Below are positions 1 to 64,000 of a stretch of DNA of 64,000 nt, piece by piece; within the stretch, counting starts at the first letter, position 1, and each line of letters opens with the position of its first letter. Both the position numbers and the translations under genes were made by a program. Source of the stretch: a virus. Under the pieces are notes generated by a model. That model searched no databases, was not told the DNA's origin, and saw only the letters and a list, made by a program, of their open reading frames with translations. Location of the stretch: UHGV virus genome UHGV-1376660; one strand, written 5' to 3'.

Positions 1-177
1 GAAGCACAAATCCGCTGCTGATCGATGAATGGCAGTTCGGCAACCGAGATGCCGTCGACAAACTGGATACCGCAGAGAATGCCCGTGTACCCCAAAAACT
101 GAGGCTCCAATAAACGAATTTTTGCTGGTTTCATTCTTCTTCTCACTTAATGGGCGGCATAGCCGCCCATGTGTTGG

Positions 178-1101
178 TTACGCAGTCGGTGCTGCGGTCA
201 CTTCAACGGTCGCAGTCGCTTTGTGGCTACCGTCTTCCGTGGTGACTTCGATAGTGGCAGTACCTGCAGCCACACCGGTAACAAGTCCAGTTGCGCTATC
301 AACTGTCGCGAACTCGGCATTTTTTGACGCCCAGGTTACGCGCTTATTGGTTGCGCCAGCCGGTTCGATGTTCGCGGTCAGCTGTACCGTTTTGTTGGCT
401 TCAACGCTGGTGGTGCTCGGATCGACAGAGACGCCAGTAACAGCAACGACAGGCTCAGTGATTTCAACCGTGGCAGTAGCTTTATGGCTGCCATCCTGCG
501 AAACCACTTCAATAGTTGCCGTACCAACGGCTACGCCAGCTACGTTACCGTTCTGGTCAACGGTCGCTTTGTCGCTATTTTTAGAAGTCCAGGTGACTTT
601 TTTATTGGTTGCGTTTGACGGCTGTACATCAACACGCAACTTGACCGATTTCCCCTTCTCAACGGTGGTAGAGTCTGGCGTTACGGTAACGGACTCCACG
701 CTGACAGGCTTAACGGTCACTTCGACTGACGCAGAAAGCTGAGTCTGCTTATCGGTGGCGGTGATCTTCACTTTGCCCGGAGTCACGCCAGTAACCAGAC
801 CCGTACCGCTGACTGTGGCGACCTGGTCATTGGCCGACGTCCAGGTGAATGAATCTGCGCTTTTGCTCATAGTGATACCTGCACTAAGTTGAACGGTTTT
901 GCCCACCAATACGGACGGCGCAGCCGGTGTAATGGTGACAGACTGAGTGAACGGAATTGCCCGGAAGCAAGCCGCAAGATGGTTCTGCTGGCGCTCGCTC
1001 AGAGGCTCGTTGGAGATGGAATTGGTGAATCCGGCACGGCACATATGCCCCGTGAAATCCGCAAACGCCTCTTCCGTGATCTTCATCTTTTGTTCTGGCA
1101 T
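178..1101 (-). CDS. Virion protein with three tandem bacterial Ig-like (Big_2) domains; possible head decoration/fibre or tail-tube-associated protein
   Basis: Repeated ~90-aa units (GTATIEVxxxDGSHKATATVEV x3, TVxLSAGITMSK) typical of Big_2; lies directly downstream of the capsid gene. Confidence 0.5.
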   Translation of the reverse strand: MPEQKMKITEEAFADFTGHMCRAGFTNSISNEPLSERQQNHLAACFRAIPFTQSVTITPAAPSVLVGKTVQLSAGITMSKSADSFTWTSANDQVATVSGTGLVTGVTPGKVKITATDKQTQLSASVEVTVKPVSVESVTVTPDSTTVEKGKSVKLRVDVQPSNATNKKVTWTSKNSDKATVDQNGNVAGVAVGTATIEVVSQDGSHKATATVEITEPVVAVTGVSVDPSTTSVEANKTVQLTANIEPAGATNKRVTWASKNAEFATVDSATGLVTGVAAGTATIEVTTEDGSHKATATVEVTAAPTA

Positions 1102-1175
1102 TTCTCGCTCCTACAAAAAGGGTGGGCGTATAGCCCACCCTTAAACGGTAGATAATTACTTACCTACTATACTAA

Positions 1176-2051
1176 TCAAATTTTTACGTTGGTCAGCGCG
1201 GCGATAGCCTTGTCGTGCTTGTTCGCCAGAGAGCAGTACCACTTAACGCGGGTACGGGTTGCGTCTTTGTTCTGAACAGTACCGATGTTCTCAACAACGA
1301 TACCGGCGTTTTCACCGCCATACAGACCAGTCACACCGTTCTCTTCGGACAGGTGCAGGCAGTAGATGCTTGCTTTGCCCGCGTCAGTCGGGATGAAGTC
1401 GTTCACGATGAACGGTACACCGTTGTGGCACAGCATCGGACGGCCGAAGTTTTCCATCATGATTTCGGACGGGCCGAGGCTAACGGTACGAAGCAGAGCG
1501 CGATAAGCACGCAGGTGCTCGGAACGCATCATGATGCAGTCTGCGCCCAGATCTTTCACCGCGTCGACCAGCTCGTCGAACATGGAGAAGGTCATGGAAG
1601 CGCCTTCGATGTCGATCTTCTGATTGTCGTGCATCAGCTTCGGAATACCGTCGAATGCTTTGGTGTTGGTGCTGGAGTCGCCCAGAATCAGGTTGCGGCG
1701 GAATGCGCGAGCCAGACCTTTCACCTTCTGACGAACCTGGATTGCCAGCTGGTTGTTGGTGTCGGACATAGTGGTCGCCAGGAATTTGTCGACGTCTACG
1801 TCGCCTGCCAGGATACGCAGTTTCGCAACGTGTTCGGTGAAGGTTGCAGCGCCTTCGGTGATGGTATCGTTCACATCAATGAAGGTTGCTTCGCTCAGGG
1901 TAGCTTCGCGGTTGTAGAGGTGTGCCTTAGAATTAATCTTCATGAAAGGCAGAACAGCGAACAGGTCATCGCGATCGATGATGGTCTCGATCACACCCTG
2001 CTCAAGTTCGTTGTTAGACAGCTTTTCAGCTTCATCACGCAGTAATGGCAT
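1176..2051 (-). CDS. Major capsid protein (HK97 fold, no delta domain)
   Basis: 291 aa; sits after portal and scaffold in the canonical head-module order; size and composition fit HK97-like MCPs. Confidence 0.65.
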   Translation of the reverse strand: MPLLRDEAEKLSNNELEQGVIETIIDRDDLFAVLPFMKINSKAHLYNREATLSEATFIDVNDTITEGAATFTEHVAKLRILAGDVDVDKFLATTMSDTNNQLAIQVRQKVKGLARAFRRNLILGDSSTNTKAFDGIPKLMHDNQKIDIEGASMTFSMFDELVDAVKDLGADCIMMRSEHLRAYRALLRTVSLGPSEIMMENFGRPMLCHNGVPFIVNDFIPTDAGKASIYCLHLSEENGVTGLYGGENAGIVVENIGTVQNKDATRTRVKWYCSLANKHDKAIAALTNVKI

Positions 2052-2077
2052 CTTTCATTTCCCTATGATTTAAGATG

Positions 2078-2968
2078 TTACTTGAGTCCGATTTTCCCCA
2101 GACCGGAGGTCAACTTATCCATAGTCGACTTGCTCTTCGGCTGGTTTACTTTGTGGGTCGGTTTGCTATTGGAACCAGCACCCTGCTTGGCTTCGCTGCG
2201 CAACAGTGCGTCAGCTTCCGGATCTGCACGCAGAATGCGCTCAATCGCGGATTCGAACGGTAACGGTTTGCCTTCACCGTCAACCAGAACTGCACGTTCT
2301 TTCTGACCGGCTGGCTTATCAAAGCCCACAACACTACCATCTTCACCCACTTCGAAATGAGAGCCGTAGATAACGCGAGCCTTAGCCGGAGTCATCAGAA
2401 CTTTGTCACGCAAGAAGGCAGAGCCGCTGAAGGAAGCGCCAACAGTCATTTCGACCAGTTGAGCCTTCAGTGCGGCGTTCTCGCTCTCCAGAGCGGAGTA
2501 GCGTTCGTCGCGCTGTGCCAGTTCAGCCAGGTGCGCTTCGATCATCTGCTTTTTCACAGCATCGAACTCACCACGGCGTTCCAGTTCAGCCTGCTCCGCC
2601 TCCCGACGTGCGGTTTCTGCGGCTTGTTCAGCTTCGAGAAGCTGGCGAGCACGCGCCGGGTCAATATCTCCGTACTGAGCCAGCTGATCGGCCAATGTGC
2701 GCTCTTTCTCTTTGCGCTTCATGTTCTCTTTCAGCAAGTCAGCACCGGCTTTCTTGGACTTACGCAGTTCTGCCAGCAACTCTTCCTGAGTCATACCGGC
2801 ATACTCGTCGTCGTCACCCTTCGGTTGCTCTTTTTGCTCGCCCTGTTTGCCTGGGTCTTGATTGCCCTGCTCGTTGTCTCCAGCAGGAGCACCAGCACCT
2901 CCGCGCTCATGCGCTTCAGCTACATCCATCAGGCCACGACGGGCCATAAGCATTTGCCACAGATTCAT
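2078..2968 (-). CDS. Head scaffolding protein
   Basis: Highly charged, coiled-coil-rich 296-aa protein (EAEQAAETARREAEQAELERR) between portal and MCP. Confidence 0.55.
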   Translation of the reverse strand: MNLWQMLMARRGLMDVAEAHERGGAGAPAGDNEQGNQDPGKQGEQKEQPKGDDDEYAGMTQEELLAELRKSKKAGADLLKENMKRKEKERTLADQLAQYGDIDPARARQLLEAEQAAETARREAEQAELERRGEFDAVKKQMIEAHLAELAQRDERYSALESENAALKAQLVEMTVGASFSGSAFLRDKVLMTPAKARVIYGSHFEVGEDGSVVGFDKPAGQKERAVLVDGEGKPLPFESAIERILRADPEADALLRSEAKQGAGSNSKPTHKVNQPKSKSTMDKLTSGLGKIGLK

Positions 2969-2990
2969 AGAAATTCCTTTTCGTTACTTA

Positions 2991-4565
2991 TCACTCGGTC
3001 TCTTGAGTAGATGAGTCCCCATTCCCTCGGGGTTGATCTTGCCCGCTTTCTTGGGCTATACCTCGATCATAAGTAAGTGCTGACTTATTTTCAAGAGTGT
3101 TAAGATCATTTTTTGGAGGAAATTTCAAGAGATCTTTTTGAAATTCCTTTTGCATCGACTCGGAAATGTTCGGGAAGACCTTCTCGATGAGCATTTCCAT
3201 CTGATGACGACGCACAGAATCAGGCGCCTGGAGCAGCGACAGTTTCTCAGCAACGGCGAACTCGTCAGTCAGACCGCGAATGTCGAAACTTTCCGGGTAC
3301 GCGATCAGAGAGTGGTCTTCATCCAGTTCGACACCCATCCATTTCGCTGCCAGCTGCATCATCTGGCGTTCTGCCCTTTCGAGGCGCTCTGCTTTTGTCA
3401 CCAGCAGACTGTTAACGCGCTGGAAGTCGTACATCTTCGCTGCGCCCGAAGAGTTATCGATGCCCTGTGCGTTATCCTGCTTGGTTCGCTCACCTGCCAC
3501 ACCAACGGAATGGTAGATCTCGTTAATCACCGTCTTAATCGTGGTGATGATCATCTGAGCCTGTTTCGGGTCTGGAGACAGGTAGAATGGCTGATTACCG
3601 CTCTCAGAATCGAAGGTGAAGACGCGTTTTGTCCCCATTTCGAGCACTTTGGTGTGGTTTTCATCGCCCGGCAGCAATGACTGAACCGGGATCGCCAGCT
3701 GGCTGAATGTCTGATCCTGAATAATCGCGTCAAGGTTCGACAGGTAGTTGGCCACGGCGCGGTCAAGATAGGCGATATCATCAATCAACGACGGGCTGAA
3801 ATACGGAGACTCGCTTTCGCCAATGCAATCCACCGGAAACACCGGCACCACGCCAAGATTATGCTGGCCGCTATCCTCCAGAACGACTTTGGCCTGACGA
3901 CGACCGCTATTTCCGGAACCTTTCTTCACTTCTTCACGGAAGAGATACCACTCGTTTTGCGTCCACAGACGGTAACGCTGGTATTCCTGCCCGGTTGACG
4001 TGAACGGATCTTCGTCGTCGCGCGCGATTTCAACAATCAGCGCCCACAACATATTGCCGTCTTCATCCCAGGCAACATCAAGCAGCTGCTGCGGCGAAAT
4101 CCAGTAAGCGTAGGCACGCGCATCATTTTTCTTCTCGTCTGCAACAGACTCAACATCGACGTTCATGGTGCTGTCCACGACAACCCAGATACGGCCATAA
4201 ATGGATGATTGCAGATCGATAGCCGCCATAAACGCATCGATGGAGGCGTTCTGGCGCGTGGCTCGCTTCCAGAAATTGCGGATCTGCTCCGGTGCTTCAT
4301 CAGTGTTGCGGTGAATGACCTCTTTGAAGAGGTATTTGTTGATGAGGTTTACCACTTCGCGCGTATGGTTGAAGCGATAAGCGCGTTCCAGGCGCTCTTT
4401 GAACTCCTGATCGCCCTCTTTGAAGTAACGGAAGATATTGTCGTTGAACCAGGCACGCCCGCCAGCGTAGGTGCTGGCGAGGAAGTCCCAATGTTCTTTT
4501 TTCTTCTCATATTCAGGGTGGCGTCGTGCCACAAGGTCTTTGATTTGCTTGTCAGTCAATTCCAT
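2991..4565 (-). CDS. Portal protein
   Basis: 524 aa, immediately downstream of terminase large subunit; size and position typical of portal. Confidence 0.7.
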   Translation of the reverse strand: MELTDKQIKDLVARRHPEYEKKKEHWDFLASTYAGGRAWFNDNIFRYFKEGDQEFKERLERAYRFNHTREVVNLINKYLFKEVIHRNTDEAPEQIRNFWKRATRQNASIDAFMAAIDLQSSIYGRIWVVVDSTMNVDVESVADEKKNDARAYAYWISPQQLLDVAWDEDGNMLWALIVEIARDDEDPFTSTGQEYQRYRLWTQNEWYLFREEVKKGSGNSGRRQAKVVLEDSGQHNLGVVPVFPVDCIGESESPYFSPSLIDDIAYLDRAVANYLSNLDAIIQDQTFSQLAIPVQSLLPGDENHTKVLEMGTKRVFTFDSESGNQPFYLSPDPKQAQMIITTIKTVINEIYHSVGVAGERTKQDNAQGIDNSSGAAKMYDFQRVNSLLVTKAERLERAERQMMQLAAKWMGVELDEDHSLIAYPESFDIRGLTDEFAVAEKLSLLQAPDSVRRHQMEMLIEKVFPNISESMQKEFQKDLLKFPPKNDLNTLENKSALTYDRGIAQESGQDQPRGNGDSSTQETE

Positions 4566-4598
4566 TTGCTTTTCCTTTCCGTTTAGGTAAGTACTTAC

Positions 4599-5855
4599 CT
4601 ATCTAGATCCGCCAAGAATAACACGATTTTTCACCGGATACCTACGATGAACCGGATAACCCAACGCATCCGCACTGTGTTCGATGCCGCCAGTCTTATC
4701 CATATCGCGTGAGCCTGGCTTGTAGATCACCTTCTCCAGCGAGTCGATGAGGTGTTTGCACTTCGGATCGATGTACAACCGTGTTTCGCCCGAGGCACTC
4801 ATCAACATGCGGTTCACTGCATTCACACGGTCTGCGATCGGCGGGTGCTTCTTCGGATAATCGACTCGAAGGAAACCTTTTTCCTTGAAGATATCGACGT
4901 CCGATTCGCCGCGTGCGTGCTGGCGATACGCACCAGCCGGGTCAGGGAAGATAGTGACCAGAGACTTCCAGCGCCAGAAACGGCGCTCCAGCTCATCACA
5001 CACTTCAGCCGTGTTGGAAGAGAACAGCACAACCTCGTCCACGGCCCACAACTCGCCATTTGGCTGCGGCTGCAGGATGACCGATGACATAGGGTCGATG
5101 TTGAAGTCCTGACCAACCCAGATCGGCAGTTTCGGATTGAACTGGAGTGGCTTCACATGCACATTGCGGTCGAACGGGTAGTAAACGCGTCCGGACATGT
5201 TTTCGAAGCTGGCCAGGTATTCCTGTGCGAACGATTTAGGGTCCATATCGTTCTTCGCTGCTTCGATTTCCGCGCTCGGTACGAACGGAGAATCAGCCGT
5301 AACGAACTGCCAGCTTTTCCACTGCCCCTTGCGTTGCAAATCTTTGTTCTGACCGATAGTCCACAGCTTGTGGAACTCGGAGAAGCCTTTTGGCGTACCG
5401 ATGATCAGCGCACCGCCACGGGTAGAGGACAGTGTCGGACGTAGTACCTTGTACCAGGTGTCCGGCTTCATATCCTGAAATTCATCGAGCACCACAAAGT
5501 GCAGTGCCACACCACGAAGCGTATCGGGCTTATCCGCACCTTTCAGCGCGATTTCAGAGCCGTTCTTCAGCACGATGGTCATCGTGGTGTCGTTTTTCTT
5601 ACGAACCCATTTACGAGGCAGAACTTCCTGCAGGTCATCCCACAAGATCTGGCGAGCCATCTGGTAAGTCGGTGCGACGTACCAGACACGTTGCTTTTTC
5701 TCTTTGGCTGCCGCGCGGATGATGGTGGAGATCGACAACCGGGATTTACCCCAGCGTCGACCCGCACACACCACTTTGAAACGATGTGGCGACTGGAAGA
5801 CTTGCATCTGCCCAGAATGCAGCTGTACGAGACTCAGAGACGACGGGATGGCCAT
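4599..5855 (-). CDS. terL: Terminase large subunit
   Basis: Walker A-like VVCAGRRWGKS near the N-terminus; 418 aa with C-terminal nuclease-like region; follows a small HTH protein. Confidence 0.85.
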   Translation of the reverse strand: MAIPSSLSLVQLHSGQMQVFQSPHRFKVVCAGRRWGKSRLSISTIIRAAAKEKKQRVWYVAPTYQMARQILWDDLQEVLPRKWVRKKNDTTMTIVLKNGSEIALKGADKPDTLRGVALHFVVLDEFQDMKPDTWYKVLRPTLSSTRGGALIIGTPKGFSEFHKLWTIGQNKDLQRKGQWKSWQFVTADSPFVPSAEIEAAKNDMDPKSFAQEYLASFENMSGRVYYPFDRNVHVKPLQFNPKLPIWVGQDFNIDPMSSVILQPQPNGELWAVDEVVLFSSNTAEVCDELERRFWRWKSLVTIFPDPAGAYRQHARGESDVDIFKEKGFLRVDYPKKHPPIADRVNAVNRMLMSASGETRLYIDPKCKHLIDSLEKVIYKPGSRDMDKTGGIEHSADALGYPVHRRYPVKNRVILGGSR

Positions 5856-5857
5856 AG

Positions 5858-6499
5858 TTAGACGCTCCCATCACTTTCATCACCAGACGCGTCAGAATCG
5901 CCCTCTGCTTCGCTCAGTGCTTCCTCTTCGAGTGACTCAAGCAGATCGTCATCAATCAGATCCGGCTCATCATCTTCCTTACGCAGCTGCGCCACCTGGG
6001 AAGGCGTAAGTTCGCCAAATACCAGGTTCGGGATTTCGTCTTCTTCGTTCTCAGCGCGATCCATACCGAGCGCTTTCGAGGATATTTCGAAGCACTTAGC
6101 GAGTGTGCCGCTGGCACGCTGGAGACTCTTCAGGTCATCTTCGATGGTTGCGAGTGGCTTGCCGTCCTTCTTGGCTGTGGCCACCTCATGCATCACCATC
6201 CGACCGAGTGCGAATGCCCAATCGTCGTAACGAGTCCGGCGCTCTTCGATTTTCTCTGCACGCGCCTTCGCACGCAGCTCTGCGTCGGATTTGAGCGACT
6301 CGCGCACCATCTTCCCAACGGAGTCCGCGCCTTTCTCTAATCCACGCTTTTTGAAATGTCTGGAGAGCGTTTCACGACGAATGCCGTACTCTTCCTCCAG
6401 CTTGGAGAGTGTGTATTCGCCGGAAGTCCACTTTGCTTCGGCTTCTGCCCACTCAGCTGGCGTCAGGCGAGTTTTGCTCTCGTCTTTTTCTACAGTCAT
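5858..6499 (-). CDS. terS: Terminase small subunit (HTH DNA-binding)
   Basis: 213 aa; N-terminal HTH-like YGIRRETLSRHFKKRG; acidic C-terminus; immediately upstream of terL. Confidence 0.6.
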   Translation of the reverse strand: MTVEKDESKTRLTPAEWAEAEAKWTSGEYTLSKLEEEYGIRRETLSRHFKKRGLEKGADSVGKMVRESLKSDAELRAKARAEKIEERRTRYDDWAFALGRMVMHEVATAKKDGKPLATIEDDLKSLQRASGTLAKCFEISSKALGMDRAENEEDEIPNLVFGELTPSQVAQLRKEDDEPDLIDDDLLESLEEEALSEAEGDSDASGDESDGSV

Positions 6500-6565
6500 A
6501 GATCCCTCTAAAACACTCAGAGCGCATCCTTGCGCTCCTAAACAACTTGTTTAATTCTGTGCCTA

Positions 6566-6700
6566 ACCAATTTGTTTTCTGGGTGTTTAAAACCGGGCTG
6601 GGGAGTATTCAGAACCTGCTTCCGTATATATTTAATAAGTCACTTAGTATTTATATATACGGAAGCAGGCTCTCAAACTGGCTCCCAGACCGACTTACAT
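6566..6700 (-). promoter_or_regulatory. Sigma70-like promoter (TTGAGA-N15/17-TATAAA/TAAATA) embedded in a long AT-rich inverted repeat, upstream of terS; copy 1 of a ~90-bp repeated element
   Basis: Minus strand reads GTCTGGGAGCCAGTTTGAGAGCCTGCTTCCGTATATATAAATA...TATATACGGAAGCAGG; near-identical element at 32470-32560. Confidence 0.5.
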
Positions 6701-6961
6701 CACCAGTAATTTGGCTCTGGCACGACCTAAAGTGGTCAGTCCCAGCGTGCGACGGTGGTAGCCGGAATCACCGCGCTGGCGGCACATTCCTTTCTCCACC
6801 AGCCCCTTTTTCACCAGTGCGCGGATAGAGAACTGCATACTCTGTTTGGTCGTTTTGTACGGCAGCACTACAAGCAGCTCGTCCAGATCGAGCAGATGCC
6901 CACGCTCATGGCCTAAATTGATGGTTTTGATGATGTCTTTTTGTTTGTCGGTCAACGTCAT
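6695..6961 (-). CDS. Hypothetical small protein (possible winged-helix DNA binding)
   Basis: 88-aa ORF, basic; no recognisable catalytic motifs. Confidence 0.3.
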   Translation of the reverse strand: MTLTDKQKDIIKTINLGHERGHLLDLDELLVVLPYKTTKQSMQFSIRALVKKGLVEKGMCRQRGDSGYHRRTLGLTTLGRARAKLLVM

Positions 6962-6970
6962 GGCAAATCC

Positions 6971-7870
6971 TTATGCCGGTAATGCAATTTCAAGAGGTTT
7001 ATTCAAAGGCTGTTTGTCGAATGCCAGCAGTGGCAGCGTGTCCGGCAGCTGACGACCAAAGTCCGGGTTTCGGTACACGCCATACAGCGGAGACGTGAAG
7101 CTCAGGTTGTGAATGTCCTTGAGCAGCTTCACGATGCTGGCCTCGTCCACCAGACTGTCGGCAATGTCCTGAATCGTCGTGCCACGATTACGCCCGGCTT
7201 TGGCCAGGGAACTGTTCTTGTGGTAGTCAGCGACCAGATCACGCAGCGCACGACGACGGCGAGACTCGCTCATGGCGAACAGCTCTTTGACGATCGCTTC
7301 GTTGTCGCCAGGGTCGGAACGGAAATGACGCTGGAAGACGCGCAACGCACTCTCATAGCTCTTCGGACGCTCCGGACGGATGAACTGGAACCCTGCTTTC
7401 ATGGCGAACGGGTTGTATTTGCTCATCGACGACTGGATCTCGATGATTGGCCGGTCGTGCATCCTGCTAACCAGGTTAATCATTCGATAGGAGACGCCGA
7501 CGCCGCGGTACTGAGTGTCCACAACGGAACGGCTGATCACCGCAAAGTTGTTGTTCACGTACCGCCCCCAATACTGGTTGGCCACGGTGGTATTGGTGGT
7601 TGGCTTCAGCTTAGGAAACATGCGATGGCGAGGCGCCAGCAGCAGTTTCGGGTAAGCCATAACCACGACGCCCACCAGCCGGTCGTCCAGTTCGCAGCGA
7701 TAATACGTTGGCGCGAACGGCTTACCATCCGTCTTGTAGTGCAGCGACTTCAGCGCGTGCCAGTCTTCAACCGTACCTTTGGTAACGGTCATACGCTCCA
7801 GAAAGTCCAGATGACGCGGGAACTCTTCCGGGCGGTAGCGTTTGATGATGATGTCTGTCATGTCGATCAC
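6971..7870 (-). CDS. Hypothetical protein (weak GNAT-like QYRGVGVS motif)
   Basis: 299-aa ORF in an operon with ParB-like/ABC genes. Confidence 0.3.
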   Translation of the reverse strand: MIDMTDIIIKRYRPEEFPRHLDFLERMTVTKGTVEDWHALKSLHYKTDGKPFAPTYYRCELDDRLVGVVVMAYPKLLLAPRHRMFPKLKPTTNTTVANQYWGRYVNNNFAVISRSVVDTQYRGVGVSYRMINLVSRMHDRPIIEIQSSMSKYNPFAMKAGFQFIRPERPKSYESALRVFQRHFRSDPGDNEAIVKELFAMSESRRRRALRDLVADYHKNSSLAKAGRNRGTTIQDIADSLVDEASIVKLLKDIHNLSFTSPLYGVYRNPDFGRQLPDTLPLLAFDKQPLNKPLEIALPA

Positions 7871-8121
7871 CTGCGCTCGATATTGGCATTGATGAAGTCC
7901 AGGCGAAGCGATTCCATCGCCCCAACCATGACGTATGGACGCCCACCGTTATGCCAGCAATCCAGAACACTGCCGTCGTTGTTAATCATCAGCAGCGCCA
8001 GGCTCTGGCTTTTGCCTTCTCTGGCGTACTGGAGTGCTTCTTCCAGCAGGCGGATGACTTCAACGTTGTTGCTGTCAGCCTCTTTCGATGGCTTCAGCTC
8101 TACGATCTTCAAATCAGGCAT
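7867..8121 (-). CDS. Hypothetical protein
   Basis: 84-aa ORF, translationally coupled with neighbours. Confidence 0.3.
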   Translation of the reverse strand: MPDLKIVELKPSKEADSNNVEVIRLLEEALQYAREGKSQSLALLMINNDGSVLDCWHNGGRPYVMVGAMESLRLDFINANIERR

Positions 8122-8752
8122 ATTCCACCTTCACGCGTTCTTTGTAGTGCTTGGTGATCTGCATATCCGGGCGCAGCGCGTTCTTCAGGTCTTCGTGGGT
8201 CGTCGCCACCATTACCGTCGCACCAACCTTACGGGCGGCACGCTGGAGGTTCGACGCCACAACCTGGGCGGTTACACGGTCGAGAACAGCGCCAAATTCG
8301 TCGGCTGCCCAGACTTTTGCGCCTGACTCGATCAGCTTGGCGATCTTGAGACGGTATTTCTGGCCGTCAGACATCTCGGATGGCTTGCGCACGAATAGAT
8401 AGGCGTCATTCAATCCGGCCATAGACAGCAGCCCCAGCGCTTCGCTGGTGGTTTTGCCCAGCTGGTCGATGACGTTAACCTCATTGTCGAAGGTAAAGTC
8501 ATCGATGGAGGCTACAGAAAGCCCTTCATCCTTCATCTGGCGTTGCAGCTCGCGCAGCACAACGGATTTACCGGAACCGGATTGGCCGGTGATGTACACC
8601 ACATCGCCCTGCTTCACTTCCAGCTCCAGATTGTCGTAAAGCGTCCACTCTTTTTCGTCCAGGCCAAGACCGAACGATTCGGCAATCTCCAGCGTGCGCG
8701 TGGTTTTGTTCACGCGGGTCTGAAACGATACGTTGATGGTGTATTTGCTCAT
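8114..8752 (-). CDS. Stand-alone ABC-type ATPase (nucleotide-binding domain only)
   Basis: Walker A GQSGSGKS, ABC signature MSDGQKYRL, Walker B VWAADEFG, H-loop TTHE within 212 aa. Confidence 0.7.
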   Translation of the reverse strand: MSKYTINVSFQTRVNKTTRTLEIAESFGLGLDEKEWTLYDNLELEVKQGDVVYITGQSGSGKSVVLRELQRQMKDEGLSVASIDDFTFDNEVNVIDQLGKTTSEALGLLSMAGLNDAYLFVRKPSEMSDGQKYRLKIAKLIESGAKVWAADEFGAVLDRVTAQVVASNLQRAARKVGATVMVATTHEDLKNALRPDMQITKHYKERVKVEYA

Positions 8753-9417
8753 GCAGCCAGCTCCCCAGAAGAAACTTTCTCCGCATACGCCACGAAAGCG
8801 TCTACCCCGCTCTCCCCCGTGATTTCTTCCATGTGGGCAAGCAAATCCCCAACCACAATGGCAGAGCCAGCAGGGAGCGTTTTAAAGCCCAATACGTCGA
8901 TGACGCGGACTTCTTCAGAGGCCACTTCGCGACTGATCTCGGTGTGCTCTTCTTTCTGGCGTTCCGTCTCTTCGCCCAGATCGAGCACCAGAGAGCCGGT
9001 TTCCATCTCTTCGGTCATGCTGCCGACAAGCACGTTCAGCTCGCGCTCTTCAAAACCGAAGACCTCGACGTCGCCCAGCACTAGGGATTCCAGTTCCTGC
9101 TGCAATTTGATGGCGTCGTAGTCAATACTGGCCAGGCGGTTGTCTTCCAGACGCTTCGCCTTCACTTCTTCTTCGCTCAGATCGTCGCGAACGATGACCG
9201 GCACACGCTCCAGACCAGCCAGAAGAGCCGCCTCGCAACGACCGTGGCCAGTAATGATGACGTCATGCTTGTCGACCGTGATCGGCTGGTCAAAACCGCG
9301 CTTTTTGATGGCGGCCGCCAGGTCGCGGATCTGCTGTTCGTCATGTTTTTTGGCGTTCATCTCATACGGGATGAGTTCTGCCGGGTTTCGATAGACGATT
9401 TCAAAGTTTTTGGTCAT
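8749..9417 (-). CDS. ParB/Srx-like nuclease-domain protein (paralog 2)
   Basis: ParB N-domain-like ITVDKHDVIITGHGRCEAALLAGLERVPV; probable start MTKNFEIVYRNP at 9417, overlapping the upstream stop (TAATG). Confidence 0.55.
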   Translation of the reverse strand: MTKNFEIVYRNPAELIPYEMNAKKHDEQQIRDLAAAIKKRGFDQPITVDKHDVIITGHGRCEAALLAGLERVPVIVRDDLSEEEVKAKRLEDNRLASIDYDAIKLQQELESLVLGDVEVFGFEERELNVLVGSMTEEMETGSLVLDLGEETERQKEEHTEISREVASEEVRVIDVLGFKTLPAGSAIVVGDLLAHMEEITGESGVDAFVAYAEKVSSGELAA

Positions 9418-10115
9418 TACATACGCTCCTTGTAGTAGTCGACCAGCCACACCAGGGCTTCACCGGCGTTCTCAATTTCGTTACCGGTATTGATTCCCTG
9501 CTCTTTGATGATGGTTTTGATGGTGTCGGCGACGCGATCTGACGCATCAAACGTCACTTTGAAGCGCATCGTCTGGTGTTCAGCGCCGACTCGCTCGGTT
9601 TTCTCGCGTTTGTCCTCATCGACCGGCTCGTCATCGCCACGGGAGAGCGCTTCCAGCGCTTCAAGATCGATAACGGACGCTTTGGCGAGTGTTGCCGCCA
9701 TTTCGTCGTCATACGGGGCGATATCGGACAACCGGTAGTCGATTTCAGACTGGATTTCTTCGATTAAGCGCTGCAAAGCGACCTGATCGTCTTCGCCGTA
9801 GCGCTCGTTATCGACGAGGGACATCTGTTTGGCCACCAGGTCGTTAATTTTGCCCACGGAGATGACGGGAACCGTTGAAATGCCCTGCTCCATCGCGGCA
9901 CGCCAGCGATGTTCGCCACCGAGGATCTCAAAAACGCCCCCGTCCAGCTCCCGCGCCAGAATTGGCTTAAAAAAGCCCAATTTTTCGATAGAGCCTTTCA
10001 GTTTTTCGAAGTTTTGCGCCCCAACGGAGTTGGTATTCCAGGGATTCGGACGCAGGTTCGCGACTTCCACCTGCAGAATCGTAATTTTCACATCCATAAT
10101 TCTGATACAATCCAT
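9417..10115 (-). CDS. ParB/Srx-like nuclease-domain protein (paralog 1)
   Basis: NPWNTN...ILGGEHRWRAAMEQGISTVPV resembles ParB N-terminal domain boxes. Confidence 0.55.
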   Translation of the reverse strand: MDCIRIMDVKITILQVEVANLRPNPWNTNSVGAQNFEKLKGSIEKLGFFKPILARELDGGVFEILGGEHRWRAAMEQGISTVPVISVGKINDLVAKQMSLVDNERYGEDDQVALQRLIEEIQSEIDYRLSDIAPYDDEMAATLAKASVIDLEALEALSRGDDEPVDEDKREKTERVGAEHQTMRFKVTFDASDRVADTIKTIIKEQGINTGNEIENAGEALVWLVDYYKERM

Positions 10116-10116
10116 T

Positions 10117-10146
10117 GTATAAGTACTTACTTACTATAATAGCCAA
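10117..10146 (+). promoter_or_regulatory. Divergent promoter region with palindrome (GTATAAGTACTTACTTAC) and a perfect TATAAT upstream of the helicase gene
   Basis: TATAAT at 10141-10146; palindrome family member. Confidence 0.4.
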
Positions 10147-10179
10147 TTACCATACAAAAGGCACGAAGGAAAGAGGTTT

Positions 10180-11739
10180 ATGACAGTTCGGATTGTATCG
10201 AATGCAGTCAATGCGCTGATTTCTGGCGCTGATGACAACGTGAAACGGCTCGTTCAGGAGATGTTGAGCTATGAAGTGGAGGCTGGTGACTGGAAAGGAA
10301 CCAGCACGATGTTCAACTGGAGCAAAAACGCGTTCCCGGCTGGGTTTGCGAAGCCAGTAGCGGCCAACCTTCTGAAAGCTGGCATCAAATGCGTGCATGT
10401 GCGCAAGGAAAAAGCCCCCGCGCTGGGCAAGCCGAACCCGGTAGTTAACCCATTCCCGTATAACCCGGACTATGCGTATCAGGATCAGACTGTGGAAACA
10501 CTGGTGCGCGAAGGGATGATGATTGCCCAGATTGCGACGGGTGGCGGTAAATCGAACGTAGCGTGTAAGGCAGCTGCTCGCATTGGTCGTATGACGCTGT
10601 TTTTAACCACGCGCTCGGTTCTGATGTTCCAGATGGCAGAGAACTTCCAGAAATCCATCGATTACCGCGCGGAGAATGGCGAGCCGTGGCTGAAAGGTCA
10701 GAAAGTTGGGGTGATTGGATCTGGTGAGTTCCAGGTCTCGCGCCATATCAACGTTGCCACGGTGCAGACCCTGGCCAGTTTTCTCGAAGAGCCACCGCGC
10801 GACGCATCACCGGAGAAAAAACAGTACCACCTGAAGCGCCGGGAACTGGTTAAGCGCTTTCTGTCCAGCGTTTCTCTGCTGATTCTGGAAGAGGCACACG
10901 AATCATCTGGTTCAAACTTCTACGATATCGCCAGGTTGTGCATCAATGCCGATTACCGTCTGGCGCTGACAGCTACGCCGTTCATGAAGGACTCGACCGA
11001 GGCAAATATGCGTCTCATGGCCGTTGCCGGCCGCATTGAGATAAAGGTAACGGAGAAATATTTGATCGATCGAGGTATTTTAGCGAAACCATACTTTCTA
11101 TATCATAAAATCGCGTACACTCCAGACGAGGTGCGGATTAGGGCCGAACTTGCTTCGAAACACCTGAACTTTCGGGTTGGAATGAGTACGGCTTACCAGA
11201 AAGCCTATCAGTTAGGCATCGTTTACAATCTGGGCCGCAACGAGGCTATTGTGCGCGAAGCGTTAATGTACAAAAGTCACGGTCTGAACTGTATGACGCT
11301 GGTTCGTTTGAAGCGTCATGGTCAGATTTTGATGGAAATGATGAAGGAAAGCGGCCTGAAGGTCGATTTCATCTACGGAGAATCAAACCAGACTACCCGA
11401 CAAGCAAAGCTCAACAGTCTGGCGGCAGGCAAGATAGATGTTCTGATTGGTTCAACCATTCTGGATGTTGGTGTCGACGTTCCAAGCGTAGGGGCGGTGA
11501 TTCTGGGTGGTGGCGGCAAAGCCGAAGTTGAGATGCGCCAACGTGTTGGTCGCGGTCTTCGAGCCAAAAAGAATCAGGCTAACGTGTGCTTTATTACCGA
11601 CTTTATCGACGTGAGCAACAAATATCTCATGTCGCATTCATATGAGCGGAAGCACATTATCGACACAACGCCAGGGTTTGCCGAAGGAGTCTTGCCGGTG
11701 GGTAGCACATTCGATTTCACTGTTTTGAATAGAGAGTAA
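10180..11739 (+). CDS. SF2 DEAD/DEAH-box DNA helicase (UvsW/type III res-like)
   Basis: Motif I IATGGGKS, motif II LILEEAH, motif III LTATP, motif VI QRVGRGLR. Confidence 0.8.
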   Translation: MTVRIVSNAVNALISGADDNVKRLVQEMLSYEVEAGDWKGTSTMFNWSKNAFPAGFAKPVAANLLKAGIKCVHVRKEKAPALGKPNPVVNPFPYNPDYAYQDQTVETLVREGMMIAQIATGGGKSNVACKAAARIGRMTLFLTTRSVLMFQMAENFQKSIDYRAENGEPWLKGQKVGVIGSGEFQVSRHINVATVQTLASFLEEPPRDASPEKKQYHLKRRELVKRFLSSVSLLILEEAHESSGSNFYDIARLCINADYRLALTATPFMKDSTEANMRLMAVAGRIEIKVTEKYLIDRGILAKPYFLYHKIAYTPDEVRIRAELASKHLNFRVGMSTAYQKAYQLGIVYNLGRNEAIVREALMYKSHGLNCMTLVRLKRHGQILMEMMKESGLKVDFIYGESNQTTRQAKLNSLAAGKIDVLIGSTILDVGVDVPSVGAVILGGGGKAEVEMRQRVGRGLRAKKNQANVCFITDFIDVSNKYLMSHSYERKHIIDTTPGFAEGVLPVGSTFDFTVLNRE

Positions 11740-11741
11740 GC

Positions 11742-12020
11742 ATGAGCGAGAAACGCGCTATACACTGCCAGGTTCAGTTAACCGAAAAAGCAAACGACAA
11801 GCTGGAAACCTTTCAGAATCGACTGCGTGAACGCAACATAAAGCTGTCAAAGGCAGACATCATCAATCTGGTGCTGTCCAACATGACGATGGCTGATTTT
11901 GATAAGGCAGCTACGTCATTAGAGGCTTCTGCAAAGGCCCGTGAAAAGGTCATGAAGATTTACGAATCCTCTGGCATGACCAAAGAAGATCTGGCCGATA
12001 TTCTCAAACGGCTGCCGTAA
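11742..12020 (+). CDS. Hypothetical protein
   Basis: 92-aa ORF immediately after the helicase. Confidence 0.35.
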   Translation: MSEKRAIHCQVQLTEKANDKLETFQNRLRERNIKLSKADIINLVLSNMTMADFDKAATSLEASAKAREKVMKIYESSGMTKEDLADILKRLP

Positions 12021-12045
12021 TCTTCCACTTTTTCCCCTTATTTCG

Positions 12046-12084
12046 TAGTTCATCATGTGCTCGTCAAGTTACAAAGGAGCACAT
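12046..12084 (+). promoter_or_regulatory. 12-bp inverted repeat (CATCATGTGCTC...GAGCACATGATG) sequestering the SD and start codon of the 12083 ORF
   Basis: Perfect reverse-complement arms separated by 14 nt; second arm contains AGGAGCAC ATG ATG. Confidence 0.45.
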
Positions 12085-12622
12085 GATGAACTATTTAGCT
12101 GAACTACCATTTGTTGATATCTTTGACGCAAAAAACAACAGTGCATTTTTCTGGCGCGTAGATAATCCGCTGGATTACAAATGCGGAGAGAAAAATGCAC
12201 AAGCATTCGTCAGATTCGTTGAGAACTATCCCTTCATGAACAACAGCAATATTCTGTACCGTATCGCGTGTGATATGAGCGACTCAGGTCTTATTAAGTC
12301 TGAATCCGCAAGGGGGTTCTTTAATACACTGGATACGTTACTGACACCAAACAATTCAAAGACACCTATCGCAGCACATGAAACAAAATGCAGGCAGATT
12401 CGTACCGTCCGTGACATAGCCTGTAAGATGGGCGTCACGAGCATGAAACTTTTAAACTTTCTTGCCCTCATCGACTGGATAGACAATTCAACTATACAAC
12501 CTACCGATGAAGCGCTCGCTGAAAGCGTGTTACGTAAAAACAGCAAAGCGCCGTTTGGTTTTACAGTTACCAGAAAGGGTGAGCGTTTGATTACGAACAA
12601 GTACAAAGTGCTGGGCAAATAA
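12083..12622 (+). CDS. Hypothetical protein (AT-rich island gene 1)
   Basis: 179-aa ORF; plus strand within a minus-strand genome. Confidence 0.45.
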   Translation: MMNYLAELPFVDIFDAKNNSAFFWRVDNPLDYKCGEKNAQAFVRFVENYPFMNNSNILYRIACDMSDSGLIKSESARGFFNTLDTLLTPNNSKTPIAAHETKCRQIRTVRDIACKMGVTSMKLLNFLALIDWIDNSTIQPTDEALAESVLRKNSKAPFGFTVTRKGERLITNKYKVLGK

Positions 12623-12924
12623 TCATCAACATGCTGGCGTCTGTAGATGTCAGCATGTGATTTATATCACACTTTCACTTTCGCACACCTCCGGCTGAAA
12701 AAAGTTCTTGATCGGTTGACGAATATTTGTAGGCTTCACAACCGAGGAATTTGAGCCAGAGGTGGTGGATGAATATTTCTATTAACGAAATTCTTAATTC
12801 GCTAGAGCGTAAAATCACTCATGGCGAGAAAGTTTTTCAAAGACAAATTATTCAGATTTCATCTTGAGGCGTTTATAAGCAGCATCTTCTGTTGGAAATA
12901 GCATATCGTTAATTTGAGGTCAGA

Positions 12925-13515
12925 ATGACTCGTTTAGCCATCTTAGTAACCACCTATATTCTATCATTCTCTGCCAATGCAGTGTCAGATATGGTTGCTG
13001 ACATGCAAAAAACGTACAGCAAGTTCACTACCCTAGACAATGTAAAATACGAGGCCAGAGGAACAGTTCAACCTGTATGGTTCAGGTATTCCGATAACGC
13101 GGAAGAAACACTGATTTCCGGTGAATCAGAACATATGCGCCTTCAAATCATGGGTACAGCTGTCAAAGAAGGAACAAGCACCAACTCTGGCAAGGCTCTT
13201 GTTCCAACCTACGGTCTACTAAATGTGATTGATGGAACTATGTACTGTGATGAGATCGCCAAGAGCGGTTGCCCGATTCATATCCGCGTTGGCAGTAATG
13301 AATCGTTCACGACATACGGCAAAATCGGCAATGATGCGACCGGCAAAGTACTTGTTCTGGACAACGCAGCAACAATTAGGCTTCTAAAAGACATCAAAAA
13401 GACCGCAAAATCAGATATCGACAACAAAACCATTTACATCGAAGCCCCCTTCCTCGTGGCAGGTAGCAAGCAGTTTAAGTTTGGGCTTCTCGACACGCCA
13501 CTTAAGGTAGACTAA
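12925..13515 (+). CDS. Hypothetical secreted protein (Sec signal peptide)
   Basis: N-terminus MTRLAILVTTYILSFSANA-VSD is a typical signal peptide. Confidence 0.5.
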   Translation: MTRLAILVTTYILSFSANAVSDMVADMQKTYSKFTTLDNVKYEARGTVQPVWFRYSDNAEETLISGESEHMRLQIMGTAVKEGTSTNSGKALVPTYGLLNVIDGTMYCDEIAKSGCPIHIRVGSNESFTTYGKIGNDATGKVLVLDNAATIRLLKDIKKTAKSDIDNKTIYIEAPFLVAGSKQFKFGLLDTPLKVD

Positions 13516-14039
13516 TGACGATCACAGACATTACATACGGCATCCCAGCAGAGGTCTGGCCCCGCGACTACTCTAACGTGGAGTTTAGTTTGCAGTTCCT
13601 ACGGGCAAGGAATATACCTGTAAGGGTCACGATCGATGATGGTCAGACGTTTTGTCTTTACGTTATTGGTCTGCTTACCGCACGCAATAAGCTAGATCTT
13701 TCTCCCGTTATAGGAAGTAAAGAACATCGTGTTCGTCTTCCATTGGAGCGAGTTAGCACCATAGAAACAATTACACCTGTCGAAGTGGACAAGATGTTTA
13801 CAGGTAGGCTCACTGTACACCCTGACTATGTGGACAATCGGCCATCACGCCGCGATTTCTTCAAAATTTGTCGTCAAGCTCATGAGGCGCAAAAGTCTAT
13901 AAGGGTCTACATGGCGGATGGCCGTGAAATTGAGGGGTGTTCGTTAGGCGTTGATGCCTGTCAGGTCGCAATGAGAGTTGGCGAGCGCGGACGAGCGATA
14001 GTTCTCTTCGATTGGGTCGAACGGATTTTACCGTTTTAA
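13515..14039 (+). CDS. Hypothetical protein, translationally coupled (ATGA overlap) to the secreted protein gene
   Basis: 174-aa ORF; start overlaps upstream stop. Confidence 0.45.
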   Translation: MTITDITYGIPAEVWPRDYSNVEFSLQFLRARNIPVRVTIDDGQTFCLYVIGLLTARNKLDLSPVIGSKEHRVRLPLERVSTIETITPVEVDKMFTGRLTVHPDYVDNRPSRRDFFKICRQAHEAQKSIRVYMADGREIEGCSLGVDACQVAMRVGERGRAIVLFDWVERILPF

Positions 14040-14054
14040 ATCTATAAGGGTGAT

Positions 14055-14080
14055 AACCGGCTAAGTCCGGTTATTATTTT
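14055..14080 (+). terminator. Rho-independent terminator (AACCGGCTAAGTCCGGTT + T-run)
   Basis: GC stem followed by ATTATTTT. Confidence 0.55.
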
Positions 14081-14256
14081 ATGTGTCACTTCCCGTTATA
14101 TTTATTTTCCCTAATCCCGATTCCACTTTAAATATATAAGGGTGATTGACCGAATAGAGAATTTATTTAGGCAACACCTTCGAGAAAACGCGTTTTATTT
14201 CTAAGACTTTGATTTTTATTGAAGAAAAATTTTTTTCGTTCCCGCGTAAAAAACTC

Positions 14257-14285
14257 TTGATTTTAATTTCTGCATATCGATAATT
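14257..14285 (+). promoter_or_regulatory. Sigma70-like promoter TTGATT-N16/17-GATAAT/ATAATT for the 14355 ORF
   Basis: Sequence inspection. Confidence 0.45.
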
Positions 14286-14354
14286 ACTCACATCGAAAGC
14301 GAACACGCTAACGATACAAGAATTTTATTTTTACTCTTATTAAGGATTAATATC

Positions 14355-15005
14355 ATGTCTAACGTTGCTATCTCTAAAAAATCCATCATCGACGCTGCTG
14401 TAGTTATCGCTAATGAATTACAAGTTGCAGCCAATAATGCTACTCAGACTTATAACAATCATTATCAGAATGGTACGCACACAAAAGCAGATAAAGCTAA
14501 CATGCTTGCAGCGACTACCAAACTTGCATACTTCACCAACAACGTTTTAAACGCTGTTAATGATGAGAAATTAGCTGGTGTCTTTTACTACGCGATTAAA
14601 GCAAGCAAACAAGCGCCAGAAGTGTTTTTCCGCGAAGCTATGACCAATAGCTATTCACTCGAAAAATTGGTTTATCTGGTTAAATCTATCAAGTCTGGTA
14701 AATGCGTTTATTCCGTCGCTGATATGTCCGGATCTCGCGTATTCGCATTAATCGAAATGATTAATGATGAAATGGAGACATTCACAAATGGCGCTGTATT
14801 CGATTTAATGAATGAAGCTAAAAAAGCATGTGAGATTAAATTAGACGCTGGCTACACTCAAGCCAATCAGCTTATCAATTTGTGTGAACGTCTCGGACTG
14901 GTCGAGAAAATCAAAGGAATGGGCGCTGCTAAAAACGGATCGCAACAATATCGCTTTATCAAGAATGATTTTTATAACTATCTGGCTGATGCTTTCAAAG
15001 CGTAA
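14355..15005 (+). CDS. Hypothetical protein (AT-rich island)
   Basis: 216-aa ORF with good SD (AAGGA) spacing. Confidence 0.45.
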   Translation: MSNVAISKKSIIDAAVVIANELQVAANNATQTYNNHYQNGTHTKADKANMLAATTKLAYFTNNVLNAVNDEKLAGVFYYAIKASKQAPEVFFREAMTNSYSLEKLVYLVKSIKSGKCVYSVADMSGSRVFALIEMINDEMETFTNGAVFDLMNEAKKACEIKLDAGYTQANQLINLCERLGLVEKIKGMGAAKNGSQQYRFIKNDFYNYLADAFKA

Positions 15006-15017
15006 TTAGATGGATAT

Positions 15018-15044
15018 AGCGCCCACTATGGGCGCTAGTTTTAA
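15018..15044 (+). terminator. Rho-independent terminator (GCGCCCACTATGGGCGC hairpin)
   Basis: Perfect 7-bp GC stem, 3-nt loop, T-rich tail; identical hairpin again at 15262. Confidence 0.6.
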
Positions 15045-15055
15045 GGATAAAAATC

Positions 15056-15259
15056 ATGATTAGTTATGACCAGATCCGCGCGGAATATCGCGCAAAATAT
15101 CGCGCTTATAAACTTGAATTAATCGACGACTTAAAAGCGCAACGTGACAAATTAAATTTTACGTTTTCTGATTTGCTTAACAGTAAAAGAGACTGTAAGC
15201 GCAAGCGTGAATATTTGCGCTTGTCTGAAATGATCGGAAAACTGCAAAACAGCATTTAA
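15056..15259 (+). CDS. Hypothetical small charged protein
   Basis: 67-aa ORF between two identical terminators. Confidence 0.4.
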   Translation: MISYDQIRAEYRAKYRAYKLELIDDLKAQRDKLNFTFSDLLNSKRDCKRKREYLRLSEMIGKLQNSI

Positions 15260-15261
15260 AC

Positions 15262-15288
15262 AAAAGCGCCCACTATGGGCGCTTTTTT
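15262..15288 (+). terminator. Rho-independent terminator (AAAAGCGCCCACTATGGGCGCTTTTTT)
   Basis: Same hairpin as 15018 flanked by A-run and T6; bidirectional potential. Confidence 0.7.
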
Positions 15289-15310
15289 CGTTTCAAGATC
15301 CGCACACCAT

Positions 15311-15336
15311 AACGCGCCATTGTTGGCGCGTTTTTT
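15311..15336 (+). terminator. Rho-independent terminator (CGCGCCATTGTTGGCGCG + T6)
   Basis: GC stem and T-run. Confidence 0.55.
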
Positions 15337-15739
15337 ATTGTCTGAAGTCAGCCAAAACAGACCAAAAACAAGCGCCATAAACGCGCCAATTTAACGCGTT
15401 TTTATGTGTGGTGGTACATACCCATTACCCACAATAAAAACATGTTATAGCGCGTTTTACAGCGTTTTAGCGCGTGGCTTATTTTGTCGTGTCGTGGGCG
15501 TGATCGTCTGGCGATATCTGGCGACGTGATCCGCGCCATCCTTCGGGACGTGTCGGCAATATTGGAGCTATCCGTGGGCGCTCGCGTATCATTAGCACGT
15601 TGGCGCGACGTGTACGCGCTTCCTGTGGTTTACCCACGGATTCACATAATCACATAGCGAAAGCTATCTGGATTGCTCAGGGGCTGAAACCCCACCAGCG
15701 CTACCCCAGCGCCCCTGCGATATTTTCTGGCAGGATTCT

Positions 15740-15900
15740 GGGCTTCTCCCGCTCAGTTTTCTACATAAAGGCAAACCCAGCCGTTTCCCGAAAATTCCCT
15801 GGCCGTTTCCCTTCGGTTCCCCGGACAGCTCTCTGGCCGTTTCTGAAATTCCCTGCGGCAGCTGGTGGACGAAAAGAAAGGGGCGTTTCCAGCCCCTCTC
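15740..15900 (+). repeat. C-rich iteron-like repeats (GCCGTTTCCC / TTTCTGAAA / TTCCCTG units), cluster A
   Basis: At least 4 related units; related cluster at 19300-19460. Confidence 0.6.
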
Positions 15901-15903
15901 CTC

Positions 15904-16386
15904 TTACTTGCCAGCCAGAATGTGAATGCGGTTCTTTCCGTACACCTCTTTCACGTATTCACCGCACGAGACACTCCACGAGTCGATTCCTGCTTCGTAG
16001 GTGACGTTTTTGCACTTGATGGCATTGTTGGCGATACGCATCCCCTCCCCCACTGCTTCCTGTTCGCTGAAGTCGAGCCCGGATTCTTGTTTAACCCATA
16101 GCGCGATCTGCGTGGCGAACTCGATGAGTTTTGACTGGCAGAAGCGACCGCTGCGTACCGGGAAGATGAATACGCCAAATCCGGAGGTGGAGACATACGC
16201 TTTCTCAAATACGCGCTTATGGCGACGGTTGCAGATAATGTCATTGGTGATCTGCTGTTTCTCTTTCCCGGACAGCTCGATGGTTACATTGTCACGCCAG
16301 GCGCCCAGCACGCTTTTCTCGTTATCAGAGAACGTCACAGAAATATGGCCATGCGCAGGGGTGTTAACAGTAGCGATAAAGTTCAT
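15904..16386 (-). CDS. Hypothetical early protein
   Basis: 160-aa ORF preceded by the conserved promoter motif at 16401-16433. Confidence 0.45.
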   Translation of the reverse strand: MNFIATVNTPAHGHISVTFSDNEKSVLGAWRDNVTIELSGKEKQQITNDIICNRRHKRVFEKAYVSTSGFGVFIFPVRSGRFCQSKLIEFATQIALWVKQESGLDFSEQEAVGEGMRIANNAIKCKNVTYEAGIDSWSVSCGEYVKEVYGKNRIHILAGK

Positions 16387-16400
16387 GGTGATAATCCTTT

Positions 16401-16433
16401 AAACAACTTGTTTTCTTGTTGGTTTAATTATCG
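16401..16433 (-). promoter_or_regulatory. Conserved early promoter/operator motif (AAACAAnTTGTTTTCTTGTTGGTGTTATTATC family)
   Basis: Minus strand reads GATAAT(-10-like)-AACACCAACAAGAAAACAAnTTGTTTA-SD-ATG. Confidence 0.6.
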
Positions 16434-16591
16434 CTACGCGCATAAGGCGTCCAAGCGTTCTGTTCCGGTAGCTGGTGGCCGGCAGGGAGTCGGAGGGTTA
16501 TTAGGTAGCCTGGCGGTAAGAGGTGGGTGTTTTTAGCCTGCGGGAAACAGGATGGCCATTTAAGGCCACCAGCATGGGTGGCCTCGTTCTC

Positions 16592-16878
16592 TTAGTGGAG
16601 CAGACCGACGTCGATGGTATCACCTGAGCCATCCACGCGGATCATCAGCATGGCGAAGGCATTTAATGGGTAGCCTGCGTGCCAATCCGGGAAGCGGTCA
16701 TCGCGCATGAAGTCGGCAATGTCATAAACGCTGTCCTCAAAGCGGAAGAAGCGGGCATCACATTGTTCGTCCTGTTCAATGTGATCCATTTCCAGCTGCT
16801 CTTCCGGCGACAGGTCGAGCCAGGATTCCAGCCATACGTTTTCAGCTTTAGGGGAGATAGTGAAATCGGTCATGTGCA
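16592..16878 (-). CDS. Hypothetical acidic small protein
   Basis: Probable start MHMTDFT at 16878 with SD GGAGGA; about 25% D/E. Confidence 0.4.
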
Positions 16879-16881
16879 TAT

Positions 16882-16915
16882 CCTCCATGCGTAAACATCT
16901 TGTTTTCTTGTTGGT
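16882..16915 (-). promoter_or_regulatory. Conserved early promoter/operator motif copy
   Basis: TAAACATCTTGTTTTCTTGTTGGTGTAATTATCG. Confidence 0.6.
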
Positions 16916-16998
16916 GTAATTATCGCAAGCGGATAAGGCAAAAAACATTTTGTTATCGGGAATAAGAAAATGGCGCGGGATACGCGCCATTGCAGTGA

Positions 16999-17391
16999 TT
17001 AAGCGAATACGCTTTCCGGGATGTGGTTTTCCAGGGGAATGTTAGATGCGATACGCAGACCGTATTGCCCAAGCCAGGTAGAATTCATGTTGAGACCTGA
17101 GTCGAACACCTCCTCGGCCTGTACCATCATTTTTTCAAACATTTCTTTATTCCCTTCGCGGAAATAGGCAGCCAGTTTTAGCAAGACCGGATCTGACGCA
17201 TTACTGACGCTCTGGTAGCCTACCGAGTAAACTGCAGTGTCCCCTTCGCCGGTGCGAATTAAGGTGCTGGTGTGCACATCACCTCCGATAGTCTCGCGCA
17301 GAACGACGGTTAATTTCGCGACTTTCTCGCCGGAGGCTTTCTCGGAAGCATAATGCAAATCCATCACAAGACTCTCACGTGAAACTGTCAT
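16999..17391 (-). CDS. Hypothetical protein
   Basis: Probable start MTVSRESL at 17391 with SD GGGAGA. Confidence 0.4.
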   Translation of the reverse strand: MTVSRESLVMDLHYASEKASGEKVAKLTVVLRETIGGDVHTSTLIRTGEGDTAVYSVGYQSVSNASDPVLLKLAAYFREGNKEMFEKMMVQAEEVFDSGLNMNSTWLGQYGLRIASNIPLENHIPESVFA

Positions 17392-17518
17392 TTTTATCTC
17401 CCTATAGTTGGTGGTTTTTATATTATTAAAATAGGTAGGCACTTACAATCCAAGCAAGCAAAAAGCCCCGAAGGATGGACGGGGCTGTCGTAGGGACGAC
17501 TAATCGCTTTTGCACATG

Positions 17519-17830
17519 TCAGGCTGTCGCCAGGAAAGAGGCACGCTGGATTTCTTGCTGGGCGACTTTGTTCGCCTCCAGTAACGCCTGTTCCAGCTCT
17601 CCTTCCGGCCAGATAATCTGTTTTGCCATCCACCCTTTCCCACTCTGGCGACGCACACTCATCACGTAACGCGCGCGGGAGCCATTGTCGAACGAGGCAA
17701 TTGTCTCTTTAAACAGGCGAATGGCAGTACCGTTGGCGATGATATCGAGCAAAGTCAGTTGGCTCAGAACTGCTGGCTTCTCTTTACGTGGCTGTCCCGC
17801 GCTCAGTTTGGTAATCATCGCGTTTTTCAT
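17519..17830 (-). CDS. Hypothetical protein
   Basis: Probable start MKNAMITKL at 17830 directly downstream of promoter motif. Confidence 0.4.
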   Translation of the reverse strand: MKNAMITKLSAGQPRKEKPAVLSQLTLLDIIANGTAIRLFKETIASFDNGSRARYVMSVRRQSGKGWMAKQIIWPEGELEQALLEANKVAQQEIQRASFLATA

Positions 17831-17841
17831 AACTATCTCCG

Positions 17842-17875
17842 TAAACAACTTGTTTTCTTGTTGGTGTAAATAATA
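17842..17875 (-). promoter_or_regulatory. Conserved early promoter/operator motif copy
   Basis: GTAAACAACTTGTTTTCTTGTTGGTGTAAATAAT. Confidence 0.6.
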
Positions 17876-17906
17876 CAGAGCTGAAAACGGGATAGAACCA
17901 ATCTAT

Positions 17907-18221
17907 TCAGGGTGTACTCCATGAATAGGTGACTTCACTATCATTGGCGATACATGGAAATGGCACTTCAAAAACCCAGCCTTCTTCATCCAACTTTTTG
18001 TACATAAGGAGATCTTGCTTCATCAGGTATTCATTAAAGTGATAGTTGTCTCCGTCAGTCCCTTTCTTGTGCCAGACAATTTCGTCTCCCTTCAACTGAA
18101 CAAGCGCAACGATATCTTCCTCAACCTCCGGCGCTGGCTGGCGGTCTTCCATATCGCGAATGACGAAACAGATTAAGAAACAGTCCCCGGTGTCAGGGTT
18201 GCTGGTGGTGTAGTAGTGCAT
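17907..18221 (-). CDS. Hypothetical protein
   Basis: 104-aa ORF. Confidence 0.35.
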   Translation of the reverse strand: MHYYTTSNPDTGDCFLICFVIRDMEDRQPAPEVEEDIVALVQLKGDEIVWHKKGTDGDNYHFNEYLMKQDLLMYKKLDEEGWVFEVPFPCIANDSEVTYSWSTP

Positions 18222-18316
18222 TTGATTCTCCAGTTTTTAGTTTGGCCTCCAGTCTATTCGTCGTCGCATTTGGACAGGTCAAGTTTTTTTTGGCCACCGT
18301 GCTGGTGGCCCCACTC

Positions 18317-18538
18317 TTAATCTTCGTCGTCCGGGAACTCGATGTGTACCGCGTCCACCAGCTCCCGCTGTTCATCTTCACTGAGCAGATGCCAGATATC
18401 CTTCCCTTTGGGTGATTCCCCTTCAGCCGGGACGAAAGACCACAACTTGCGGTACAACTGCGGCCCCACAGCATCCAGACACTCAGCCAGGGAATCCACG
18501 CTCCACACCTCAACCATCACAGGCATCTTAATCATCTC
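18317..18538 (-). CDS. Hypothetical small acidic protein
   Basis: Probable start MIKMPVMVEV with SD GGGTGGAGAG. Confidence 0.35.
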   Translation of the reverse strand, partial: EMIKMPVMVEVWSVDSLAECLDAVGPQLYRKLWSFVPAEGESPKGKDIWHLLSEDEQRELVDAVHIEFPDDED

Positions 18539-18545
18539 TCCACCC

Positions 18546-18773
18546 TCACTTCGTTTCTGACGTTGTGCAGTTCCACGCGACGGACATTGGGTTGTCCTCG
18601 ATATGGAAATCAAACGTCCCTTCTCTGTATCCTTCAGAGATGAGCGTCGCCACGCGACCAGCTACATCCTGGGAACGGATAACGTCATCGAGGGAGATCT
18701 CACACTCGGGGGACTCTTCCTCGCCACAGAGGGTGATGCTGATATTCAGATGCTTGTACATGTGTTTCTCCAT
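18546..18773 (-). CDS. Hypothetical small acidic protein
   Basis: 75-aa ORF immediately downstream of promoter motif 18777-18811. Confidence 0.4.
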   Translation of the reverse strand: MEKHMYKHLNISITLCGEEESPECEISLDDVIRSQDVAGRVATLISEGYREGTFDFHIEDNPMSVAWNCTTSETK

Positions 18774-18776
18774 TGT

Positions 18777-18811
18777 CTAAACATGTTGTTTTCTTGTTGG
18801 TGTTATTATCG
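18777..18811 (-). promoter_or_regulatory. Conserved early promoter/operator motif copy (best -10, CGATAAT)
   Basis: CTAAACATGTTGTTTTCTTGTTGGTGTTATTATCG. Confidence 0.6.
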
Positions 18812-18903
18812 CAATAAGAAAACGGGGAAAAAGAATTCCTTAAAGGCTGATGTGCTTGTGCCGATTTATTGCTATGTATGTATCTGGCTAACTCAGAGGG
18901 AAT

Positions 18904-19149
18904 GTGATGAGCACTAAAGACTACACAGACGGGTACTTCAGCATCGACGCCGAGAGAGGCGAGTTGCTACATGGCGGCATCGCTGTCGGACGCGTCATTT
19001 TGGTTAACGGTCAGATTTACACAGAGCTGGACGATACCAGTTCAAACGCACCTGTCGTCTCCGGCCCCTTCGGGACAAGAGAAGAGGCGCTCGATGATTT
19101 GTGGGACAACAGGGACGATGCGAATCAGGGCAGTGAGATTTTCGAATAA
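18904..19149 (+). CDS. Hypothetical protein
   Basis: 81-aa plus-strand ORF with SD AGAGGGAA. Confidence 0.4.
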   Translation: MMSTKDYTDGYFSIDAERGELLHGGIAVGRVILVNGQIYTELDDTSSNAPVVSGPFGTREEALDDLWDNRDDANQGSEIFE

Positions 19150-19299
19150 ACGTCCTCGGCGATTTCACCACCAAAACCCGTAACCCTTTATACTAGATCT
19201 GGCTTCCCGATATGAGCGTGCGAAGCTGATCTGGTCTCAACGCTCAACTGCGGGATTCACCAATTCCCGCACTCTTAAGGTGAATGAGGAAAAGGCATA

Positions 19300-19460
19300 C
19301 TCCCGCAGCCGTCCCTCGCTCTGTACCGGGATGTACCCGTTTCCCGACCGGCAGCCAGCCTTTTCCCGGTTCGTATAGCGGGATTCCCACCATTTCCCTG
19401 AAAACCTCCAGCCTTTTCCCTGCGGCGACGCTCCCGTTTCTGAAAAGGGACATGGCCTTT
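19300..19460 (+). repeat. C-rich iteron-like repeats (CCGTTTCCC / CCTTTTCCC / TTTCTGAAAA units), cluster B
   Basis: At least 6 units; shares unit types with 15740-15900. Confidence 0.6.
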
Positions 19461-19679
19461 CCCCTGGATGGCCCGAAGGCTGACCGAAGGGGTGGATAGG
19501 GACGTTACGGGGGATGAAAACGATGGCTTGAATTTCTACGGAGAAAGTAGCGATACCCCTCTTCCCATTCCCACTTATACCTCCAGTTAAATCTCTACGT
19601 ATTTTCTCTCCTATGAACGTGCAAACCTTCCCCCTGATAACGCTCTATACGGCGAGTATTCCTTTGGGTGAAATGGGTG

Positions 19680-20190
19680 GTTTGTTCTCTCTACCGGCGT
19701 ATGTGGTTTCGTTGTTCTTGAGGCGGTTTTTCTCTGTGTTTTCGTCTGGGTTGTTCTCGTCGTTTTGGTGAGTGTTCTTCTCCGTGTATGGAGTAATGGC
19801 AGGTGCGCTTTTCTCTTCGTTTACGTGAAATGATGGAAGTGTGGGTAATGGCAGTAGGGCGCTTTAGTTGTTCTCCGCATATGAAGTAATGGCGTTCCCT
19901 GCTATTCAGGAATTTGCGCTCCCTTTCGGGGTAATGGTGGGTAAACGAGATTGCGACGGTTCCTGTTCTGGTCTGGGTTTGTCCGGGGTTTCGTTCTGGC
20001 TGTTCTTCTCCGTGTATTGGGTAATGGCGTGTAGGGGTTTGCGTGCGCGAGCTGCGTTCTCGGTTGCCTGGGGAGATTAGGTGGGTGGTCTGTAGCCTGG
20101 GGCAAAGAGGTGGGTCTTTTCGGTAGCCTGACAGGAAGAGGTGGGTGTTTCCGGGATTGTGGGTAATGGCGTCTCTGGTTTTCCTGTGGG
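19680..20190 (+). repeat. GT-rich noncoding repeat tract with 6x GTAATGGC, a duplicated 27-bp unit (TGTTCTTCTCCGTGTATGGAGTAATGGC) and GTAGCCTG-AGAGGTGGGT repeats
   Basis: Strong G+T strand bias; no credible ORF (the 186-aa frame is low-complexity). Confidence 0.65.
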
Positions 20191-20194
20191 TGTG

Positions 20195-20235
20195 GTTAAC
20201 TTGTTTTCTTGTGCCTGAAAACAACTTGTTTAGAT
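20195..20235 (-). promoter_or_regulatory. Tandem half-copies of the early promoter motif oriented to transcribe the GT-rich tract on the minus strand
   Basis: GGTTAACTTGTTTTCTTGTGCC...AAAACAACTTGTTTAGATG. Confidence 0.4.
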
Positions 20236-20581
20236 GTCCAATATAACGCAACGGGAGCGCTTCTGAGCGTGTCTGTTTTTGGGTGGTATCACGAGTCGTT
20301 TTTGACGTTTTGGTCGCAGGGAGATGGATTCTGGTGCGCAGGATTTTGGGTATAAGAGATGGCGTGCGAAAACATCAACTTTTAGACCAAATCAGGGGAA
20401 AGCGTTGACTTTACGTTGATGTGTTATTTATTTGTTTTCTTATGGGTGTAATTGGCTTAAATACCTTGTCACGCCTGGGCTGGAGTGGGCTGGAGTGGTG
20501 GGGGAAGTGGCGATCAACGGACTCTTATAGAAATCCTCAATTTGTGACCGCCAACGTCAACGGATTGCGCCTAATCCCTAT

Positions 20582-21784
20582 CTACTGGAAGTCGATGGAA
20601 TCGCTTTCTATCATGCGATTTATCTCGGCCATTCTTTTCTCACTTTCTAAGTGCTTTGTAACGTACAAATCAGGCTGTAGTGGGGGAAGAGGTACAGGTA
20701 ACACAAGGCTATGTTTCACATAAGTATCTCTCATAGACTGCTCTACCTGCCATCCGTCAATTTCTTGGTAGTTAATCGGCCAGTTGTCCTGAAGTGCTTT
20801 GGTTGTATTGGCAATTGAAAACTTGAAGTAAGGGTTCAAGCCCATGAAGTTGCCGGCAAGCATGTCATCTACCTGTCGCACATTGGCAATGGCCGCAAAC
20901 TTTGCAATGGCCAGATCAATATCCCAGCCTGAAACGAACAACAATAAGGCGGAAAATGCGAGTAGTTTTTCCTCACCATCAGCTCTGTCTTTTACCGATT
21001 TGTTTTGGAATTCAATGTAGTTATTGATAATAAATGCGTTCAACTGGAGGGTCTTTGCGTATTCTTCTCTCAATAACTCAGGATCTAACAGTGTGGGATT
21101 TTGCGTTTTATGGACAAAACTTCGCAGTTCTACGATGTTTTTGCGGTGGATATTTAGCCTATCCAAGCACTCCAAAGTAGGCTGATGTAGTCTAACGGTC
21201 TCTCTCAAAATCGCCTTTGCCCAATCGAAGCCAGGCACGATAGCCTGCATAGGATGGAACGGCAAAATGGTATCTCTGTGCCACGCATATGGGTAAGCAG
21301 GCAACTCAATAATATAGGCCAACCAATCGATCTGCTCATGGCTCAATGTGATTTCGAATGTCGATTCGCGACGTTTGGCAAAAAACCACTGCCGCATATT
21401 TCGCATAGCTTCTTGTGTGAAGACATTTTCCTGAATGCCCGCACATACCATTTTTCTGATCACATGCGTAATTCTCGTGCGATCAGTGGTGAATCGCACT
21501 AGGTGCTGCCTGACCTCGTTCGAAAGTCGATCATCATAAAAATCGCAGGATGGATGGTGTGCGCTAACACCACTTCCCCCAATAAACCGGAAATGAGCTT
21601 TTTTGCGATAGTTGCCGACTCCTGAAGCTCGTACATAGGAACCGCCACCAGCCTCGCAAATAGGACAAACGACGTCTTCACGCGCAAAAGCATGTACGGT
21701 GTTATTATCCAACCCCAACAGGGCCATGTATTGCTCTGGGTCGACTTCTTTTTGTAAGGCTTTTGAGTATGCTGTATCAGTCAC
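20582..21784 (-). CDS. Hypothetical 400-aa protein with N-terminal Cys/His cluster (CPICE...HHPSC), in an AT-rich segment
   Basis: Long ORF with lower GC than neighbours. Confidence 0.55.
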   Translation of the reverse strand: MTDTAYSKALQKEVDPEQYMALLGLDNNTVHAFAREDVVCPICEAGGGSYVRASGVGNYRKKAHFRFIGGSGVSAHHPSCDFYDDRLSNEVRQHLVRFTTDRTRITHVIRKMVCAGIQENVFTQEAMRNMRQWFFAKRRESTFEITLSHEQIDWLAYIIELPAYPYAWHRDTILPFHPMQAIVPGFDWAKAILRETVRLHQPTLECLDRLNIHRKNIVELRSFVHKTQNPTLLDPELLREEYAKTLQLNAFIINNYIEFQNKSVKDRADGEEKLLAFSALLLFVSGWDIDLAIAKFAAIANVRQVDDMLAGNFMGLNPYFKFSIANTTKALQDNWPINYQEIDGWQVEQSMRDTYVKHSLVLPVPLPPLQPDLYVTKHLESEKRMAEINRMIESDSIDFQ

Positions 21785-21823
21785 TTGCGGTTCCTTGTAA
21801 GCGATGCTTCGTATGGTTAACTG

Positions 21824-22009
21824 TCAATTAATTATTCCCCAAGACACAGCGTACACTTTCTCACGAACCTCTGTATCACTCCACCCCCACACTTTCGCCA
21901 GCCTATTTACATCGTCTGGCAAACTATAGAAAACCGTTGCTATTAGCAGCTCGTCTGGGGTCTTACCTAAATCCACCAACACATCATTAACCACGTCTTC
22001 AACCGTCAT
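21824..22009 (-). CDS. Hypothetical small protein
   Basis: 61-aa ORF. Confidence 0.25.
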   Translation of the reverse strand: MTVEDVVNDVLVDLGKTPDELLIATVFYSLPDDVNRLAKVWGWSDTEVREKVYAVSWGIIN

Positions 22010-22018
22010 AGCTTTTTC

Positions 22019-22339
22019 TTACCAGTCCCAGGCTGGCAGGCCTTCCACCAGCTCGGCGTCGCAATCGAATTGCACCGCGTCAAAGCCAGCATCCAGTACC
22101 TTTTGAATGTTCTCGATGGTTTGCCATGTGACACCGTAATCACGCAGCTCTTCTTTCCAGTCGTTACCCCGCATACCTGCGCGGACAATCCATCCGTACT
22201 TCGTGCCGTGTACCCAATTCAGGCCGCGATCGGTTAGCGGGTCGAAACAGATATTAGGCAGACAGTCAGAGTCATGCTGTGTAATGTGGGCAGTGCTGAT
22301 CACCGCTGTCTTATACGATTCGGTTAGTTTCAGCATCAT
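22019..22339 (-). CDS. Hypothetical protein
   Basis: 106-aa ORF. Confidence 0.4.
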   Translation of the reverse strand: MMLKLTESYKTAVISTAHITQHDSDCLPNICFDPLTDRGLNWVHGTKYGWIVRAGMRGNDWKEELRDYGVTWQTIENIQKVLDAGFDAVQFDCDAELVEGLPAWDW

Positions 22340-22572
22340 GCCTTCTCCTTCGGAAACAGAGTGTCGGCCGTGTCAGAGATGACGTCCCAATTCACGCCGA
22401 CGTTGGCGTCATGGCACTCTTTGATTTTTCGCATAACCTGAACGCACTGTTCGTCAGTCAGGTCTGGTCGCACTTCACCTACATCTTCCTTGTGCCACAT
22501 CACCATCAGCAGCGGCTCGTCTTCTGGGTAGTTCTCCAGCTTTTCGATGATGTCTTTTGCGGTTCCGAGCAT
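22336..22572 (-). CDS. Hypothetical protein
   Basis: Probable start MLGTAKD after SD GGGG; behind promoter motif 22584-22619. Confidence 0.4.
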   Translation of the reverse strand: MLGTAKDIIEKLENYPEDEPLLMVMWHKEDVGEVRPDLTDEQCVQVMRKIKECHDANVGVNWDVISDTADTLFPKEKA

Positions 22573-22583
22573 GATTAACCCCT

Positions 22584-22619
22584 TAAACAATTTGTTTTCT
22601 TGTTGGTGTTATTATCTCA
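22584..22619 (-). promoter_or_regulatory. Conserved early promoter/operator motif copy
   Basis: TTAAACAATTTGTTTTCTTGTTGGTGTTATTATCTC. Confidence 0.6.
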
Positions 22620-22657
22620 AATAACAAAAGGCAGAAAACAAGATGTTTAAGGGATGA

Positions 22658-22924
22658 TTAGGTGAGTTTGAAGTCGTCTATGTCATCAACAAACTCCATA
22701 TACCTGGCTTCGACACTCGACAATCTGATCAGATACGCAAGCCCGTAACTAAGTGAAGTGGGTTGCTCCAGCACAAATTCGAACCCATCATCATGCGTTT
22801 TGCCAAGCCAGAATCCCCCACCGTATTCTTTTTCACGTTGGAAGAAAACGAACTGTCCTGGTATCAGGTGTTTGAGTGCTTCGCCTCTATAGACGATCTC
22901 ATATTTGGAATTCTTGCTGCCCAT
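22658..22924 (-). CDS. Hypothetical protein
   Basis: Probable start MGSKNSKYEIVYRG. Confidence 0.4.
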   Translation of the reverse strand: MGSKNSKYEIVYRGEALKHLIPGQFVFFQREKEYGGGFWLGKTHDDGFEFVLEQPTSLSYGLAYLIRLSSVEARYMEFVDDIDDFKLT

Positions 22925-22999
22925 TTTCCCGCCCCACAATACTGTATAAATAAACAGTAGTGCTTATTGCAGTACCGGTCAACTTTGCGGGTTAAGGGA

Positions 23000-23030
23000 A
23001 TAACAAGGTGGTGAAAACAATTTGTTTCGG
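23000..23030 (+). promoter_or_regulatory. Early promoter motif in plus orientation (AATAACAAGGTGGTGAAAACAATTTGTTT) upstream of plus-strand ORF 23113
   Basis: Reverse-complement orientation of the family consensus. Confidence 0.45.
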
Positions 23031-23112
23031 CACTTGAGATTTTGCAAATCGCACATACATGGAAAACGGCAATTTTTGAAACCTGATTTGACCCAAGTGA
23101 AAGGAGGAAACG

Positions 23113-23316
23113 ATGAAGACCTATGATCGCAACCGTAACGCTATCACTACCGGCAGCCGAGTGATGGTGGCAACGAATGGTGCAACGGGAGTCATCAAGG
23201 AAATCAGCGGAGAAGGCAAATCAGAAGAACAATTACGCCGTTCTGACTGCGTGTCTATCGAAGGTGTGGAAGGTCTGTTCTGCCCAATGGATTTAGTTCG
23301 CCTGGGGTTCCATTAA
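23113..23316 (+). CDS. Hypothetical small protein
   Basis: 67-aa ORF, SD AAAGGAGGAAAC; followed by terminator 23344-23368. Confidence 0.45.
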   Translation: MKTYDRNRNAITTGSRVMVATNGATGVIKEISGEGKSEEQLRRSDCVSIEGVEGLFCPMDLVRLGFH

Positions 23317-23343
23317 TTTCACCACCTATAAAACAAATTGTTT

Positions 23344-23368
23344 AAGGCCACAACCAGTGGCCTTTTTG
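23344..23368 (+). terminator. Rho-independent terminator (GGCCACAACCAGTGGCC + T5)
   Basis: Perfect stem-loop and T-run. Confidence 0.6.
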
Positions 23369-23376
23369 ATTTCTGC

Positions 23377-23664
23377 TTAGTGGCTTCTGAATCCATTACA
23401 ACCGCGAAGAAACTCAACGATATAGCGCTTCATCTTCTCTGGTTCGTCTCCCGACCATCCATCTGGTGGTGTCCACGCTTCGACAATATCAGCCATCTTT
23501 TTCGCTTTGGCTGGCGTCACATTTAGAGGGTCGTTGGTGTGCTGCTGGTTAACCAGGCTCTCCATGCCCGGAATGTCCAGTATCGTAAACCAGGTTCCGT
23601 TAGCAAGATCAAGACCAGGGATACGCTGTCCACTACGTCGTTTGTCTACAAGAGAAACCGTCAT
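23377..23664 (-). CDS. Hypothetical protein
   Basis: 95-aa ORF. Confidence 0.35.
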   Translation of the reverse strand: MTVSLVDKRRSGQRIPGLDLANGTWFTILDIPGMESLVNQQHTNDPLNVTPAKAKKMADIVEAWTPPDGWSGDEPEKMKRYIVEFLRGCNGFRSH

Positions 23665-23972
23665 CTCAAGTCCTCAGTACGCAAATTTGCAGGTAAAGTG
23701 ATTGCCACACTCGGGGCTGGGGCTTCTTCGGCGCTGGTTTTGGTCTCCAGTTCGGATACACGCTTGCGCAGCGCCTCGATTTCAGCAGCCATGTAGTAAC
23801 CGACCATAGCGAAGACAGCGAAAGAGTTGTCCGCCTCATCCGGAGACACGGAAGCCATCAGCAGACCATCGTGCATGTTCTGGCTGCCGTCAGTAATGGA
23901 GACCGCATACGAATCACTGGTTTCACGTTTATACAGTACGACGACCGGGTTCTTGATTTTCTCTCTCATCAC
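23661..23972 (-). CDS. Hypothetical protein
   Basis: 103-aa ORF. Confidence 0.35.
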   Translation of the reverse strand: MMREKIKNPVVVLYKRETSDSYAVSITDGSQNMHDGLLMASVSPDEADNSFAVFAMVGYYMAAEIEALRKRVSELETKTSAEEAPAPSVAITLPANLRTEDLR

Positions 23973-23980
23973 GATGCCTC

Positions 23981-24535
23981 TTACTTATTACCTAATTTGT
24001 CCAACTCTTTCAGCCCATCACGTACCGCGTTCACGATACGCTCCAGGTATTGGTATTTGGGGTTTGGCACCGTTGGCCAACCGGCATACCACGGATCGTC
24101 GCCAAACAGACTCAACAGTTCGTTACCGACACCGAAACAGCAGCAACTTTCTTTTACGTCATCAGCGTTTTCTGCCTCGTCCCACATATTGCGGGCCTGT
24201 TCTGCGTCGATTTCTCTCCCCCTGCGCAACTTTATGATTTCGGATTTGACGAAAAGCAGGTTTGCGTCGTTGTCATCGTCGACCGTACTCAGCAGTTGAG
24301 GGTCGAGGCAACCAATCAAATAATCGTTGCTCACTCTCTTAATAAACGTCTGCACATCGTCACCGCCCATCGCAAACCAGGCAGCAGTCCACGCTTTCCC
24401 ATAGCAGGTGATGGTGACTCTTCCCTTGCCCGGCTCGTAGTTTTCAATCATTACGCGTACCGGGTCGAGACGCTCCAGATGAGTCAGCACAAAGGAAAGA
24501 ACATCTAATTTTTCGACCTTCATGCGACCTCCCAC
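23981..24535 (-). CDS. Hypothetical protein
   Basis: 184-aa ORF. Confidence 0.4.
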   Translation of the reverse strand: MGGRMKVEKLDVLSFVLTHLERLDPVRVMIENYEPGKGRVTITCYGKAWTAAWFAMGGDDVQTFIKRVSNDYLIGCLDPQLLSTVDDDNDANLLFVKSEIIKLRRGREIDAEQARNMWDEAENADDVKESCCCFGVGNELLSLFGDDPWYAGWPTVPNPKYQYLERIVNAVRDGLKELDKLGNK

Positions 24536-25158
24536 GCGTTCCAGATCAGCGCTTTGTGTTTTTCATAACGTTTGGTGTGTACCGGTTGCAGACTGGCAAT
24601 GCCTTTCGTCACCATAGCCCGGGCGTGTATCAGCAACGAATGCTCTATGCCTTTTTTCTCCAGGTACTCGACAACACCGGCATCGGCACCAATCTCCTTG
24701 CCGTCAAATAGTACGGCCAGCATCAGCTCTTTCTCTGCGAGGTAGATGGCTGAGAACTCAGGATCGCAACTCACGATAGAAGAGGTGTTGTCCAGCAGGT
24801 CAGCCAGCTTGATCATGCGCGTCTGCATGTCGAGGCTTTGCTCCAGCTCCCGGACGTTGATGATGAAGCGCTGTATTCGATTGCCGTCTTCTGGTCTGGC
24901 AATGTTGGTCAGAGCCAGAACCATTTCGGCTACGTGCTCACCGAAGTGCTCACGAACCATCTCTATGGTGACATGGGTATCTTCGACCACATCATGCAGC
25001 AGCGCCGCGATCTGCATCTCCACGGTTCCACCATGCCAGGCAACAATCTCGCGAACAGCAACCGGGTGGTTGATGTAGTCTTCACCGGTATATTTTCTTT
25101 TCTGGCCAACGCCGCCATGAGCGCCAGCGGCAAACATATGGGCTTTGGAAATACGGGA
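24520..25158 (-). CDS. HD-domain phosphohydrolase, SpoT/RelA-like (p)ppGpp hydrolase domain
   Basis: GEDYINHPVAVREIV...ALLHDVVEDT matches the HD motif of RelA/SpoT hydrolase domains; probable start MSRISKAHMF. Confidence 0.65.
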   Translation of the reverse strand, partial: SRISKAHMFAAGAHGGVGQKRKYTGEDYINHPVAVREIVAWHGGTVEMQIAALLHDVVEDTHVTIEMVREHFGEHVAEMVLALTNIARPEDGNRIQRFIINVRELEQSLDMQTRMIKLADLLDNTSSIVSCDPEFSAIYLAEKELMLAVLFDGKEIGADAGVVEYLEKKGIEHSLLIHARAMVTKGIASLQPVHTKRYEKHKALIWNAWEVA

Positions 25159-25252
25159 CATTCTTAACTCCGTTGTTTTCTGGATGCAGTTATTTTCGCA
25201 GATAAGAAAAGGTAGAAAACAAATTGTTAAAGGCCACAATAGTGGCCTTCAT

Positions 25253-25624
25253 TTACTCAGCGATAAGCGATCCAATCATCGCCTGTAGCTCTCGTTCTTT
25301 TTCTTTGGCTACGCGGAGTAATTCGGCATCTACATGACGTTGCAGCTTATCCATTACGCGGAACGACGGACGGCGCATGACGCTCTCGTCGATGGCTTTG
25401 GTATTCAAGCTAATAAGATGCCCGAAGTGGTTGAAGCCAGCCCCGACGAACACTTCATATAGCTGGGCATCGCGCTCAAACAGAGCGATCCCATTTCGCA
25501 CCTCAAGCAGCGTTCCTTCCTCAATAAGCGTATCCAGCGCCTTATCCCAGACCGGACAAAAGCGATAATTGAAACCTTCCAGTAATGCTGTAAAAAACAG
25601 CGAAACGGCATTACCCAACTTCAT
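25253..25624 (-). CDS. Hypothetical protein
   Basis: 123-aa ORF. Confidence 0.35.
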   Translation of the reverse strand: MKLGNAVSLFFTALLEGFNYRFCPVWDKALDTLIEEGTLLEVRNGIALFERDAQLYEVFVGAGFNHFGHLISLNTKAIDESVMRRPSFRVMDKLQRHVDAELLRVAKEKERELQAMIGSLIAE

Positions 25625-25626
25625 AG

Positions 25627-25907
25627 TTACTCTTCCTTACTCCTTGCTCTGTTAGCCTGCACTTCCTTAGCCAGCTCGTAGGTAATTTTGCACGGCACAA
25701 TCATCGCCCAGCCTTTTTCGTGGCTGTTAATCACCTGCTGAACATGGCCGTCTGTAATGGGCAGATCCGGCAACTGTTTAAAAACTTCCATCTGCTCATG
25801 GATATGCAGAAACCACCTTGCCAACTCCATCTGCTCGCCACGGGTGAGGGGATTATCCAGCGGAGACTTAACAAAAGCGGAGACTCGCTCGACAAGCAGA
25901 TCATTCA
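25627..25907 (-). CDS. Hypothetical protein
   Basis: Probable start MNDLLVERV (ATGA overlap with upstream gene). Confidence 0.35.
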
Positions 25908-26594
25908 TGCCGCGCACCTCTCTGCTTTCTCCTGCAATTCGCGAACGTACTCGACCAAAGAGCCACCTGGAGGGATCTGGCATTCCTCAACCAACTGGAA
26001 GTAGATGTCTGCGGCCGCGCGTGTGTTCGAGCCTTTATTCAGCTGTTCTTCGCGCAGCGCATCACGTTCGTTGATCAAACGGACGCACTCGCCGTTACGC
26101 TGATCCACAACGGCCTCAAGTTCAGCGATGCGTTCGCCTGGCGTCTTACCTTCTTTACGCTGGATGGTGACGGTAAACTCGCCCATTTCAGGAACGTTGT
26201 ACCCCAGCTCCAGGTAATTTCTGGCGCCGCTGCGGACGAACTCACCTGCGAACATGGTGGCGAACATCGCAGAGGCCATCTCTCCTTTGAAAAGCGACTC
26301 CAGATCTAACGGAGTGCCGGCAGCCAGAGCCTCTTTTGCTGTGTCCATTGCGCCCATGAACCGGTCAAACTCATTGGCGCGTTTCTCAAGGTCTCTCCAC
26401 TGCTGGCTCCAACGGCGTGCCAGATGTTCGATAAAAACCTGCGCCGATTCATCAAAGTTACCTTCGAACGTCACAAGCTCCTTGTCAATTTTGATGGTTC
26501 CGGCAGGCGTTCCTGCGTTCCCCTGTAGCACTAAATTAAATGGCAGCTTCGCCTGATTAACGCTGGCGAATGTAATTCTCGATTTTCCGCTCAT
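25905..26594 (-). CDS. Hypothetical protein
   Basis: 229-aa ORF. Confidence 0.4.
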   Translation of the reverse strand: MSGKSRITFASVNQAKLPFNLVLQGNAGTPAGTIKIDKELVTFEGNFDESAQVFIEHLARRWSQQWRDLEKRANEFDRFMGAMDTAKEALAAGTPLDLESLFKGEMASAMFATMFAGEFVRSGARNYLELGYNVPEMGEFTVTIQRKEGKTPGERIAELEAVVDQRNGECVRLINERDALREEQLNKGSNTRAAADIYFQLVEECQIPPGGSLVEYVRELQEKAERCAA

Positions 26595-26652
26595 GTGTTT
26601 ACCTCTGATAAAGTGGCTCTATTCTTACATAAATTAGGTAAGTATTTACCTA

Positions 26653-28339
26653 TCATTTTACGCGTTTGAAAACGTATACGCTGACAGTGATTCCGGTGTC
26701 TTCAAACTCGTCAGTAAACGACTTCCCTTTGGCATAAACGTAATTATCCAGCGTCATCCAGTTCAGAACTGGCGCATCACCCGGCAGTACTGCCACCAGT
26801 CGCCCGCCGACTTTAAGATGCTCCAGCGCGGCCAGCGTATGCTCTCTGTGACGGCCAAGAGAGTAGGGCGGGTTCATGACGATTTTGTCGAACTGATAGC
26901 CTGCGTTGTCCTCAGACCACTTCATGAAGTCACAGCAGACCGTATTTGTGTACCCCTTGCCAAGCAGGATATCAGCGAAGAGAGGTGCGACTTCTATGCA
27001 GGTAACGTCTTCCGGATTGGCGTCGATGCAGGCCAACAGATCTCCGCGCCCGGCTTCAGGCTCCAGCAGCTTCTCACCTGGCTTCAGCTCGATGGCTCTG
27101 GCAACGTACTCCGCTATCAAACGTGGGGTAGGGTAGAACTGGTGTGATTTTGTATCCGGTATTAAGCCGGTGGCCACAATCGTATTGAGCGTATGGCCGA
27201 TCTCATACGGGAACTGCCAGTGCTTTTTCTCCTGCACGCCGCCAATGAAGTTCAGTGTGCGCTCAAGCTCTTCCACCTGTGACTTCTGTAGGTTGGAATC
27301 AGAGAAGTACCAGACGCCTTTGTCTTTGCTGAATCGCCCGTCGCGCAGCGCGGTACGAACCGGCTCGGAGATCGTCTTCTGGATTAACCCGAACTCTTTT
27401 GGTGCCCGTGTTTTGGGTGCAGTACGGCATGGCGCCGGGATTGCTGCAGGCATACTGTAAGCCAGCACCTCATTCAGCTTCCAGGCCACGTCAGGATGTA
27501 TTTCAAAGTGAACGTTGCCGTTCTTGAACATCTTCACGCGCATCAGGTTTCCGTCGACATTCATCCAGTCACCGGTCTGGCAGTCGTTTGCCCGGTACGC
27601 AGCTGATAGCATCTCAGTTGTGCGGTTGATGGTGATGAACTCTTTGTGTGCGAAGAAATGAAGCATGACGCGCAGGTCGTCGATGTAGTCCTCTTTCCGG
27701 TAGTTCACGCTGACGCTGTCCCGCCAGAACTCGGAAATGCAGTTGGCGATGATCAGACGCTCGCTAAAGCCGTTCGTCTTATTGGTCTTGTGGGCAGGAC
27801 TCAGCGCTTTAAACAAGCCATACACGCGCTCAGAGAGATATTTGTGCCTGTCATTCAGCAGATTGAGCATCGTTGGGATGACCGTTTCTGCTTTAAACTC
27901 CGGCACACCAACGAACTCCTTAACCTTCATCTGGTAGCCGGTTCTGTCAGTCCTGATGGTCTCCTGCTTGCCCTCGATAAACTGCTCACGCCACTCGTCG
28001 CGGCGGGAAGCTGGCATGATCAGCAGAACGTTTGTCATATCCGTGACCTTCTTCCAGTACTCGGCCCAGATATTCTGTTTCACCCATTCAAGGTCGACCT
28101 TGTCCAGCCAGGCTCTGTTAAAGCGTGTGCGCTCGTCATCCGGCCGGTGGTTGAGTCGCAGCAGGCGGTTAATCATGTTGTGGCGTTCGTCGCCATAAAC
28201 GAAGTCGTGAACCTGATGCATGAATGCGATCTCTTTCTCGCACTCGGCCACAATTTCGTGGATGACGTTCATTTCCTGCCGGTAGTCGATATCAGTGTTT
28301 GGGGTGATAGCGTCAATGATGGAAAGGGCTGTATTCATG
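26653..28339 (-). CDS. Large DNA methyltransferase: C-terminal gamma-class N6-adenine MTase domain (FYPTP...EAGRGDLL...NPPY) fused to a ~370-aa N-terminal domain of unknown function
   Basis: Motifs FYPTP, LEPEAGRGDL, NPPY in the C-terminal third; probable ATG start MNTALS (the track's upstream extension uses a TTG). Confidence 0.7.
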
Positions 28340-28348
28340 ATTGCACCA

Positions 28349-28384
28349 TTAAACAAATTGTTTTCTTGTTGGTGTTATTTTCCC
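28349..28384 (-). promoter_or_regulatory. Conserved early promoter/operator motif copy
   Basis: TTAAACAAATTGTTTTCTTGTTGGTGTTATTTTCCC. Confidence 0.6.
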
Positions 28385-28479
28385 AAAGTTGAAAAGGCGT
28401 AAAAGCAGCATTCACAGGCGTTGCAGCTGATTTAAGGCGTAAAAAGGGGGGCTTTCGCCCCCTGTCGGCAGGTGAGAAA

Positions 28480-29079
28480 TTAGTGGTGTACGTGCTGCGT
28501 TTTGTGCGGCTGTTTGTTCAGGTCGTGGCGATGGGTCAGCTCGCGCATCATGTCTTCAAGACGGCTCTTGGTGTCGTCAAGCTGGTCGGCCATTGCCCCC
28601 AGCAGCTGGCGAACGGCCATCGGATCGTCGCTGTTCAGCTCAGGCATTTTGAATCCAGCCTGGGAAGACATCAGTTTGAAGGCGGCCAGCAACATCGCCA
28701 GAGAAGACTTCAACCCGGCGATTTCACGATCTTTGCTGGCGTTGGTTTCATCTGCCTTGACTGAATCCGGTGAGCACTTCGGCTTGCTTACCATTTCCAG
28801 AGTTGCCTGAAGTTTGTCGGCGCGTTCTTTCTCTTCCAGATACGCTTCGCCGAAATGACGCGCCAGCATCACAATTTCAATCGGATCATCAATCATGCTT
28901 GAGAACTTGAGAACGCTGAAAAGGCGGTCGATAGGGGAGGCGTCGTCTTCGTGACCAACCACAAGACCCATGATCTCAACCAGTTCGGCCGCACCAACTT
29001 TTTTAATCACGCTTTCAACTTTGGCATTAGTTTTTTTGCATTTTTCGCACATGTGTTTTTTCCTTATGTTTTTAAACAA
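28480..29079 (-). CDS. Hypothetical protein
   Basis: 199-aa ORF behind promoter-motif copy 29071-29106. Confidence 0.4.
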   Translation of the reverse strand: MFKNIRKKHMCEKCKKTNAKVESVIKKVGAAELVEIMGLVVGHEDDASPIDRLFSVLKFSSMIDDPIEIVMLARHFGEAYLEEKERADKLQATLEMVSKPKCSPDSVKADETNASKDREIAGLKSSLAMLLAAFKLMSSQAGFKMPELNSDDPMAVRQLLGAMADQLDDTKSRLEDMMRELTHRHDLNKQPHKTQHVHH

Positions 29080-29106
29080 GTTGTTTTCTCGATGGCGTTA
29101 TCGTGG
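29071..29106 (-). promoter_or_regulatory. Conserved early promoter/operator motif copy (degenerate)
   Basis: TTTAAACAAGTTGTTTTCTCGATGGCGTTATCGTGG. Confidence 0.5.
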
Positions 29107-29160
29107 CGTGACTGAAAAGGTGGGCAAACGCTACGTAAAGGCGGACGCCCACACTGACGG

Positions 29161-29976
29161 TTAATGAAGACGTTTGGGTTCCTTCATTTCACGTTCGACA
29201 TGCTCACGACACGGCTCATACTCAATGGCGCTGGCGGTAATTTTCCCGGCAGCAATTAGCTTCACGGCAGCAAAGCAAAGTCCTTTAAAGGTGAACTTGG
29301 CCTGGTTGCGTCCGTTTCCGATGACAACGTTTTTGCCATATCCGCGGTCAATGAAGATCTTGAGGAACTGGCGGTTAACAGTGGTGTATTTGCGCTTAAC
29401 GTACACATCACCCAGCGAGTCCATCAGCGCACCCAGAACAGCCCCGGACGTTCCGAGAATGCGACCAGCTTCATTCAGCCCATAAAGCTCATCAGCAGTG
29501 CCGCAAATGGTGTCCATGAGAATGGCTTTTGGTTTTGCGTTAGATAGTGCAACGCCTAACGCTTCGTTCTCTTTCTCCAGACGCTCGTTTTCCTCGACCT
29601 GGTGTAACAAATGAACCAGAGCCTCTTTATAGGTACGTGGAATAGCAGGCGTTCCGCGGTCGGCAAACATGGACTCAAGCTCTCGCCACCGATCAACAAG
29701 GCGTGCGGTAAATTCAGGAGAAAGCTGTGCCACGACAACGATGCTGTCGCGCTTACCCTGTTCGGCTTCGAACAAGTAAAACGTAGCCGGACGCCCGGCA
29801 GTGGGCTTTTCCACCATTGGTGGAAAAGTAATAACGCCGGATTTAGCGAGTCTTTCAATGGTGCGTTTTACGCTGTCATGGCGACTGCCGACCATTTCGG
29901 CGATCTCCTGACTGGTCATCGATGGTTTGGCGTGTAAGCCTGTAGTGGTGGGAGTGTGTGCAGTTGCCTCAAACAT
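29161..29976 (-). CDS. Rha-family regulatory / antirepressor-like protein
   Basis: N-terminal MTSQEIAEMVGSRHDSVKRTIERL resembles Rha; C-terminal region resembles antirepressor KilAC-type domains. Confidence 0.45.
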   Translation of the reverse strand: MFEATAHTPTTTGLHAKPSMTSQEIAEMVGSRHDSVKRTIERLAKSGVITFPPMVEKPTAGRPATFYLFEAEQGKRDSIVVVAQLSPEFTARLVDRWRELESMFADRGTPAIPRTYKEALVHLLHQVEENERLEKENEALGVALSNAKPKAILMDTICGTADELYGLNEAGRILGTSGAVLGALMDSLGDVYVKRKYTTVNRQFLKIFIDRGYGKNVVIGNGRNQAKFTFKGLCFAAVKLIAAGKITASAIEYEPCREHVEREMKEPKRLH

Positions 29977-29994
29977 ACATTCTCTATTCAGTGT

Positions 29995-30017
29995 AAAAAG
30001 GGCCGTCAGTGGCCCTT
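29995..30017 (-). terminator. Rho-independent terminator (GGGCCGTCAGTGGCCC with T/A runs on both sides)
   Basis: Hairpin plus A5 on the plus strand gives T5 on the minus strand. Confidence 0.5.
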
Positions 30018-30084
30018 GTTGTTAACTCTCATTGGTTGATTGGCTAAACAATTTGTTTTAACAGTGCCGAAAAGAGATTTGGCA

Positions 30085-30273
30085 TCAAAAGAACCCGAGA
30101 ATGCTGCCCACCGGAACAACGAAAATGCCCACGACACGCGCAAGTGTCATTCCGGCATCAAACTGAAGATCGCCACCGTTCACGAGTTTCACCAGATTCA
30201 TGATCCAGCCGCCAAGCAGAAAAATGGCGAGGCCAACAATCATCGCGGTGACTTTCTGGAAGCTCCATTTCAT
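30085..30273 (-). CDS. Small membrane protein (2 predicted TM helices)
   Basis: Hydrophobic segments AMIVGLAIFLLGGWIM and VVGIFVVPVGSILGFF. Confidence 0.4.
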   Translation of the reverse strand: MKWSFQKVTAMIVGLAIFLLGGWIMNLVKLVNGGDLQFDAGMTLARVVGIFVVPVGSILGFF

Positions 30274-30282
30274 GCAATAGCC

Positions 30283-30777
30283 TCAGTCACAGCAGAAGGA
30301 AGATCCGGAGTTGCAGGTCGAGCTGGAATCGTGTCCAGCAGCATCCCATCCAGAGAGACAGGAGGTCGTTCTGGCAGGGGTGTCGTCTGCAAGGTTGTGG
30401 TGGAAGTAGTTGTGTCCGGTATCAACAGACTCTGACCGGCTGGTATGGCTACCGCTGCCAGGGTTGCTAAAATTACTCCGTAGGCCATTGGCTTCAGTCG
30501 ATTTCGTTGAAAATTTTCCATGAGAACTGTCCTTGTGTTCCTGGGATTCACGCAACACACGAGAGGCGACGGAATCACGCACCTTCTCCATGCCTACTGT
30601 CGCGCCCAGATTTGCTATGGCGGTAGCTTGCGCATCAATGCGCTTCTCCAGCTCAAACACTCGTTCTTCCAGTTCCGCAAGGCGTGCAGAAACACGACCG
30701 CTAAACAGCTCGGCCAGAACCAGGCGAATTGAACGGGGACGTTTATTGAAAGAAGTGAAAGGCGTTTGACGTGCCAT
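30283..30777 (-). CDS. Hypothetical protein with N-terminal coiled coil and Ser/Gly-rich C-terminus
   Basis: 164-aa ORF; an alternative overlapping 102-aa frame (30270-30578) has a signal-peptide-like start. Confidence 0.35.
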   Translation of the reverse strand: MARQTPFTSFNKRPRSIRLVLAELFSGRVSARLAELEERVFELEKRIDAQATAIANLGATVGMEKVRDSVASRVLRESQEHKDSSHGKFSTKSTEANGLRSNFSNPGSGSHTSRSESVDTGHNYFHHNLADDTPARTTSCLSGWDAAGHDSSSTCNSGSSFCCD

Positions 30778-30901
30778 TTGGATTCCATTCAGTGTCAGAA
30801 AGAGTTGCGGCTGGCCAAGCCAGCCGCCTTTTGGCGTTCCATCCTGGAACAGTACCTAACCGGTACTTCGTCATCCTGACGAACGGTAAGATACCTGATT
30901 T

Positions 30902-30933
30902 AAAATGATAGGTAAATACTTACCTATCATTTT
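30902..30933. promoter_or_regulatory. 22-bp palindrome element AAAATGATAGGTAAATACTTACCTATCATTTT (family consensus ATAGGTAAGTACTTACCTAT)
   Basis: One of at least 16 copies in the window, always intergenic. Confidence 0.6.
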
Positions 30934-31528
30934 GTGACAAAAATCCAATGTCACGCTTGTGAGGCATATCAGCTGCGGAGTAGGCGGCGATCTTCGCCAG
31001 GCGGTCACACATTTCGTTCTCGCGATGACCGGCATGACCTTTAACCCACTTCCAGCGGACATTGTGACGGCTGGCGGCCGCATCGAGACGTTTCCAGAGA
31101 TCGACGTTTTTGACTGGCTTCTTCTCAGACGTGATCCATCCGTTACGCTTCCAGCCTTTCATCCAGAGCGTCATGCCGTTTTTAAGATACTGGCTGTCGG
31201 AATGCAGGATCACATTGCAGGGGTACTTCAGACGCTCCAGCGCAATCAGGGCGCCCATCATCTCCATCCGATTGTTGGTCGTGCTGTGGAAACCCTCAGA
31301 AAGCTCGCGCTCTTCACCTCGATACTGGAGAACGATGCCGTAACCGCCAGGCCCGCCCGGATTTTTGAGGCAAGAGCCATCACTGAATACTTTTACGGTT
31401 TTGAGCTGGGGATTGAACTCGACTACGGGGGTTTTGAAGTTGGTACGGGATTGCTGGTGGGTTTGGTATCTGGCTTTGGACTTCGTGCGGCAGCCAGTAT
31501 GTTGCCGGGCTGGGGTCTTGGTCGTCAT
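30920..31528 (-). CDS. rnhA: Ribonuclease HI
   Basis: [20 protein letters not shown]...[16 protein letters not shown]...HSDSQYL...[11 protein letters not shown]...[16 protein letters not shown] aligns closely with E. coli RNase HI; about 45-aa N-terminal extension. Confidence 0.9.
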
Positions 31529-31569
31529 TTTGGCTCCAGAATCGCGCGCCGCGACGATTTTTTTTCCCT

Positions 31570-31595
31570 CGCGCGTGTGCGCACGCGTGCGTGTA
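31570..31595. repeat. 26-nt perfect alternating pyrimidine-purine tract (CGCGCGTGTGCGCACGCGTGCGTGTA), potential Z-DNA former
   Basis: Direct reading; every step alternates Y-R. Confidence 0.5.
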
Positions 31596-32122
31596 AATAT
31601 TAAAAATTTTTAGAAAAGAAAAACTTACTTCCCAGAACAGGTTTTAATAAAACCTGAACTGAACGAACGAAGTGAGTGAAGTTCACCTCGAACGAAGTGA
31701 GAGGTTGTCTTTTCAGGTAATACTCTCCCAGGGAGGTGAGTACAAAATTTCCTCACCAACCTGGTCGTTACATAACCTGAAAAGTTATGACCTAAGTCTA
31801 CTGCCAGCTTAGGCTTGGGAAGTTATGGATGACAGCACCCCAGAACCGAGATCTTCCCACACTTTATGAAGGGGAGTACTGGATTCAACCTCTCGAAACA
31901 CTCCAGACTCGACAATCATAAAGTGACCCTTCTCTCTGCCCACTTTGGTTCCCCCTTCCCCAACCCCTAAACGGTGCCGGTTCTACGCTGGTAGTGAGCT
32001 TTTTAAACCTGACGCCAGTGACGCTATCCCCCACCCATCAGGTCGAGCTGCCGGAATCAATCCGGAAAGCGGGTAGATTTTATCACTGGCGATCTGCGTT
32101 TTAAATGGTAAGTACTTACCGA

Positions 32123-32353
32123 TTATTTTGATTGATTATTTTCTCGACCATGAAGCTGGACGTTCAGGGCAAACACCTCATTGATGAGTTCCCCTAACAG
32201 CTGCTCCACCAGCTCTTTGTGCTCGCCTGAATGAAGACATTTGAGCGACCATTCGTAGAGACTGAAAGCCTTATCGCGATCTTTCATCATGTCGCGCACT
32301 TTGGCCAGAAAATCGCTCTCAACGAGCGCTACGACGTTCGTCGGGTATACCAT
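32123..32353 (-). CDS. Hypothetical small protein
   Basis: 76-aa ORF downstream of the second copy of the ~90-bp promoter element. Confidence 0.35.
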   Translation of the reverse strand: MVYPTNVVALVESDFLAKVRDMMKDRDKAFSLYEWSLKCLHSGEHKELVEQLLGELINEVFALNVQLHGRENNQSK

Positions 32354-32469
32354 GATAGTTTTCCTTACTGTGGTTCATAAAATCGATTCTAAAGCGTCTG
32401 AAGAGGGGTTCCAGTGGGTTCTGGAGGTGTAAAACGGTCTGGGAGTTGTTTGGAAATCACGTCTTAAAA

Positions 32470-32560
32470 AGCCTGCGTCTGTATATATTAATAATTAGTA
32501 CTTAGTTATTTATATATACGGAAGCAGGTTCTCAAACTAACTCCCAGACTGGTGTTTACG
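32470..32560 (-). promoter_or_regulatory. Copy 2 of the ~90-bp promoter/inverted-repeat element (TTGAGA...TATATAAATA, shared 30-nt GGAAGCAGGyTCTCAAACTrrCTCCCAGAC)
   Basis: Near-identity with 6590-6700. Confidence 0.5.
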
Positions 32561-33149
32561 CTGCCTTTTTACGTGGTCTCTTCTTCCTGACAACATTGGC
32601 AGGATCATAACCACCCAGCTTTTTCATCACCGCCAGCGGTATCTTGCTGATGGTGTGCCCAGCTTCCTGACAGTAGCCACGGAAGATAAGCAACATGCTG
32701 CCACCAGGGTTGATGTTCACCTCCACCAGCCCAAGTTCAACATCTGGCTCAACGAACGCCACGCGGCCGCCAGACAAGATGACGGTTTCGTTGGCGCATT
32801 CAGCCGCACGCTCGTACCACTGCGTATCGAGGGATTGTGGTATCAACATGACCGTCGTCACTCCACGCGCCTGCTCGCGGATGGCTGCGTCTATCCAGGG
32901 GGTGATTTTGGAGTAGGGCGGGTTAAGGAACGCCACAGTGCCAGGTTCTCCCCAGCTGCACTTGAGCGCATCACGCTCAACACCGATAAAGTTCGGCAGG
33001 AGAGCGTTATCTTTGTTGCAGGCGACGTCCACATCGAACTTTACGCCTATGTAACGTTGGATGGCGACAAACAACCACTGCGGTGTGCGCCAAAGGTCGC
33101 GAAGAGAGGCATCACGCTCTCGCTTTTTGATTTTTTCGGCTGCGATCAT
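32556..33149 (-). CDS. dam: DNA N6-adenine methyltransferase (phage Dam-type, N6_N4 MTase)
   Basis: WRTPQWLF, DVACNKDN, FLNPPYS motifs. Confidence 0.75.
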   Translation of the reverse strand: MIAAEKIKKRERDASLRDLWRTPQWLFVAIQRYIGVKFDVDVACNKDNALLPNFIGVERDALKCSWGEPGTVAFLNPPYSKITPWIDAAIREQARGVTTVMLIPQSLDTQWYERAAECANETVILSGGRVAFVEPDVELGLVEVNINPGGSMLLIFRGYCQEAGHTISKIPLAVMKKLGGYDPANVVRKKRPRKKAA

Positions 33150-33334
33150 TATTTTGCTCTGATAGGTAAATACTTACCTATTTTTTCATTTAATCCAACG
33201 GATAGCAAACAAAGAAGAACGCGCCAGATTCGCAAACGGGAAGCTCTCTGGCGCGTTTTATCGATGCTGGGTATGCAATTAGCTTACCCAGCGTCCTAAA
33301 GCTCTCAGGGGGCTTTAGATCGGGTAGGGGAACA

Positions 33335-34261
33335 TCATCCAATGGAATACTCCGCTATGAATTTTTTGACGATCGGCGACTCTTTATTAAGGCTTAGATT
33401 TCCACCTTCCCTGGTGGCAATGCCAGTAGCTGGAAACACAGCCATCATCTGGCCAGCCTGAGTCGAAGCGGTGTTGAGCGGATATGGTTTCTCCGGGTTG
33501 CTCATTAGCGCCAGTTTAATGCTATTGCTGGTCGCCGTGTTTGCGTCAAGGATATGGCGCATTGCGATTACCGTGTAGACGCTGATTTCCGGCCCACCAC
33601 TAAACCAGTTCAAAAGGTTTAAGATCTTGTCTTTCGCTTTGACTGGCGCCCCTTCGAATGCGGCAGTAAAGCTCTCACTTTCCAGACCGGCTGTCGCATA
33701 GAACGATTCGTCCTTACCTTCCAGCGTGAAGCGAGGTTTGGCAGGGGTACGCTCTGATTTTGCCTTCTGGCGTTTTGGCTGCTCTTCTTCAGGTTTAGGC
33801 TCTGACGCCACTGAAGGTAAAGGGGTTGGATCTGTACCGGTAGTCTCAGTACTTCGAGCGTCAAGTTCAGGCGCTGGCTCGTTCACTATCTCCGCAACAA
33901 GGTCACGCTCTGGTTCCTCGACCTTCACCGATTCGTGCTCAATCTCAAGCTCTTCCAGAACGCTACTCAGATCGCCGGTAGAGCTGGCATTCATGACTTC
34001 ATCCGCCACCGCCTCGACTGGTTTTGCGATTGCATCATCCAGACCAGAGAGAAGATCGTCGATCTCGTCGACGCCGCTCATTTTCGCAGCTTTCTGCACT
34101 GGTTCGTCGAGAGATTGCAACATTGCAGTCAGTTCGTCCAGGTCATCGTTTTTAACAGTGTTTGTAACTGCGCTCATTTTTAACTCCTTATGTTTTCGTT
34201 GGTGCGTTTCCGCGTTTTGGTTGAGCGTATTCTGGCAAAACCTATCAGGCGGAAAAGTCAT
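33335..34261 (-). CDS. Hypothetical acidic protein (Asp/Glu-rich N-terminal repeats, Pro/Glu-rich linker)
   Basis: 308-aa ORF, low-complexity acidic N-half. Confidence 0.4.
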   Translation of the reverse strand: MTFPPDRFCQNTLNQNAETHQRKHKELKMSAVTNTVKNDDLDELTAMLQSLDEPVQKAAKMSGVDEIDDLLSGLDDAIAKPVEAVADEVMNASSTGDLSSVLEELEIEHESVKVEEPERDLVAEIVNEPAPELDARSTETTGTDPTPLPSVASEPKPEEEQPKRQKAKSERTPAKPRFTLEGKDESFYATAGLESESFTAAFEGAPVKAKDKILNLLNWFSGGPEISVYTVIAMRHILDANTATSNSIKLALMSNPEKPYPLNTASTQAGQMMAVFPATGIATREGGNLSLNKESPIVKKFIAEYSIG

Positions 34262-34305
34262 AATTACAGGCAGTTAGAAGAACTGAAGGCAAAGAAAAAG
34301 CGCCA

Positions 34306-34863
34306 TCAGGCGCTTTCGAATGGGAGTTTGAAGAAGCCGTATTTCTCTCGGGCTTTGAAGAAACACTGCATCATCAGGTCAGTATCGTAGAGAGCGCTGT
34401 GGGCCTTCTCACGGTCGTAAGTGAACCCAAGTGAGAACGCCAGCTCTTCCAGGCGTGGGCGCTTCCCATCCTCGGTAGCCCACAAGCCATCCAGCATGGA
34501 GTCAACCAGAGGGATATCTGGCAATTTCACCCCATAGCTACCGAACTCGTGGCGAATGAACGGAAGGTCAAAAGCCTCTCCGTTATGGGCGACTAACGCG
34601 CTACATGCGCCCATGTACGCAGCAATCTTGCCTGCGTGGTCAGCCAGTAGCGGTTCCGTCGCCAGATCTTCCAGTGAAATGCCATGCACTGCCTGCGCCT
34701 TCGGATCGATACTGCGACGCGGGTTGAAGCGCATCTCAAGGCTGTCGATGTGCTTCTGGGTTTCCAGTTCATAACGGGTTATCGCGATTTCGATAATTTT
34801 GTGGCCGGATGTGAAGTCCAGCCCTGTGGACTCAATATCGACGCCACCGACAATCGTGGTCAT
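34306..34863 (-). CDS. DnaQ-like 3'-5' proofreading exonuclease (Pol III epsilon-like)
   Basis: Exo I DIESTGL, Exo II AHNGEAFDLPF, Exo III HSALYDT. Confidence 0.8.
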   Translation of the reverse strand: MTTIVGGVDIESTGLDFTSGHKIIEIAITRYELETQKHIDSLEMRFNPRRSIDPKAQAVHGISLEDLATEPLLADHAGKIAAYMGACSALVAHNGEAFDLPFIRHEFGSYGVKLPDIPLVDSMLDGLWATEDGKRPRLEELAFSLGFTYDREKAHSALYDTDLMMQCFFKAREKYGFFKLPFESA

Positions 34864-34872
34864 TCGTACTCC

Positions 34873-35292
34873 TTACAGCTTCTTCGCGCCTTTCAGCAGT
34901 GCGCCACGCACAAACTGAGCAGCCTTTTTCAGTGCGTCCTCGCCACTTTCGCAGACGACCGGCTCGCGCCATTCGCCCGTTGATGTGTTGAGGATCTGGA
35001 TTTGGTTGGTCTCCAGGCAAACGGACACGTACAGAACCGTACCGCCTGAGAGTTTGAGGTGCATAGGAAACAGAGGGCGCTTGGTGCCGCCATTGAACTG
35101 CGACATCGCCACATTGATGGCTTCGCCAACCTCTTCCCCAACAAGTCCTTGAACGGACTCAAACACTGCGCGGATAGCCAGACGTGCTTCACGTTCACTC
35201 ATCAAAGAGCGGGATTGTTCGTCAGCAATGCGGATCAGTGCTTCAATCGCTTTACGATCTAATTCATCCGAGAGGGGAAGTTCGTCTATCAT
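34873..35292 (-). CDS. Hypothetical protein
   Basis: 139-aa ORF. Confidence 0.35.
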   Translation of the reverse strand: MIDELPLSDELDRKAIEALIRIADEQSRSLMSEREARLAIRAVFESVQGLVGEEVGEAINVAMSQFNGGTKRPLFPMHLKLSGGTVLYVSVCLETNQIQILNTSTGEWREPVVCESGEDALKKAAQFVRGALLKGAKKL

Positions 35293-35355
35293 TCTGTTTT
35301 TCCTCGATTCATTTCGCGTGTCTTATTGTCACACTGCCCAACAGGGGAGCAACAT

Positions 35356-36000
35356 TCAGTGGAAGGTCACTCGTCCTGTTATACGGCGCTCGATGTTTTC
35401 AGCGGCTCTGTCCAGCACTCGCAATACCGATCTGGCTCGCGCTTCAACCGTGCGGCACTTTTCAGAAATAACGAACACCTGCAGATCGCCGGTTTGGGGA
35501 AGCGTGTTGATTTTCGTCAGCTCACCGCACATAAGTGCATCGATGCGAGCAACATAGAGACGGTCAAGCGATCCTCGCTGGGGACGCGCGAGATCTTTGC
35601 TGGAAAGCTCAACGCCCGGGCGAAGACCCGCGATAGCATTGAAGTTGGAAATGGCCGCTTTGTGGCAAAACTGCTCAATGTCGAGAGCCAGCTCGATGCA
35701 GCGGTCTTCGTTGGTCTGGCCGACCAGGTCAAGCGTATAAGCCATGACATCGGCTGGCGTGCGGTCGATAACAAAACCTTCAACGCCGCGGGTGATCATC
35801 TCGATGTGTCTGGCAATCTCCATCTGAACCTGAAGACGTTCGTAAAGGGGCAAACGCTCGCCAACCTTCACCCCCAGACTGCTCATCAGCTTGCCAACGC
35901 CGGCATCCACATACGGAATGCCATAATGCGCATCGATGTACCTTGCCAGGGTTGTTTTTCCACTGCCCTGTGCGCCAGTGATTCCAATCCGGTAATCCAT
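35356..36000 (-). CDS. P-loop nucleotide kinase, probable deoxynucleoside monophosphate kinase
   Basis: Walker A ITGAQGSGKTT near the N-terminus; 214 aa; sits between DHFR and DnaQ in the nucleotide-metabolism cluster. Confidence 0.5.
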   Translation of the reverse strand: MDYRIGITGAQGSGKTTLARYIDAHYGIPYVDAGVGKLMSSLGVKVGERLPLYERLQVQMEIARHIEMITRGVEGFVIDRTPADVMAYTLDLVGQTNEDRCIELALDIEQFCHKAAISNFNAIAGLRPGVELSSKDLARPQRGSLDRLYVARIDALMCGELTKINTLPQTGDLQVFVISEKCRTVEARARSVLRVLDRAAENIERRITGRVTFH

Positions 36001-36476
36001 TACGACCTTCTGTATACGATCTGCAAAAAGCCAGGCTCATCCTCATTTGCACGTTGGGTATAAGCCGTTTCGACTGGTACGAACCCTAAAGAACGCATCA
36101 TTGGCGCCGGGAAGAACGCATCCGCGCCCGGCACATCCACGCCAATATGCGACAGCCAGATCTCTTCTACGTGTGGCATAAAGAGCGAGTAAATCTGCCC
36201 GCCACCAATCACCCAGACCGGATCTGGCAGTCTCAAAACGTCATCGATGCCAGCGGGGTAGAACCCATTGGGGATATACCCACGAGAGCGCGTCAAAACG
36301 AGGTTATGGCGCTCTGGCAGCGGGCGCTTGAGACTTTCCATCGTCTTGCGTCCCATCACGACAGTGGCGTTTTTGGTGAGTTGTTTGAACAGTTTCAGAT
36401 CGGTCGGGCAACGCCAGGGAAGTTCGTTGCCAATGCCGATTTCATAGTTGCGGCCGACAGCTGCAATCATCTTCAT
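36000..36476 (-). CDS. folA: Dihydrofolate reductase
   Basis: MIAAVGRNYEIGIGNELPW...LKLFKQLTKNATVVMGRKTMESL...RPLPERHNLVLTR matches DHFR N-terminal motifs. Confidence 0.85.
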   Translation of the reverse strand: MKMIAAVGRNYEIGIGNELPWRCPTDLKLFKQLTKNATVVMGRKTMESLKRPLPERHNLVLTRSRGYIPNGFYPAGIDDVLRLPDPVWVIGGGQIYSLFMPHVEEIWLSHIGVDVPGADAFFPAPMMRSLGFVPVETAYTQRANEDEPGFLQIVYRRS

Positions 36477-36997
36477 TGGCTTACCTCATAGATGGTTGGT
36501 CGCTGGTGAGAATCTGCCAGCGCAGAACGCAGACGCGGATCATGAACCAGTGCGGCGATAAGTAAGTCGCCTTTGTGCTCTGCCAGCGTGCGCTTGATAT
36601 GGGTTTCAAAACTGACACCGCGCGGAACCAGATGGAGCCAGTCATAATCAATGCCGAAGTCCTTCAGCCAGCGTTTGGTTGGGCCTTCGAGCGCTTCCGG
36701 ACGACTACTGATAAGCACCACTTCAGCACCGGAGCGAGCAAAACCACGCAACATGCGGCTGGTGGGAAAGATGAGTTCATCACCGGCAATGAGAGCGCCT
36801 GCATCCGCATCAGACACTGCTTTGCGATGGCTGGCTCTCGCCAGCACACCCTCAATTTCACACAACACATACATCCCTCTGGCCATATCACACCGCCACT
36901 GGAACCTTGATCCACGGAAGAGGTCTGTAGCCGCACACCTGCACACCTTCCCATTTGAAGTCGTCCAGTTCGGCCCATTCATGCGGAAAAATGACAA
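36473..36997 (-). CDS. Hypothetical protein (possible HAD-like fold), overlaps the ThyA 3' end in another frame
   Basis: Probable internal start MARGMYVLCEIEGVLA; no clean DxD motif. Confidence 0.3.
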   Translation of the reverse strand: MSFFRMNGPNWTTSNGKVCRCAATDLFRGSRFQWRCDMARGMYVLCEIEGVLARASHRKAVSDADAGALIAGDELIFPTSRMLRGFARSGAEVVLISSRPEALEGPTKRWLKDFGIDYDWLHLVPRGVSFETHIKRTLAEHKGDLLIAALVHDPRLRSALADSHQRPTIYEVSQ

Positions 36998-38003
36998 CCG
37001 GGTCGGACTCTTTGGGCGGCTCGCGCTTCATCAGCTCCTCAACGCCTTCCATGTGGTTGTCGTAGAGATGAACGTCAAAGCCAAAATGCACGAATGCGCC
37101 AGCCATGTGGCCGGTGATCTTCGCGAGGAAGTGGGTGAGAATGCCGTAACCGGCGATGTTGAACGGCATACCAACAAAGGTATCGACGCTGCGCTGCACC
37201 AGGCATGAGTTCAGAATGCGTTTCGGGATGCCCAGCTCGTCCAGCATGTTCTCAGTAATGCCGCCATCTCTTTCCAGAAGACACAGCATCTGGGTGTAAA
37301 TGGACTCGTGGCCGTGGCGGTTGTGCTGAATGCCAATGTCGGTGGCCATCGTCAGTCGGGTCTCAAAGTCCAGCTCGCGACTCCACAGTGAAAACACGAA
37401 ATGGCATGGCGGCAACTTCATGTCTTCCAGTTCGCCAACATTCCAGGCATTCAGCAGGATGCGACGATCTGTCGGGTTGGTGCGAAGCGTGTGAACGATA
37501 CGCTGTAGCTGGTCGATTTCACGGGACAACACAACGCGATCTTCACTTACGCCCAGATACCCCTCGACCTTGTACCCGCGCTCACGGAACGTGTCGATTT
37601 TGCTCAAATACTCGCTATGGCTCACGATGCGGGTATCTTCCCACCGACGCCATTGTTTGCCATAGACCGGGCCTAAATCGCCATTTTCATCAGCCCAGGC
37701 ATCCCAGATTTTGACGCCATTGTCTTTCAGGAACTGGATGTTGCCCGTTCCTTTGAGATACCACTCCAGCTCAACCAGTAACGGCTTCAGGTTGACGGCT
37801 TTTCCGGAGATAAGTGGAACAGAGCCGCCCGTTAGCATGTAGTAGGAAGGGACATATGAAACGCTTTTTGTGCCGGTTCCGGTGCGATCACCCGCGTGAA
37901 CGCCAGTGTTGAGCACCGTTTCAACCACTTTGGCATACGAACCACTGGCAAACTGACCGTTCGTAAAGTCTCGATTCAGTAGGATAGACAAAATCAACCT
38001 CAC
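36888..38003 (-). CDS. thyA: Thymidylate synthase with two ~40-aa insertions
   Basis: DRTGTGT, WADENGDLGPVYGKQWRRW, RRILLNAWNVGELEDMKLPPCH, FNIAGY, HLYDNH align to ThyA; 371 aa vs 264 in E. coli. Confidence 0.9.
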   Translation of the reverse strand: MRLILSILLNRDFTNGQFASGSYAKVVETVLNTGVHAGDRTGTGTKSVSYVPSYYMLTGGSVPLISGKAVNLKPLLVELEWYLKGTGNIQFLKDNGVKIWDAWADENGDLGPVYGKQWRRWEDTRIVSHSEYLSKIDTFRERGYKVEGYLGVSEDRVVLSREIDQLQRIVHTLRTNPTDRRILLNAWNVGELEDMKLPPCHFVFSLWSRELDFETRLTMATDIGIQHNRHGHESIYTQMLCLLERDGGITENMLDELGIPKRILNSCLVQRSVDTFVGMPFNIAGYGILTHFLAKITGHMAGAFVHFGFDVHLYDNHMEGVEELMKREPPKESDPVVIFPHEWAELDDFKWEGVQVCGYRPLPWIKVPVAV

Positions 38004-38161
38004 ACAAGATAAGTAAGTACATACATATTATTTTATACAAGTTTATCTGTCAGAAGTGTGTAAGGCTAGGAGGGGAGTAAAAAAAATGGTGGCTCTTAGG
38101 CCACCATTGCAATGAGCAATTAAGAACTTGGACAATAAAACACGCCCAGGCAATATATAAT

Positions 38162-38189
38162 GATAAGTAGATACTTACAATTATTTTTT
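38162..38189. promoter_or_regulatory. Palindrome-family element GATAAGTAGATACTTACAATTATTTTTT (a second degenerate copy at 38017-38037)
   Basis: Sequence inspection. Confidence 0.45.
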
Positions 38190-39116
38190 TACCATCTCGT
38201 AAAGAGATGAGGTTTTCGCCTTCTCAACAAAGCGAGTCAGATCCACATCGCTGTAGGTTGGGGATTTGAGGATCTTGCCATCAGAAACTCTGAAGCCAAT
38301 CATCATGTCAGTCCCTTCAGCGTGGCGGAAGCCCAGATCTCCCTTGTCGTATTTGCAATTCTCTACCGCCACACGACGCTCTTCGGCGTCAGCCGGCCAC
38401 AGCTTGGTCATGTTGGAACGATGGATTTCTGCCACCAGCTCAACAATATCGATACCGAGAAAATCAGCCAGGCGGTAGGTCATCATGCAGGCAACGTAGA
38501 TTTTATTCATCACGCGGCGCAGCTCCTGCACCAATTCGGAATCGCTAATCGGCTTCGCTTCGAGTTTGTCAGCCAGCGCATTCAGCATTAATGCAGCTTC
38601 TTTTGCTTCTTCAAACGGGATAGCCATGTCGTCAAAGACCGTGTTGCCTGGAACCATGATGGTGTGGATGAAGCGATCAACACTCTGCTCTTGGGTGTAG
38701 TAGCTCATGCCTGTAGAGATACCGCCTTTGATGGCCACCATTGTGCCGACGCCCACGTAAAGGAAGTCAGCCATCGCATCCAGCAGCGCCGTCATGTCCC
38801 CGTTTTTAGCTGCCGGGATGCCCTCGGTAACAGCTTCTTCGTGGATCAGCTTGGCACGCAGACGCAGTAGTGCAGGATCTGGAATGGCACGGCGTGGGTG
38901 CTGAAACAGTGTGTGGAACTGGTCAACCATCAGGTAGATGCTTTCCGTTGCCTTGCCAAAACCGGGATTCAACTCGTAAGGCTCTGGCTTAAATCCCACG
39001 AGTTTGTCTGCGGCAAGTTTCAGATGATCGGTCAGTTTCGTAAATTTCATGTCTTCTTTCTTTCCTTTGGACTTCATTTGATACGTCAATTGTGACCCAG
39101 CAGCGCCAGGCCACAA
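38181..39116 (-). CDS. Hypothetical protein, possibly MazG-like nucleotide pyrophosphohydrolase
   Basis: EEAVTEGIPAAKNGDMTALLDAMADFLYV loosely resembles MazG EExxE...D motifs; weak. Confidence 0.3.
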   Translation of the reverse strand: MWPGAAGSQLTYQMKSKGKKEDMKFTKLTDHLKLAADKLVGFKPEPYELNPGFGKATESIYLMVDQFHTLFQHPRRAIPDPALLRLRAKLIHEEAVTEGIPAAKNGDMTALLDAMADFLYVGVGTMVAIKGGISTGMSYYTQEQSVDRFIHTIMVPGNTVFDDMAIPFEEAKEAALMLNALADKLEAKPISDSELVQELRRVMNKIYVACMMTYRLADFLGIDIVELVAEIHRSNMTKLWPADAEERRVAVENCKYDKGDLGFRHAEGTDMMIGFRVSDGKILKSPTYSDVDLTRFVEKAKTSSLYEMVKK

Positions 39117-39132
39117 AGTGGTTAAACTCGGC

Positions 39133-40275
39133 TTAAAGGTCTGCGAACTGGCTCAGGCCGGAGCGATCGACAGCGGAGTCAATCTGGCCAACGAGGTAGT
39201 TGCTTTGTTCAGCTTCCTGCGGAGCGATCTGCAGGGTGTCTGACAGCAGCCATTTATTCATCCATACCAGTGGATCGTCTTTGATTTCCGGGAACAGCGG
39301 TCGCAGCCCAAGACGACGCATTGCCAGGTTGGTGCGGTATTTCACATAGCTTTTGAGGATGTCGGCATTCAAGCCAATCATTGAGCCGTCTTTAAACAGA
39401 TAGTCAGCCCAGCGCATTTCCTGCCCGGCCACGTCCATCATGGTCTGATAGATGAAGCTCTCTTCTTCTGCGGCAATCATCTTCCACATCAGACCTTCAC
39501 GACCGGTACGCATAAAGCGGATCATGCGTTCAGTACCTTCGCAATGCAAAGCCTCGTCACGCGCGATAAAGCGCATGATCTTCGTGTTGCCCTCCAGCAG
39601 CTTCCGCTCACCAAAGGCGAACGTACACGCAAAGCTCACGTAGAAGCGAATCGCCTCCAGTGCATTCACCGACACCAGTGTTCGGAACAGCTGGCGCTGG
39701 AGAGGGTAGGGCTTGCCATCAAACTCGCTGACATACAGCCGTTCAAATTCGTCTTCGCCAAGATGCTGGCGAGCGCAGGTCATTTCGTACAGCCTGTCAT
39801 ATTCGCTTGAGATGCTTACAGCCCGGCTGATGATCTCTTCGTCCGTGACGATGCCGTCGAAAACGATGCTCGGGTCATCCACCATACCGCGGATAATGTG
39901 GGTATAGCTGCGGCTGTGAATCGTCTCAGAGAACGACCAGGTCTCAACCCATGTCTCCAGCTCAGGAATGGAGATCAGCGGCAGCAGTGTTGCGTTTGGA
40001 CTGCGACCCTGAACGGAATCCAACAGCGTCTGGTAACGCAGGTTGCTCAGAAAAATATGGCGTTCGTGCTCTTGCAGCTTGGTATTGAAGTCGATGCGGT
40101 CAGTGGTAATGTCGACTTCTTCAGGGCGCCAGAAGAACGAGAGTTGTTTCTCAATCAGCTTTTCGAAGTCACGGTACTTTTGCTGATCGTAGCGTGCTAC
40201 GTTGACAGACTGGCCGAGGAACATAGGTTCCTTCGTTGCGTCGTTAGCGCCCAAACGGAAAGTAGAATAAGTCAT
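39133..40275 (-). CDS. nrdB: Ribonucleotide reductase class Ia beta subunit
   Basis: 380 aa; FFWRPEEVD, iron-ligand and tyrosyl-radical region motifs; adjacent to nrdA. Confidence 0.9.
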
Positions 40276-40305
40276 GTGTTTCCCTCTGAATGTTATCGAG
40301 TGGCT

Positions 40306-40340
40306 TTAAACAAATTGTTATCTTATTGGTTTAAACAAGG
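40306..40340 (-). promoter_or_regulatory. Conserved early promoter/operator motif copy upstream of nrdB
   Basis: TTTAAACAAATTGTTATCTTATTGGTTTAAACAAGG. Confidence 0.5.
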
Positions 40341-40382
40341 TGCTCAACTCAATGAAAAGGTGGGGATTTCTCCCCACGCTCA

Positions 40383-42698
40383 TCAGATTTTGCACGCGCC
40401 ATCGCACTCATCTTCTGGCTCAACAACCTCCGCAGCGGAAGGTTCTGACACCTGATCGTCGTCATCACGCTTACCAGCGCCATCACGCGTGTTGTGGTAA
40501 TAAAGCGTCTTCACACCTTGCTGATACGCAAACAGCAGGTCTTCCAGCAGCTTCATCATTGGAACCTTATCGCCAGGGAAGCGAGTCGGGTCGTAGTTGG
40601 TGTTCGCAGAGATGGCCTGATCGAAGAACTTCTGAATAATGGCCACCTTAGTCAGATAGCCGCGGTTATCCGGCATATCCCACAGGTACTCGTACTGGTC
40701 TTTCAGTTGCGCGAAGTCCGGAACGACCATCTTCACGATGCCGTCTTTGGAAGACTTCACGGACACCGGGCCGCGTGGCGGCTCAATACCATTGGTGGAG
40801 TTGGTGATCTGGCTGGACGTCTCACACGGCATTTGCGCTGTAAGAGTGGAGTTACGCAGACCATGCTCACGGATACGGCCACGCAGTTCTTCCCACGGCA
40901 TTTTCAGCTCGAAAGAGGTCTCCGGGTTGGTATCCAGCGTTTTGCGATAGTGGTCGACTGGCAGCTGGCCCTGTGCATATTTGGTGTGGGAGAACCAGTC
41001 ACATGCACCTTTCGCTTCAGCCAGTCGGCAGCTCGCATCGAGCAGGTAGTACTGAATGGCTTCGAAGGTCTCATGCACCAGCTGGTTGCCCGCAGCGTCA
41101 GAGTAGTTAAAGCCGTTCTTCGCCAGATAGTAGGCAAAGTTGGTCACACCAATACCCAGACTACGACGAGCTTTAGCCGGGATTTCTGCAGCAGCCATCG
41201 GGTAGTCCTGATAGTCGAGCAGAGAGTCCAGTGCCGCCACAGCGTAGAACGCCACGTCTTTCAGTGAGTCCAACGTGCGGATCGCACCCAGGTTAAACGC
41301 AGACAGAGTGCAAAGCGCGATTTCCCCGTTCGGATCGTCAGTGAACGCCAGTGGCTTGGTCGGTAGCGTGATCTCCATGCAGAGATTGGACTGGTGTACC
41401 GGTGCAATTTCCGGAACGAATGCGCCGTGATCGTTCATGTGGTCGACGTTGGCAATATAAACACGACCAGTGGAGGCACGCTCCTGCATCAGCGTAGAGA
41501 ACAGGTCGACGGCCGGGATAGATTTCTTACGAATGCTCTCGTCGGCTTCGTACTTCAGGTACAGCTCTTCGAACTTGTCCTGATCAACAAAGAACGCGTC
41601 GTACAGGCCCGGCACATCGTGTGGGCTGAACAGCGTAATATTTTCGTTGCGCACCAGGCGGCGATACATCAGACGGTTAATCATCACGCCATAGTCGAGA
41701 TGACGAACGCGGTTCTCTTCAATGCCACGGTTGTTTTTCAGTACCAGCAGACTTTCAACTTCCAAGTGCCAGATCGGATAGAACGCTGTAGCAGCGCCGC
41801 CGCGAACACCGCCCTGAGAGCAGGATTTCACAGCTGTCTGGAAGTGTTTCAGGAATGGAATAACGCCAGTGTGGGTGGCCTCGCCATTGCGGATCTCACT
41901 GCCCAGCGCACGCAGACGCCCAAAACCAATACCAATGCCCGCGCGACGTGACACGTAGTCGATGATTGCGGAAGACGCAGCGCTAATACCTTTCAGACTA
42001 TCAGCAGCTTCAATCAGCACGCAGCTGGAGAACTGGCGAGTAGGGGTGCGCACGCCGGCCATAATTGGCGTTGGCAGAGACAGCTTGAATGTACTGGTCA
42101 CATCGTAGAAGCCCTTAACCATCTCCAGACGCGTCTTACCGGCGCAGCCATCTTCCCAATTCTGGAACAGGCACATGCCGACCAGCATGTAGAGTTGCTG
42201 TGGCCCTTCGTAGATAGCGCCAGTTACACGGTTTTGAACGAGATACTTGCTCGCCAGCTGCACGGTGGCGGCATAGCCGAAGTATTCGTCGCGCTTAGGC
42301 TTGATGTACACGCCCAGCTCGGCAATTTCTTCCTGAGAGTAGTACTTGAGAAGGTCTTCATCGTAAACGCCACGACTGACGTTGCTGACGATGTGATTGT
42401 AGAAATTCGGGTAGTCATACTGGCCGAAGGCGTCCTTGCGGATCTTGAACAGGCTCAGTCGCGCGGCAACCTGCGAGTAGTTCGGGGTTTCCGGAGAGAT
42501 CAGATCGGCAGCGGACTTCACCAGCGCCTCATGCAGCTGGCAGGTGGTCATTCCGTCGAAAATGCTGGCAGCAGCGCCCATAGCGACAGCAGACGCGCTA
42601 ACGTTGCGAATGTTTTCGACTCCCCACATCACAACGCGGTTGTATTTTTCCTCTGACAACGGCTCAGTGGAACCGTTACGTTTTACGATGCTTATCAT
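40383..42698 (-). CDS. nrdA: Ribonucleotide reductase class Ia alpha subunit
   Basis: 771 aa with N-terminal ATP-cone (VKRNGSTEPL), catalytic Cys regions and C-terminal CDGACKI tail. Confidence 0.95.
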   Translation of the reverse strand: MISIVKRNGSTEPLSEEKYNRVVMWGVENIRNVSASAVAMGAAASIFDGMTTCQLHEALVKSAADLISPETPNYSQVAARLSLFKIRKDAFGQYDYPNFYNHIVSNVSRGVYDEDLLKYYSQEEIAELGVYIKPKRDEYFGYAATVQLASKYLVQNRVTGAIYEGPQQLYMLVGMCLFQNWEDGCAGKTRLEMVKGFYDVTSTFKLSLPTPIMAGVRTPTRQFSSCVLIEAADSLKGISAASSAIIDYVSRRAGIGIGFGRLRALGSEIRNGEATHTGVIPFLKHFQTAVKSCSQGGVRGGAATAFYPIWHLEVESLLVLKNNRGIEENRVRHLDYGVMINRLMYRRLVRNENITLFSPHDVPGLYDAFFVDQDKFEELYLKYEADESIRKKSIPAVDLFSTLMQERASTGRVYIANVDHMNDHGAFVPEIAPVHQSNLCMEITLPTKPLAFTDDPNGEIALCTLSAFNLGAIRTLDSLKDVAFYAVAALDSLLDYQDYPMAAAEIPAKARRSLGIGVTNFAYYLAKNGFNYSDAAGNQLVHETFEAIQYYLLDASCRLAEAKGACDWFSHTKYAQGQLPVDHYRKTLDTNPETSFELKMPWEELRGRIREHGLRNSTLTAQMPCETSSQITNSTNGIEPPRGPVSVKSSKDGIVKMVVPDFAQLKDQYEYLWDMPDNRGYLTKVAIIQKFFDQAISANTNYDPTRFPGDKVPMMKLLEDLLFAYQQGVKTLYYHNTRDGAGKRDDDDQVSEPSAAEVVEPEDECDGACKI

Positions 42699-42710
42699 GT
42701 ATCACCCAAT

Positions 42711-42737
42711 AAAAAAGGCCACTAAATATAGTGGCCT
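42711..42737 (-). terminator. Rho-independent terminator (AGGCCACTATATTTAGTGGCCT + T6 on the minus strand)
   Basis: Between the RuvC-like gene and nrdA. Confidence 0.6.
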
Positions 42738-42743
42738 CATGTT

Positions 42744-42769
42744 AATAGATAAGTACTTACCTATCAATT
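42744..42769. promoter_or_regulatory. Palindrome-family element AATAGATAAGTACTTACCTATCAATT
   Basis: Sequence inspection. Confidence 0.55.
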
Positions 42770-42775
42770 ACCGAC

Positions 42776-43345
42776 TTATAAAATTCCTGCAAGAACATCG
42801 CGAACCTGACGGAATTGATCTGTTTGCATACCGGTGTAAATCGACGCGACAGCGTCCGCAAGGTGCTCGTTTTTATTCACCAGCACTTCCTTACCAGATT
42901 GCTTCCGGCGCAACCACGGGGCGTTTGGCTGCTTCTGCGTAGCCCACTGAATGATCTCTTCCTTCGACGTGGTCAGCTTATTCCCGACATAGTGCTTAAT
43001 CTCGTTTGGCGTGACCTGTATCAGTGGCTTATCCACGCACGCCAGTACACCAATGCAGATGCCGTATGAGGTTTGTGCGCGACTGGACTGGCTACCAACC
43101 GGCAACTCGCAAAACACCATATGAGCCTGCTCGATTATGGGCTTGGCGGTACGCCAGATTTCGTTAGCGCGGCGCAGATCGTCGCTGTTAACGCGAACCG
43201 TCTTCTTGTTTCCACCAGCTTTGGTTTCCACCAATGTCAGGCCATGAATGTCCAGCTTATCCGTTTCCAGATCCAGCGTGCCAATCGCCAGGCCAAAATT
43301 GCTCATTGAAGGGTCGACGCCGACCACACGAATGGTTTTACTCAT
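42776..43345 (-). CDS. RuvC-like Holliday junction resolvase (phage type)
   Basis: MSKTIRVVGVDPSMSNFGLAIG start resembles the RuvC catalytic N-terminus; about 190 aa. Confidence 0.5.
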   Translation of the reverse strand: MSKTIRVVGVDPSMSNFGLAIGTLDLETDKLDIHGLTLVETKAGGNKKTVRVNSDDLRRANEIWRTAKPIIEQAHMVFCELPVGSQSSRAQTSYGICIGVLACVDKPLIQVTPNEIKHYVGNKLTTSKEEIIQWATQKQPNAPWLRRKQSGKEVLVNKNEHLADAVASIYTGMQTDQFRQVRDVLAGIL

Positions 43346-43356
43346 TTTTGGTCTCC

Positions 43357-44103
43357 TTACCACGTAGCCCAGGTTGGGCATTCCATTAGTTTCTGTTCAA
43401 GTGTCTTCTCCGGCTCGCGAGTTGGCGGCTTCGGAATGTCGCTAACAACATGAATGCTATCGTTGGTTAGAACGCCTGCAGCAATATCTGCATCAATCAT
43501 GCTCTGGCCGATGAAATGCCGCATGATGTCGATCAGATGGCGTGCAGCCGTTTCATTCGCGCTGAATACATGGGGGAGAAGAACTTCAATAACCGCTACT
43601 TCACATCCCTCCTCGTAAAAGCAGAGTTTCGCCCGCTTTGAAATTGGCGCGTGTCGGTCATAGTCAACAGAGAAGCTGGCGAAAGCAGCACCAGGCATTG
43701 CAACGTGATCCGCGCGTGCGTTAGCGTGTCGAATCAGATTAGTGAATGCGGTGCTGATGTGCGTCTCCATCGCATTGAAGAGCGCATTTTCTTGGATGTT
43801 CAGCGTTCCGGTTTCAGGAATCACAACGAACCCCGGCCCAGAATGTGGGAGATATCCACCTTCCGTAAATGGATTAATAAGGATCGGCGCAGTGCTTCCT
43901 GACGGCAGCATAGACAAACTCGGCATCAACGGAGTCGATGACAACAGACTGGTTAATACCGAGAACTGGTCGTCATTGATGTTTTCGTTTTTCCACAAAA
44001 GTGCAGGCGCAGCTGCTTTTGCCGTATGGTGGTTTATCAGCTTTATAGACTGCATCACGGCAAACATCTGCAAAAACTGCGTGCGGCTCAAGTTAAACGA
44101 CAT
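43357..44103 (-). CDS. Hypothetical protein
   Basis: 248-aa ORF. Confidence 0.4.
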   Translation of the reverse strand: MSFNLSRTQFLQMFAVMQSIKLINHHTAKAAAPALLWKNENINDDQFSVLTSLLSSTPLMPSLSMLPSGSTAPILINPFTEGGYLPHSGPGFVVIPETGTLNIQENALFNAMETHISTAFTNLIRHANARADHVAMPGAAFASFSVDYDRHAPISKRAKLCFYEEGCEVAVIEVLLPHVFSANETAARHLIDIMRHFIGQSMIDADIAAGVLTNDSIHVVSDIPKPPTREPEKTLEQKLMECPTWATW

Positions 44104-46009
44104 AGCTGCGACCCTCTTTGACTTCGACTGTGATGGTTTCCCGGAACCACGATTTCATCTCTTTGTGGGAGATGATCATCACTGTGCCGCGTTCACGCGC
44201 TTTGGCTTCCAGAATCCCCATGAGACGCTCCAGACCGGCAGTGTCGAGCGCGTCGTCAATTTCATCGCCGATAAACAGCTCGATATTCTTACTGGCGCGA
44301 CTGGCAACCAGATCCTGCAAGGCAAGAGAGCACGCAATGCGTACCTTACGCTTCTCGCCACCAGACAACGTCTGGAAGGATTTGCTGGAGCCTGTTTTGG
44401 TTACGCTGATATTGAATTTGTCGCGATACTCGCCTTTCTTCGTTGTCTCCATTGTCGACCATTCGGCAACGATATTGCCGTCCGACAGCGTGTTGAGATA
44501 CTCCGCAGTCCTGATGTTCAGGAAAGGTGTAACAGACGTCAGGATGTGTGAACGCACGCCTGCTGGGGAGTAAACCTGGCGAGCTTTCTCCAGCAACAGA
44601 GCCTGTTCCTGAATGCTTTTTAACTCTTTTTTAAGTACTGCATGATTAGATTTATTGGCAGCCAGGTTGTCTTCATGGCGCTTAATGACAGCCAGAAATG
44701 GGTTTACCTCTGCCATGATGCGATTCACGTCAGTACGCGCCCGCGCCACCATCGCTTCGACGGCCACAACTTCACGTTCTCGATGACGCAGCGCACTTAG
44801 CTCATTGGTCAGGCGTTCGATTCTGGCGATGATTTCTGAGACGTCGGGTGTGGCTGCGACCAGTGCAGACTCGATGCCGAGCGCTTTCTCAAGACGAGCT
44901 TTGTGTTGAGCCACTGCCGCTGCTGATGCCTGCGCCTGGCCGATCTCATTACGCGCTTGTTCAATGAAACTCTCCTTCACGGTGGACAAATCTTCTTCGC
45001 AGTAGGGCTTTCCGCACGTAACACAAGGTGCTCCGACCTTTGTGTTGACCTCTTCTGCTTTGGTTTTAAACGAGCGAGCACGGTTCATGGACTCGTTCTG
45101 TGCCGCTTCTGAAGTGCGGATGCTTGAGCGGATCTCCGTAATCGCACCGCGCACCTTCAGCAGTTTGGCGTCATGCTCTTCTTTGGAGGCCAGCTTGCTG
45201 CGTTCGCCAGCAATCGCGTTTTCCGTATCCCGGATCTGTTCCGGCAGCGAGCGAATTTCCATCACGACTTCAGACAGCGTTACCTCCGCGCCAGCCAAAT
45301 CGACGCGGGCCTTGTCCAGACGTTCGCCGCGATCGCGCTCCCAACTATCAGAGGACGCTTTGGCCGCCTCAATCTCTGACTGCGCGGTCTCGATAAGCGT
45401 GAGACAGGCGTCCATTTTGGATTTGGTAACATCCATGCGTGCGGCAGCTGCATTAGCACGCTCGCGAGCAATGGCATAGGCTCGCGTTAACCGGTCGACG
45501 CCAGCGGCTTCTTCAACGATGGTTTTGAGGTTCTTGTCGGACATACCCGGCAGATCAGGCATTGCTTCCTGACTGGCGTAGATGGACGCCATGAACACCT
45601 CTTTCGATGCACCAATCAGGCGTTCAACGAACTCCTGCGTCAGTGTGTCTTTGCCTTTGGTCATATCACCGTCTTCGCCACGAACGATCAGCCGGTTCTT
45701 GAACTCTTTGTGTTTGCGGTGGCGAATGATGGCGTAACGCTTTCCTTCATCCTCAACAGTCACCATCACGCGACAGTTTTTCTCGTGGCCTGTAGAGAGC
45801 ACGTCGTCACCTTTGACGCCATGCGCAGTTTCGCCATACAGACACCACATCAGGCTGTTCATCAAAGTCGATTTGCCCGCGCCATTGCTGGCAGCGGAAG
45901 AGTCGCCACTGTTAACCCCCTGAATGAGCACCAGACCGCGTTGGTCTAACTCAACTTCGGCGCTGGCTAACGCCATGAAGTTCTCAACCTGGAGCTTTAG
46001 AAATTTCAT
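44093..46009 (-). CDS. SbcC/Rad50-like ATPase (T4 gp46-like)
   Basis: N-terminal Walker A NGAGKST, long coiled coils, CxxC zinc hook (CVTCGKPYC), C-terminal signature LSGGEKRKV and D-loop GDEIDDALD. Confidence 0.85.
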   Translation of the reverse strand: MKFLKLQVENFMALASAEVELDQRGLVLIQGVNSGDSSAASNGAGKSTLMNSLMWCLYGETAHGVKGDDVLSTGHEKNCRVMVTVEDEGKRYAIIRHRKHKEFKNRLIVRGEDGDMTKGKDTLTQEFVERLIGASKEVFMASIYASQEAMPDLPGMSDKNLKTIVEEAAGVDRLTRAYAIARERANAAAARMDVTKSKMDACLTLIETAQSEIEAAKASSDSWERDRGERLDKARVDLAGAEVTLSEVVMEIRSLPEQIRDTENAIAGERSKLASKEEHDAKLLKVRGAITEIRSSIRTSEAAQNESMNRARSFKTKAEEVNTKVGAPCVTCGKPYCEEDLSTVKESFIEQARNEIGQAQASAAAVAQHKARLEKALGIESALVAATPDVSEIIARIERLTNELSALRHREREVVAVEAMVARARTDVNRIMAEVNPFLAVIKRHEDNLAANKSNHAVLKKELKSIQEQALLLEKARQVYSPAGVRSHILTSVTPFLNIRTAEYLNTLSDGNIVAEWSTMETTKKGEYRDKFNISVTKTGSSKSFQTLSGGEKRKVRIACSLALQDLVASRASKNIELFIGDEIDDALDTAGLERLMGILEAKARERGTVMIISHKEMKSWFRETITVEVKEGRSYVV

Positions 46010-46284
46010 ACAATGCCTCTAACTTTTTGATTCAAATGCTGGCCTTTTCGCAGTTGAAACTCCGTGTGGGCTGGGAAAGATCGGCGTTTCAGTACGCCTT
46101 GTTTGCTCAGTCTTCCCAGATAAAACGCCACAGGGTTTCCGTTGGGTGGGTAGGGCTTGTGGAACATCACCGTCTGGCCTCGTTCAAGTCTTTTCATCGT
46201 GGAGATGAAGTCCCGAAAGCTCCCAGAATGGCTCGTACTCACATTGCCTCCGCACTCTCCGCTTCGGTCAGGATCTCCTGACAC
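46006..46284 (-). CDS. Hypothetical small protein between sbcD and sbcC
   Basis: 92-aa ORF overlapping the sbcD 3' end. Confidence 0.3.
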   Translation of the reverse strand: MSGDPDRSGECGGNVSTSHSGSFRDFISTMKRLERGQTVMFHKPYPPNGNPVAFYLGRLSKQGVLKRRSFPAHTEFQLRKGQHLNQKVRGIV

Positions 46285-47324
46285 AGCATGTCCAGCTTGC
46301 TCAGGTCGAAGCCGCCGTCAGTGTCGTGAACGATCTTGCAGTACGCCGCGACGGACTCGCCCAGGCTGTCTATTTTGCTGGTCTCCGCAGTACTGGCAGT
46401 GCCTTCCATCATCGATGCCTTGCGGATGAAGTTGCAGACGACACCCTTCGCGCCCATTGTTTTCAGGACGTTCTGGATTTTGATGCCCTCTTCATCGCTC
46501 TCCACAACGGCACGGAAGCGCACGTAGTTACCGCGAATTTGGTCGTCTTCCACATCGTCCTCAAGGTTGACGAACTTGGGTGCGGAGGTTTCGTGGTGGG
46601 TGAATGTGCCGTCAGGGTTGACGATCATGAAGCCAGCCAGCGAACCAACATCGCCCCAATTCTGGTGCGTCAGCGCCCCGATGCTAACCACTCCAGGCAG
46701 CACTTCTTTGTGGTTGTGGTAGTGTCCGGACAGCAACAAACGGAAGCCGATATCTTTCAGTTCCTGTGCGTCGATGCCGACATCTGGCATGGTGGGGATC
46801 GCTTTGTTGATCGAGGTATGCACAACGACATCGTGATTGTCGCCATCCAGCCCGGAACGCAGTGTTTTGAGGTCGCTGATAAGCTCTGCGTGATTATTGC
46901 GCCAGCTAATCAGGTGGACGGTTACGTCGCCCATTTTGATGGAGTGAGGACGTTTGCCGCAGACGATTTCCACACCGATTGAGCGCAGAGAGGCCGCTGC
47001 ATTGGCGCTGTATACGGAATCGTTGGTTTCGAGGTCGTGGTTGCCGGCCAGCATGACCACTTCGAGGCCCAACTCTTTGATGATCCACTCGTAAGTTTCG
47101 GTCACGAAATGCAGGACGGAAGGCGATATAGCACCACGAACATGGAAAGTATCACCAGCCACCAGCATGTGCTTGCAGCCCGCAGCTTTCATGGCTTTGG
47201 CAGCTTCTTTCGTGGCGTCCAGTTGGATCTCCAGTCGAGAGTTCAGCCCGTCAGCGTTTGTTGTCGCAAAAGCATCCCAACGATGATAATGGGGATCTGA
47301 TATCACCCCGTATGGCAATGTCAT
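46239..47324 (-). CDS. SbcD/Mre11-like nuclease (T4 gp47-like)
   Basis: Calcineurin-like phosphoesterase motifs ISDPHYH, VAGDTFH, LAGNHD, GHYH. Confidence 0.85.
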   Translation of the reverse strand: MTLPYGVISDPHYHRWDAFATTNADGLNSRLEIQLDATKEAAKAMKAAGCKHMLVAGDTFHVRGAISPSVLHFVTETYEWIIKELGLEVVMLAGNHDLETNDSVYSANAAASLRSIGVEIVCGKRPHSIKMGDVTVHLISWRNNHAELISDLKTLRSGLDGDNHDVVVHTSINKAIPTMPDVGIDAQELKDIGFRLLLSGHYHNHKEVLPGVVSIGALTHQNWGDVGSLAGFMIVNPDGTFTHHETSAPKFVNLEDDVEDDQIRGNYVRFRAVVESDEEGIKIQNVLKTMGAKGVVCNFIRKASMMEGTASTAETSKIDSLGESVAAYCKIVHDTDGGFDLSKLDMLCQEILTEAESAEAM

Positions 47325-47437
47325 GTGTCTTTTCCTTTGTGGTTATTTTGATACAGATGTTAAGCGTGTTTGAGAGGCGAGCAACCCAGACAACACGGCA
47401 CAGAAGAAAATCTACAGGCACACGATTATGACAAAAT

Positions 47438-47464
47438 ATATAAGTAAATACCTACTTATTTTTA
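47438..47464. promoter_or_regulatory. Palindrome-family element TATAAGTAAATACCTACTTATTTTTAT
   Basis: Sequence inspection. Confidence 0.45.
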
Positions 47465-47499
47465 TGGTGATGACAATATCTCAACCGTATGGGGGCTTA

Positions 47500-47994
47500 T
47501 TACTTCGGATCGCGAAACAGCATCTGCGTGCCTTTGGGGGACGTGTCGAAAAGGTGAAAACCTCTGCGTTTTAGCATGTCGGCCATTTGCGAGGATTTGA
47601 CGTAGCACTTCGCCATCATCGGCTGGCTCGGGTTTGAATCGATCATGTCGGACACCAGCATTGACCCATAGCCTTTCCCGCGCAGCTCTTTGACGATACT
47701 GACGGCACGGAGTTCAAGTCGTGGCGCACCGGTTGGATCGAGTGCGGCACAGAACCAGATTAGCCCTGCTTTTTTGTCATCAGAACGGCGCAGCAGGATG
47801 TAGATATAATGCCCGGAGTATTGGCCCTGCTCGTTCGTCTGGATGGCCAGCCTGGTCTGCTTCTCAAAGGTTTTACCACCCTTTGATGTGAGGATCTCTT
47901 CGTAGAAGTGACCCTTGCGTGCGCCGTCTTCGAACTCACCCATGATAAATGGCATGTCTGCCACAGTTGCTGCCCTTGAATAAAATTCACTCAT
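47500..47994 (-). CDS. GNAT-family N-acetyltransferase
   Basis: Motif A-like LRGKGYGSMLV. Confidence 0.55.
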   Translation of the reverse strand: MSEFYSRAATVADMPFIMGEFEDGARKGHFYEEILTSKGGKTFEKQTRLAIQTNEQGQYSGHYIYILLRRSDDKKAGLIWFCAALDPTGAPRLELRAVSIVKELRGKGYGSMLVSDMIDSNPSQPMMAKCYVKSSQMADMLKRRGFHLFDTSPKGTQMLFRDPK

Positions 47995-48069
47995 GTATTA
48001 ATCCCTAAAGCTCTCAGTGTCTTTCTAAGACACCATATTTTATGCCCCGGTAAAACCATGAGTTTACGT

Positions 48070-48714
48070 TTAAAACGTCTCAGGGGGCTTCTGACGCGCT
48101 ACGCTGATGTCGATTACCCCAGCTTTTGGGCGAGGGTCGACAAGATTCAACTCTTCAGCGCTGTGATACTCCGTATCGAACTCCCGATCGACATGGCGAA
48201 TGTAGATGGCCGTGAGAAGGCTGTCGTCGTTCAGGAAGTGTCCGTAGGATTTGCGGATCACTTCGCCAACCTTCTCGATCTTCTCCCCACCCATGCAAAG
48301 ATGGTTAAACCGGCTATGTTTCCGCAGCATCTCATCCACCGGGCCGGAGTAGACCTTATCGACTCTCCCGAACCGGATGATATTTCCAGTATCAGCCTCA
48401 ACCAGACAAACGAGCTTGCCAGGTTCGACCCGGTCTCGCCATGTTACACCAGAGCGGAGTGTGTTGAAGTAGGGAGCGTCTAATCCGATGATCGGTTTAC
48501 GAAATGCCAGCAGTGGCACGTAACGTATGCAGCTGTTCAGGTGGAAGTGCGCACCGGCGTCGTGGAGTTTGAGCCGGGTTTCGTTAATCGGGCACTTCGA
48601 CGCAATGCCACACAGGTCGCAGAGCAACTTCTGTTTGTTCAGGCTAGTGTTCGATTCAATAGTGTAGGAGCCATCTTCAAGACGGCGAACCCAGCGCGTG
48701 CGTTTGAGATCCAT
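48070..48714 (-). CDS. Hypothetical protein
   Basis: 214-aa ORF. Confidence 0.4.
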   Translation of the reverse strand: MDLKRTRWVRRLEDGSYTIESNTSLNKQKLLCDLCGIASKCPINETRLKLHDAGAHFHLNSCIRYVPLLAFRKPIIGLDAPYFNTLRSGVTWRDRVEPGKLVCLVEADTGNIIRFGRVDKVYSGPVDEMLRKHSRFNHLCMGGEKIEKVGEVIRKSYGHFLNDDSLLTAIYIRHVDREFDTEYHSAEELNLVDPRPKAGVIDISVARQKPPETF

Positions 48715-48813
48715 AATTCTTATTCAAATAGTTTTGTCCGGGGCAACGATAACTGACAAGGCGCACCGATGTTTGCAAATGCCTGTTTTACTTATACCCA
48801 TTATTCACAGGAC

Positions 48814-48872
48814 CGATCCAATAATTAGATCCCCAGAGAGATCCTACAGAAGATCAAAAGAGATCCCCGATC
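48814..48872. promoter_or_regulatory. GATC cluster (6 Dam sites in ~60 bp) within a ~100-bp unit duplicated at 49185-49290 (3 GATC)
   Basis: CGATCC AGATCC AGATCC AGATCA AGATCC CGATCG. Confidence 0.6.
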
Positions 48873-48899
48873 GTCTCAAGCCGTTGCGGTTACTGGCCT

Positions 48900-49440
48900 G
48901 AGAGGGGGTTACTATCCACTATGGGGAGGAAAGTAACCTCTGTAGAGAGCATAATAACCGCTATGAAGAGCAAAACAACCTCTCTGGAGAGTGGTCGGTA
49001 TCCACTGTAGTGAGTAGGAGACATTGTCTTAACTGGATAACTCAGTGCCTGTATTTCTACGTCAGGTGGCTGATATTCATAGAGATGTTGGAAGGTTTGC
49101 GTTCAGGCGTGTTTGTTTCGACCACACATTATCCCCAGAAGGGGAGTAATGGCTGGTTTTGCAATTACCTGATTTTTATACACAGGCCCGATCCAGTAAT
49201 TCAGATCCCAAAGAGAACCAAAGAGACCCACAAAGACCCAAAAAGATCCCCGCACCCCGCAAACCGTTGTGCCACATGGCTTTAGAGGTGATCACTATCC
49301 ACTATAGAGAGAAGATCAGCCACTATGAAGAGCAAACCAACCACTGTAGAGAGTAGAAAAACCACTATAGGCGGTAGGATAACCGCTGTGATGAGTGCTA
49401 CTATCCACTGTAATCAGTAAAGGCCACCAAAGCCGTCGAA
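48900..49440 (+). repeat. Upstream iteron arrays (two sub-clusters, at least 10 copies of CCACTrTrGAGAGTAG-type 16-19-bp repeats; several resemble DnaA boxes, e.g. CTATCCACT)
   Basis: Direct repeats read from the sequence. Confidence 0.75.
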
Positions 49441-49458
49441 TAAAAAGAGACATTTGGA

Positions 49459-50514
49459 ATGAGCGAAAACGGCAATAAAAACATAGCGATCGTTGAAGCA
49501 TTCTCAGAAACAGACAAAAAGTCCGGCGAAGTTGTTACGTTGGTTCCTAACACCAACAACACAGTTCAGCCCGTTGCTCTGATGCGTCTTGGTCTCTTCG
49601 TTCCGACGCTGAAATCGACCTCCAGGGGCAGAAAGGGGCAAATGGTCTCTATGGACGCCTCTGCTGAACTCAAACAGCTGTCTCTGGCAAAAGCCGAAGG
49701 GTATGAGGACATAAGGATCTCTGGCGTTCGTCTGGATATGGATAACGACTTCAAAACGTGGGTAGGCATCATCCACGCGTTCGCCAAGCACAAGGTTGTT
49801 GGCGACACTGTCACGTTACCGTTTGTCGAGTTCGTCAGGCTTTGTGGCATACCAACGGCCAGATCATCCGCGAAGTTACGTAAGCGCCTGGACAGTTCTC
49901 TAACCCGTATCGCCACAAACACTATCTCATTCCGCACTAAAGGCTCTGAAGAGTATTACGTGACGCACCTTGTGCAGACAGCAAAGTACAGCACCAAGAA
50001 TGACACGGTCTCGCTGCAGGCTGATCCTAAGATTTTCGAACTCTACCAGTTCGACAAAAAGGTTCTTCTGCAACTCCGGGCAATCAACGAACTCTCCAGA
50101 AAAGAATCCGCGCAGGCGCTCTACACCTTCATCGAAAGTTTGCCACCTGACCCGGCACCAATCTCGTTGGCTCGCTTACGCGCCAGACTTAACTTAACCA
50201 GCCGCACCATTACCCAGAACGCGACAGTCAGGAAGGCGATGGAACAGCTGCGGGAGATCGGCTATCTCGATTACACCGAAGTGAAGCGCGGCAGCTCGGT
50301 CTACTTCATCATCCACTATAGGCGGCCGAAGTTACGCCCGGCATTGCCACCAGTTAAAGCTGCGTCGGAAGAACCAGAAGACATCTTGCCTGGTGATGAT
50401 CAGGAGGACATTATCGATGTTGTTCCTGAAGAAAAAGACGGTGAGATGGTCATGCTGAGCAAGGAAGAACTGGCGATTCTCGAAGAGCTGCGCAAGGCAA
50501 AGGCTCGCAAATAG
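49459..50514 (+). CDS. repA: Plasmid-type replication initiator (RepA/RepE-like, iteron-binding)
   Basis: 351-aa plus-strand ORF flanked on both sides by iteron arrays, the same architecture as P1/F-type replicons; not confirmed by search. Confidence 0.65.
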
Positions 50515-50519
50515 CCCAA

Positions 50520-51120
50520 CCACTGTAGAGAGTAGAAAGGCTCACTATCCGCTGTAGTGGGCCTTTTGTTTATCTGAAATCAGCTATCCACTGTAGTGAG
50601 TAACAACAACCGAAGAGTAACCACTGTAGGCAGTAGTGCTCAAATAACGAAATAAATGTTAGTGGTTACAAACATAGATGAAACAAGGGCTGCGAGGTTA
50701 GTGGTCACTGGGTGACTTGTTAAATCCACTCTCTATAGTGGTTATCGTTGCTCCCTTCGCTATTGGCTATCCACTGTGGAGAGCAGAACCGGTTGGCTGG
50801 ATATACTATCCACTGTGGAGAGTAGATATCCGCTGAAAACAGTGAAGGTTTACTCTCCATAGTGGATACCCGCTGGAGGGCGCATTCCATCACTCTCTAT
50901 AGTGGTTGTTTGCTGCGAATAAACGCCTGTTTACTCTCTACAGTGGATAGCGACGCCGATAAACGCCACTTTACTCACTACAGTGGATACAGGATGTCAC
51001 GACAGGAGTTTACTCACTACAGTGGTTGGGTTGCATACCTGAATGGCGCTCTACTCACTACAGTGGTTATGAGCCGGATACGCACGCGGTGAGCTGGCTA
51101 CTCACCGCAGTGGTTAGTGT
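50520..51120 (+). repeat. Downstream iteron array (about 12 copies, both orientations: CCACTGTAGAGAGTAG / CTACTCACTACAGTGG)
   Basis: Direct and inverted repeats read from the sequence. Confidence 0.75.
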
Positions 51121-51122
51121 TA

Positions 51123-51338
51123 TCAGTGGATTTTCTTCAGCAAACCCCAGAGTGTCCCGGCCTTTGTCGTGAGCTTACCTGTTTCCGGATCGTACATGCG
51201 CCATTCGCGACGCTGGTGGACAATAACACCGTCCTCACGTTCCAGACGCTCTAGCACGCCGGGTTGCTTAAACCCTTTGGCACGCCAGTAGCCGCTTGTT
51301 TTTTCGATTTCCAGACCTGCCAGTGTAACCGCCATCAA
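51123..51338 (-). CDS. Hypothetical small protein
   Basis: 71-aa ORF. Confidence 0.35.
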   Translation of the reverse strand: MMAVTLAGLEIEKTSGYWRAKGFKQPGVLERLEREDGVIVHQRREWRMYDPETGKLTTKAGTLWGLLKKIH

Positions 51339-51670
51339 CCAACCTCCTTGCAGTCATCGAAAAGGTAGCTGGCGTTCTTCGCGTGAACGCCGTAGACATC
51401 ACCTGATTTGTTGTAAACGAACTTATCTTCACCAACGCCAGACAGTTTGCCGTTACGTTTGGTGAGATAGGGGGAAGACAGGACGCGATCATCGCGCACA
51501 ACATAAAACTGTTCGCCGCTGTCCACAACCATCGCGCCGTAGCTGGCTTTGACGACATTGCGGATCACGTCGTTTTTCACTTCGGCCACTGACATCTCAC
51601 ACTCATAGACGTGCGTGTCCGCGTAGACAGGGAGGGAGATCAGCGCCAGAGCCAGGGCTGTTTTCTTCAT
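51335..51670 (-). CDS. Hypothetical periplasmic protein (signal peptide MKKTALALALISLPVYA)
   Basis: Signal peptide; 111 aa. Confidence 0.45.
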   Translation of the reverse strand: MKKTALALALISLPVYADTHVYECEMSVAEVKNDVIRNVVKASYGAMVVDSGEQFYVVRDDRVLSSPYLTKRNGKLSGVGEDKFVYNKSGDVYGVHAKNASYLFDDCKEVG

Positions 51671-51846
51671 GCCACGACTCCTTTGATAACGCCGAATGCT
51701 GAGTCGAATACCAGCACTACGGCCAGCGCATTAACCATCGCGCCATTAACAGGCGCCAGCGCTTTACGGATTGCTCCGGTGAAGATGCAATCGAGCACAA
51801 AAGCTATCGAGACAATAAGTAATAAAGTGTCTAATACAGTTTTCAT
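51670..51846 (-). CDS. Small hydrophobic membrane protein (~58 aa; not in the ORF track because <60 aa)
   Basis: Minus-strand ORF MKTVLDTLLLIVSIAFVLDCIFTGAIRKALAPVNGAMVNALAVVLVFDSAFGVIKGVVA; ATGA overlap with downstream gene. Confidence 0.35.
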
Positions 51847-51876
51847 GATAGGTAGATACTAACTTATATATTTTTT
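51845..51876. promoter_or_regulatory. Palindrome-family element ATGATAGGTAGATACTAACTTATATATTTTTT
   Basis: Sequence inspection. Confidence 0.45.
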
Positions 51877-51886
51877 GCTGTAAATA

Positions 51887-52162
51887 TCACTCAAAAGTGC
51901 TGATGCCTAAGATACGCTCAAGATGAGCCGCGTCTTCATCGCTTACCGGCATCGTGTCGTCGACGTACCAGCAACTACCGTTGTGCCAACAAACACCGTC
52001 ATCATCGACATACACAGAATCTGCATCAATGCCTGTGTACTCAACGAGATTGCGCTCAATTGCCGCTTGAATTTCTTCATCGTTCAGCCCATCGCACTTG
52101 ACCATGAATAGCGGGTAAACGTCATAGTCGGTGCTGGCTGAAATTCGAACCAAAATCTTCAT
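51887..52162 (-). CDS. Hypothetical protein
   Basis: Probable start MKILVRIS with SD AAGGAG; palindrome element 52177-52198 just upstream. Confidence 0.4.
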   Translation of the reverse strand: MKILVRISASTDYDVYPLFMVKCDGLNDEEIQAAIERNLVEYTGIDADSVYVDDDGVCWHNGSCWYVDDTMPVSDEDAAHLERILGISTFE

Positions 52163-52230
52163 GTGTCTTCTCCTTGTTGGTAAGTACTTATTTATATTAA
52201 TGTGCGCCATGCGGCGCACAATCATTGTGT

Positions 52231-52641
52231 TCAGGCTGGTGAAAAGAACTTCTCCAGCGTGCGGTCGACAGCTTTATCGATGTGCATCAGATGCCAGACG
52301 ACCATATCTTTACTTCCCATACCGCGGGTGTAGATCACGTCGAACTTACGCCAGGCGGCGTGAAACCAGTGCGGTGTATCATCAACCGGCAGATTCTCTC
52401 CAGCCTCCTTGAAGTACTTGAGCAGCATGGCCTGTTCAGCGGTGGGCGTCGGGCCAATCTCTTCCGCGTACATTCTGATGAAACGCTGCCAGTCGGCTTC
52501 ATCTTCTGAAGGTTCCGGTGCGTTCATCTCTGCAATCGCCTCACGCAGCTGCGTCGCCCATTCTGGCTCCGGGAAGCCCTGGGCAATTTCGGTATCCACT
52601 ACATCCAGCGCAGCGTTGGCCGCGTCATACAGTTTCTTCAC
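52231..52641 (-). CDS. Hypothetical protein
   Basis: 136-aa ORF. Confidence 0.4.
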   Translation of the reverse strand: MKKLYDAANAALDVVDTEIAQGFPEPEWATQLREAIAEMNAPEPSEDEADWQRFIRMYAEEIGPTPTAEQAMLLKYFKEAGENLPVDDTPHWFHAAWRKFDVIYTRGMGSKDMVVWHLMHIDKAVDRTLEKFFSPA

Positions 52642-53014
52642 GCTTTTTCTCCTGCATTAAAAGGAACACGGTCATTGCCGCTCTGAAAGGGTTAGGGTTC
52701 TGGATCAGATGTTGTGGCGTTGAGCTATCCACCTTTCTGTGGGCCGCTCTCCACTCGCCAGGCTGTCTGGCGGGGATTACGCCGATTCTGTGTCGATAAA
52801 TAATGTCCCACGCATCTTCCGGATCGTTACACCAGTCGAAGGTTCCGGCTCCGTTCGGGCCGATTGCGACCACTGCTGTGTAATCGCCTTCCTGTGAGCC
52901 TTTCCAGCCATATTGTGAGATAAGCGGTCGATGGCCGGTGGCTTCCGCGACCAGGCAGTTAATCTCAAAGTCCGTCATCTCGCTGTAATTTTTCATTCCC
53001 GATCTCCTTCTCAT
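52625..53014 (-). CDS. Hypothetical protein
   Basis: 129-aa ORF behind promoter-motif copy 53079-53112. Confidence 0.4.
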   Translation of the reverse strand: MRRRSGMKNYSEMTDFEINCLVAEATGHRPLISQYGWKGSQEGDYTAVVAIGPNGAGTFDWCNDPEDAWDIIYRHRIGVIPARQPGEWRAAHRKVDSSTPQHLIQNPNPFRAAMTVFLLMQEKKREETV

Positions 53015-53078
53015 CCGTTGCCGAACAACTATGTGGCGTTGTCACTTTGTACTTCTACGGATGCTAATTCCGTATTAG

Positions 53079-53112
53079 TAACCAATTTGTTTTCTTGTTG
53101 GTGATAATATGG
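53079..53112 (-). promoter_or_regulatory. Conserved early promoter/operator motif copy
   Basis: TAACCAATTTGTTTTCTTGTTGGTGATAATATGG. Confidence 0.6.
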
Positions 53113-53115
53113 AAA

Positions 53116-53140
53116 TAAAAAAGGCGTCCAAGTGGACGCC
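53116..53140 (-). terminator. Rho-independent terminator (GGCGTCCAAGTGGACGCC + T-run on the minus strand); stem family reused at 54256 and 56594
   Basis: GC-rich stem, A6 on plus gives T6 on minus. Confidence 0.6.
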
Positions 53141-53158
53141 GTATCTTTGAAAAGGCTG

Positions 53159-53989
53159 TTACTTCAACGCGATAAACGGAGTATTAGCCCCTTCAGTCAT
53201 GTACTGAGGCAACTGGCCATTCCATTTGTTGATGGCTTCCAGCTCCATGACGTTCGGGTTCTGACGTAATGCTTCACCGCGCAACTTGATGGCATCAGCT
53301 TCTGCTTGAGCACGCTTGCGGATAGCGTCGGCTTCACCTTCGGCTTGTTCACGCAGCATGTTCGCTTCTGCCTTGCGCTGCTCAACTTCCTGCTGGCGCT
53401 GGAGCGTTTTCTGGTTCGCGGTCACTTTGGCATTGATAGATTCGATGACAGTGTCCGGATAGTCTGGTTTGCCCACCCATGACAGGCTAATAACCTCAAT
53501 ACCTACCGGTGACATTTCTGCCTGAATGTCTTTCAGCGCATTGTCGAGCAGAGACGCCTTGCCACCGTCGATGAACGTGTCGGTAGTCATGCGGCTGGCC
53601 AGACGGTTCAGTGAGTCCGCAATCTTCTGGCGCAGATCAGTGTCGGTAATGTCATCAACACCTTTGCGATAGGTCTGGAATACGGTAGTTACTTTGTCGC
53701 GATTAACCAGATATGCCACACCAATTTTGTGGCCGATGGCTGTACCGTCGCTCATCTGGAATGTGAACGGCTCATCGTAGGTTTTCATCTGTTTGAAAGT
53801 GGGGAAGGTGTACAGCTCGGTATTCAGACCAGTCCACTGACGGCCAACGCCGACAACTTCACCGATACCTTTGTCTTCACCCAATTTGTTTACCTTAATG
53901 CCAACGTATCCCGGTTCCACGCGATCGCAGCCGGTCAGACCCATTGTGCAAATAGCAGCCAAAGCCACCGCCAGTAAACCTTTCTTCAT
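53159..53989 (-). CDS. SPFH/Band-7 (prohibitin/HflK-like) domain lipoprotein
   Basis: Lipobox LTGC after signal peptide; Ala/Glu/Gln-rich coiled region typical of SPFH C-termini. Confidence 0.65.
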   Translation of the reverse strand: MKKGLLAVALAAICTMGLTGCDRVEPGYVGIKVNKLGEDKGIGEVVGVGRQWTGLNTELYTFPTFKQMKTYDEPFTFQMSDGTAIGHKIGVAYLVNRDKVTTVFQTYRKGVDDITDTDLRQKIADSLNRLASRMTTDTFIDGGKASLLDNALKDIQAEMSPVGIEVISLSWVGKPDYPDTVIESINAKVTANQKTLQRQQEVEQRKAEANMLREQAEGEADAIRKRAQAEADAIKLRGEALRQNPNVMELEAINKWNGQLPQYMTEGANTPFIALK

Positions 53990-53992
53990 TAC

Positions 53993-54193
53993 TTACTTCT
54001 CCTTAGTTTTGTTGAGTGAGTTGATATACCTGCGGCCAGCTTTTAACAAGGCAACCGGGAAGACTACAGCGATGGCAAGTCCGATAAATAAGGCCAGATC
54101 GCTTTTAGCTGAGATAAGCGATGGAACCAGTAAACCGTAGATAAAGCAGACTGATATCACCGCTGAAACAGCCATGAGATAACCCTTGATCAT
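53993..54193 (-). CDS. Small 2-TM membrane protein (possible NfeD-like partner of the SPFH protein)
   Basis: 66 aa, two hydrophobic helices, ends KTKEK. Confidence 0.4.
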   Translation of the reverse strand: MIKGYLMAVSAVISVCFIYGLLVPSLISAKSDLALFIGLAIAVVFPVALLKAGRRYINSLNKTKEK

Positions 54194-54220
54194 GTGTTTC
54201 CTTTTGTCGTTTTGGTGTAG

Positions 54221-54248
54221 AAATGATAAGTAAGTACTTATATATTTT
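54221..54248. promoter_or_regulatory. Palindrome-family element AAATGATAAGTAAGTACTTATATATTTT
   Basis: Sequence inspection. Confidence 0.5.
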
Positions 54249-54283
54249 CAAGTATAAAAAGGCGTCCAACGGACGCCTTGTGA

Positions 54284-55360
54284 TTACGCTTCTTCTGTCT
54301 CTGCTGGGGACGACTCTTTCGCTCGCCGTTCGTCTATCGCCTGGAGTGCTGCGATGATTTCCGGGAGTGGCTTCTCGCGGTACATCTCGACGATCTGCGA
54401 TTTGGTGTATTTCTTATCGCCAATTTCCACACGCCCGCTGGCGTTCTTGGGCAGGTATCCTTCCTCCAGCATGTACTCAACCAGCGATTCGATGACGTCC
54501 AGCCCGCGAGTCGGGTCGAAGTAGAATTTCCATGAGCATTTGCCAAACGGAGGCGCGACTTTGTTTTTAATGCACTCGGCGCCAACGTCCTGTCCGATCT
54601 TCTCTTTGCCATCCTTCATAACGGATGCGCCCAGACGGATGCGCACCGACGCGTAGAACTTCGGAGAGTCGCCACCTGGAGACGTCGTCGGATCGCCAAA
54701 CATCACGCCAATTTTGGTACGCACCTGGTTCAAGAAGATGATGCACGCGTTGTACTTACGCGCCCAAAGCGCCAGAGTAGGGAAGTTCGCACTCGTCGCG
54801 CGCGCCAGCGCCGTGTTGTCGTTCATGTTCAGCTGATCTTTGTCCTTCGCAGTGCCTTCTGCCATCTTGTCGAACTTCTCAGCCTTCGAGTTCGGAACCA
54901 TCGACGCCAGAGAGTCGGCAACGATGCAGATAGGGGCTGTTTCCGGGATAAGCTCTTCGTCGCGCACCAGCTTGAGGATTGTGCCGATCAGCTCGACGGA
55001 ATCTTCGAAGGTATCCGGCTGTTTGTAGACCCACTGACCGTCGTCTTCGTCGGCGTTCAGTCCGTTCGCTACCGCCAGACCAACGTCGAAACTGTTTTCG
55101 TGGTCAAGGAATACGGCCAGACCATCCTGTTTCTGTGCTGACACCATTGCAGCCGTCGCCAAAAAGGTTTTACCGGCGCTTGGTGGCCCGAAGACTTCAA
55201 CGATACGCCCACACGGAAAACCACCGTCGTAACGTCCGGAAATGGCTTTGTTCAGTGGAGGGAAACCGGAGTCAATCCAGTGGGAGACCTTCTGGATCTC
55301 GTCATTGCTGCCGATTTTCTTTTTCAGCGCCAGTGCCAGTGCGGATTTGCCTTTTGCCAT
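54284..55360 (-). CDS. recA: RecA-family recombinase (closer to bacterial RecA than to T4 UvsX)
   Basis: GRIVEVFGPPSAGKTF (Walker A), FLNQVRTKIGVMFGDPTTSPGGDSPKFYASVRI, KNKVAPPF closely parallel E. coli RecA. Confidence 0.9.
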   Translation of the reverse strand: MAKGKSALALALKKKIGSNDEIQKVSHWIDSGFPPLNKAISGRYDGGFPCGRIVEVFGPPSAGKTFLATAAMVSAQKQDGLAVFLDHENSFDVGLAVANGLNADEDDGQWVYKQPDTFEDSVELIGTILKLVRDEELIPETAPICIVADSLASMVPNSKAEKFDKMAEGTAKDKDQLNMNDNTALARATSANFPTLALWARKYNACIIFLNQVRTKIGVMFGDPTTSPGGDSPKFYASVRIRLGASVMKDGKEKIGQDVGAECIKNKVAPPFGKCSWKFYFDPTRGLDVIESLVEYMLEEGYLPKNASGRVEIGDKKYTKSQIVEMYREKPLPEIIAALQAIDERRAKESSPAETEEA

Positions 55361-55362
55361 GA

Positions 55363-55629
55363 TTAGGCTCCTTTTGATTCGTTGATTCGCTTCGAAGCAG
55401 CGGCTTCGTCAAACTTGATTGCGTCGTGGTTCAGGTGTTTGGCGACGCGAGCGATGATCTTCACGACCTGCTCGCTGACCAGCGCGAACTCACGCTCAGT
55501 AGCAGAAATGCCAGCAGCGCCCAGAATGTTCGGCAGCGCCACCACAGCGTGCTCGCCGTGGCAGAAGACAATCTCTTTAGCCAGCATGGTTGGCGTAGTT
55601 GCCCCGCCATTAATGATGGATTTCAGCAT
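55363..55629 (-). CDS. Hypothetical protein
   Basis: 88-aa ORF between recA and the FEN gene. Confidence 0.35.
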   Translation of the reverse strand: MLKSIINGGATTPTMLAKEIVFCHGEHAVVALPNILGAAGISATEREFALVSEQVVKIIARVAKHLNHDAIKFDEAAASKRINESKGA

Positions 55630-56624
55630 CAGCAGTACCTCTCAAATGGCAGAACAAACACTTCCAGATCTTCCAGAAACGACCGGAAATTCAGCTCGTA
55701 ACACATCTGTTCGAAGGCATTCATGTCGCGTGCGCCTTTAATCGACTCGATTTCGCTGGGTGGGAATTTTGTGTCGATAAGGTTCATCAGCATCATGTTG
55801 CGCTTAAAGGCTTCGAGCATCCGGCAGCCCGTCTTCTCGTTGAAGGCGTTCTTTGCCAGCTTGTTGAATGCCGTCTTATAGCGACCTTTGTTGATGACAA
55901 TGGAGCCGTCGTTAATGCCGCGTACCATTGCGGCCACGCTTCCCCATTCATGAAGCAGCTCTTTCGCGCCACCATCACCAATGCCGCCGACGCCTTTGAT
56001 GTTGTCCGAGTTATCGCCCTGCAACGCTTTCGCTTCCAGAAACGCTCGTGGCGTTGGCAGACCGGTCAGCTCTGCGAACTGTTCGAAGTTCACCTGCTTG
56101 TGCTTGGCATCTTCACGCAGGCTTACCCAGCTCACATTCTCGCGAACCAGCTGGAGCCAGTCGCCATCGCCAGTCAGCAGGTAGATGCGATCGACGGTCG
56201 GCTGCGGAGCCAGGCGAGAGACCAGCATTCCAGCCAGGTCGTCCGCTTCTGCGTCCTTTGCAATGAGTTGGTTAACGCCCAGCGCGGTCATCATTTTCAA
56301 GATGTACGGCTTCTGGATGGCAAAGCCTTCTTTCATCTTCTTCATATCCGGGTCGTCATCGCGATTCGCTTTGTACTCCGGGTAGAAGTCGCGACGTTTG
56401 TCGCTGAATCCATCCCACAAGATCATTGGGCGGGCATGGAGAATTGAGGCGTAACGACGAACGTTCTTCACGAAGCCAAAAGCCGCCTGAACTTCCATCT
56501 CGCCGTTGTGTAATTTGTCGGATTGCTGGTGGTAATAGCCCAGGCTGTTACCGTCCACAAAGAGATAATTCACCGGTACACTCCTTCCAAAAAGTAAGGC
56601 GTCCGTAGACGCCTTACTGGTCAC
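55629..56624 (-). CDS. 5'-3' exonuclease / flap endonuclease (T5 D15 / Pol I 5'-exo family)
   Basis: LFVDGNSLGYY, AKDAEADDLAGML, LLTGDGD, QGDNSDNIKGVGGIG (H3TH) motifs. Confidence 0.85.
   Translation of the reverse strand: MTSKASTDALLFGRSVPVNYLFVDGNSLGYYHQQSDKLHNGEMEVQAAFGFVKNVRRYASILHARPMILWDGFSDKRRDFYPEYKANRDDDPDMKKMKEGFAIQKPYILKMMTALGVNQLIAKDAEADDLAGMLVSRLAPQPTVDRIYLLTGDGDWLQLVRENVSWVSLREDAKHKQVNFEQFAELTGLPTPRAFLEAKALQGDNSDNIKGVGGIGDGGAKELLHEWGSVAAMVRGINDGSIVINKGRYKTAFNKLAKNAFNEKTGCRMLEAFKRNMMLMNLIDTKFPPSEIESIKGARDMNAFEQMCYELNFRSFLEDLEVFVLPFERYC
56594..56617 (-). terminator. Rho-independent terminator (GTAAGGCGTCCGTAGACGCCTTAC + T5 on the minus strand)
   Basis: Follows the SSB stop. Confidence 0.55.
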
Positions 56625-56633
56625 GTTATGGGA

Positions 56634-57662
56634 TTACAGAGCGTCCAGTTCAGCCAGCAGGTCGTCGAGACCTTCGTCAGCTGGTGCAGATGCAGCGGCA
56701 GCAGATGCTGAAGCACTTGCAGCTGCGGCGGCTTCCGGAGCTTTAACTTCTTCCGGTTTAGTTTCCGGTTTGAACTCAGCTTCAGCGGCACGCAGGATCT
56801 CTTCATCAACCAGGCTGGTGGACTCTGGAGCCGGAGTGTGTGCTGTAGCGACAGCAGCTGCGCCTTCCGTATGACCAGTGATAGAGCCAAAGCCTGGCAG
56901 TTCAGCAGCAGCTGATTTTGCAGCGGAAGAAATGGCCGGAGAGGACATTGTTGCTGCCGGAGCCGCAATACCAATCAGACGACCCATAGTGCGAGCCGTA
57001 GACAGCAGACGAGTTTCGTCAGCCTGGTTCGCGTATGCGATCAGATCGTGTTGGGTAGTCCAGAGCTTCTCAGGAATGTCGCCTTTGTAGACTTTACGTT
57101 TCGGGGATACGTCGTACTTGGTGTCACGACCGGAACCGGTACGCTTAATCAGGAACGCATAGCCTTCTTCTTTGCTCAGTGGGTTGCCGATATCATCCGC
57201 AATATCTTCGGACATCACTTTGCAGATATCGTCGAAGACCGTAGACGGCAGCTCAATCAACTGGCATTTCTCTGCGTCTGCAAAGTCTTCACGCGCAGAC
57301 AGAACACCGTTGACCAGATAACGCGGTGTAGCACGCATACTGTTAATGCGCTCTTCCATCGCTTTGTTGCCCTTAAAGCGAGCACGACCTTCCATAACCA
57401 TCTCACACAGCTGGCAAGCGTGGCCGTGGGTGTGCTGTTCGCAGATGTAGGCGGTTGTTACATCTTTGCCTTCCTCATTCTGATGCTTAACGTAGTGCAT
57501 ACCGAATGTCTGGAAGAACACGCCATTCGGGTCGTCCTTGTTCGGAAAAATGCGCAGATAGTTATTGCCGTCTTTCAGACGGGTCAAATCAACGTTATTG
57601 CCACGTTTAGAAGCAATATCGCCACGGGTCTTGTTAAGCAGATCAAGTAATGACTTAGACAT
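56634..57662 (-). CDS. T4 gp32-like single-stranded DNA-binding protein
   Basis: NNYLRIFPNKDDPNGVFFQTFGMHYVKH parallels gp32 [25 protein letters not shown]; Cys/His cluster (CEQHTHGHACQLC) at the gp32 zinc site; acidic C-tail DEGLDDLLAELDAL. Confidence 0.7.
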   Translation of the reverse strand: MSKSLLDLLNKTRGDIASKRGNNVDLTRLKDGNNYLRIFPNKDDPNGVFFQTFGMHYVKHQNEEGKDVTTAYICEQHTHGHACQLCEMVMEGRARFKGNKAMEERINSMRATPRYLVNGVLSAREDFADAEKCQLIELPSTVFDDICKVMSEDIADDIGNPLSKEEGYAFLIKRTGSGRDTKYDVSPKRKVYKGDIPEKLWTTQHDLIAYANQADETRLLSTARTMGRLIGIAAPAATMSSPAISSAAKSAAAELPGFGSITGHTEGAAAVATAHTPAPESTSLVDEEILRAAEAEFKPETKPEEVKAPEAAAAASASASAAAASAPADEGLDDLLAELDAL

Positions 57663-57746
57663 GTATTTCTCCTTGTTGTGATTGTGGCCATTGGCGCTAT
57701 GCGCGTTGGGCGTTCGCTTATTCGTGGCTCTTTCGAGCGAGAAGAA

Positions 57747-57779
57747 TGATAGATCAGTACTTACTTACGATCTAGCATA
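57747..57779. promoter_or_regulatory. Palindrome-family element ATGATAGATCAGTACTTACTTACGATCTAGCAT
   Basis: Sequence inspection. Confidence 0.45.
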
Positions 57780-57781
57780 AA

Positions 57782-58213
57782 TTAACGGGGAGAGTGGAAA
57801 CGTTCGGCGCCCAAACGTTCAATCTCCACGATAGCCATTTTGGACGCCTGGACAATCATGTCGCGGCGGTGAGAGAAGGCGGCTACAGCGTGCTTGTACA
57901 GATCTGCAATGTGCCGGGCATCGTCGAGTTTCTGGCGCTTTGCGAGGTATTGCGGGTTGGTTCTAACCTTTGCCTCCAGTACGGACTCATTAAACTTAAT
58001 GCCGTTCATACTCAGGTTCTTACGCTCATTGTCGTAGATTTTCGCCTCAATCGCATCGAGGGAGAGTTTTGCATCTGCGACCTCGCGTTCTGCCCGCGCC
58101 AGCTTAGAGCCGTACTCCATCAACAGGCGCGGTTGCTGACGCCAGACTTCCTCAAGATTGTCGCGGTCGAACTCCAGATCGGACATGATTTTTTCGTAGA
58201 TATCGGTGCTCAT
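57782..58213 (-). CDS. Hypothetical protein; possibly a UvsY-like recombination mediator
   Basis: Probable start MSTDIYEK; position next to SSB; weak resemblance only. Confidence 0.3.
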   Translation of the reverse strand: MSTDIYEKIMSDLEFDRDNLEEVWRQQPRLLMEYGSKLARAEREVADAKLSLDAIEAKIYDNERKNLSMNGIKFNESVLEAKVRTNPQYLAKRQKLDDARHIADLYKHAVAAFSHRRDMIVQASKMAIVEIERLGAERFHSPR

Positions 58214-58421
58214 GGTGTTAATTACCTGCTTATTTATATATATCAATTTTATCATGGTGGGAGCAGGCAGTGGAGATTATGACACGATGAAATGGAGGTT
58301 ATGAGATAGGCAAGCCAGTGAAAAATCGGGTGGTTCTGGTACTCTATGCGCCGTTAAAAGCTGGCCGTAGACAGCGTGCGACAACAGGGCGGGGACATGG
58401 ACGGATGAATTTCATTCGCCG

Positions 58422-58453
58422 TTGACAGATGTCAACGCTGGTAATAGTATAAT
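58422..58453 (+). promoter_or_regulatory. Sigma70 promoter TTGACA-N17-TAGTAT (TATAAT 3 nt further) with inverted TTGACA/TGTCAA operator-like repeat upstream of hicA
   Basis: TTGACAGATGTCAACGCTGGTAATAGTATAAT. Confidence 0.55.
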
Positions 58454-58467
58454 ATTGTCGGAGGCGA

Positions 58468-58692
58468 ATGAAGAAACATTCGAACAAGCACATTCAAGCG
58501 GCCATTGAATATGCTTTAGACCAAGGCTGGGTTTGGGTTGCACCGGGCGATTCTGCTCACTGCTTTTGCAGGTTGCGTTGTGGCAATCCAGAAGGTGAAC
58601 ACCGAGATCACCAAATGAGTGTATGGTCGACGCCGAAAAGTGCTGAAAACCATGCCAAGCGAATCATAAGCACCGTAAAACACTGCAAGTGA
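58468..58692 (+). CDS. hicA: HicA-like mRNA-interferase toxin (YcfA family)
   Basis: LDQGWVWVAPGDSAHCF parallels the HicA GW..V...GSHH.F core; 74 aa; first gene of a two-gene plus-strand cassette. Confidence 0.45.
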   Translation: MKKHSNKHIQAAIEYALDQGWVWVAPGDSAHCFCRLRCGNPEGEHRDHQMSVWSTPKSAENHAKRIISTVKHCK

Positions 58693-58771
58693 TTTTGCCC
58701 GGTAAGGAGTGGCGACAACCACTCCTTACCGAATATAAGAGAATACTCTGAATACTAAACGAAGAGGTACT

Positions 58772-59335
58772 ATGGCGCTTTATAACTTCACTCTGACACT
58801 CTCAGGCGTAACGTATGAGACCGAAGGACTGGAAGACGCGCTGTACGAAAGCGGCTGTGACGATGCGCTGATTTGCGCATATGGAAACTCCGTCTATGTT
58901 GAGTTCGACCGCGAAGCTGAATCGCTGGATGCAGCTATTGCATCAGCGGTCGACAATATCGAATCAGCCGGAATCGGCGCTATTGTTGAATCTGTCGACT
59001 CTGCCCTTGTAGGCTTGAGCGACATTGCAGAAATAACAGAAATGTCTCGCCAGGCGATTGCGATGCTGAAAGATGGCACTCGTGGTAGCGGAGACTTCCC
59101 TTGCCCTATCCAACGAATCAAAGGCCAATCTCCACTTTGGGATTGGGCTGATGTAGCCGAATGGCTACTAAAGAACGGTCGATTAAAAGAAGACAGCAAC
59201 TTGGTAAATAACGCTCGTGTGCTGAGTAAATGGAATCTTGCCTTACGTGCAAGCGCTTCAAAAGATTTTCAAGAAGTTGAGTCGATCGCGGTAGCTCTTA
59301 TCGCACGTCGACGTCATCACGCCGAATGCGCATGA
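58772..59335 (+). CDS. hicB: HicB-like antitoxin with C-terminal AlpA/HTH_17-like DNA-binding region
   Basis: N-terminal YNFTLTLSG...EGLEDALYES (HicB/UPF0150-like), C-terminal LSDIAEITEMSRQAI...WDWADVAEWL HTH. Confidence 0.4.
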   Translation: MALYNFTLTLSGVTYETEGLEDALYESGCDDALICAYGNSVYVEFDREAESLDAAIASAVDNIESAGIGAIVESVDSALVGLSDIAEITEMSRQAIAMLKDGTRGSGDFPCPIQRIKGQSPLWDWADVAEWLLKNGRLKEDSNLVNNARVLSKWNLALRASASKDFQEVESIAVALIARRRHHAECA

Positions 59336-59363
59336 AAAAACCCGCCAATCGGCGGGTTTTTGC
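59335..59363. terminator. Bidirectional rho-independent terminator (AAAAAACCCGCCAATCGGCGGGTTTTTGC) between convergent genes
   Basis: A-run, GC stem, T-run. Confidence 0.7.
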
Positions 59364-59364
59364 T

Positions 59365-59808
59365 TTATGCGACTTTCTTACCAAAAATGTTGGATAGCGT
59401 GACTCTGGTCTGGCGTTTCAGCCTGTACTGCCTCACATCGCCAATCTTGTTCACTTCCATAAACTCTTTGGCCACCTTCAGCACCAGCCGATTGCGGAAC
59501 ACTTTGAACGCCTCCAGCTGTTCCTCTGGGTTATCCGATTCGTAGATCTCCAGCAGATACTGGCACGCCTTCGGATCTTGCGTTTTAAGCGCCAGCGCTC
59601 TGGCACATTTACGCAAACGACTGACTTTGTCGGCACCATCCAGCCCGGCGAACGCCAGCGCCAGATCTAACGTGACCGGACAGTCGATGATTTCCCAGAA
59701 CTGCGACCGCATGGTGGCCGCAACTGCTTTATCCTGAAAATCCGCTGGGATAGCCGCCAGCGCTTGTGCAATCTTCTGTGCCTCGTTCATGGTGTTCTCT
59801 TTATTCAT
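59365..59808 (-). CDS. Hypothetical protein
   Basis: 147-aa ORF, 4-nt overlap with the DnaE C-terminal segment. Confidence 0.4.
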   Translation of the reverse strand: MNKENTMNEAQKIAQALAAIPADFQDKAVAATMRSQFWEIIDCPVTLDLALAFAGLDGADKVSRLRKCARALALKTQDPKACQYLLEIYESDNPEEQLEAFKVFRNRLVLKVAKEFMEVNKIGDVRQYRLKRQTRVTLSNIFGKKVA

Positions 59809-60974
59809 TTGCTAATAGTCTCCGCTACCTCTGCCAGAATTGCTTCCAGCTTTTCGCCTTCTTCTGGGCGAAAGTACAAAATGTTTGGGTTAAATCCGTA
59901 GAAAACGGTCACATCCAGCTCCGGCAGATACTCTTTGCGTCCAACCAGGTCGGATGGTTTGTTCTTGTTGTTGAAGAGTGACGTCGCCCGGCTGCCACAC
60001 GTCAGCACATAGGTCGGACGCACCAGATTGACCTCTTCACGCATAAAGTCGGTGAACTGGCCGATCTCGTCTTTGGTGTAGTCCTTCTCTTTGTCCTTCA
60101 CCTTTTTGCACACGCCGGTGACGTAGAGATCGCCCATGCGCAGATCGCCTGCAGTAAGCAACTTCGCTTTAAAGTCGTCGTAGCCGTTCTCCATGAAGTA
60201 ACCGGTACGCCCATCATTGCCGTTCGCGTTGTCCAGAATGACCATGATTTTCGGCTTAATGCCAATGCTTGGGCGAATCAGGTCGTCTCCCAGACCCATT
60301 TCGGCCGCCATGCGAGTCATCAGTACATTCACCTCGGCAGAGCGCTTAGGGTTCATCTCGAACGGTCGAGAGGCTTTTACAGCGTCGATCACCAGATTGC
60401 CCATCAGCTCTGCCTGGTCGCGCAGACGTTCCGGGTCTGTCGCTGGCAGACTGCCAGGCTCAATCGATGCGAACGCACCTACTTTTTGCAGTGACTCGCG
60501 TACCCGGCTGTTACATGCACGCTTCTCGACCGATTCCTCGAATTGCGCCAGCGATTCGAATTTTCCGCCAACTTTCTCACGTGCTCTCATGATGGCCTGG
60601 CATCCGTTCTCAGAGCAGCCTTTCACAGCAGAGAATGGCGCATACAGAACCTGGCTGCCGTCTTCTAGCGTGCGGATCTCAATTCGGTTAGATGACACGT
60701 TAACGTCTGGTGGCAATATGCGAATACCATAGGTCAGCGCATCCTTAACCAGCCCTTGGTGCTTATCCTCGCCCAGAATGGTGAGAGCTGCAGCGAAGAA
60801 TTCAGCAGGGTAGTGCGTCTTTAGCCACATAGACTGATAGCTGATCAGCGAGTAGGCAACGGAGTGTGATTTGTTGAAGGCATACGCGCCGGATTTCTCA
60901 AACATATTCCAGATTTCTTCGGCTCGTTCGTGCGTCAGGCCATTACTCTCTTCAACAACACCGGTAATTTTCAT
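59805..60974 (-). CDS. dnaE: DNA polymerase III alpha (DnaE-type), C-terminal segment (exon 2 or a separately translated fragment)
   Basis: ERAEEIWNMFEKSGAYAFNKSHSVAYSLISYQSMWLKTHYPAEF aligns with E. coli DnaE [45 protein letters not shown]. Confidence 0.85.
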   Translation of the reverse strand: MKITGVVEESNGLTHERAEEIWNMFEKSGAYAFNKSHSVAYSLISYQSMWLKTHYPAEFFAAALTILGEDKHQGLVKDALTYGIRILPPDVNVSSNRIEIRTLEDGSQVLYAPFSAVKGCSENGCQAIMRAREKVGGKFESLAQFEESVEKRACNSRVRESLQKVGAFASIEPGSLPATDPERLRDQAELMGNLVIDAVKASRPFEMNPKRSAEVNVLMTRMAAEMGLGDDLIRPSIGIKPKIMVILDNANGNDGRTGYFMENGYDDFKAKLLTAGDLRMGDLYVTGVCKKVKDKEKDYTKDEIGQFTDFMREEVNLVRPTYVLTCGSRATSLFNNKNKPSDLVGRKEYLPELDVTVFYGFNPNILYFRPEEGEKLEAILAEVAETISK

Positions 60975-61705
60975 GCAGTCACCTCATCAATCTTCATGAA
61001 CTCATACCCATTGGACACCAGCCAGTCCCGCTGGCGCTCCCAGCTCCATACCTCTTCACGCATTTCGCTATGCAGACGAATGTGAGCGTCTTCTGGAAGT
61101 GCTACCAGATTCCCAGGGGCGTTATCTACCGTGTCGCGGTTAAGGTGGTGGACATGTTCATCGTCACGTAGCTCCCGACCGAGATGTTCTTTCGCTATCA
61201 ACCGATGAACGTATTCGTATTGCGAAACGCCATTGTTACCAACCAGCTGCATCATGTAGCCGTTGGTTTTTATGATGACGCCACCTTTGTAGTTGTTCGC
61301 TTCTTCTCCGGTCTTTCCGCGTTTGGCAGCCGCCAGCTTTTCCTTCGTCTCTAGGCGGATTGTTCTGCCGGTCAGCTTTTTCGAAACGGTGGCCACTCGC
61401 TCATCGGTATCAGCACGCAGCCCTGCATTCCACGAGGTTTTCCCATACATAGGGTTGCCAGCGCCAGCCCGGGCTTCGGAGAGTCGCTTTATGCGTTCGT
61501 CATTATTTTTGTTTTTGCCACGATTCCAGGCTGGGGTAGCGGAGATCCGCGCGTTTCCGCGCCTGATCCCCCATTTGGCTAATAAGCGATCGATATTTGC
61601 CTTGCTGCAACCAGCTTCGGCGGCAATGTCTTCTTTTCTCATCAGGTCAACCATGTAACGCTGGCGTAACCATTCTTCTGTGATTTTGTACTTCGTACCC
61701 GGCAT
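60971..61705 (-). CDS. HNH homing endonuclease inserted within dnaE
   Basis: HNH motif HVHHLNRDTVDNAPGNLVALPEDAHIRLH; own copy of the early promoter motif at 61719-61750; stop overlaps the ATG of the downstream dnaE segment. Confidence 0.85.
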   Translation of the reverse strand: MPGTKYKITEEWLRQRYMVDLMRKEDIAAEAGCSKANIDRLLAKWGIRRGNARISATPAWNRGKNKNNDERIKRLSEARAGAGNPMYGKTSWNAGLRADTDERVATVSKKLTGRTIRLETKEKLAAAKRGKTGEEANNYKGGVIIKTNGYMMQLVGNNGVSQYEYVHRLIAKEHLGRELRDDEHVHHLNRDTVDNAPGNLVALPEDAHIRLHSEMREEVWSWERQRDWLVSNGYEFMKIDEVTA

Positions 61706-61718
61706 TTCAAAAACTCAC

Positions 61719-61750
61719 TAAACAAATTGTTTTCTTATCTTATAAATTAA
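61719..61750 (-). promoter_or_regulatory. Early promoter/operator motif copy (degenerate) driving the HNH gene, located inside the dnaE intervening sequence
   Basis: CTAAACAAATTGTTTTCTTATCTTATAAATTAAC. Confidence 0.5.
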
Positions 61751-61753
61751 CTC

Positions 61754-64000
61754 TCAAATATCGAAGCTCGTTATGTCGGCATTTATAGCCATTGCTTCGG
61801 CATAAGTGCGACGCTCACCATCAGCGCAAAGTAGGCGTGCTGCTTTATGAATTTTCCTCGTAGAACCGTCATCCAGTGACACTGTCACCCAGCCTTCCTC
61901 CGCTCGCTTAATGAAGTTGCCGCCAATGGATTTCATTTTCTCCATATCTTTTTTCCCGATCGCTTTCCTGACCGAGTCTGCTTCCGCCATAGAGAACCCC
62001 GCCAAGATTCGCGTAGCAGCCATGATCTGTTCCTGATAAATCAGAACGCCGTTTGTGTCGCGAGAGATGTCGTCCAGCATTGGGTGTAAGGAATGTGGAG
62101 CCATGAAGCCTTTGGCCACGGAGACATAGTCGTCCAACATGCCGGATTGAATCGGGCCTGGTCGGAAGAGTGCGGTCGTGGCGACAACGGTTTTGAAGCT
62201 CATTGGCTCAATACCACCGCCAATATCTTTAAGCAGCTTGCGCATAGGGCCGGACTCCAGCTGGAATACGCCCTGCGTGTACCCTGCAGCGAACCCATCC
62301 AGAACCTTGCGATCGTCCAGTGGGATAGCATCGAGATTGATGTCTTCCTCGGTACTCTCTTTGATGTAGCGTTTCGCGCTATCCAGCAGATCGAGCGTTG
62401 CCAGACCGAGAACGTCCAGCTTAATCAGCCCCATCGCCTCGCAGTAACGTTTATCGAACGCAATACAGCGAGCGTTGCCACGCAGCTCGACGGGAGTGCG
62501 CTCTACCAGTGGAACGCCAGCGACGATCATCCCCGCTGCGTGACGGCCAAAACCACGCATCAGGCTTTGCAGCTTACATGCCGCTTTGAACGCTTCCGGG
62601 TTTTTCGTGGCGTATTTGTCTAGGCTGGCCAGTTGTTCGCGCAGCTCTTCCAGCGGCAGGCTATCGTCCTCCAGATTCTTGAACTCTTTGGATACCGCCA
62701 TATCCGCAGCGTCTACACCGTAAATACGCGCAGTGTCACGCAGCGCAGAAGCCGCGCCCAGATAGGTGAAGTTCGGAATACCGGCAACGTAATCTTCTCC
62801 ATAACGTTCATTCAGATACTCGATCACCTCATGACGACGTGCCTGGCTGAAGTCCAGATCCGCATCCGGCAAGTCGAGACGTTCAGGGTTAATGAAACGC
62901 TCAAACAGAAGACCGTGACGGATAGGATCGACGTTGGTTATGCCGATGCACCACGCCACCAGAGAACCGGCAGAGGAACCACGACCTGGCCCGACAGGAA
63001 TGCCAGTTTCACGGCTGTGATTCATCAGGTCGCGCACCATCAGGAAGTAACCGCAGAAGCCCAGGCGGGTCAGCGTGTCCATTTCGTACTTCAGACGATC
63101 AACATACACGCGGTGCTCAGAAGCCGGTGGTGTGTAACCAAACTCTTTGGTAGTAAGACGCTTGCGCAGCCCCGCGACAGCCAGCTTCATCAGCGTTGCA
63201 GGCTCGTCGTCTGCCATCTTGGGCAGTGCTGGTGGCAATTCATGCCAGCGCCATGTGCAGGCTTCAATAATGGTGTCCTGCGTTGTTGAGGCCATTGCAG
63301 CTGTTACAGGTACATCCATGCGAACGGAGAAGGCTTTCAGCGCTTCAAGGAGATGGCGGCGACCATTAACGGCGTTATCTCGCTGGTGGGGAATACGCAG
63401 ACGATGCGGCTGGTCGATTTTGATGTTGTTCGTAACCATGTGCGCAATGTCTTTAATGTCAGCGTCGTCGACCGCTTCGTAATAAGCGGGATAGAACGCC
63501 ACTGGCTCTATTTTCAGTGCGCTCGCCACTTTCATCGCCCGGACGTTAATCTGGTCGTAGAATGGGGTAGGGTGCGGATAAACCACGCTGTAGAAGTTAT
63601 CGCGTCCTCCAACTGTCACCAGCGTCCCGATAATCTTTGCGAAGTCCCGGCGCTGGAATACACTGCCAATGTCGGACGTCAGCAGGATGATGTTGCCTTT
63701 GGCATATGCGGCCGCCAGCTGGTCAAGTGCCAGACGCGGGACAAAGTAGAATTGCTCGCGCTTGTTGGCTAAGGTCATCAGTTCGCACACGTCGCGATAA
63801 CCTTGCTCATTCTTTATCAGTGCCGTGAAGCAGTAGCTGCGATCACGCACCAATGATTCCATACATCCTCCTGACTCTTTCGCCAGGCGGGCGCGGTGCT
63901 CGTATGTCGGATCGTCGACCACATTCAGCTTAACACCACAAATAACCGCCATGTCGTCGCCAGCGGCACGCTGCAGGGGGATCACACTGGCAATGTTCAT
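61754..64000 (-). CDS. dnaE: DNA polymerase III alpha (DnaE-type), N-terminal segment; continues beyond the window
   Basis: PHP and palm-domain motifs GIPVGPGRGSSAGSLVAWCIGITNVDPIRHGLLFERFINPERLDLPDADLDF; LIYQEQIM...; homology to DnaE ends at ...FIKRAEEG (about nt 61892), followed by 45 unrelated codons before the stop. Confidence 0.9.
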   Translation of the reverse strand: MNIASVIPLQRAAGDDMAVICGVKLNVVDDPTYEHRARLAKESGGCMESLVRDRSYCFTALIKNEQGYRDVCELMTLANKREQFYFVPRLALDQLAAAYAKGNIILLTSDIGSVFQRRDFAKIIGTLVTVGGRDNFYSVVYPHPTPFYDQINVRAMKVASALKIEPVAFYPAYYEAVDDADIKDIAHMVTNNIKIDQPHRLRIPHQRDNAVNGRRHLLEALKAFSVRMDVPVTAAMASTTQDTIIEACTWRWHELPPALPKMADDEPATLMKLAVAGLRKRLTTKEFGYTPPASEHRVYVDRLKYEMDTLTRLGFCGYFLMVRDLMNHSRETGIPVGPGRGSSAGSLVAWCIGITNVDPIRHGLLFERFINPERLDLPDADLDFSQARRHEVIEYLNERYGEDYVAGIPNFTYLGAASALRDTARIYGVDAADMAVSKEFKNLEDDSLPLEELREQLASLDKYATKNPEAFKAACKLQSLMRGFGRHAAGMIVAGVPLVERTPVELRGNARCIAFDKRYCEAMGLIKLDVLGLATLDLLDSAKRYIKESTEEDINLDAIPLDDRKVLDGFAAGYTQGVFQLESGPMRKLLKDIGGGIEPMSFKTVVATTALFRPGPIQSGMLDDYVSVAKGFMAPHSLHPMLDDISRDTNGVLIYQEQIMAATRILAGFSMAEADSVRKAIGKKDMEKMKSIGGNFIKRAEEGWVTVSLDDGSTRKIHKAARLLCADGERRTYAEAMAINADITSFDI

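Follow-up and report, generated by a model that had tools for sequence, protein, structure and literature searches.

A dispersed, degenerate 20-bp palindrome in an SSU5-family phage-plasmid: candidate operators of a repressor encoded by the element

The palindrome and its copies in the window

The window analysed here, a 64,000-nucleotide stretch of the virus genome UHGV-1376660, is 98% identical to Salmonella phage SSU5; the element is a phage-plasmid, as the earlier note had supposed, and belongs to the SSU5 family. It contains 16–17 degenerate copies of a palindrome, with 1–6 mismatches, where about 0.8 are expected by chance. The motif family is genuine, but its earlier description as a perfect 22-bp palindrome was wrong; the string quoted, ATAGGTAAGTACTTACCTAT, is 20 nt long, it has no exact copy in the window, and all copies are degenerate. 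Four matches have one mismatch to it, eight have at most three and 14 at most four, and the 20 overlapping matches with at most six collapse to 17 loci. The 14-bp core GGTAAGTACTTACC is exact at only two positions in the window, 4586 and 32107. The consensus of the degenerate 20-bp palindrome is ATARGTAAGTACTTACYTAT, and the symmetry extends outward to atg-ATAGGTAAGTACTTACCTAT-cat. Flanks are A-rich upstream, and the T-rich stretch downstream is weaker.

In dinucleotide-shuffled versions of the window, 0.01 matches occur at up to four mismatches and 0.8 at up to six. Enrichment over shuffled intergenic DNA, the comparison proposed earlier, is found as well: when only the AT-rich intergenic sequence is shuffled, 11, 11 and 13 copies are observed at up to four, five and six mismatches (0.01, 0.06 and 0.4 expected). 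A weight matrix trained on the sites of other genomes recovers 16 window sites above its threshold of 14.2 bits (the 95th percentile of shuffle maxima), and the best unrelated match after these scores 6.3 bits. Each of the 16 positions listed earlier carries a copy, 0–8 nt from the start given for it; the list missed the copy at 3069–3088, which lies inside the portal gene. The description of the copies as all between genes is right for 16 of the 17 by inspection (13 of 17 by a crude automatic gene call, binomial P = 5e-10). The copies and associated promoter elements are as follows; copies have no assigned strand, mismatches are to ATAGGTAAGTACTTACCTAT, and bit scores are from the weight matrix.

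1148..1167, copy GTAGATAATTACTTACCTAC, 4 mismatches, 24.8 bits; 9 nt past the stop of the major-capsid gene, on the - strand a G+C-rich terminator hairpin comes after it, ahead of the following gene; orthologous copies in SSU5, Cyrano and Klebsiella
3066..3094, - strand, sigma-70-like promoter TTGAAA-17-TATGAT around the next copy, 10/12 consensus matches; the arrangement recurs in SSU5, Cyrano and Klebsiella pJN2-26
3069..3088, copy within the portal gene, at its 3' end, 4 mismatches, 27.8 bits; occupies the spacer of the promoter above and is kept in SSU5, Cyrano and Klebsiella
4583..4602, copy TTAGGTAAGTACTTACCTAT, 1 mismatch, 29.3 bits; overlaps the stop codon of the terminase large subunit gene and ends 17 nt ahead of the portal ATG
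10115..10134, weak copy, 6 mismatches, 16.6 bits; in the divergent region between a ParB-like operon (-) and a helicase/FljA-like operon (+)
10135..10140, + strand, TATAAT hexamer read from the sequence directly 3' of that copy, facing the helicase operon; a putative promoter element, with no good -35 found at 16–18 bp
17431..17450, borderline copy ATAGGTAGGCACTTACAATC, 6 mismatches, 12.7 bits (threshold 14.2); read on the - strand, it comes after a terminator, with an SD-ATG 39 nt further on
26634..26653, copy TTAGGTAAGTATTTACCTAT, 2 mismatches, 32.6 bits; adjoins the stop of a DUF4942 gene, with the next ATG 39 nt away
30908..30927, copy on which a near-perfect 32-bp palindrome (30902–30933) is centred, 1 mismatch, 35.4 bits
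32104..32123, copy AATGGTAAGTACTTACCGAT, 3 mismatches, 22.8 bits; shares its flank variant with the repressor-promoter copy of relatives
33162..33181, copy ATAGGTAAATACTTACCTAT, 1 mismatch, 35.1 bits; 12 nt ahead of the ATG of an adenine methyltransferase gene
38009..38028, copy just upstream of the thymidylate synthase gene, 3 mismatches, 29.8 bits
38163..38182, weak copy, 6 mismatches, 14.8 bits; in the same intergenic region as the preceding copy, 154 bp apart
42745..42764, copy ATAGATAAGTACTTACCTAT upstream of nrdA, 1 mismatch, 34.2 bits
42739..42767, - strand, sigma-70-like promoter TTGATA-17-TAACAT overlapping that copy, 9/12 in the promoter scan; a terminator hairpin (42738–42715) follows directly, and the predicted start is inside its 5' arm
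47440..47459, copy between GNAT acetyltransferase and sbcD-like genes, 4 mismatches, 28.4 bits
51848..51867, copy ending 1 nt ahead of a - strand ATG, 4 mismatches, 23.4 bits
52176..52195, copy 13 nt ahead of an SD-ATG and preceded by a hairpin, 4 mismatches, 24.9 bits
54226..54245, copy ATAAGTAAGTACTTATATAT, 3 mismatches, 29.7 bits
54223..54251, - strand, sigma-70-like promoter TTGAAA-17-TATCAT whose spacer is that copy, 10/12; joint-best match in the 40–59 kb scan, tied with 58422–58450 (+), with a terminator (54279–54259) immediately upstream
57749..57768, copy upstream of a gp32-like SSB gene, 4 mismatches, 26.0 bits; TAGATC-17-TATCAT at 57746–57774 (-) scores 8/12

Conservation and relation to promoters

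The same motif occurs 20–25 times in complete Escherichia, Klebsiella and Enterobacter relatives; copies lie at orthologous positions in SSU5, Cyrano, Klebsiella pJN2-26 and Enterobacter NZ_CP077310, in all of the lytic modules. Among IMG/VR contigs the multi-copy motif is confined to those that are SSU5-like. An Acinetobacter relative has 27 copies of the variant GTAAGCGCTTAC, several with TATAAT or TAATAT directly after them, and also has an XRE-like homologue (see below); it keeps the architecture seen in the enteric elements.

On the coding strand, many copies take up the 17-bp spacer of a sigma-70-type promoter, as in TTGAAA-17-TATCAT; this is the geometry of operators. In four genomes, 17 of 78 sites have a promoter scoring at least 8.5/12 whose -10 lies at motif position 18 or 21; the opposite strand of the same 78 sites has none at these positions, and two each at positions 16 and 20. 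The TTGAAA-17-TATCAT and TTGAAA-17-TATGAT embeddings are conserved across genomes, and an independent scan placed the promoter at 54251–54223 joint first (10/12) and also found that at 42767–42739. It counts against an operator role that promoter-like matches overall are not in excess (12, versus 15.2 in shuffles), and several copies, such as that at 4583, have no convincing promoter. We nevertheless consider that the copies are probably operators bound by a dimeric repressor of the phage-plasmid's own, and put the probability of this at roughly 0.6.

A candidate repressor

The binder is most likely a ~128-aa XRE/CI-like helix-turn-helix protein encoded beside the integrase. Its gene lies outside the window, ~4.6 kb past the window end in the closest complete plasmid, and we therefore infer its presence in this replicon from relatives; ~790 SSU5-like plasmids carry it, and the phage isolate SSU5 lacks it. 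A TTTACA-16-TAATAT promoter of this gene is directly followed by a copy, CTGGTAAGTGCTTACCGAT, in Enterobacter, Escherichia and Klebsiella elements, an arrangement that suggests autoregulation. In Cyrano lysogens the gene is expressed 10-fold over background and was listed by the authors as the putative repressor (PMC9928086).

Plasmid pCP102, whose TerL is 90% identical, has sites at orthologous positions when they are compared one by one, and at 25 flank-matched sites half-site positions 8–9 are GT, GC or GG, not AG. Its repressor is only 48% identical, with the recognition helix NANNLSN versus NANNLSL. Because the palindrome centre and the repressor allele have both changed in the pCP102 lineage, the XRE-like protein is the best candidate. 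In a survey of 98 IMG/VR loci, 97 of which had a readable recognition helix, AGT accompanies the four helix types ending S-L-I-K, and G at position 8 accompanies the S-N-I-K type (seven loci). The covariation represents one lineage (pCP102-like), in which the ParB-like (74–76% identical) and FljA-like (56–63%) proteins differ too. Conservation over 20 bp without a relaxed centre is unusual for a single XRE-type dimer, and counts against this candidate.

Alternative binders and an RNA role

The 12-bp core GTAAGTACTTAC unexpectedly fits the published specificity of SlmA, the host nucleoid-occlusion factor, and cross-binding of SlmA to the copies is possible. It is doubtful that SlmA is the main binder, with the copies as SBS sites at which it would silence promoters or couple plasmid/phage DNA to FtsZ inhibition. 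SlmA prefers G, T, A and G at positions 1, 2, 4 and 5, any pyrimidine at 6 and any purine at 3 (G to A, Kd ~60 nM versus ~50 nM; PMC3020112). The core satisfies every one of these preferences, and with them the rule GT[R]AG[Y] worked out by experiment, and the 20-bp E. coli in vitro consensus GTAAGTGAGCGCTCACTTAC has the motif's flanking T-A as well (PMC3020112, PMC4423959). Scanned with this rule, the window has two copies at 12/12 (4583 and 32104) and 12 positions at 11/12 or better, versus 1.5 in shuffles; in the core of the Acinetobacter variant, position 6, which is tolerant, is the sole difference. SlmA can act as a repressor when bound at a promoter (PMC5519180), and the element has no annotated TetR-like gene. 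Against this, the core of the pCP102 lineage is GTAG[T/C]T... at flank-matched sites, which breaks positions 4 and 5 although the SlmA recognition helix is reported to be conserved in Enterobacter, its host (PMC3020112), so specificity shifts with the element lineage and not with the host. The flanks ATAG/CTAT are moreover conserved as strongly as the core, and chromosomal E. coli SBS, at 24–52 per 4.6 Mb, are mostly intragenic, with two of 24 intergenic (PMC3020112, PMC5519180), whereas the present ~25 copies per 105 kb are almost all intergenic and promoter-linked.

Two ParB-family genes lie upstream of the terminase genes, and the copies could be parS/OB-like sites for one of their products, which would then act on many dispersed palindromes as KorB of RK2 or Noc does; we think this unlikely.

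9417–10115, ParB-family gene
8749–9450, ParB-family gene

ParB, Noc and KorB sites are multi-copy zero-spacer palindromes of 13–16 bp, and the KorB OB site of the IncP plasmid RK2, present in ~12 copies round the plasmid and partly at promoters, mediates global repression. The present motif is likewise a zero-spacer palindrome repeated round a plasmid. Both proteins are conserved family-wide, ParB-like 1 aligns to Spo0J over residues 13–161, which we take to include the helix-turn-helix region, and enteric and Acinetobacter elements alike have a copy in the divergent ParB/helicase gap. KorB is, however, a ParB-family CTPase, and the genes here look late and share the orientation of the late genes; the set expressed in Cyrano lysogens does not include them, and so they could not encode a lysogenic silencer. 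ParB-like 1 is 39–42% identical where the core is unchanged, yet 74% identical where the core has changed.

It is less probable still that the palindrome is the site of a lytic-cycle activator that replaces the -35. At P1 late promoters, which have no -35 and need the activator Lpa, a 9-bp inverted repeat used by Lpa is centred near -22, about 20 bp upstream of the start and beside the -10. The palindrome centre here similarly lies ~-19.5 to -22.5 from the predicted start, and a -10-like TATCAT, TATGAT or TATAAT then follows. Unlike the P1 promoters, however, the recognisable ones already have a usable, good -35 (TTGAAA, TTGATA) at the optimal 17-bp spacing and should therefore be active unaided; the -10-like flank is found on either side of the motif and, being symmetric, belongs to the palindrome; and no Lpa-like activator was identified.

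The window also encodes a FljA-family repressor, and this protein is very unlikely to be the binder.

13515–14039, + strand, FljA-family repressor gene (Pfam PF03614, E = 1.7e-68; PHROG 'transcriptional repressor')

The family match is strong; the gene belongs to the operon that runs opposite to the lytic genes, and it is found in ~830 related plasmids. Its alleles, however, share only 63–83% identity among elements whose motif is the same, and the figure is 70% for plasmids with 99.7% identity elsewhere; tblastn (E <= 1e-4) found no homologue in the Acinetobacter relative, which retains the core, and the gene is missing from the list of those expressed in Cyrano lysogens.

Changes in one half-site are independent of those in the other (643 Watson-Crick cells versus 632 +/- 7 in shuffles), with no excess of compensatory change, and G-U-type (54) and A-C-type (49) mismatches are equal, without bias. 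Hairpins of 16 of the 17 copies are weak (0 to -7.8 kcal/mol), A+U-rich and without a U-tract, and the motif has no Rfam match. Because the half-sites are independent, the hairpins weak, and genuine G+C-rich terminators adjoin several copies (1148, 42745, 54226, 17431 and 52176), the motif is, on sequence grounds, a DNA site for a dimeric protein and not a terminator or RNA hairpin. The earlier note preferred such a protein site, and its added suggestion of bidirectional terminators does not survive these results. That the copies work in RNA, as intrinsic or bidirectional terminators, processing sites or REP-like 3'-end stabilisers, is barely credible, for all that they are palindromic, intergenic and often 0–40 nt past a stop codon, and that the copy at 30908, the sole stable hairpin, folds at -14.9 kcal/mol.

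Comparison with known repressor systems and a model

Operators for a repressor encoded by the element have parallels elsewhere. The P1 C1 repressor has more than a dozen dispersed operators, several of which overlap promoters, and here, likewise, many scattered operons of a plasmid-prophage would be under one repressor. The P1 operators are asymmetric 17-bp sites and C1 is a 283-aa protein of another family, whereas here there is a 20-bp palindrome with a small XRE-like candidate, and no sequence relationship. The stoperators of cluster A mycobacteriophages (L5 gp71), 24–36 in number, keep the entire prophage silent from short gaps between genes, where many are in contact with a stop or start codon. 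From one immunity group to another, the specificities of repressor and site co-evolve, which parallels the concerted change in pCP102. Stoperators are 13 bp, asymmetric and orientation-dependent, whereas the present motif is symmetric and many copies are inside promoters, not solely within transcription units.

A global repressor with P1 C1-like logic, the analogy drawn in the earlier note, is thus the best reading, given the operators in promoter spacers, the copy at the repressor's own promoter in relatives and the joint change of motif and repressor in pCP102. What the sequences show directly is the motif with its enrichment, placement, conservation and lineage-specific change; protein binding, repression and the repressor's identity we infer. 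Of that note's overall interpretation, the dimeric-protein site, the phage-plasmid and the regulon stand, and the perfect copies and bidirectional terminators fall. In the model that we favor, a single repressor would silence ~25 lytic promoters in the plasmid-prophage state, through ~25 sites per genome (16–17 within the window), mostly in short gaps between lytic-cycle genes. Many copies either fill the 17-bp spacer of a sigma-70-type promoter directed at the genes that follow or overlap the edge of its -35 or -10, and a protein bound there would exclude RNA polymerase; copies without a recognisable promoter could block elongation. The structural, lysis, replication, recombination and nucleotide-metabolism operons would in this way be kept silent during plasmid maintenance.

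Number and placement of the palindrome copies

The degenerate 20-bp palindromes scattered through the window are a real, strongly non-random and family-wide set of putative operators. An earlier note, made by reading the sequence, had listed intergenic copies of a perfect palindrome; a copy is indeed present at each of its coordinates, but the 20-nt string it quoted has no exact occurrence in the window, where 4 copies match with 1 mismatch, 8 with ≤3 and 14 with ≤4, and 20 overlapping matches with ≤6 mismatches fall into 17 loci (the exact 14-bp core occurs twice). Shuffled versions of the window give 0.01 matches at ≤4 mismatches and 0.8 at ≤6, and the comparison with shuffled intergenic sequence that the same note had proposed, run by shuffling the AT-rich intergenic DNA alone, gave 11–13 copies observed against 0.01–0.4 expected; the two kinds of shuffle rule out chance or base composition as the source of the motif. 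A matrix trained on other genomes finds 16 sites in the window at 14.8–35.4 bits, with site 17431 borderline at 12.7 bits; the best unrelated match in the window scores 6.3 bits. The copy at 3069, which was missing from the earlier list, falls within the portal gene.

On the coding strand the consensus is an A-rich stretch followed by atg-ATARGTAAGTACTTACYTAT-cat, the matrix is near-symmetric, and conservation is unbroken across the 20 bp. The motif typically starts 0–40 nt past the upstream stop codon, which it at times overlaps (by the SSU5 annotation), and ends 1–130 nt ahead of the next start codon. Three strong copies (30908, 32104 and 33162) lie within about 2.3 kb at 30902–33181, and the first of these is embedded in a near-perfect 32-bp palindrome (30902–33).

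Occurrence in the SSU5-type phage-plasmids

The region 26000–46000 of the window is 98.0% identical (reverse strand) to Salmonella phage SSU5 and up to 99.7% identical to plasmids of about 110 kb from Enterobacter hormaechei, so the window represents about 60% of an SSU5-type phage-plasmid. The same region is matched by 792 plasmids from Klebsiella, Escherichia, Enterobacter, Yersinia and Salmonella. This group includes about 800 sequenced plasmids (Klebsiella, Escherichia, Enterobacter, Salmonella), and pHCM2 of Salmonella Typhi and relatives of the Yersinia pestis pMT1 backbone belong to it. Most window genes are on the - strand; by the SSU5 annotation capsid and terminase genes come first, followed by a variable accessory region and then by genes for nucleotide metabolism, recombination and replication. 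Part of the stretch 10000–26000 is + strand and departs from SSU5 and the closest plasmids; the stretch carries many small genes, and its G+C falls to 0.42–0.51, compared with about 0.52–0.55 in the flanks.

SSU5, Escherichia phage Cyrano, the Klebsiella element pJN2-26 and the Enterobacter plasmid NZ_CP077310 each have 20–24 copies at ≤5 mismatches, and in these four complete genomes the copies occupy orthologous junctions of the structural, lysis, replication, recombination and nucleotide-metabolism modules; the most frequent 9-mers of the Klebsiella genome are fragments of the motif. In IMG/VR the motif is multi-copy solely in SSU5-like contigs, and a search there for unrelated phages sharing it returned single copies or distant SSU5 relatives. 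One distant relative (TerL 52% identical) retains TAAGTAAGTACTTACTTA at the terminase/portal junction and elsewhere, and in a syntenic Acinetobacter baumannii plasmid of 111 kb the sequence aTTATTA-GTAAGCGCTTAC is present in 27 copies, several with TATAAT or TAATAT directly after them.

Two further observations concern these relatives. The Acinetobacter plasmid NZ_CP016299.1 (L172) encodes its own sigma-70-family factor (30780–31445) between a MoxR-type ATPase gene and dnaE, and the enteric members have no counterpart between these two genes. Unrelated low-G+C viral contigs in IMG/VR carry perfect 20-bp palindromes, GTAAGTAAGTACTTACTTAC, singly except for two in L028 (L009, L013, L028, L029, L030, L033, L040, L042, L056, L088 and L116); these also obey the SlmA rule discussed below, and three of the contigs have an SSU5_114/CYRAN_108 homologue some 0.7 kb from the palindrome.

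The palindrome as a DNA site

A palindrome between genes could be a terminator or another RNA hairpin, and the earlier note had allowed that some copies terminate transcription. When mirrored positions were compared across 105 distinct sites, with shuffled 3' columns as the null, 643 Watson-Crick pairs were observed against 632 ± 7, double changes were only slightly in excess (43 against 35.6 ± 3.8), and coding-strand mismatches of the G-U type (54) were about as common as those of the A-C type (49). Pairing is thus not preserved through compensatory or G-U changes, as it would be in a structured RNA or REP-like element; the two half-sites of the two-fold symmetric motif vary independently. 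For 16 of the 17 window copies the predicted hairpin energy lies between 0 and -7.8 kcal/mol, and these copies lack the stable G+C-rich stem and U-tract of an intrinsic terminator. A terminator scan picks out separate hairpins beside the copies rather than the copies themselves: G+C-rich U-tract terminators precede copies 17431, 52176 and 54226 and trail copies 1148 and 42745. An Rfam search gave no family match to the motif. These results speak against the hairpin reading and indicate that the motif is a DNA site for a symmetric protein, in agreement with the dimeric-protein site that the earlier note had favored from the zero-spacer core.

Overlap with predicted promoters

Of the 78 copies in four genomes, 17 have a coding-strand sigma-70-like promoter that scores at least 8.5/12 and has its -10 hexamer at motif position 18 or 21; for the other strand the count at these two positions is zero, with two each at 16 and 20. 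The motif forms the 17-bp spacer in register A, where the -35 hexamer lies just upstream; in register B the -35 is built on the first three motif bases.

Promoter-like sites overlapping motif copies in the window
54251-54223, - strand: TTGAAA-17-TATCAT, register A, motif as spacer
3094-3066, - strand: TTGAAA-17-TATGAT, register A, strong promoter-like site (10/12) with the putative operator in its spacer, within the 3'-terminal part of the portal coding sequence
57774-57746, - strand: TAGATC-17-TATCAT, register A, motif as spacer
42767-42739, - strand: TTGATA-17-TAACAT, register B, -35 built on the first three motif bases

A separate promoter scan of 40–59 kb places 54251–54223 joint top at 10/12, tied with a + strand site at 58422–58450, and also recovers 42767–42739. 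As a class, promoter-like matches are unenriched (12 found against 15.2 in shuffles), and the overlap is clear in about 5–8 orthologous groups of copies; the remaining copies, among them copy 4583 at the terminase/portal junction, have no convincing promoter. A protein bound within a 17-bp spacer between usable hexamers would be expected to repress that promoter, and it is on this ground that we call the motif a putative operator. Relatives from Salmonella, Escherichia and Klebsiella share the promoter-like site at 3066–3094. At 42715–42767 a terminator hairpin lies within one base of the promoter-like site. Transcripts arriving from upstream would end at this hairpin, and those from the 42739–42767 promoter would begin in its 5' arm and read into nrdA; a start at that predicted position would explain the odd order motif, terminator, gene at copy 42745.

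Candidate binding proteins

Four phage proteins and one host protein, SlmA, were weighed as binders, and the best inference from the sequences is that the motif is bound by the XRE-like protein. This XRE/CI-like protein (about 128 amino acids; PHROG 8, weak HTH Pfam matches) is encoded beside the integrase gene and divergently from a small cro-like gene, about 4.6 kb past the window end in the closest plasmid. Its gene is present in about 790 related plasmids and not in the phage isolate SSU5, and in Cyrano lysogens it is expressed 10-fold over background and is listed as a putative repressor (PMC9928086). In three lineages (relatives from Enterobacter, Escherichia and Klebsiella) a motif copy comes immediately after its promoter, TTTACA-16-TAATAT, so in these relatives, in a region beyond the window, a copy lies at the candidate repressor's own promoter.

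The Cyrano genes expressed above background in lysogens are toxin-antitoxin, partition-linked and accessory genes together with the putative repressor (PMC9928086). Of these, only the repressor and possibly the helicase operon have a strong copy of the motif directly upstream, and the operons that the motif does precede are not on that list; this placement fits repression in the prophage state. The SSU5 isolate (L001-L003) is without the integrase/XRE-like repressor/cro-like module, which in plasmid NZ_CP077310.1 occupies 96620–98580, and yet retains all of the putative operators, a pattern that fits SSU5 as a derivative in which control of lysogeny was lost.

The Enterobacter-borne relative pCP102 has a TerL 90% identical and a repressor only 48% identical, and its 25 flank-matched sites, which on comparison one by one occupy orthologous positions, retain the flanks ATAGGTA...TACCTAT. 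Of the 50 half-sites, 34 read GT, GC or GG at positions 8–9 and 2 read AG, whereas AG is dominant in five other genomes. When the fetched IMG/VR repressor loci were grouped by recognition helix (readable in 97 of 98), four helix types ending S-L-I-K (90 loci among the matches listed) pair with AGT, and the type NANNLS-N-IK (7 loci among the matches listed) pairs with G at position 8. Specificity thus shifts with the repressor allele in the pCP102 lineage, in what is one evolutionary event. Such a joint change of site and repressor helix is expected of a repressor/operator pair and places the specificity with the element itself; since it comes from one lineage, in which the ParB-like (74–76%) and FljA-like (56–63%) proteins differ too, it makes the XRE-like protein the best inference and does not prove it.

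The remaining phage candidates rank low. Two tandem ParB-N-domain genes (8749–10115, - strand), followed by ABC-type ATPase genes, lie directly upstream of the terminase genes, an arrangement kept as far as the Acinetobacter relatives. ParB-family proteins are an attractive fit to a zero-spacer palindrome, but their link to this motif is positional only; the genes are late-oriented and are missing from those expressed in Cyrano lysogens (PMC9928086). A FljA-family gene ("repressor of phase-1 flagellin"; 13515–14039, + strand) lies in an operon opposed to the lytic genes; its alleles differ by 17–37% among elements sharing the same motif, and tblastn found no match to the protein in the Acinetobacter relative. 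The element's annotation includes no TetR-like gene.

The window's FljA-like allele shares only 70% identity with its counterpart in a plasmid that is 99.7% identical over 26–46 kb, which suggests a swapped or fast-evolving regulatory cassette. In the window a second dispersed, oriented box, aAtaACACCAACAA-GAAAACAAnTTGTTTAa, precedes the Shine-Dalgarno/ATG of small - strand genes by about 0–25 nt, chiefly in the accessory region, which has few copies of the main palindrome. The box is present too in pCP102 and a Klebsiella plasmid, and a further regulator, such as the FljA-family protein, may act on it.

Positions of the aAtaACACCAACAA-GAAAACAAnTTGTTTAa box in the window
16399, 16891, 17841, 22583, 28349, 29072, 40306, 53078, 61718: box
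14221, 20217, 23013, 23329, 25215: box, weaker

Resemblance to host SlmA sites

The 12-bp core of the motif, GTAAGTACTTAC, satisfies every published preference of E. coli SlmA, the host division regulator and nucleoid-occlusion factor. The SlmA consensus is GTGAGTACTCAC, with G, T, A and G needed at positions 1, 2, 4 and 5, any purine accepted at position 3 with unchanged affinity and any pyrimidine at position 6 (PMC3020112), and the 20-bp consensus used in vitro, GTAAGTGAGCGCTCACTTAC (PMC4423959), has the flanking T-A in common with the motif. By this rule 2 window copies reach the full 12/12, and a score of at least 11/12 is seen at 12 window positions against 1.5 in shuffles, so window-type copies are predicted to be good SlmA sites. 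SlmA can repress where its site overlaps a promoter, and the chromosomal sites it has in E. coli are few and mostly intragenic (PMC5519180). The core fits the rule and is deeply conserved, but SlmA cannot be the binder that defines the family, because the flank-matched sites of pCP102 carry GTAG[T/C]T and have left SlmA specificity within an Enterobacter host; elements in SlmA-bearing hosts therefore do not all keep the same specificity.

SlmA might nevertheless act beside the candidate repressor. We consider it unlikely, though worth stating, that the putative operators double as high-affinity SlmA sites, with SlmA co-occupying lytic promoters or marking plasmid or replicating phage DNA as "nucleoid". 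If so, about 5 plasmid copies per cell would bring several dozen to about a hundred SlmA-compatible sites, a number comparable to or above that of the chromosome; nucleoid occlusion would be tied to prophage silencing, plasmid segregation or a division block in lytic growth, and the lineage of pCP102 would represent a natural escape variant. Our literature search found no paper linking SlmA with phage-plasmids, and the match is an unexpected lead from a widespread plasmid family to host cell-division control.

Comparison with other systems and significance

The earlier note had likened the dispersed copies to the C1 operators of P1 and guessed at a global repressor. The architecture of that proposal is supported, in that some sites lie in the spacers of predicted promoters and the set occurs family-wide and changes together with the candidate repressor; its perfect palindrome and terminator parts did not hold. 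Dispersed operators are likewise found in P1, and the stoperators of cluster A mycobacteriophages are alike in kind, but the present site and candidate protein differ from both. The motif shares with L5-type stoperators the presence of many copies in short intergenic gaps inside operons; those sites, however, are asymmetric and have a single orientation to transcription, and this one is palindromic. The literature that could be searched yielded no account of lysogeny control in SSU5-type elements, and nothing relevant on the motif string or on SSU5 regulation.

For the SSU5-type elements, then, there is now a regulon map of about 25 putative operators per genome, many of them within predicted promoters, and a named candidate repressor. 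The pCP102 lineage is a natural specificity variant usable for swaps, and the mimicry of SlmA sites is an unexpected feature of the set.

Follow-up and report, generated by a model that had tools for sequence, protein, structure and literature searches.

A conserved noncoding element of SSU5/pHCM2-like phage-plasmids as a possible Rho-dependent barrier between early operons

Introduction

A Rho-dependent terminator needs about 100 nt of RNA and no specific sequence, and the known terminators and rut regions of this kind include lambda tR1, trp t′ and the rho leader. Transcription also activates certain replication origins, namely P1 oriL (C1-controlled P53), which lies within repL, the R-loop origins oriF and oriG of T4, and ColE1 with its RNA II. 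Iteron arrays such as P1 incA titrate plasmid initiators, and the GGTAGC motif is duplicated in JUMPStart. The phage-encoded anti-sRNA AgvB mimics the C/A-rich targets of GcvB. The prophage origins of mycobacteriophages have been described as RNA-based (PMC7157519).

Clinical Klebsiella, E. coli, Enterobacter, Salmonella Typhi and Citrobacter commonly carry SSU5/pHCM2-like phage-plasmids, which move resistance genes. There is essentially no map yet of how these phage-plasmids choose between lysis and lysogeny, where their lytic origin lies or how their transcription is programmed. Literature searches on pHCM2 and SSU5 turned up nothing relevant on transcripts or a lytic origin. Here we describe a noncoding element of ~1.3 kb from the early region of such a phage-plasmid, contained in a 64-kb window (the whole stretch of viral DNA analysed). 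For this previously undescribed element, no account was found in the searchable literature, and apart from occasional hypothetical-protein calls across its central tract it is unannotated in the database records examined.

Results

Extent and conservation of the element

An earlier note on this DNA had drawn attention to a G+T-rich noncoding tract of ~550 bp. Its noncoding nature was borne out, while its extent proved too small: the tract is the middle of a larger noncoding element spanning ~19290-20580, which is the largest conserved noncoding block of the early region. The features of the element and of two related spacers are as follows.

19290-19520, plus strand: left arm, about six boxes (G/C)CC(G/T)TTT(T)CCC, purine-rich in the minus sense
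19520-19680, minus strand: junction, a highly conserved block ACGCTCTATACGGCGAG...GGTGAAATGGGTGG (19640-19700), then an imperfect hairpin
19680-20240, minus strand: G+T-rich (plus) or C+A-rich (minus sense) tract, defined by composition, with no conserved ORF and no conserved structure
19773-19800, 19866-19893 and 20001-20028, plus strand: unit A, three copies of TTCTCCGYRTATKRRGTAATGGC
19845, 19931 and 20163, plus strand: short copies of unit A, (T)GGGTAATGGC
20060-20150, plus strand: unit B, (C/T)(G/T)GTAGCCTG-N7-GAGGTGGGT-(C/G)TTT, three tandem copies of 31 nt
20195-20233, minus strand: rearranged early-promoter/leader copy (CACAAGAAAACAAGTT) and palindrome AAACAACTTGTTT, no -10 box
20360-20460, minus strand: right arm, inner part, inverted repeat AAAAC(A/G)TCAAC / GTTGAC(T/G)TTT
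20470-20581, minus strand: right arm, outer part, a conserved block that begins at the stop codon of the upstream gene
16503-16535, plus strand: isolated unit B copy, AGGTAGCCTG-N7-GAGGTGGGT-GTTTTT, in another inter-operon spacer
15421-15860, plus strand: a further noncoding region in which these box families recur, GCCGTTTCCC three times (15780, 15802, 15836) and inverted CCCATTACCCACA (15421)

The element was found in 841 PLSDB plasmids at 67-99% identity, and its gene surroundings vary between plasmids. It is kept in essentially all enterobacterial SSU5/pHCM2-type phage-plasmids; the module and the capsid gene were counted equally often in Enterobacter (91/91), Salmonella (49/49) and Citrobacter (25/25). 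It is core and single-copy, with blocks 90-96% conserved across six genera, and its overall length is conserved despite compensating indels. The layout is the same in seven lineages: 200-500 bp past the element lies a canonical promoter that belongs to the downstream operon alone. In Klebsiella plasmids that lack the capsid gene, the module survives only as a 750-bp fossil amid IS elements. Acinetobacter SSU5-like plasmids, the most distant syntenic relatives examined, have no comparable tract, and the feature is therefore not a general requirement of this phage type.

Composition, coding status and repeats of the tract

The G+T-rich tract is the compositional extreme of the window: in 500-nt windows, G+T peaks at 0.71 at position 19701 against a mean of 0.508 (sd 0.031). 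Between 19600 and 20300, GC skew ranges from +0.27 to +0.45 and AT skew from -0.37 to -0.53, and this asymmetry is kept or even stronger in lineages down to 67% identity. Neither strand carries a conserved ORF. The only ORF of the window lineage (186 aa, minus strand, 19691-20251, TTG start) had been taken for an artefact, rightly so: it is broken in relatives of 94-96% identity, shrinks to 49-129 aa in close relatives and returned no match in Pfam or PHROG.

The repeats of the tract are real, conserved family-wide and all on one strand. Six copies of GTAATGGC had been reported; five are exact (19793, 19845, 19886, 20021 and 20163) and the sixth is a variant, GTAATGGT, at 19931. The motif occurs eight times in the window against 1.5 expected, a count reached in none of 100 shuffles, and ~0.008 copies would be expected in 560 nt from the base composition of the tract itself. 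The supposed duplicated 27-bp unit is a true repeat, in fact a 28-nt unit present three times (19773, 19866, 20001) at 82-100% identity. This unit A has two to six copies per lineage, including four in the distant pCP102, and the copy at 19886 is universal. The GTAGCCTG...GAGGTGGGT repeats were confirmed as a tandem 31-nt unit in three copies (20060, 20089, 20120); two copies of this unit B are universal, the number varies from two to four across lineages, and an ops-like core, CGGTAGCCTG, lies within the unit at 20121-20130. An intrinsic terminator or hairpin in unit B was ruled out, as it has no such fold.

The term "iterons" did not hold for these repeats. The RepA (Rep_3) iterons, ATCCACTGTAGAGAG, are unrelated in sequence and lie elsewhere, at 48895-51130 (48.9-51.1 kb), phased at 21 or ~40 bp, whereas repeats in the tract are spaced irregularly at 41-142 bp, differently in each lineage and without helical phasing. 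Titration of an initiator through RepA iterons or an incA-like array was ruled out by this difference in sequence and location. Two minor observations concern other motifs. Inverted GGTATAAG flanks the tract and is weakly enriched (four in the window, reached by 2 of 100 shuffles). A supposed likeness of GGTAATGGC and GGTGGGT to a segment of 16S rRNA received no support from the Rfam search.

Arms and junction

The left arm is, as minus-sense RNA, the most RNA:DNA-hybrid-favourable 200 nt of the 64 kb (ddG -37.8, z ~-3.5). Its sequence is conserved, and ddG ranges from -21 to -34 in seven lineages; the R-loop propensity of the tract itself is not extreme (|z| up to ~2.4, of either sign). The junction hairpin is imperfect, purine-rich/pyrimidine-rich, and followed in the minus sense by the tail CGUAUUUAUUC. 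It is terminator-like in the Cyrano and Klebsiella lineages and weak in the window lineage; its G.U pairs are possible in the minus sense only, and the consensus of this distal hairpin is weak (-2.9 kcal/mol, one compensatory pair).

In the right arm, the inner part contains a further leader-like copy, CCCATAAGAAAACAAATAAATAAC, which is 96% conserved, and at 20424 the 40 bp that melt most easily in the whole element. The AT-rich, T-rich block of low stability in this arm is likewise 96% conserved and reaches the 99.4th percentile for ease of melting. The outer block contains an 8-bp inverted repeat, GGCGRTCA...TGACCGCC, together with TCAACG boxes; consensus folding gave z -4.6 for this part. 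The variable segment, 20470-20505, differs in sequence in every lineage and is always C-rich and G-poor in the minus sense.

Properties of the minus-sense RNA

A minus-sense RNA of the element would exceed all others in the window in C>G skew and in lack of structure. The excess of C over G lies between the 94th and 99.9th percentiles almost throughout 19641-20460, where the C/G ratio per 100-nt window is 1.4-2.7, and the element contains all three of the window's longest minus-sense C>G runs. Mean unpaired probability is 0.62, compared with 0.40±0.03 (maximum 0.47) in random segments. The consensus folding energy of the minus strand is ~0 kcal/mol (alifold, 20 representatives), alifold windows inside the tract mostly equal column shuffles, and single-sequence folding gave z-scores of +0.41 and -1.0. 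A structured ncRNA found no support: the repeat units are unstructured, no structure is conserved, and Rfam gave no match for the whole window at the gathering threshold and, over the region at E up to 5, only a chance CRISPR-DR match (E = 4.9). No tRNA or tmRNA was found.

Promoter-like copies and transcription

Half-copies of the early promoter do lie at 20195-20233 on the minus strand, pointing into the tract as had been described, but they lack a -10 box. At 20212 and 20443 the promoter-like copies have GTTTTC and GCCAAT, respectively, in place of the GATAAT -10 box of all canonical copies. A sigma-70 scan of 18800-21000 yielded no promoter, no plus-strand promoter was seen upstream of the element, and the lineages scanned had no recognizable promoter. 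Promoter copies devoid of a -10 box and the lack of a sigma-70 promoter do not support the statement that the tract is apparently transcribed. The palindrome AAACAACTTGTTT at 20219-20231 is perfect, a putative operator, and occupies the same relative position in seven lineages. The CCTTTTC box is also present in every canonical early promoter, and repressor control also governs the upstream operon in the window. A candidate repressor is, for example, the FljA-like protein encoded at 13515-14039, with AAACAAnTTGTTT and the CCTTTTC boxes as candidate target sites.

The only transcriptome found is that of E. coli LF82 carrying the relative Cyrano (GSE154648), a lysogen with gene-level counts. The upstream gene CYRAN_102 reaches log2 ~9.2, whereas CYRAN_103, an annotated ORF inside the element on the same strand and 111 nt downstream, does not leave the range 2.3-4.3. 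By gene-level counts in this one relative, the RNA signal thus drops ~30- to 80-fold at the right edge. The earlier expectation that a C/A-rich RNA is likely made was not borne out in the Cyrano lysogen, which has no abundant RNA from the element, the signal being at floor level.

A tentative Rho-dependent barrier between early operons

The element most likely works as a single-stranded nucleic acid during leftward transcription. We tentatively propose that the tract is the core of a putative, very strong Rho-dependent transcription barrier between early operons, carrying putative repressor operators. The element would be a spacer separating tandem leftward (minus-strand) early operons and would act at the single-strand level once RNA polymerase enters from the right. 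The upstream operon, which ends at 20582 and has no intrinsic terminator, would be followed by ~800 nt of untranslated, C-rich, G-poor and nearly structure-free RNA. Since RNA of this kind is a loading substrate for Rho, host Rho would load on it and transcription would stop. The stop would insulate the next operons, each under its own repressor-controlled promoter; the operator palindrome and half-sites may add repressor roadblocks in the lysogen, and the hairpin at 19520-19585 may be a back-up stop. Rho as the agent, the operators as roadblocks and the barrier as the selected function are what we infer from this arrangement.

The minus-sense RNA would show two traits of a rut region, being C-rich and G-poor over stretches of at least 80 nt and largely unstructured and untranslated. 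Composition is kept where sequence is not, as in the skews at 67% identity and in the segment 20470-20505, and repeats on a single strand fit a polar process. The identical layout in seven lineages, with a promoter for the downstream operon, points the same way, as does the spacer between two other operons (16401-16620), which is also C>G but shorter and has a single unit B. In four lineages the stretch from the upstream stop codon to the tract is free of intrinsic terminators, and RNA signal is lost at the right edge in the Cyrano lysogen, although this drop may also reflect RNA instability. A Rho barrier, however, does not account for 1.3 kb or for blocks conserved at 90-96%, nor for copy-number variation of the tandem units, the inverted repeats of the right arm and the AT-rich block; it leaves the conservation of GTAATGGC, TAGCCTG-N-GAGGTGGGT and CCGTTTCCC (up to 96% identity) without explanation. 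The Acinetobacter relative does without the tract, and, with the upstream operon already under repressor control, it is not evident why a fail-safe insulator would be needed.

A possible lytic origin

A putative lytic origin of the T4 or P1-oriL kind is possible but doubtful. A repressor-gated leftward transcript would cross the unstructured C/A-rich tract and, in the purine-rich left arm, stay paired as an RNA:DNA hybrid that primes DNA synthesis, with the repeats, the AT-rich block and the flanking inverted repeats as loading or unwinding sites. The element is indeed core, single-copy and autonomous amid variable surroundings, has several repeat families, inverted repeats, an easily melted T-rich block (96% conserved) and an operator palindrome inside it, and its left arm, the most hybrid-favourable of the 64 kb, is kept in seven lineages. 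The genome encodes a T4-like toolkit (gp32-like SSB, UvsX/RecA-like recombinase, FEN, SbcCD, RNase HI and DnaE), the window showed no dedicated lytic initiator, and silence in the lysogen is expected of such an origin. On the other hand, DnaA and IHF sites are lacking and GC skew does not switch at the scale of the genome: the tract has no DnaA box (TTWTNCACA), three one-mismatch sites all falling within the GTAATGG motif, no IHF consensus and no meaningful GATC or Chi. The repeats are irregular and not helically phased, a -10 box is missing from the promoter copies, hybrid formation is not favoured in the tract itself, and the nearest DNA-metabolism gene is ~11 kb away, while the RepA origin at 49-51 kb could also serve lytic growth. 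A pairing of rep and origin with the adjoining 400-aa ORF was ruled out, as this ORF has no Pfam domain and the neighbour differs per lineage.

Possible protein-binding sites, single-strand sites or a trans-acting RNA

Somewhat more doubtful is an array of putative dsDNA sites for one or more DNA-binding proteins, which would titrate a protein, form a regulatory hub, or play a centromere-like or packaging-related part. At least three box families, whose copy number varies by gain and loss of tandem units, recur in the intergenic regions 15421-15860 and 16503-16535, the CCTTTTC box is shared with every canonical early promoter, and total length is conserved despite compensating indels. Binding to the duplex does not, however, explain why the strand asymmetry persists over 550-800 bp even where the sequences have drifted apart. 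A cognate protein was not found, the distance between sites varies and follows no helical phase, and the neighbours vary, with no adjoining par or terminase gene.

It is unlikely, though compatible with the evidence, that the element is a lytic origin or another essential cis site of an undescribed mechanism, in which the motifs GCCATTAC and ACCCACCTCTT...CAGGCTAC would be read on single strands. A repressor-gated transcript would be kept unstructured by its A+C-only composition, the transcript and the displaced A/C-rich DNA strand would both remain single-stranded, and the reader might be a phage replication or recombination protein, for example a gp32-like or UvsX-like one.

We regard as less likely still a long C/A-rich ncRNA, made in early lytic growth only, that would act in trans as an unstructured platform for the repeated linear motifs GCCAUUAC and ACCCACCUCUU; an RNA-binding protein, Rho itself or a G/U-rich sRNA, for which it would be a sponge, have been considered as partners. 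The leftward promoter relics with their operator are consistent with such an RNA, as are its extreme lack of structure, its repeated same-strand motifs and the terminator-like distal hairpin of the E. coli and Klebsiella lineages with minus-sense-only G.U pairs. This hairpin nevertheless has the weak consensus given above, and the element has no recognizable promoter, is silent in lysogens and belongs to no Rfam family. The tract pairs with the GcvB seed no better than its shuffled versions do, and a GcvB sponge was ruled out: the best duplex is -28.0 against -28.9±2.4, and the mean -17.3 against -18.5±0.5, in dinucleotide shuffles.

A decayed gene or an ops site as improbable readings

It is very improbable that the tract is a plus-strand gene, decayed or evolving fast, whose product would be hydrophobic (Val/Phe/Leu/Gly/Trp-rich), or a functionless relic of duplicated promoter regions. 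A gene would account for the G+T richness, and three Cronobacter-type sequences keep one plus frame open for 155-175 codons, several Klebsiella sequences for ~107-118 codons, with pN/pS of 0.56-0.60 in the deepest comparisons; several database records call a hypothetical protein at the tract. Yet throughout the E. coli lineage the frame through the one universal motif stays open for no more than 20 codons, near relatives of the open sequences have it interrupted, none of the starts follows a Shine-Dalgarno sequence, and pN/pS is 0.83-0.84 in closer comparisons. The codon-position entropy pattern is weak and atypical, the observed value being reached in 97 of 2000 permutations. With frames not conserved, no Shine-Dalgarno sequence and pN/pS of 0.56-0.84, a protein-coding gene on either strand was ruled out. 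A functionless relic would not remain single-copy and core, with blocks of 90-96% conservation across six genera.

Rightward (plus-sense) transcription, with CGGTAGCCTG as a putative ops site recruiting host RfaH to the non-template strand, hardly deserves credence. The bases C3-G8, T11 and G12 of ops are reported as essential and G2 as dispensable, and replacing G5 by A abolishes RfaH recruitment (PMC5995543). CGGTAGCCTG at 20121-20130 has C3-G8 with T11 and G12, matching positions 3-9, 11 and 12; this core is nearly invariant in enterobacterial lineages, most of which have two intact copies, and the host range matches the RfaH-containing Enterobacteriaceae. The match nonetheless specifies 8-9 bases (CGGTAGNNTG occurs four times in the window against 1.1 expected, a count reached by 3 of 100 shuffles), pCP102 has TGATAGCCTG with G5 changed to A, and the core is embedded in a 31-nt tandem unit, unlike natural ops sites. 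The reading is close to refuted by gene orientation, as there is no upstream plus-strand promoter and no downstream plus-strand gene in any lineage, and the rightward neighbours lie on the opposite strand in every lineage, not in sense orientation behind an operon leader.

Discussion

The dispersed operator palindrome and the box grammar described here provide a first map of the early regulon of this family. An insulator would account for variable cargo genes adjoining early lytic operons without triggering them, while a lytic origin or a protein or RNA hub would offer a handle on induction and copy number, the control of which is relevant to heteroresistance and to the engineering of phage-plasmids. 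The element is a compact target that is open to test.

Among known systems, rut regions share with the element an untranslated, C-rich, G-poor and unstructured RNA right after an operon without an intrinsic terminator, and in parts of the element it is composition, not sequence, that is conserved. The element differs in its length of ~800 nt rather than ~100 and in its conserved repeated motifs, putative operators and inverted repeats. Transcription-activated origins resemble it in having a ~1-kb noncoding region with a putative operator, an AT-rich, easily melted block and a hybrid-favourable stretch downstream of the putative transcript start, in a genome that encodes a T4-like replisome. 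In contrast to these origins, the element has no recognizable functional promoter and no adjacent initiator gene, and the asymmetry of its tract is keto/amino (G+T versus A+C) rather than that of a purine-rich RNA.

Like the P1 incA array, the element has direct repeats of one orientation within noncoding DNA of a plasmid prophage, but the repeats here are unrelated to the plasmid's own RepA iterons, irregular, of at least three motif families and set in a strongly asymmetric tract. With AgvB-type anti-sRNAs the element shares a C/A-rich minus-sense RNA, as in GcvB targets; its complementarity is only compositional, its RNA 10 times longer, and the promoter and terminator that define an sRNA are absent. 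CGGTAGCCTG fits the functional core and pause positions of ops/JUMPStart and is duplicated nearby, yet it is wrongly oriented for any gene, lost in the distant lineage and contained within a 31-nt repeat.

A conserved noncoding module of SSU5-type phage-plasmids

The region matched Salmonella phage SSU5 with 94% identity and, more weakly, Klebsiella phage ST13-OXA48phi12.3 and Escherichia phage Cyrano. A 700-bp core matched 367 plasmids by megablast, and a wider 981 bp matched 841 by sensitive blastn (Klebsiella 431, Escherichia 224, Enterobacter 91, Salmonella 49, Citrobacter 25, Cronobacter 10, Shigella 7), nearly all of them non-mobilizable and ~105-115 kb in size. Because of these phage and plasmid matches, we assign the window by sequence to an SSU5/pHCM2-type phage-plasmid. 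In the gene map, taken from a near-identical RefSeq plasmid, the left end carries head and terminase genes, and to their right come a plus-strand block (DEAD-box helicase, regulators) and a long minus-strand run of early and DNA-metabolism genes. The DnaE-type polymerase (59805-64000, minus strand) appears split: its N-terminal part lies at 61754-64000 and its C-terminal HHH_6 part at 59805-60974, and an ORF for an HNH/NUMOD3 homing endonuclease (60971-61705) intervenes; a NUMOD4 ORF adjoins dnaE in an Acinetobacter relative. The plus-strand ORF at 13515-14039, the SSU5 counterpart of which is annotated just as 'transcriptional repressor', matched Pfam Flag1_repress (FljA family, phase-1 flagellin repressor; E = 1.7e-68) and is classified by homology as a phage-plasmid version of this post-transcriptional flagellin repressor.

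The G+T-rich tract at 19680-20240 is part of a larger conserved spacer. When aligned with its SSU5, Klebsiella and Cronobacter relatives, the spacer proved conserved on its right as far as the next gene's stop codon (~20580), and a dedicated left-flank alignment of seven lineages, among them the distant Enterobacter plasmid pCP102, carried the conservation to ~19290 on the left. Since the genes on either flank vary from lineage to lineage, we define the element from these alignments as an autonomous noncoding module of ~1.3 kb, larger than noted earlier and a core feature of the family. It is unannotated and, to judge from the searchable literature, which returned no description of it, undescribed.

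The SSU5-type capsid gene is present in 953 plasmids, and its counts equal those of the module exactly in Enterobacter (91), Salmonella (49) and Citrobacter (25). The module is absent from Yersinia pMT1-type and Acinetobacter relatives, although these carry the capsid gene. A syntenic Acinetobacter relative has an A-rich gap without the C/A-rich tract, and the feature is therefore assigned, on this sequence comparison, to the enterobacterial clade. About 90 extra large Klebsiella plasmids without the phage capsid gene retain only a 750-bp fossil of the element among IS elements, as in two IncFIB/IncHI1B plasmids:

L214 1960-2713 and L215 9001-9741: element fossil equivalent to window 19808-20562, isolated between IS903B, IS66 and IS3 copies

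All seven lineages examined share the layout of the element, the two leader-like copies of the early-promoter unit standing at offsets of ~+550 and ~+780 relative to a fixed anchor. Its parts follow, listed right to left along the local transcription direction:

From the stop codon of the upstream gene: conserved right-edge block with the inverted repeat GGCGRTCA/TGACCGCC and TCAACG boxes
Leftward of this block: variable segment, different in sequence in every lineage, its minus sense always C-rich and G-poor
20443: leader-like copy within a T-rich, easily melted, 96%-conserved block
Flanking the T-rich block: inverted repeat AAAACGTCAAC/GTTGACGTTTT, with a compensating base change gained in the Cyrano lineage
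20219-20231: perfect operator palindrome, adjoining the second leader-like copy at 20212
Between palindrome and junction: tract repeats, three of unit B and six of unit A/GTAATGGC
Left of the tract: junction, a conserved block and then an imperfect hairpin with a CGUAUUUAUUC end
Leftmost: left arm, carrying ~6 CC(G/T)TTT(T)CCC boxes

The minus-strand ORF directly upstream of the element (20582-21784, 400 aa) has no Pfam domain and matched solely a PHROG of unknown function, phrog_12525. Other lineages carry unrelated genes at its position (GIY-YIG nuclease, Ivy lysozyme inhibitor, coiled-coil protein), so the right edge looks like a cargo-insertion point. The operon upstream encodes DUF5983 (22019-22590, minus strand) and, in SSU5, a DUF1380 protein, families typical of plasmid leading regions.

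Strand asymmetry and repeats

The extreme strand asymmetry described in the earlier note was borne out, with a GC skew of +0.27 to +0.45 and an AT skew of about -0.4 to -0.5. The G+T content of the tract, 0.71, is the window maximum, ~6.5 sd over the mean. The window's only other G+T-rich patch (31381-31540) encodes an N-terminal extension of ~45 aa, basic, rich in T/Q/K and of low complexity, on an RNase HI homologue (30920-31528, minus strand). Six copies of GTAATGGC had been counted in the tract, of which five are exact and the sixth is the variant GTAATGGT; the window holds eight against 1.5 expected, a number reached by no shuffle. The repeat taken for a 27-bp duplicate is real, but is a 28-nt unit in three copies (unit A), and the GTAGCCTG...GAGGTGGGT repeats form a 31-nt tandem unit present three times (unit B), the copy number of which changes by whole units among lineages. 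All tract repeats lie on one strand. The asymmetry is retained or stronger in lineages at only 67% identity, and is held even in subsegments without sequence conservation. If transcribed leftward, the tract RNA would consist of 36.5% A, 33.5% C, 17% G and 13% U.

Coding potential

The only tract ORF, already regarded as an artefact, is a 186-aa minus-strand frame without family match that is disrupted in relatives just 4-6% divergent. We tested the plus strand explicitly because a G+T-rich sense strand resembles a gene for a Val/Phe/Leu/Gly-rich membrane protein and ORFs of >100 codons occur on the plus strand of a few lineages. No reading frame is conserved on either strand among 23 representative sequences. 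Through the one universally conserved motif, the plus-strand frame stays open for anything between 20 codons, in all E. coli/Cyrano-type sequences, and 175, in three Cronobacter-type sequences, and no Shine-Dalgarno sequence precedes its starts. Its pN/pS was 0.56-0.84 versus 0.61-1.45 in the other frames, and its codon-phase entropy was atypical with marginal significance. A frame of 155-175 codons is open in the Cronobacter lineage alone because C-to-T differences make two of the in-frame stops of the window lineage (19769-19771, 19827-19829) TGA where the former has CGA. A conserved protein gene was rejected on both strands.

Early-promoter copies and a probable operator network

The palindrome AAACAAnTTGTTT occurs ~17-20 times in the window versus ~2 expected, and the dispersed sites are probably the operator network of the phage repressor:

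6540, 16401, 16893, 17843, 18779, 22585, 22636, 28351, 29074, 40308, 53080 and 61720, among others: AAACAAnTTGTTT sites

Most minus-strand early operons are preceded by a conserved, palindrome-bearing promoter/leader unit of ~45 nt, which in sense alignment reads GCCTTTTC-N8-GATAAT-N4-CCAACAAGAAAACAAnTTGTTTA, followed by the RBS and ATG of a minus-strand gene. Both copies in the element retain the CAAGAAAACAA part, with GTTTTC or GCCAAT replacing GATAAT, and no gene follows. A simple scan of four lineages found no sigma-70 promoter in the element except an extreme right-edge site in Cyrano. The motif and its leftward orientation into the tract are thus as the earlier note described them, but any promoter activity there is at most putative.

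Readings rejected or not supported

A plasmid origin or RepA sink was rejected, as the Rep_3 initiator gene has its own phased iterons of unrelated sequence:

48895-51130: plasmid replicon with the Rep_3-family RepA gene at 49459-50514, plus strand; two ATCCACTGTAGAGAG iteron arrays, 21-bp or ~40-bp phased and in opposite orientations, flank the gene upstream and downstream; DnaA-box-like TTATTCACA at 48801 and TTATACACA at 49176

The element matched no known RNA family. A structured RNA was also rejected: either strand folds no better than shuffles, sliding-window consensus folding of 20 representatives gave ~0 kcal/mol for the minus strand and shuffle-like values for the plus strand, and the repeat units form no hairpins. 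A GcvB sponge was likewise not supported. The invariant CGGTAGCCTG has every base essential in ops for RfaH recruitment and pausing (PMC5995543), and most enterobacterial lineages carry two intact ops cores. We treat this as a coincidence, at most a curiosity, given the short pattern, a strand wrong for every neighbouring gene and the G5-to-A change in the core of the distant pCP102.

The element contains no consensus DnaA or IHF site and no Chi site. Chi (GCTGGTGG) occurs 25 times in the 64 kb versus ~1.9 expected, about equally on both strands, a count reached by 0 of 100 shuffles. Chi is dense in the small-gene early region adjoining the element (seven copies at 15692-18362; also 21645 and 22045). 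This abundance suggests that Chi is under selection, either as protection against host RecBCD or to make use of it.

Proposed function of the element

The retained asymmetry, one-strand repeats and leftward RNA features point to a single-strand, polar function. The interpretations offered in the earlier note are partly supported, its observation being confirmed and extended. An R-loop-type lytic origin is unlikely. T4-type origins require just a promoter plus a region that unwinds or forms a hybrid, and the genome has a T4-style gene set (gp32-like SSB, RecA/UvsX-like recombinase, FEN, SbcCD, RNase HI, and a DnaE that an HNH endonuclease interrupts). No other 200 nt of the window favour an RNA:DNA hybrid with minus-sense RNA as strongly as the left arm (ddG -37.8, z about -3.5), and this preference holds in seven lineages, but the tract itself is unremarkable in hybrid formation and the site has no skew switch. 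A protein-binding array is less likely again, production of a lytic-phase trans-acting RNA from the tract is improbable, and further alternatives are minor.

The best mechanistic reading, which we propose tentatively, is a Rho-dependent barrier to transcription, or insulator, that bears repressor operators. Rho requires untranslated, unstructured, C-rich and G-poor RNA. The C-minus-G excess of the minus sense ranks between the 94th and 99.9th percentiles when set against every 100-nt window, nearly unbroken over 800 nt, and the mean unpaired probability of this RNA is 0.62 versus 0.40±0.03 in random segments. In each of four lineages, the operon that enters the element on its right side lacks an intrinsic terminator. 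Gene-level values of the published LF82 transcriptome show the Cyrano gene just upstream, CYRAN_102, reaching a log2 of ~9, while CYRAN_103, a mis-annotated ORF inside the element 111 nt downstream, stays at 2.3-4.3. Together, these features fit a Rho-loading zone that would halt leftward transcription at the right edge.

A further copy of unit B occurs in a different inter-operon spacer, and the boxes of the left arm appear again at 15780-15860, accompanied by an inverted GTAATGG motif, in a second complex noncoding region:

15340-15900: convergent gap with box families common to the main element; three GCCGTTTCCC boxes, inverted CCCATTACCCACA and two Chi sites; two plus-strand terminators at 15262-15336 and the terminator hairpin of a minus-strand gene at ~15870-15900

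As unit B varies by whole units and these repeats recur in other noncoding regions, something reads the sequences of the element. The Rho barrier is thus not the whole story, because neither the 1.3-kb length nor the 90-96% conservation of the motifs is required for a Rho site.

Follow-up and report, generated by a model that had tools for sequence, protein, structure and literature searches.

A predicted RepFIB/P1 oriR-type maintenance replicon with two tandem origin-like modules in an SSU5/pHCM2-type phage-plasmid

Known relatives of the replicon

S. Typhi (pHCM2) and Y. pestis (pMT1) both harbour elements of the SSU5 type, and such elements can bear resistance genes. For pMT1, Lindler et al. 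reportedly described in 1998 one single region of some 2.45 kb, whose RepA resembles those of RepFIB, RepHI1B, P1 and P7. In the GenBank record of P1 itself, the elements that correspond to those of the DNA studied here are labelled as oriR, a DnaA site, Dam sites 1-5, iterons of incC that contain PrepA, and iterons of incA. The phage-plasmids of the SSU5 group have been assigned to IncFIB (PMC7969092; bioRxiv 10.1101/2025.09.12.675607), and copy numbers of 1.2-1.8 for pMT1 (PMC13321490) and 5.5 for Cyrano (PMC9928086) have been measured.

The 64,000-nucleotide stretch of viral DNA that was analysed, hereafter the window, can be placed directly among these elements. Its positions 48700-51200 are 95.8% identical to phage SSU5 at the nucleotide level, such that an earlier note's proposal of an SSU5/pHCM2-like phage-plasmid was literally correct, and 97.9% identical to the Salmonella IncFIB plasmid pCFSAN059543; SSU5 and its close plasmid relatives have 93-98% identity to the segment, and Cyrano 83%. 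In a whole-window BLAST against SSU5, from which positions 50001-60999 of that phage were left out, most of the compared parts of the window (1-48951 and 59943-64000) are colinear with SSU5 at 84-98% identity. Where the linear record of SSU5 has its ends, the window runs on without a break, and the records closest to it are those of circular plasmids. Virion genes and a plasmid replicon are present on the one molecule: repA is accompanied by genes for the terminase large subunit (4599-5855, minus strand) and the major capsid protein (1176-2051, minus strand), as had been stated before. A replicon segment of this kind is common to approximately 340 plasmid records, 320 of them non-mobilizable. 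In the three records inspected, pCFSAN059543, pHCM2 and pMT1, the plasmid is non-mobilizable and IncFIB is the sole replicon type; near-identical segments are the only typed replicon of circular plasmids of about 105 kb (the same three records).

Judged on its sequence, the segment at 48.8-51.1 kb is very probably the low-copy theta plasmid-maintenance replicon of an SSU5/pHCM2-type phage-plasmid, belonging to the RepFIB/P1 oriR family. This replicon type is already catalogued, and the original claim adds no new biology; what is gained is confirmation that the window is SSU5/pHCM2-type phage-plasmid DNA and a location for its putative maintenance replicon, useful for annotation, Inc typing and the design of curing or incompatibility tools. 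Phage Cyrano, pHCM2 and pMT1 share this architecture. The replication regions of SSU5, pHCM2 and pMT1 have the same flanking genes as the window, and their 11 upstream iterons, GATC sites and DnaA boxes lie at identical offsets. The differences are small: there are 14 downstream iterons in the window and in SSU5, compared with 13 in pMT1 and 12 in both pHCM2 and Cyrano; RepA has 351 residues rather than the 354 of SSU5 and pMT1; and the window lacks SSU5_072, a gene of about 600 bp located some 2 kb 5' of repA.

The initiator gene and its iteron arrays

The plus-strand open reading frame of 351 codons previously noticed between two arrays of repeats is intact, begins with an ATG and occupies 49459-50514. 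Pfam, tblastn and alignment all identify it as repA, encoding a Rep_3-family initiator of the RepFIB/P1 RepA subfamily, and the records of SSU5, pHCM2 and pMT1 annotate the homologous gene as repA. The search against Rep_3/RepA families that had been suggested as a check gave a match to the Rep3_N (WH1) domain, PF01051, over residues 115-225 (43.8 bits against a cut-off of 22.4, E = 4.3e-11), while the match to Rep3_C (WH2), PF21205, over residues 236-282 fell 0.1 bits below its cut-off (21.0 against 21.1, E = 3.9e-4). With tblastn the protein matched P1, P7 and RepFIB, and was 46.5% identical to P1 RepA over 76% of its length (E = 3e-71), relative to which it has about 40 extra N-terminal and 45 extra C-terminal residues. 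The closest non-phage RepA is that of RepFIB from F/P307-type IncF plasmids, with 63% identity in the alignment to the F-plasmid protein. A search of NCBIfam with RepA returned zero matches, and no PDB relatives were retrieved at E values up to 1, either with phmmer or with a six-sequence profile.

Iterons were sought using an iteratively built 19-nucleotide position-weight matrix, together with a repeat finder. The scan of the 64 kb recovered 25 non-overlapping iterons of at least 16.8 bits, with the consensus CTAACCACTGTAGAGAGTA, all within 48912-51117; beyond this interval a single site exceeds 16 bits (46684, 19.1 bits), and the control, Markov-shuffled 64-kb sequences, yielded 0-6 sites of at least 10 bits. 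These 25 iterons are predicted RepA binding sites. Both arrays are where they had been reported, although the counts required refinement, from 'at least 10' to 11 upstream and from 'about 12' to 14 downstream. All 11 upstream iterons are on the plus strand with 21-bp phasing. Five direct 19-bp repeats of the RepA type, detected with both the matrix and the repeat finder, make up the distal array at 48912-49016 (starts at 48912, 48933, 48954, 48975 and 48998), and six direct repeats make up the proximal array at 49295-49419 (starts at 49295, 49316, 49337, 49358, 49379 and 49401), the end of which lies 40 nucleotides 5' of the repA ATG.

The downstream array comprises six forward iterons (starts at 50516, 50545, 50584, 50617, 50767 and 50806) and eight reverse iterons (50727, 50851, 50891, 50932, 50972, 51011, 51052 and 51099), spaced by about 30-40 bp, with a weak fifteenth site at 50826. 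The first four, at 50516-50635 on the plus strand, are incA-like, the first of them starting 2 nucleotides past the stop codon. A terminator-like hairpin with a T-run follows repA at 50535-50567 on the plus strand and encloses the iteron at 50545-50563, as seen in a consensus scan only. The remaining ten, at 50727-51117, are arranged as one reverse, two forward and seven reverse repeats about 40 bp apart, and are predicted to be a copy-number control locus acting via titration and handcuffing. Two minus-strand half-iterons of the form GTTAGTGGT(T/C)AC, 39 bp apart and belonging to repeat family D13, are found at 50658-50708; within them lies AGTGGTTA, which is the iteron core TAACCACT in reverse complement.

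The proposed incC-repA-incA layout agrees with the annotation of the P1 replicon in each feature. The incC locus of P1 has five iterons in 21-bp phase, as does the distal array here, and incA resembles the downstream array in that its first iteron abuts the repA stop codon and forward repeats are followed by reverse ones. The iteron sequence, however, is unrelated, being CTAACCACTGTAGAGAGTA in the window and GATGTGTGCTGGAGGGAAA in P1, and a different incompatibility specificity is therefore expected. P1 also has fewer downstream iterons (9 versus 14), and, unlike in P1, parAB is not adjacent to the replicon. The RepFIB replicons of F/P307-type plasmids similarly have repeats on both sides of repA, but their iterons are of the ATAAGCTGT type, and about 150-200 bp separate the origin-proximal repeats from the gene. 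The iteron core is shared instead with RepFIB-like replicons of large plasmids from Pantoea, Erwinia and Rahnella (AACCACTATAG..., for example Rahnella sikkimica unnamed2, NZ_CP019064), whose RepA proteins are 67-78% identical to that of the window and whose spacer and leader sequences are unrelated.

Two tandem origin-like modules

Upstream of repA there are two tandem origin-like modules, a distal one (M1) and a proximal one (M2), each with a TTATNCACA DnaA box, GATC heptamers and an iteron array. Their alignment (48770-49030 against 49145-49435) has 78% column identity, with a repeat period of 377 bp. It had been correctly recognised that a unit is duplicated here with an iteron cluster in each copy, but its size is not about 100 bp; the unit is some 230-250 bp long, consisting of a left half of about 120 bp and the array. 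The left edge of M1 is a DnaA box, TTATTCACA, at 48801-48809 on the plus strand, which fits the relaxed consensus TTATNCACA and aligns with the P1 oriR DnaA boxes, taken as the annotated DnaA protein_bind sites in AF234172; that of M2 is TTATACACA at 49176-49184, also on the plus strand and fitting the same relaxed consensus. Several iterons had themselves been likened to DnaA boxes, a suggestion that did not hold: the 5' end of the iteron, TATCCAC, matches just seven of the nine box positions, and the true boxes are the separate TTATNCACA sites.

The cluster of six GATC sites within 60 bp reported for the first copy was found at 48815-48872, a span of 58 bp, with the sites lying in (A)GATCC heptamers spaced by about 11-12 bp; these correspond by homology to the five Dam sites annotated in P1 oriR. 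It is the densest cluster of the 64 kb, the runner-up having four sites per 100 bp; at the mean of one GATC per 218 bp in the window, the Poisson expectation for at least six sites in 60 bp is approximately 0.03 per 64 kb. By comparison with P1 it is predicted to be an unwinding region controlled by Dam and SeqA. The corresponding region of M2, 49190-49248, retains three GATC sites (49190, 49204 and 49245), and three others have decayed to GAACC or GACCC at positions homologous to the M1 heptamers. Decay of this type is also seen in the M2 of Cyrano and Rahnella, and it is reproducibly the middle and last GATC sites that M2 lacks. The element encodes its own Dam, as had been claimed: a phage-type N6-adenine methyltransferase gene lies at 32556-33149 on the minus strand (PF05869, 4.4e-37; TIGR01712, 2.4e-32). 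Family membership suggests that the enzyme is specific for GATC, making it a possible trans-acting factor for the clusters.

The non-iteron halves of both modules align column by column with P1 oriR, F RepFIB and the Klebsiella pKpn-type origin, sharing the DnaA box, GATCCAATAAT, the heptamers and AGATCCCCGATC. In nhmmer searches the origin left halves gave E-values from 1e-22 to 1e-31 (3.8e-31 for M1 and 2.5e-24 for M2). The left half in P1 is homologous, with its DnaA box, GATCCAATAAT, five or six GATC heptamers and AGATCCC-GATCG, and that of RepFIB is the same, with TTATCCACA and five or six GATC sites; in both of these systems, however, the origin module is single. Across eight diverged relatives, conservation of the modules (0.57-0.71) exceeds that of the flank (0.40) and of the inter-module spacer at 49017-49170 (mean identity 0.33), and five of the six M1 GATC sites are invariant. 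An open reading frame of 91 codons (49010-49285) runs from the spacer into M2; it was considered as a leader gene and rejected, since no other part of the region is as poorly conserved as the spacer, and the spacer of Rahnella has an unrelated sequence. The open reading frame is probably not a gene.

The Pantoea, Erwinia and Rahnella replicons have the same two-module origin with a GATC-poor proximal copy. This arrangement is kept in 41 related replicons, including ordinary plasmids of those three genera, and M2 has fewer GATC sites than M1 at 36 of the 41 loci and more at none. No description of it was found in the literature searched, and it is the sole less-documented point of the replicon. 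It represents a natural system in which origin firing might be separated from autoregulation, two functions that overlap in the classic P1 incC.

Proposed control of replication and competing explanations

By analogy with P1 and RepFIB, the segment would be expected to replicate autonomously, to depend on Dam, to repress its own initiator gene and to control its copy number. From homology, architecture and conservation we infer the following sequence of events and the roles of the modules within it. RepA monomers would bind the 19-bp iterons adjoining the DnaA box and the run of GATC heptamers, as homology with P1 suggests, and together with host DnaA would melt the heptamer region and bring about loading of the host replisome. 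Opening would be favoured by full Dam methylation of the heptamers, and after firing SeqA would sequester the hemimethylated sites. Transcription of repA would be repressed by RepA occupying the iterons immediately 5' of the gene, and the 14 downstream iterons would lower the copy number through titration of RepA and RepA-mediated handcuffing with the origin iterons. The repA promoter and operator are expected at the M2 iteron array, as PrepA lies inside the P1 incC iterons; a sigma-70 consensus scan found zero plus-strand sites in M2. A P1-like TAGGAT -10 at 49375-49380 was rejected as the repA promoter, having a weak -35 and not being conserved in relatives.

In the preferred reading, M1 (48801-49016), with its full complement of GATC sites, is the firing origin, and the GATC-poor M2 (49176-49419) acts mainly as the operator of repA and as an additional array for control or handcuffing. 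M2 nevertheless retains a DnaA box, three GATC sites and six iterons, and therefore might just as well be the origin; in P1 it is the position next to repA that has this role. It may be, although this is put forward only tentatively, that the duplication is ancient and has been selected in a large sub-clade of RepFIB that includes the SSU5 phage-plasmids and the Pantoea, Erwinia and Rahnella plasmids, with M1 as a Dam/SeqA-gated firing origin and M2 as either a methylation-insensitive repA operator and intramolecular handcuffing partner or a sequestration-free second origin. On such a history the two copies would possibly divide the labour that a single incC/oriR performs alone in P1. A rival reading of fairly low probability is that of a dual-origin replicon, in which both modules are independent working origins, used alternately or according to methylation or host, one of them gated by Dam and SeqA and the other largely methylation-independent. 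Each does contain the complete parts list of P1 oriR (DnaA box, heptamers and five or six phased iterons), both are under purifying selection, and the GATC-poor state of M2 is a conserved one and not random decay: SSU5, Cyrano and Rahnella have it in common, and at all 41 loci the GATC sites of M1 equal or outnumber those of M2. An operator or control role accounts for the conservation of M2 equally well, however, and the relatives P1, F RepFIB and the pKpn type work with a single module.

The earlier note had allowed that the locus might instead be an iteron-controlled phage origin, a vegetative origin comparable to lambda O/ori and serving virion production rather than plasmid maintenance. 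Lambdoid origins likewise feature iterons bound by a phage-encoded initiator, and the element, a phage, has genes for terminase and capsid as well as its own Dam gene, and is colinear with an SSU5 genome that encodes a helicase, a primase and a Pol III alpha of its own. This reading is nonetheless not favoured, and seems very improbable: RepA is homologous to the maintenance initiators of F RepFIB and of P1, in the latter case that of oriR and not of the lytic oriL/RepL. The iterons flank repA rather than lying inside it, with none of at least 14 bits within the gene; a 12.8-bit site at 50309 was dismissed as falling in the chance range of 0-6 per 64 kb. Pfam gave only Rep3 domains for RepA, and no lambda-O-type replication domain was found. 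The same replicon, with its 67-78% identical RepA and two-module origin, is present in Rahnella, Pantoea and Erwinia contigs and plasmids, and in a 230-kb Rahnella plasmid, the one record inspected, its neighbours are efflux-pump rather than phage genes. It is also the sole typed replicon of pHCM2 and pMT1, which are stably inherited. Still harder to credit is the idea that the replicon is an inactive relic and that maintenance depends on another, unrecognised origin in the genome of about 105 kb. Nothing specific favours it, and against it stand the intact repA, an architecture found at the same positions in SSU5, pHCM2, pMT1 and Cyrano, the last being 83% identical, non-coding motifs strongly conserved across eight relatives, and the fact that no other replicon type is called in related plasmids.

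Every check suggested in the earlier note that could be made in silico gave a positive result. An Rfam scan of 48000-51800 returned zero RNA families at E values up to 0.1, so that nothing points to control by a known antisense RNA or ctRNA. The flanking open reading frames at 48070-48714 and 51123-51338, both on the minus strand, are without a Pfam match and are not counted as parts of the replicon; elsewhere their annotations are those of an ASCH-domain protein and a P1 Cra-like protein.

The IncFIB replicon and its initiator

The region 48700-51200 shares 95.8% identity with Salmonella phage SSU5 from end to end, bearing out the SSU5/pHCM2-like phage-plasmid guessed at in the earlier note, and 97.9% with Salmonella plasmid pCFSAN059543. 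Plasmid records with a match number approximately 340, drawn from Escherichia, Enterobacter, Yersinia, Salmonella and Citrobacter, and 320 of them are non-mobilizable; IncFIB is the only replicon type listed in PLSDB for pCFSAN059543, pHCM2 and pMT1. SSU5, pHCM2 and pMT1 belong to one phage-plasmid supergroup, the members of which type as IncFIB (PMC7969092; bioRxiv 10.1101/2025.09.12.675607). The replicon is one already known and typed in databases, and both the observation and the interpretation in the earlier note were correct. A 1998 study reportedly described the 2.45-kb homologue of this region in pMT1. Over most of the part compared (window 1-48951 and 59943-64000, SSU5 50001-60999 being omitted from the BLAST), the window and the SSU5 reverse complement are colinear, with 84-98% identity. 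At 6632/6633 it is contiguous across the ends of the linear SSU5 record, where position 1 abuts 103299; hence the source molecule is circular or differently permuted.

A single long plus-strand ORF, repA (49459-50514, 351 aa), is the sole convincing gene in a 2.4-kb stretch bordered by minus-strand ORFs that end at 48714 on the left and start at 51123 on the right. The predicted Rep-family match of its product is provided by Pfam Rep3_N, at 43.8 bits against a cut-off of 22.4 in the N-terminal part; the C-terminal part scores 21.0 bits for Rep3_C, the cut-off being 21.1. In tblastn searches of phage genomes, the RepA proteins of P1 and P7 show 46-47% identity (E ~1e-71). A six-sequence alignment, with the window protein as reference, gives identities of 91% for Cyrano, 77% for a Rahnella plasmid, 63% for RepFIB of the F plasmid, 47% for a Klebsiella pKpn-type plasmid and 46% for P1. 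No related solved structure was detectable by sequence.

Iterons and a duplicated origin module

Scanning the whole 64 kb with an iteratively refined 19-nt weight matrix identified 25 non-overlapping iterons with consensus CTAACCACTGTAGAGAGTA, each scoring at least 16.8 bits and all lying within 48912-51117. The only site above 16 bits outside this interval lies at 46684 (19.1 bits), and the chance level in shuffled sequences is 0-6 sites of at least 10 bits. The same families were recovered independently by a repeat finder. Upstream of repA, five (48912-49016) and six (49295-49419) forward iterons recur every 21 bp, start to start; downstream, the first of 14 (6 forward, 8 reverse, spaced by approximately 30-40 bp) starts 2 nt past the stop codon. 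Arrays on both sides of repA had thus been recognised from the sequence alone, in slightly lower numbers. An iteron-like 19-mer, TCATCCACTATAGGCGGCC (50309-50327), within the part of repA coding for the conserved IHYRRP motif, was rejected, its 12.8 bits falling in the chance range. Two half-iterons, GTTAGTGGT(T/C)AC (50658-50669 and 50697-50708, 39 bp apart), lie in the interval separating the forward part of the downstream array from the reverse part; they are possibly partial RepA sites. Directly 3' of repA, a terminator-like hairpin (50535-50567) encloses the iteron at 50545-50563, such that RepA binding and termination could interfere with each other.

The region upstream of repA comprises a complete origin-like module in duplicate; 48770-49030 and 49145-49435 share 78% column identity, the period being 377 bp. 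The distal module, M1 (48801-49016), and the proximal module, M2 (49176-49419), each start with a DnaA box fitting a relaxed consensus (TTATTCACA at 48801 and TTATACACA at 49176), followed by CGATCCA(A/G)TAATT, (A)GATCC heptamers spaced by approximately 11-12 bp, AGATCCCCG, a GC-rich stretch and the iteron array. These two sites, apart from the iterons, are the real DnaA boxes; the likeness to DnaA boxes previously attributed to the iterons themselves is weak, because TATCCAC fits only 7/9 positions. M1 has all six of its GATC sites, confirming the cluster noted before, within 48815-48872; the window averages one per 218 bp, with at most four per 100 bp elsewhere, and the Poisson expectation of such a cluster is approximately 0.03 per 64 kb. 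M2 retains three, the remaining homologous heptamers reading GAACC, GACCC and GACCC.

The GenBank annotation of P1 lists, in order, oriR (a DnaA site and five Dam sites), five incC iterons, within which the repA promoter is placed, repA and nine incA iterons. Homology to M1 and M2 is visible in the P1 origin, which reads TTATCCACATTATCCACTGGATAGATCCAATAAT...AGATCCCTGATCG, and a nine-way alignment (M1 and M2 of each of the window, Cyrano and Rahnella, plus P1, Klebsiella and F RepFIB) reveals invariant columns in the left halves across the DnaA box, GATCC, TAA and AGATCCC. Direct inspection of the P1 sequence found five forward incC iterons at 21-bp spacing, and an incA array of three forward then six reverse iterons, the first abutting the stop codon. 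The downstream array of the window likewise has forward iterons near repA and reverse ones distally, but its copies are more numerous and the iteron sequence is unrelated, which predicts a different incompatibility specificity. The Rahnella loci L008 (2125-2133) and L019 have an extra DnaA box, TTATCCACA, just ahead of the ATG, in the leader that follows the M2 iterons; P1 also has one flanking its iterons on the side of repA, whereas the window and SSU5 do not.

Conservation and probable roles of the modules

Measured from the repA start, the 11 upstream iterons, the 11 GATC sites upstream and both DnaA boxes occupy identical positions in SSU5, pCFSAN059543, pHCM2 and pMT1. Cyrano, at 83% identity, keeps this layout with its distal module displaced by 2 bp, and has 10 GATC sites and the proximal DnaA box only; the downstream array comprises 12 to 14 iterons. 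A profile built from the left half of the module hit twice upstream of RepA homologues in 41 loci, including contigs and plasmids of Rahnella, Pantoea, Erwinia, Buttiauxella and Cedecea, and once in 44 others, including P1, F RepFIB, the Klebsiella pKpn type, Photorhabdus and a second Pantoea clade. In loci L008 and L017-L060, on contigs of these five genera, the duplicated module, its proximal copy poor in GATC, lies 300-700 nt ahead of the RepA match. GATC sites are more frequent in M1 than M2 in 36/41 two-module loci, equal in 5/41 and fewer in none, although these loci are phylogenetically related and do not represent 41 independent events. The module duplication predates the split of the phage-plasmids from ordinary Erwiniaceae and Yersiniaceae plasmids, and its sharing by related replicons makes the SSU5 replicon part of a wider plasmid clade. 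The conserved arrangement of two origin modules, the proximal one poor in GATC, is a modest detail for which no description was found in the literature searched.

Across eight diverged relatives, with the window as reference, mean identity is 0.67-0.71 for M1 and 0.57-0.64 for M2, against 0.33 for the spacer between them and 0.40 for the flank upstream of M1, and 5/6 M1 GATC sites are invariant; hence both modules appear to be under selection. M1, having the full heptamer set, is favoured as the probable origin, and M2, at the position of the P1 promoter and operator, as the probable operator and control array; a dual-origin replicon, with both modules serving as origins, is less likely. No repA promoter was identifiable by sequence. 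By homology with P1 oriR and RepFIB, and from the established P1 literature and the P1 record annotation, RepA would bind the origin iterons and, with DnaA, open the methylated GATC heptamer region, SeqA would sequester the hemimethylated heptamers, RepA on the iterons nearest repA would repress its transcription, and the downstream array would hold copy number down through titration and handcuffing. The measured copy numbers of pMT1 (1.2-1.8; PMC13321490) and Cyrano (5.5; PMC9928086) agree with a low-copy replicon.

A lytic, lambda-like origin seems unlikely, given the homology of the initiator to RepA proteins of plasmid maintenance and the position of the iterons outside its gene. Furthermore, contigs and plasmids of Rahnella, Pantoea and Erwinia carry this replicon type too, and the single annotated record examined, a 230-kb Rahnella plasmid, has efflux-pump genes, not phage genes, next to it. 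Conservation, and its standing as the sole typed replicon of related plasmids, likewise make an inactive relic unlikely.

Other genes and variable regions

The terminase large subunit (4599-5855) and major capsid protein (1176-2051) genes mentioned in the earlier note are present on the minus strand, as is the phage-type Dam (32556-33149; PF05869, 4.4e-37; TIGR01712, 2.4e-32). A 567-aa minus-strand ORF with DUF4942 (26653-28356), called a DNA modification methylase in the SSU5 annotation, is possibly a second methyltransferase. The minus-strand genes at 8114-10115, which encode two ParB_N-domain proteins in succession and then an ABC-type ATPase, do not constitute a canonical ParAB partition pair; the ParA-family gene of SSU5 lies outside the window. 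Relative to SSU5 and pCFSAN059543, approximately 600 bp are missing near ~47466-47488, corresponding to a plus-strand hypothetical gene (SSU5_072 / FGA25_RS24465, ~167 aa) between the metallophosphoesterase and GNAT acetyltransferase genes. The segments 12013-13815, 16551-23364 and 23364-24007, with no megablast match to SSU5 or just 84-88% identity, are variable accessory regions in a genome otherwise 94-98% identical to SSU5.
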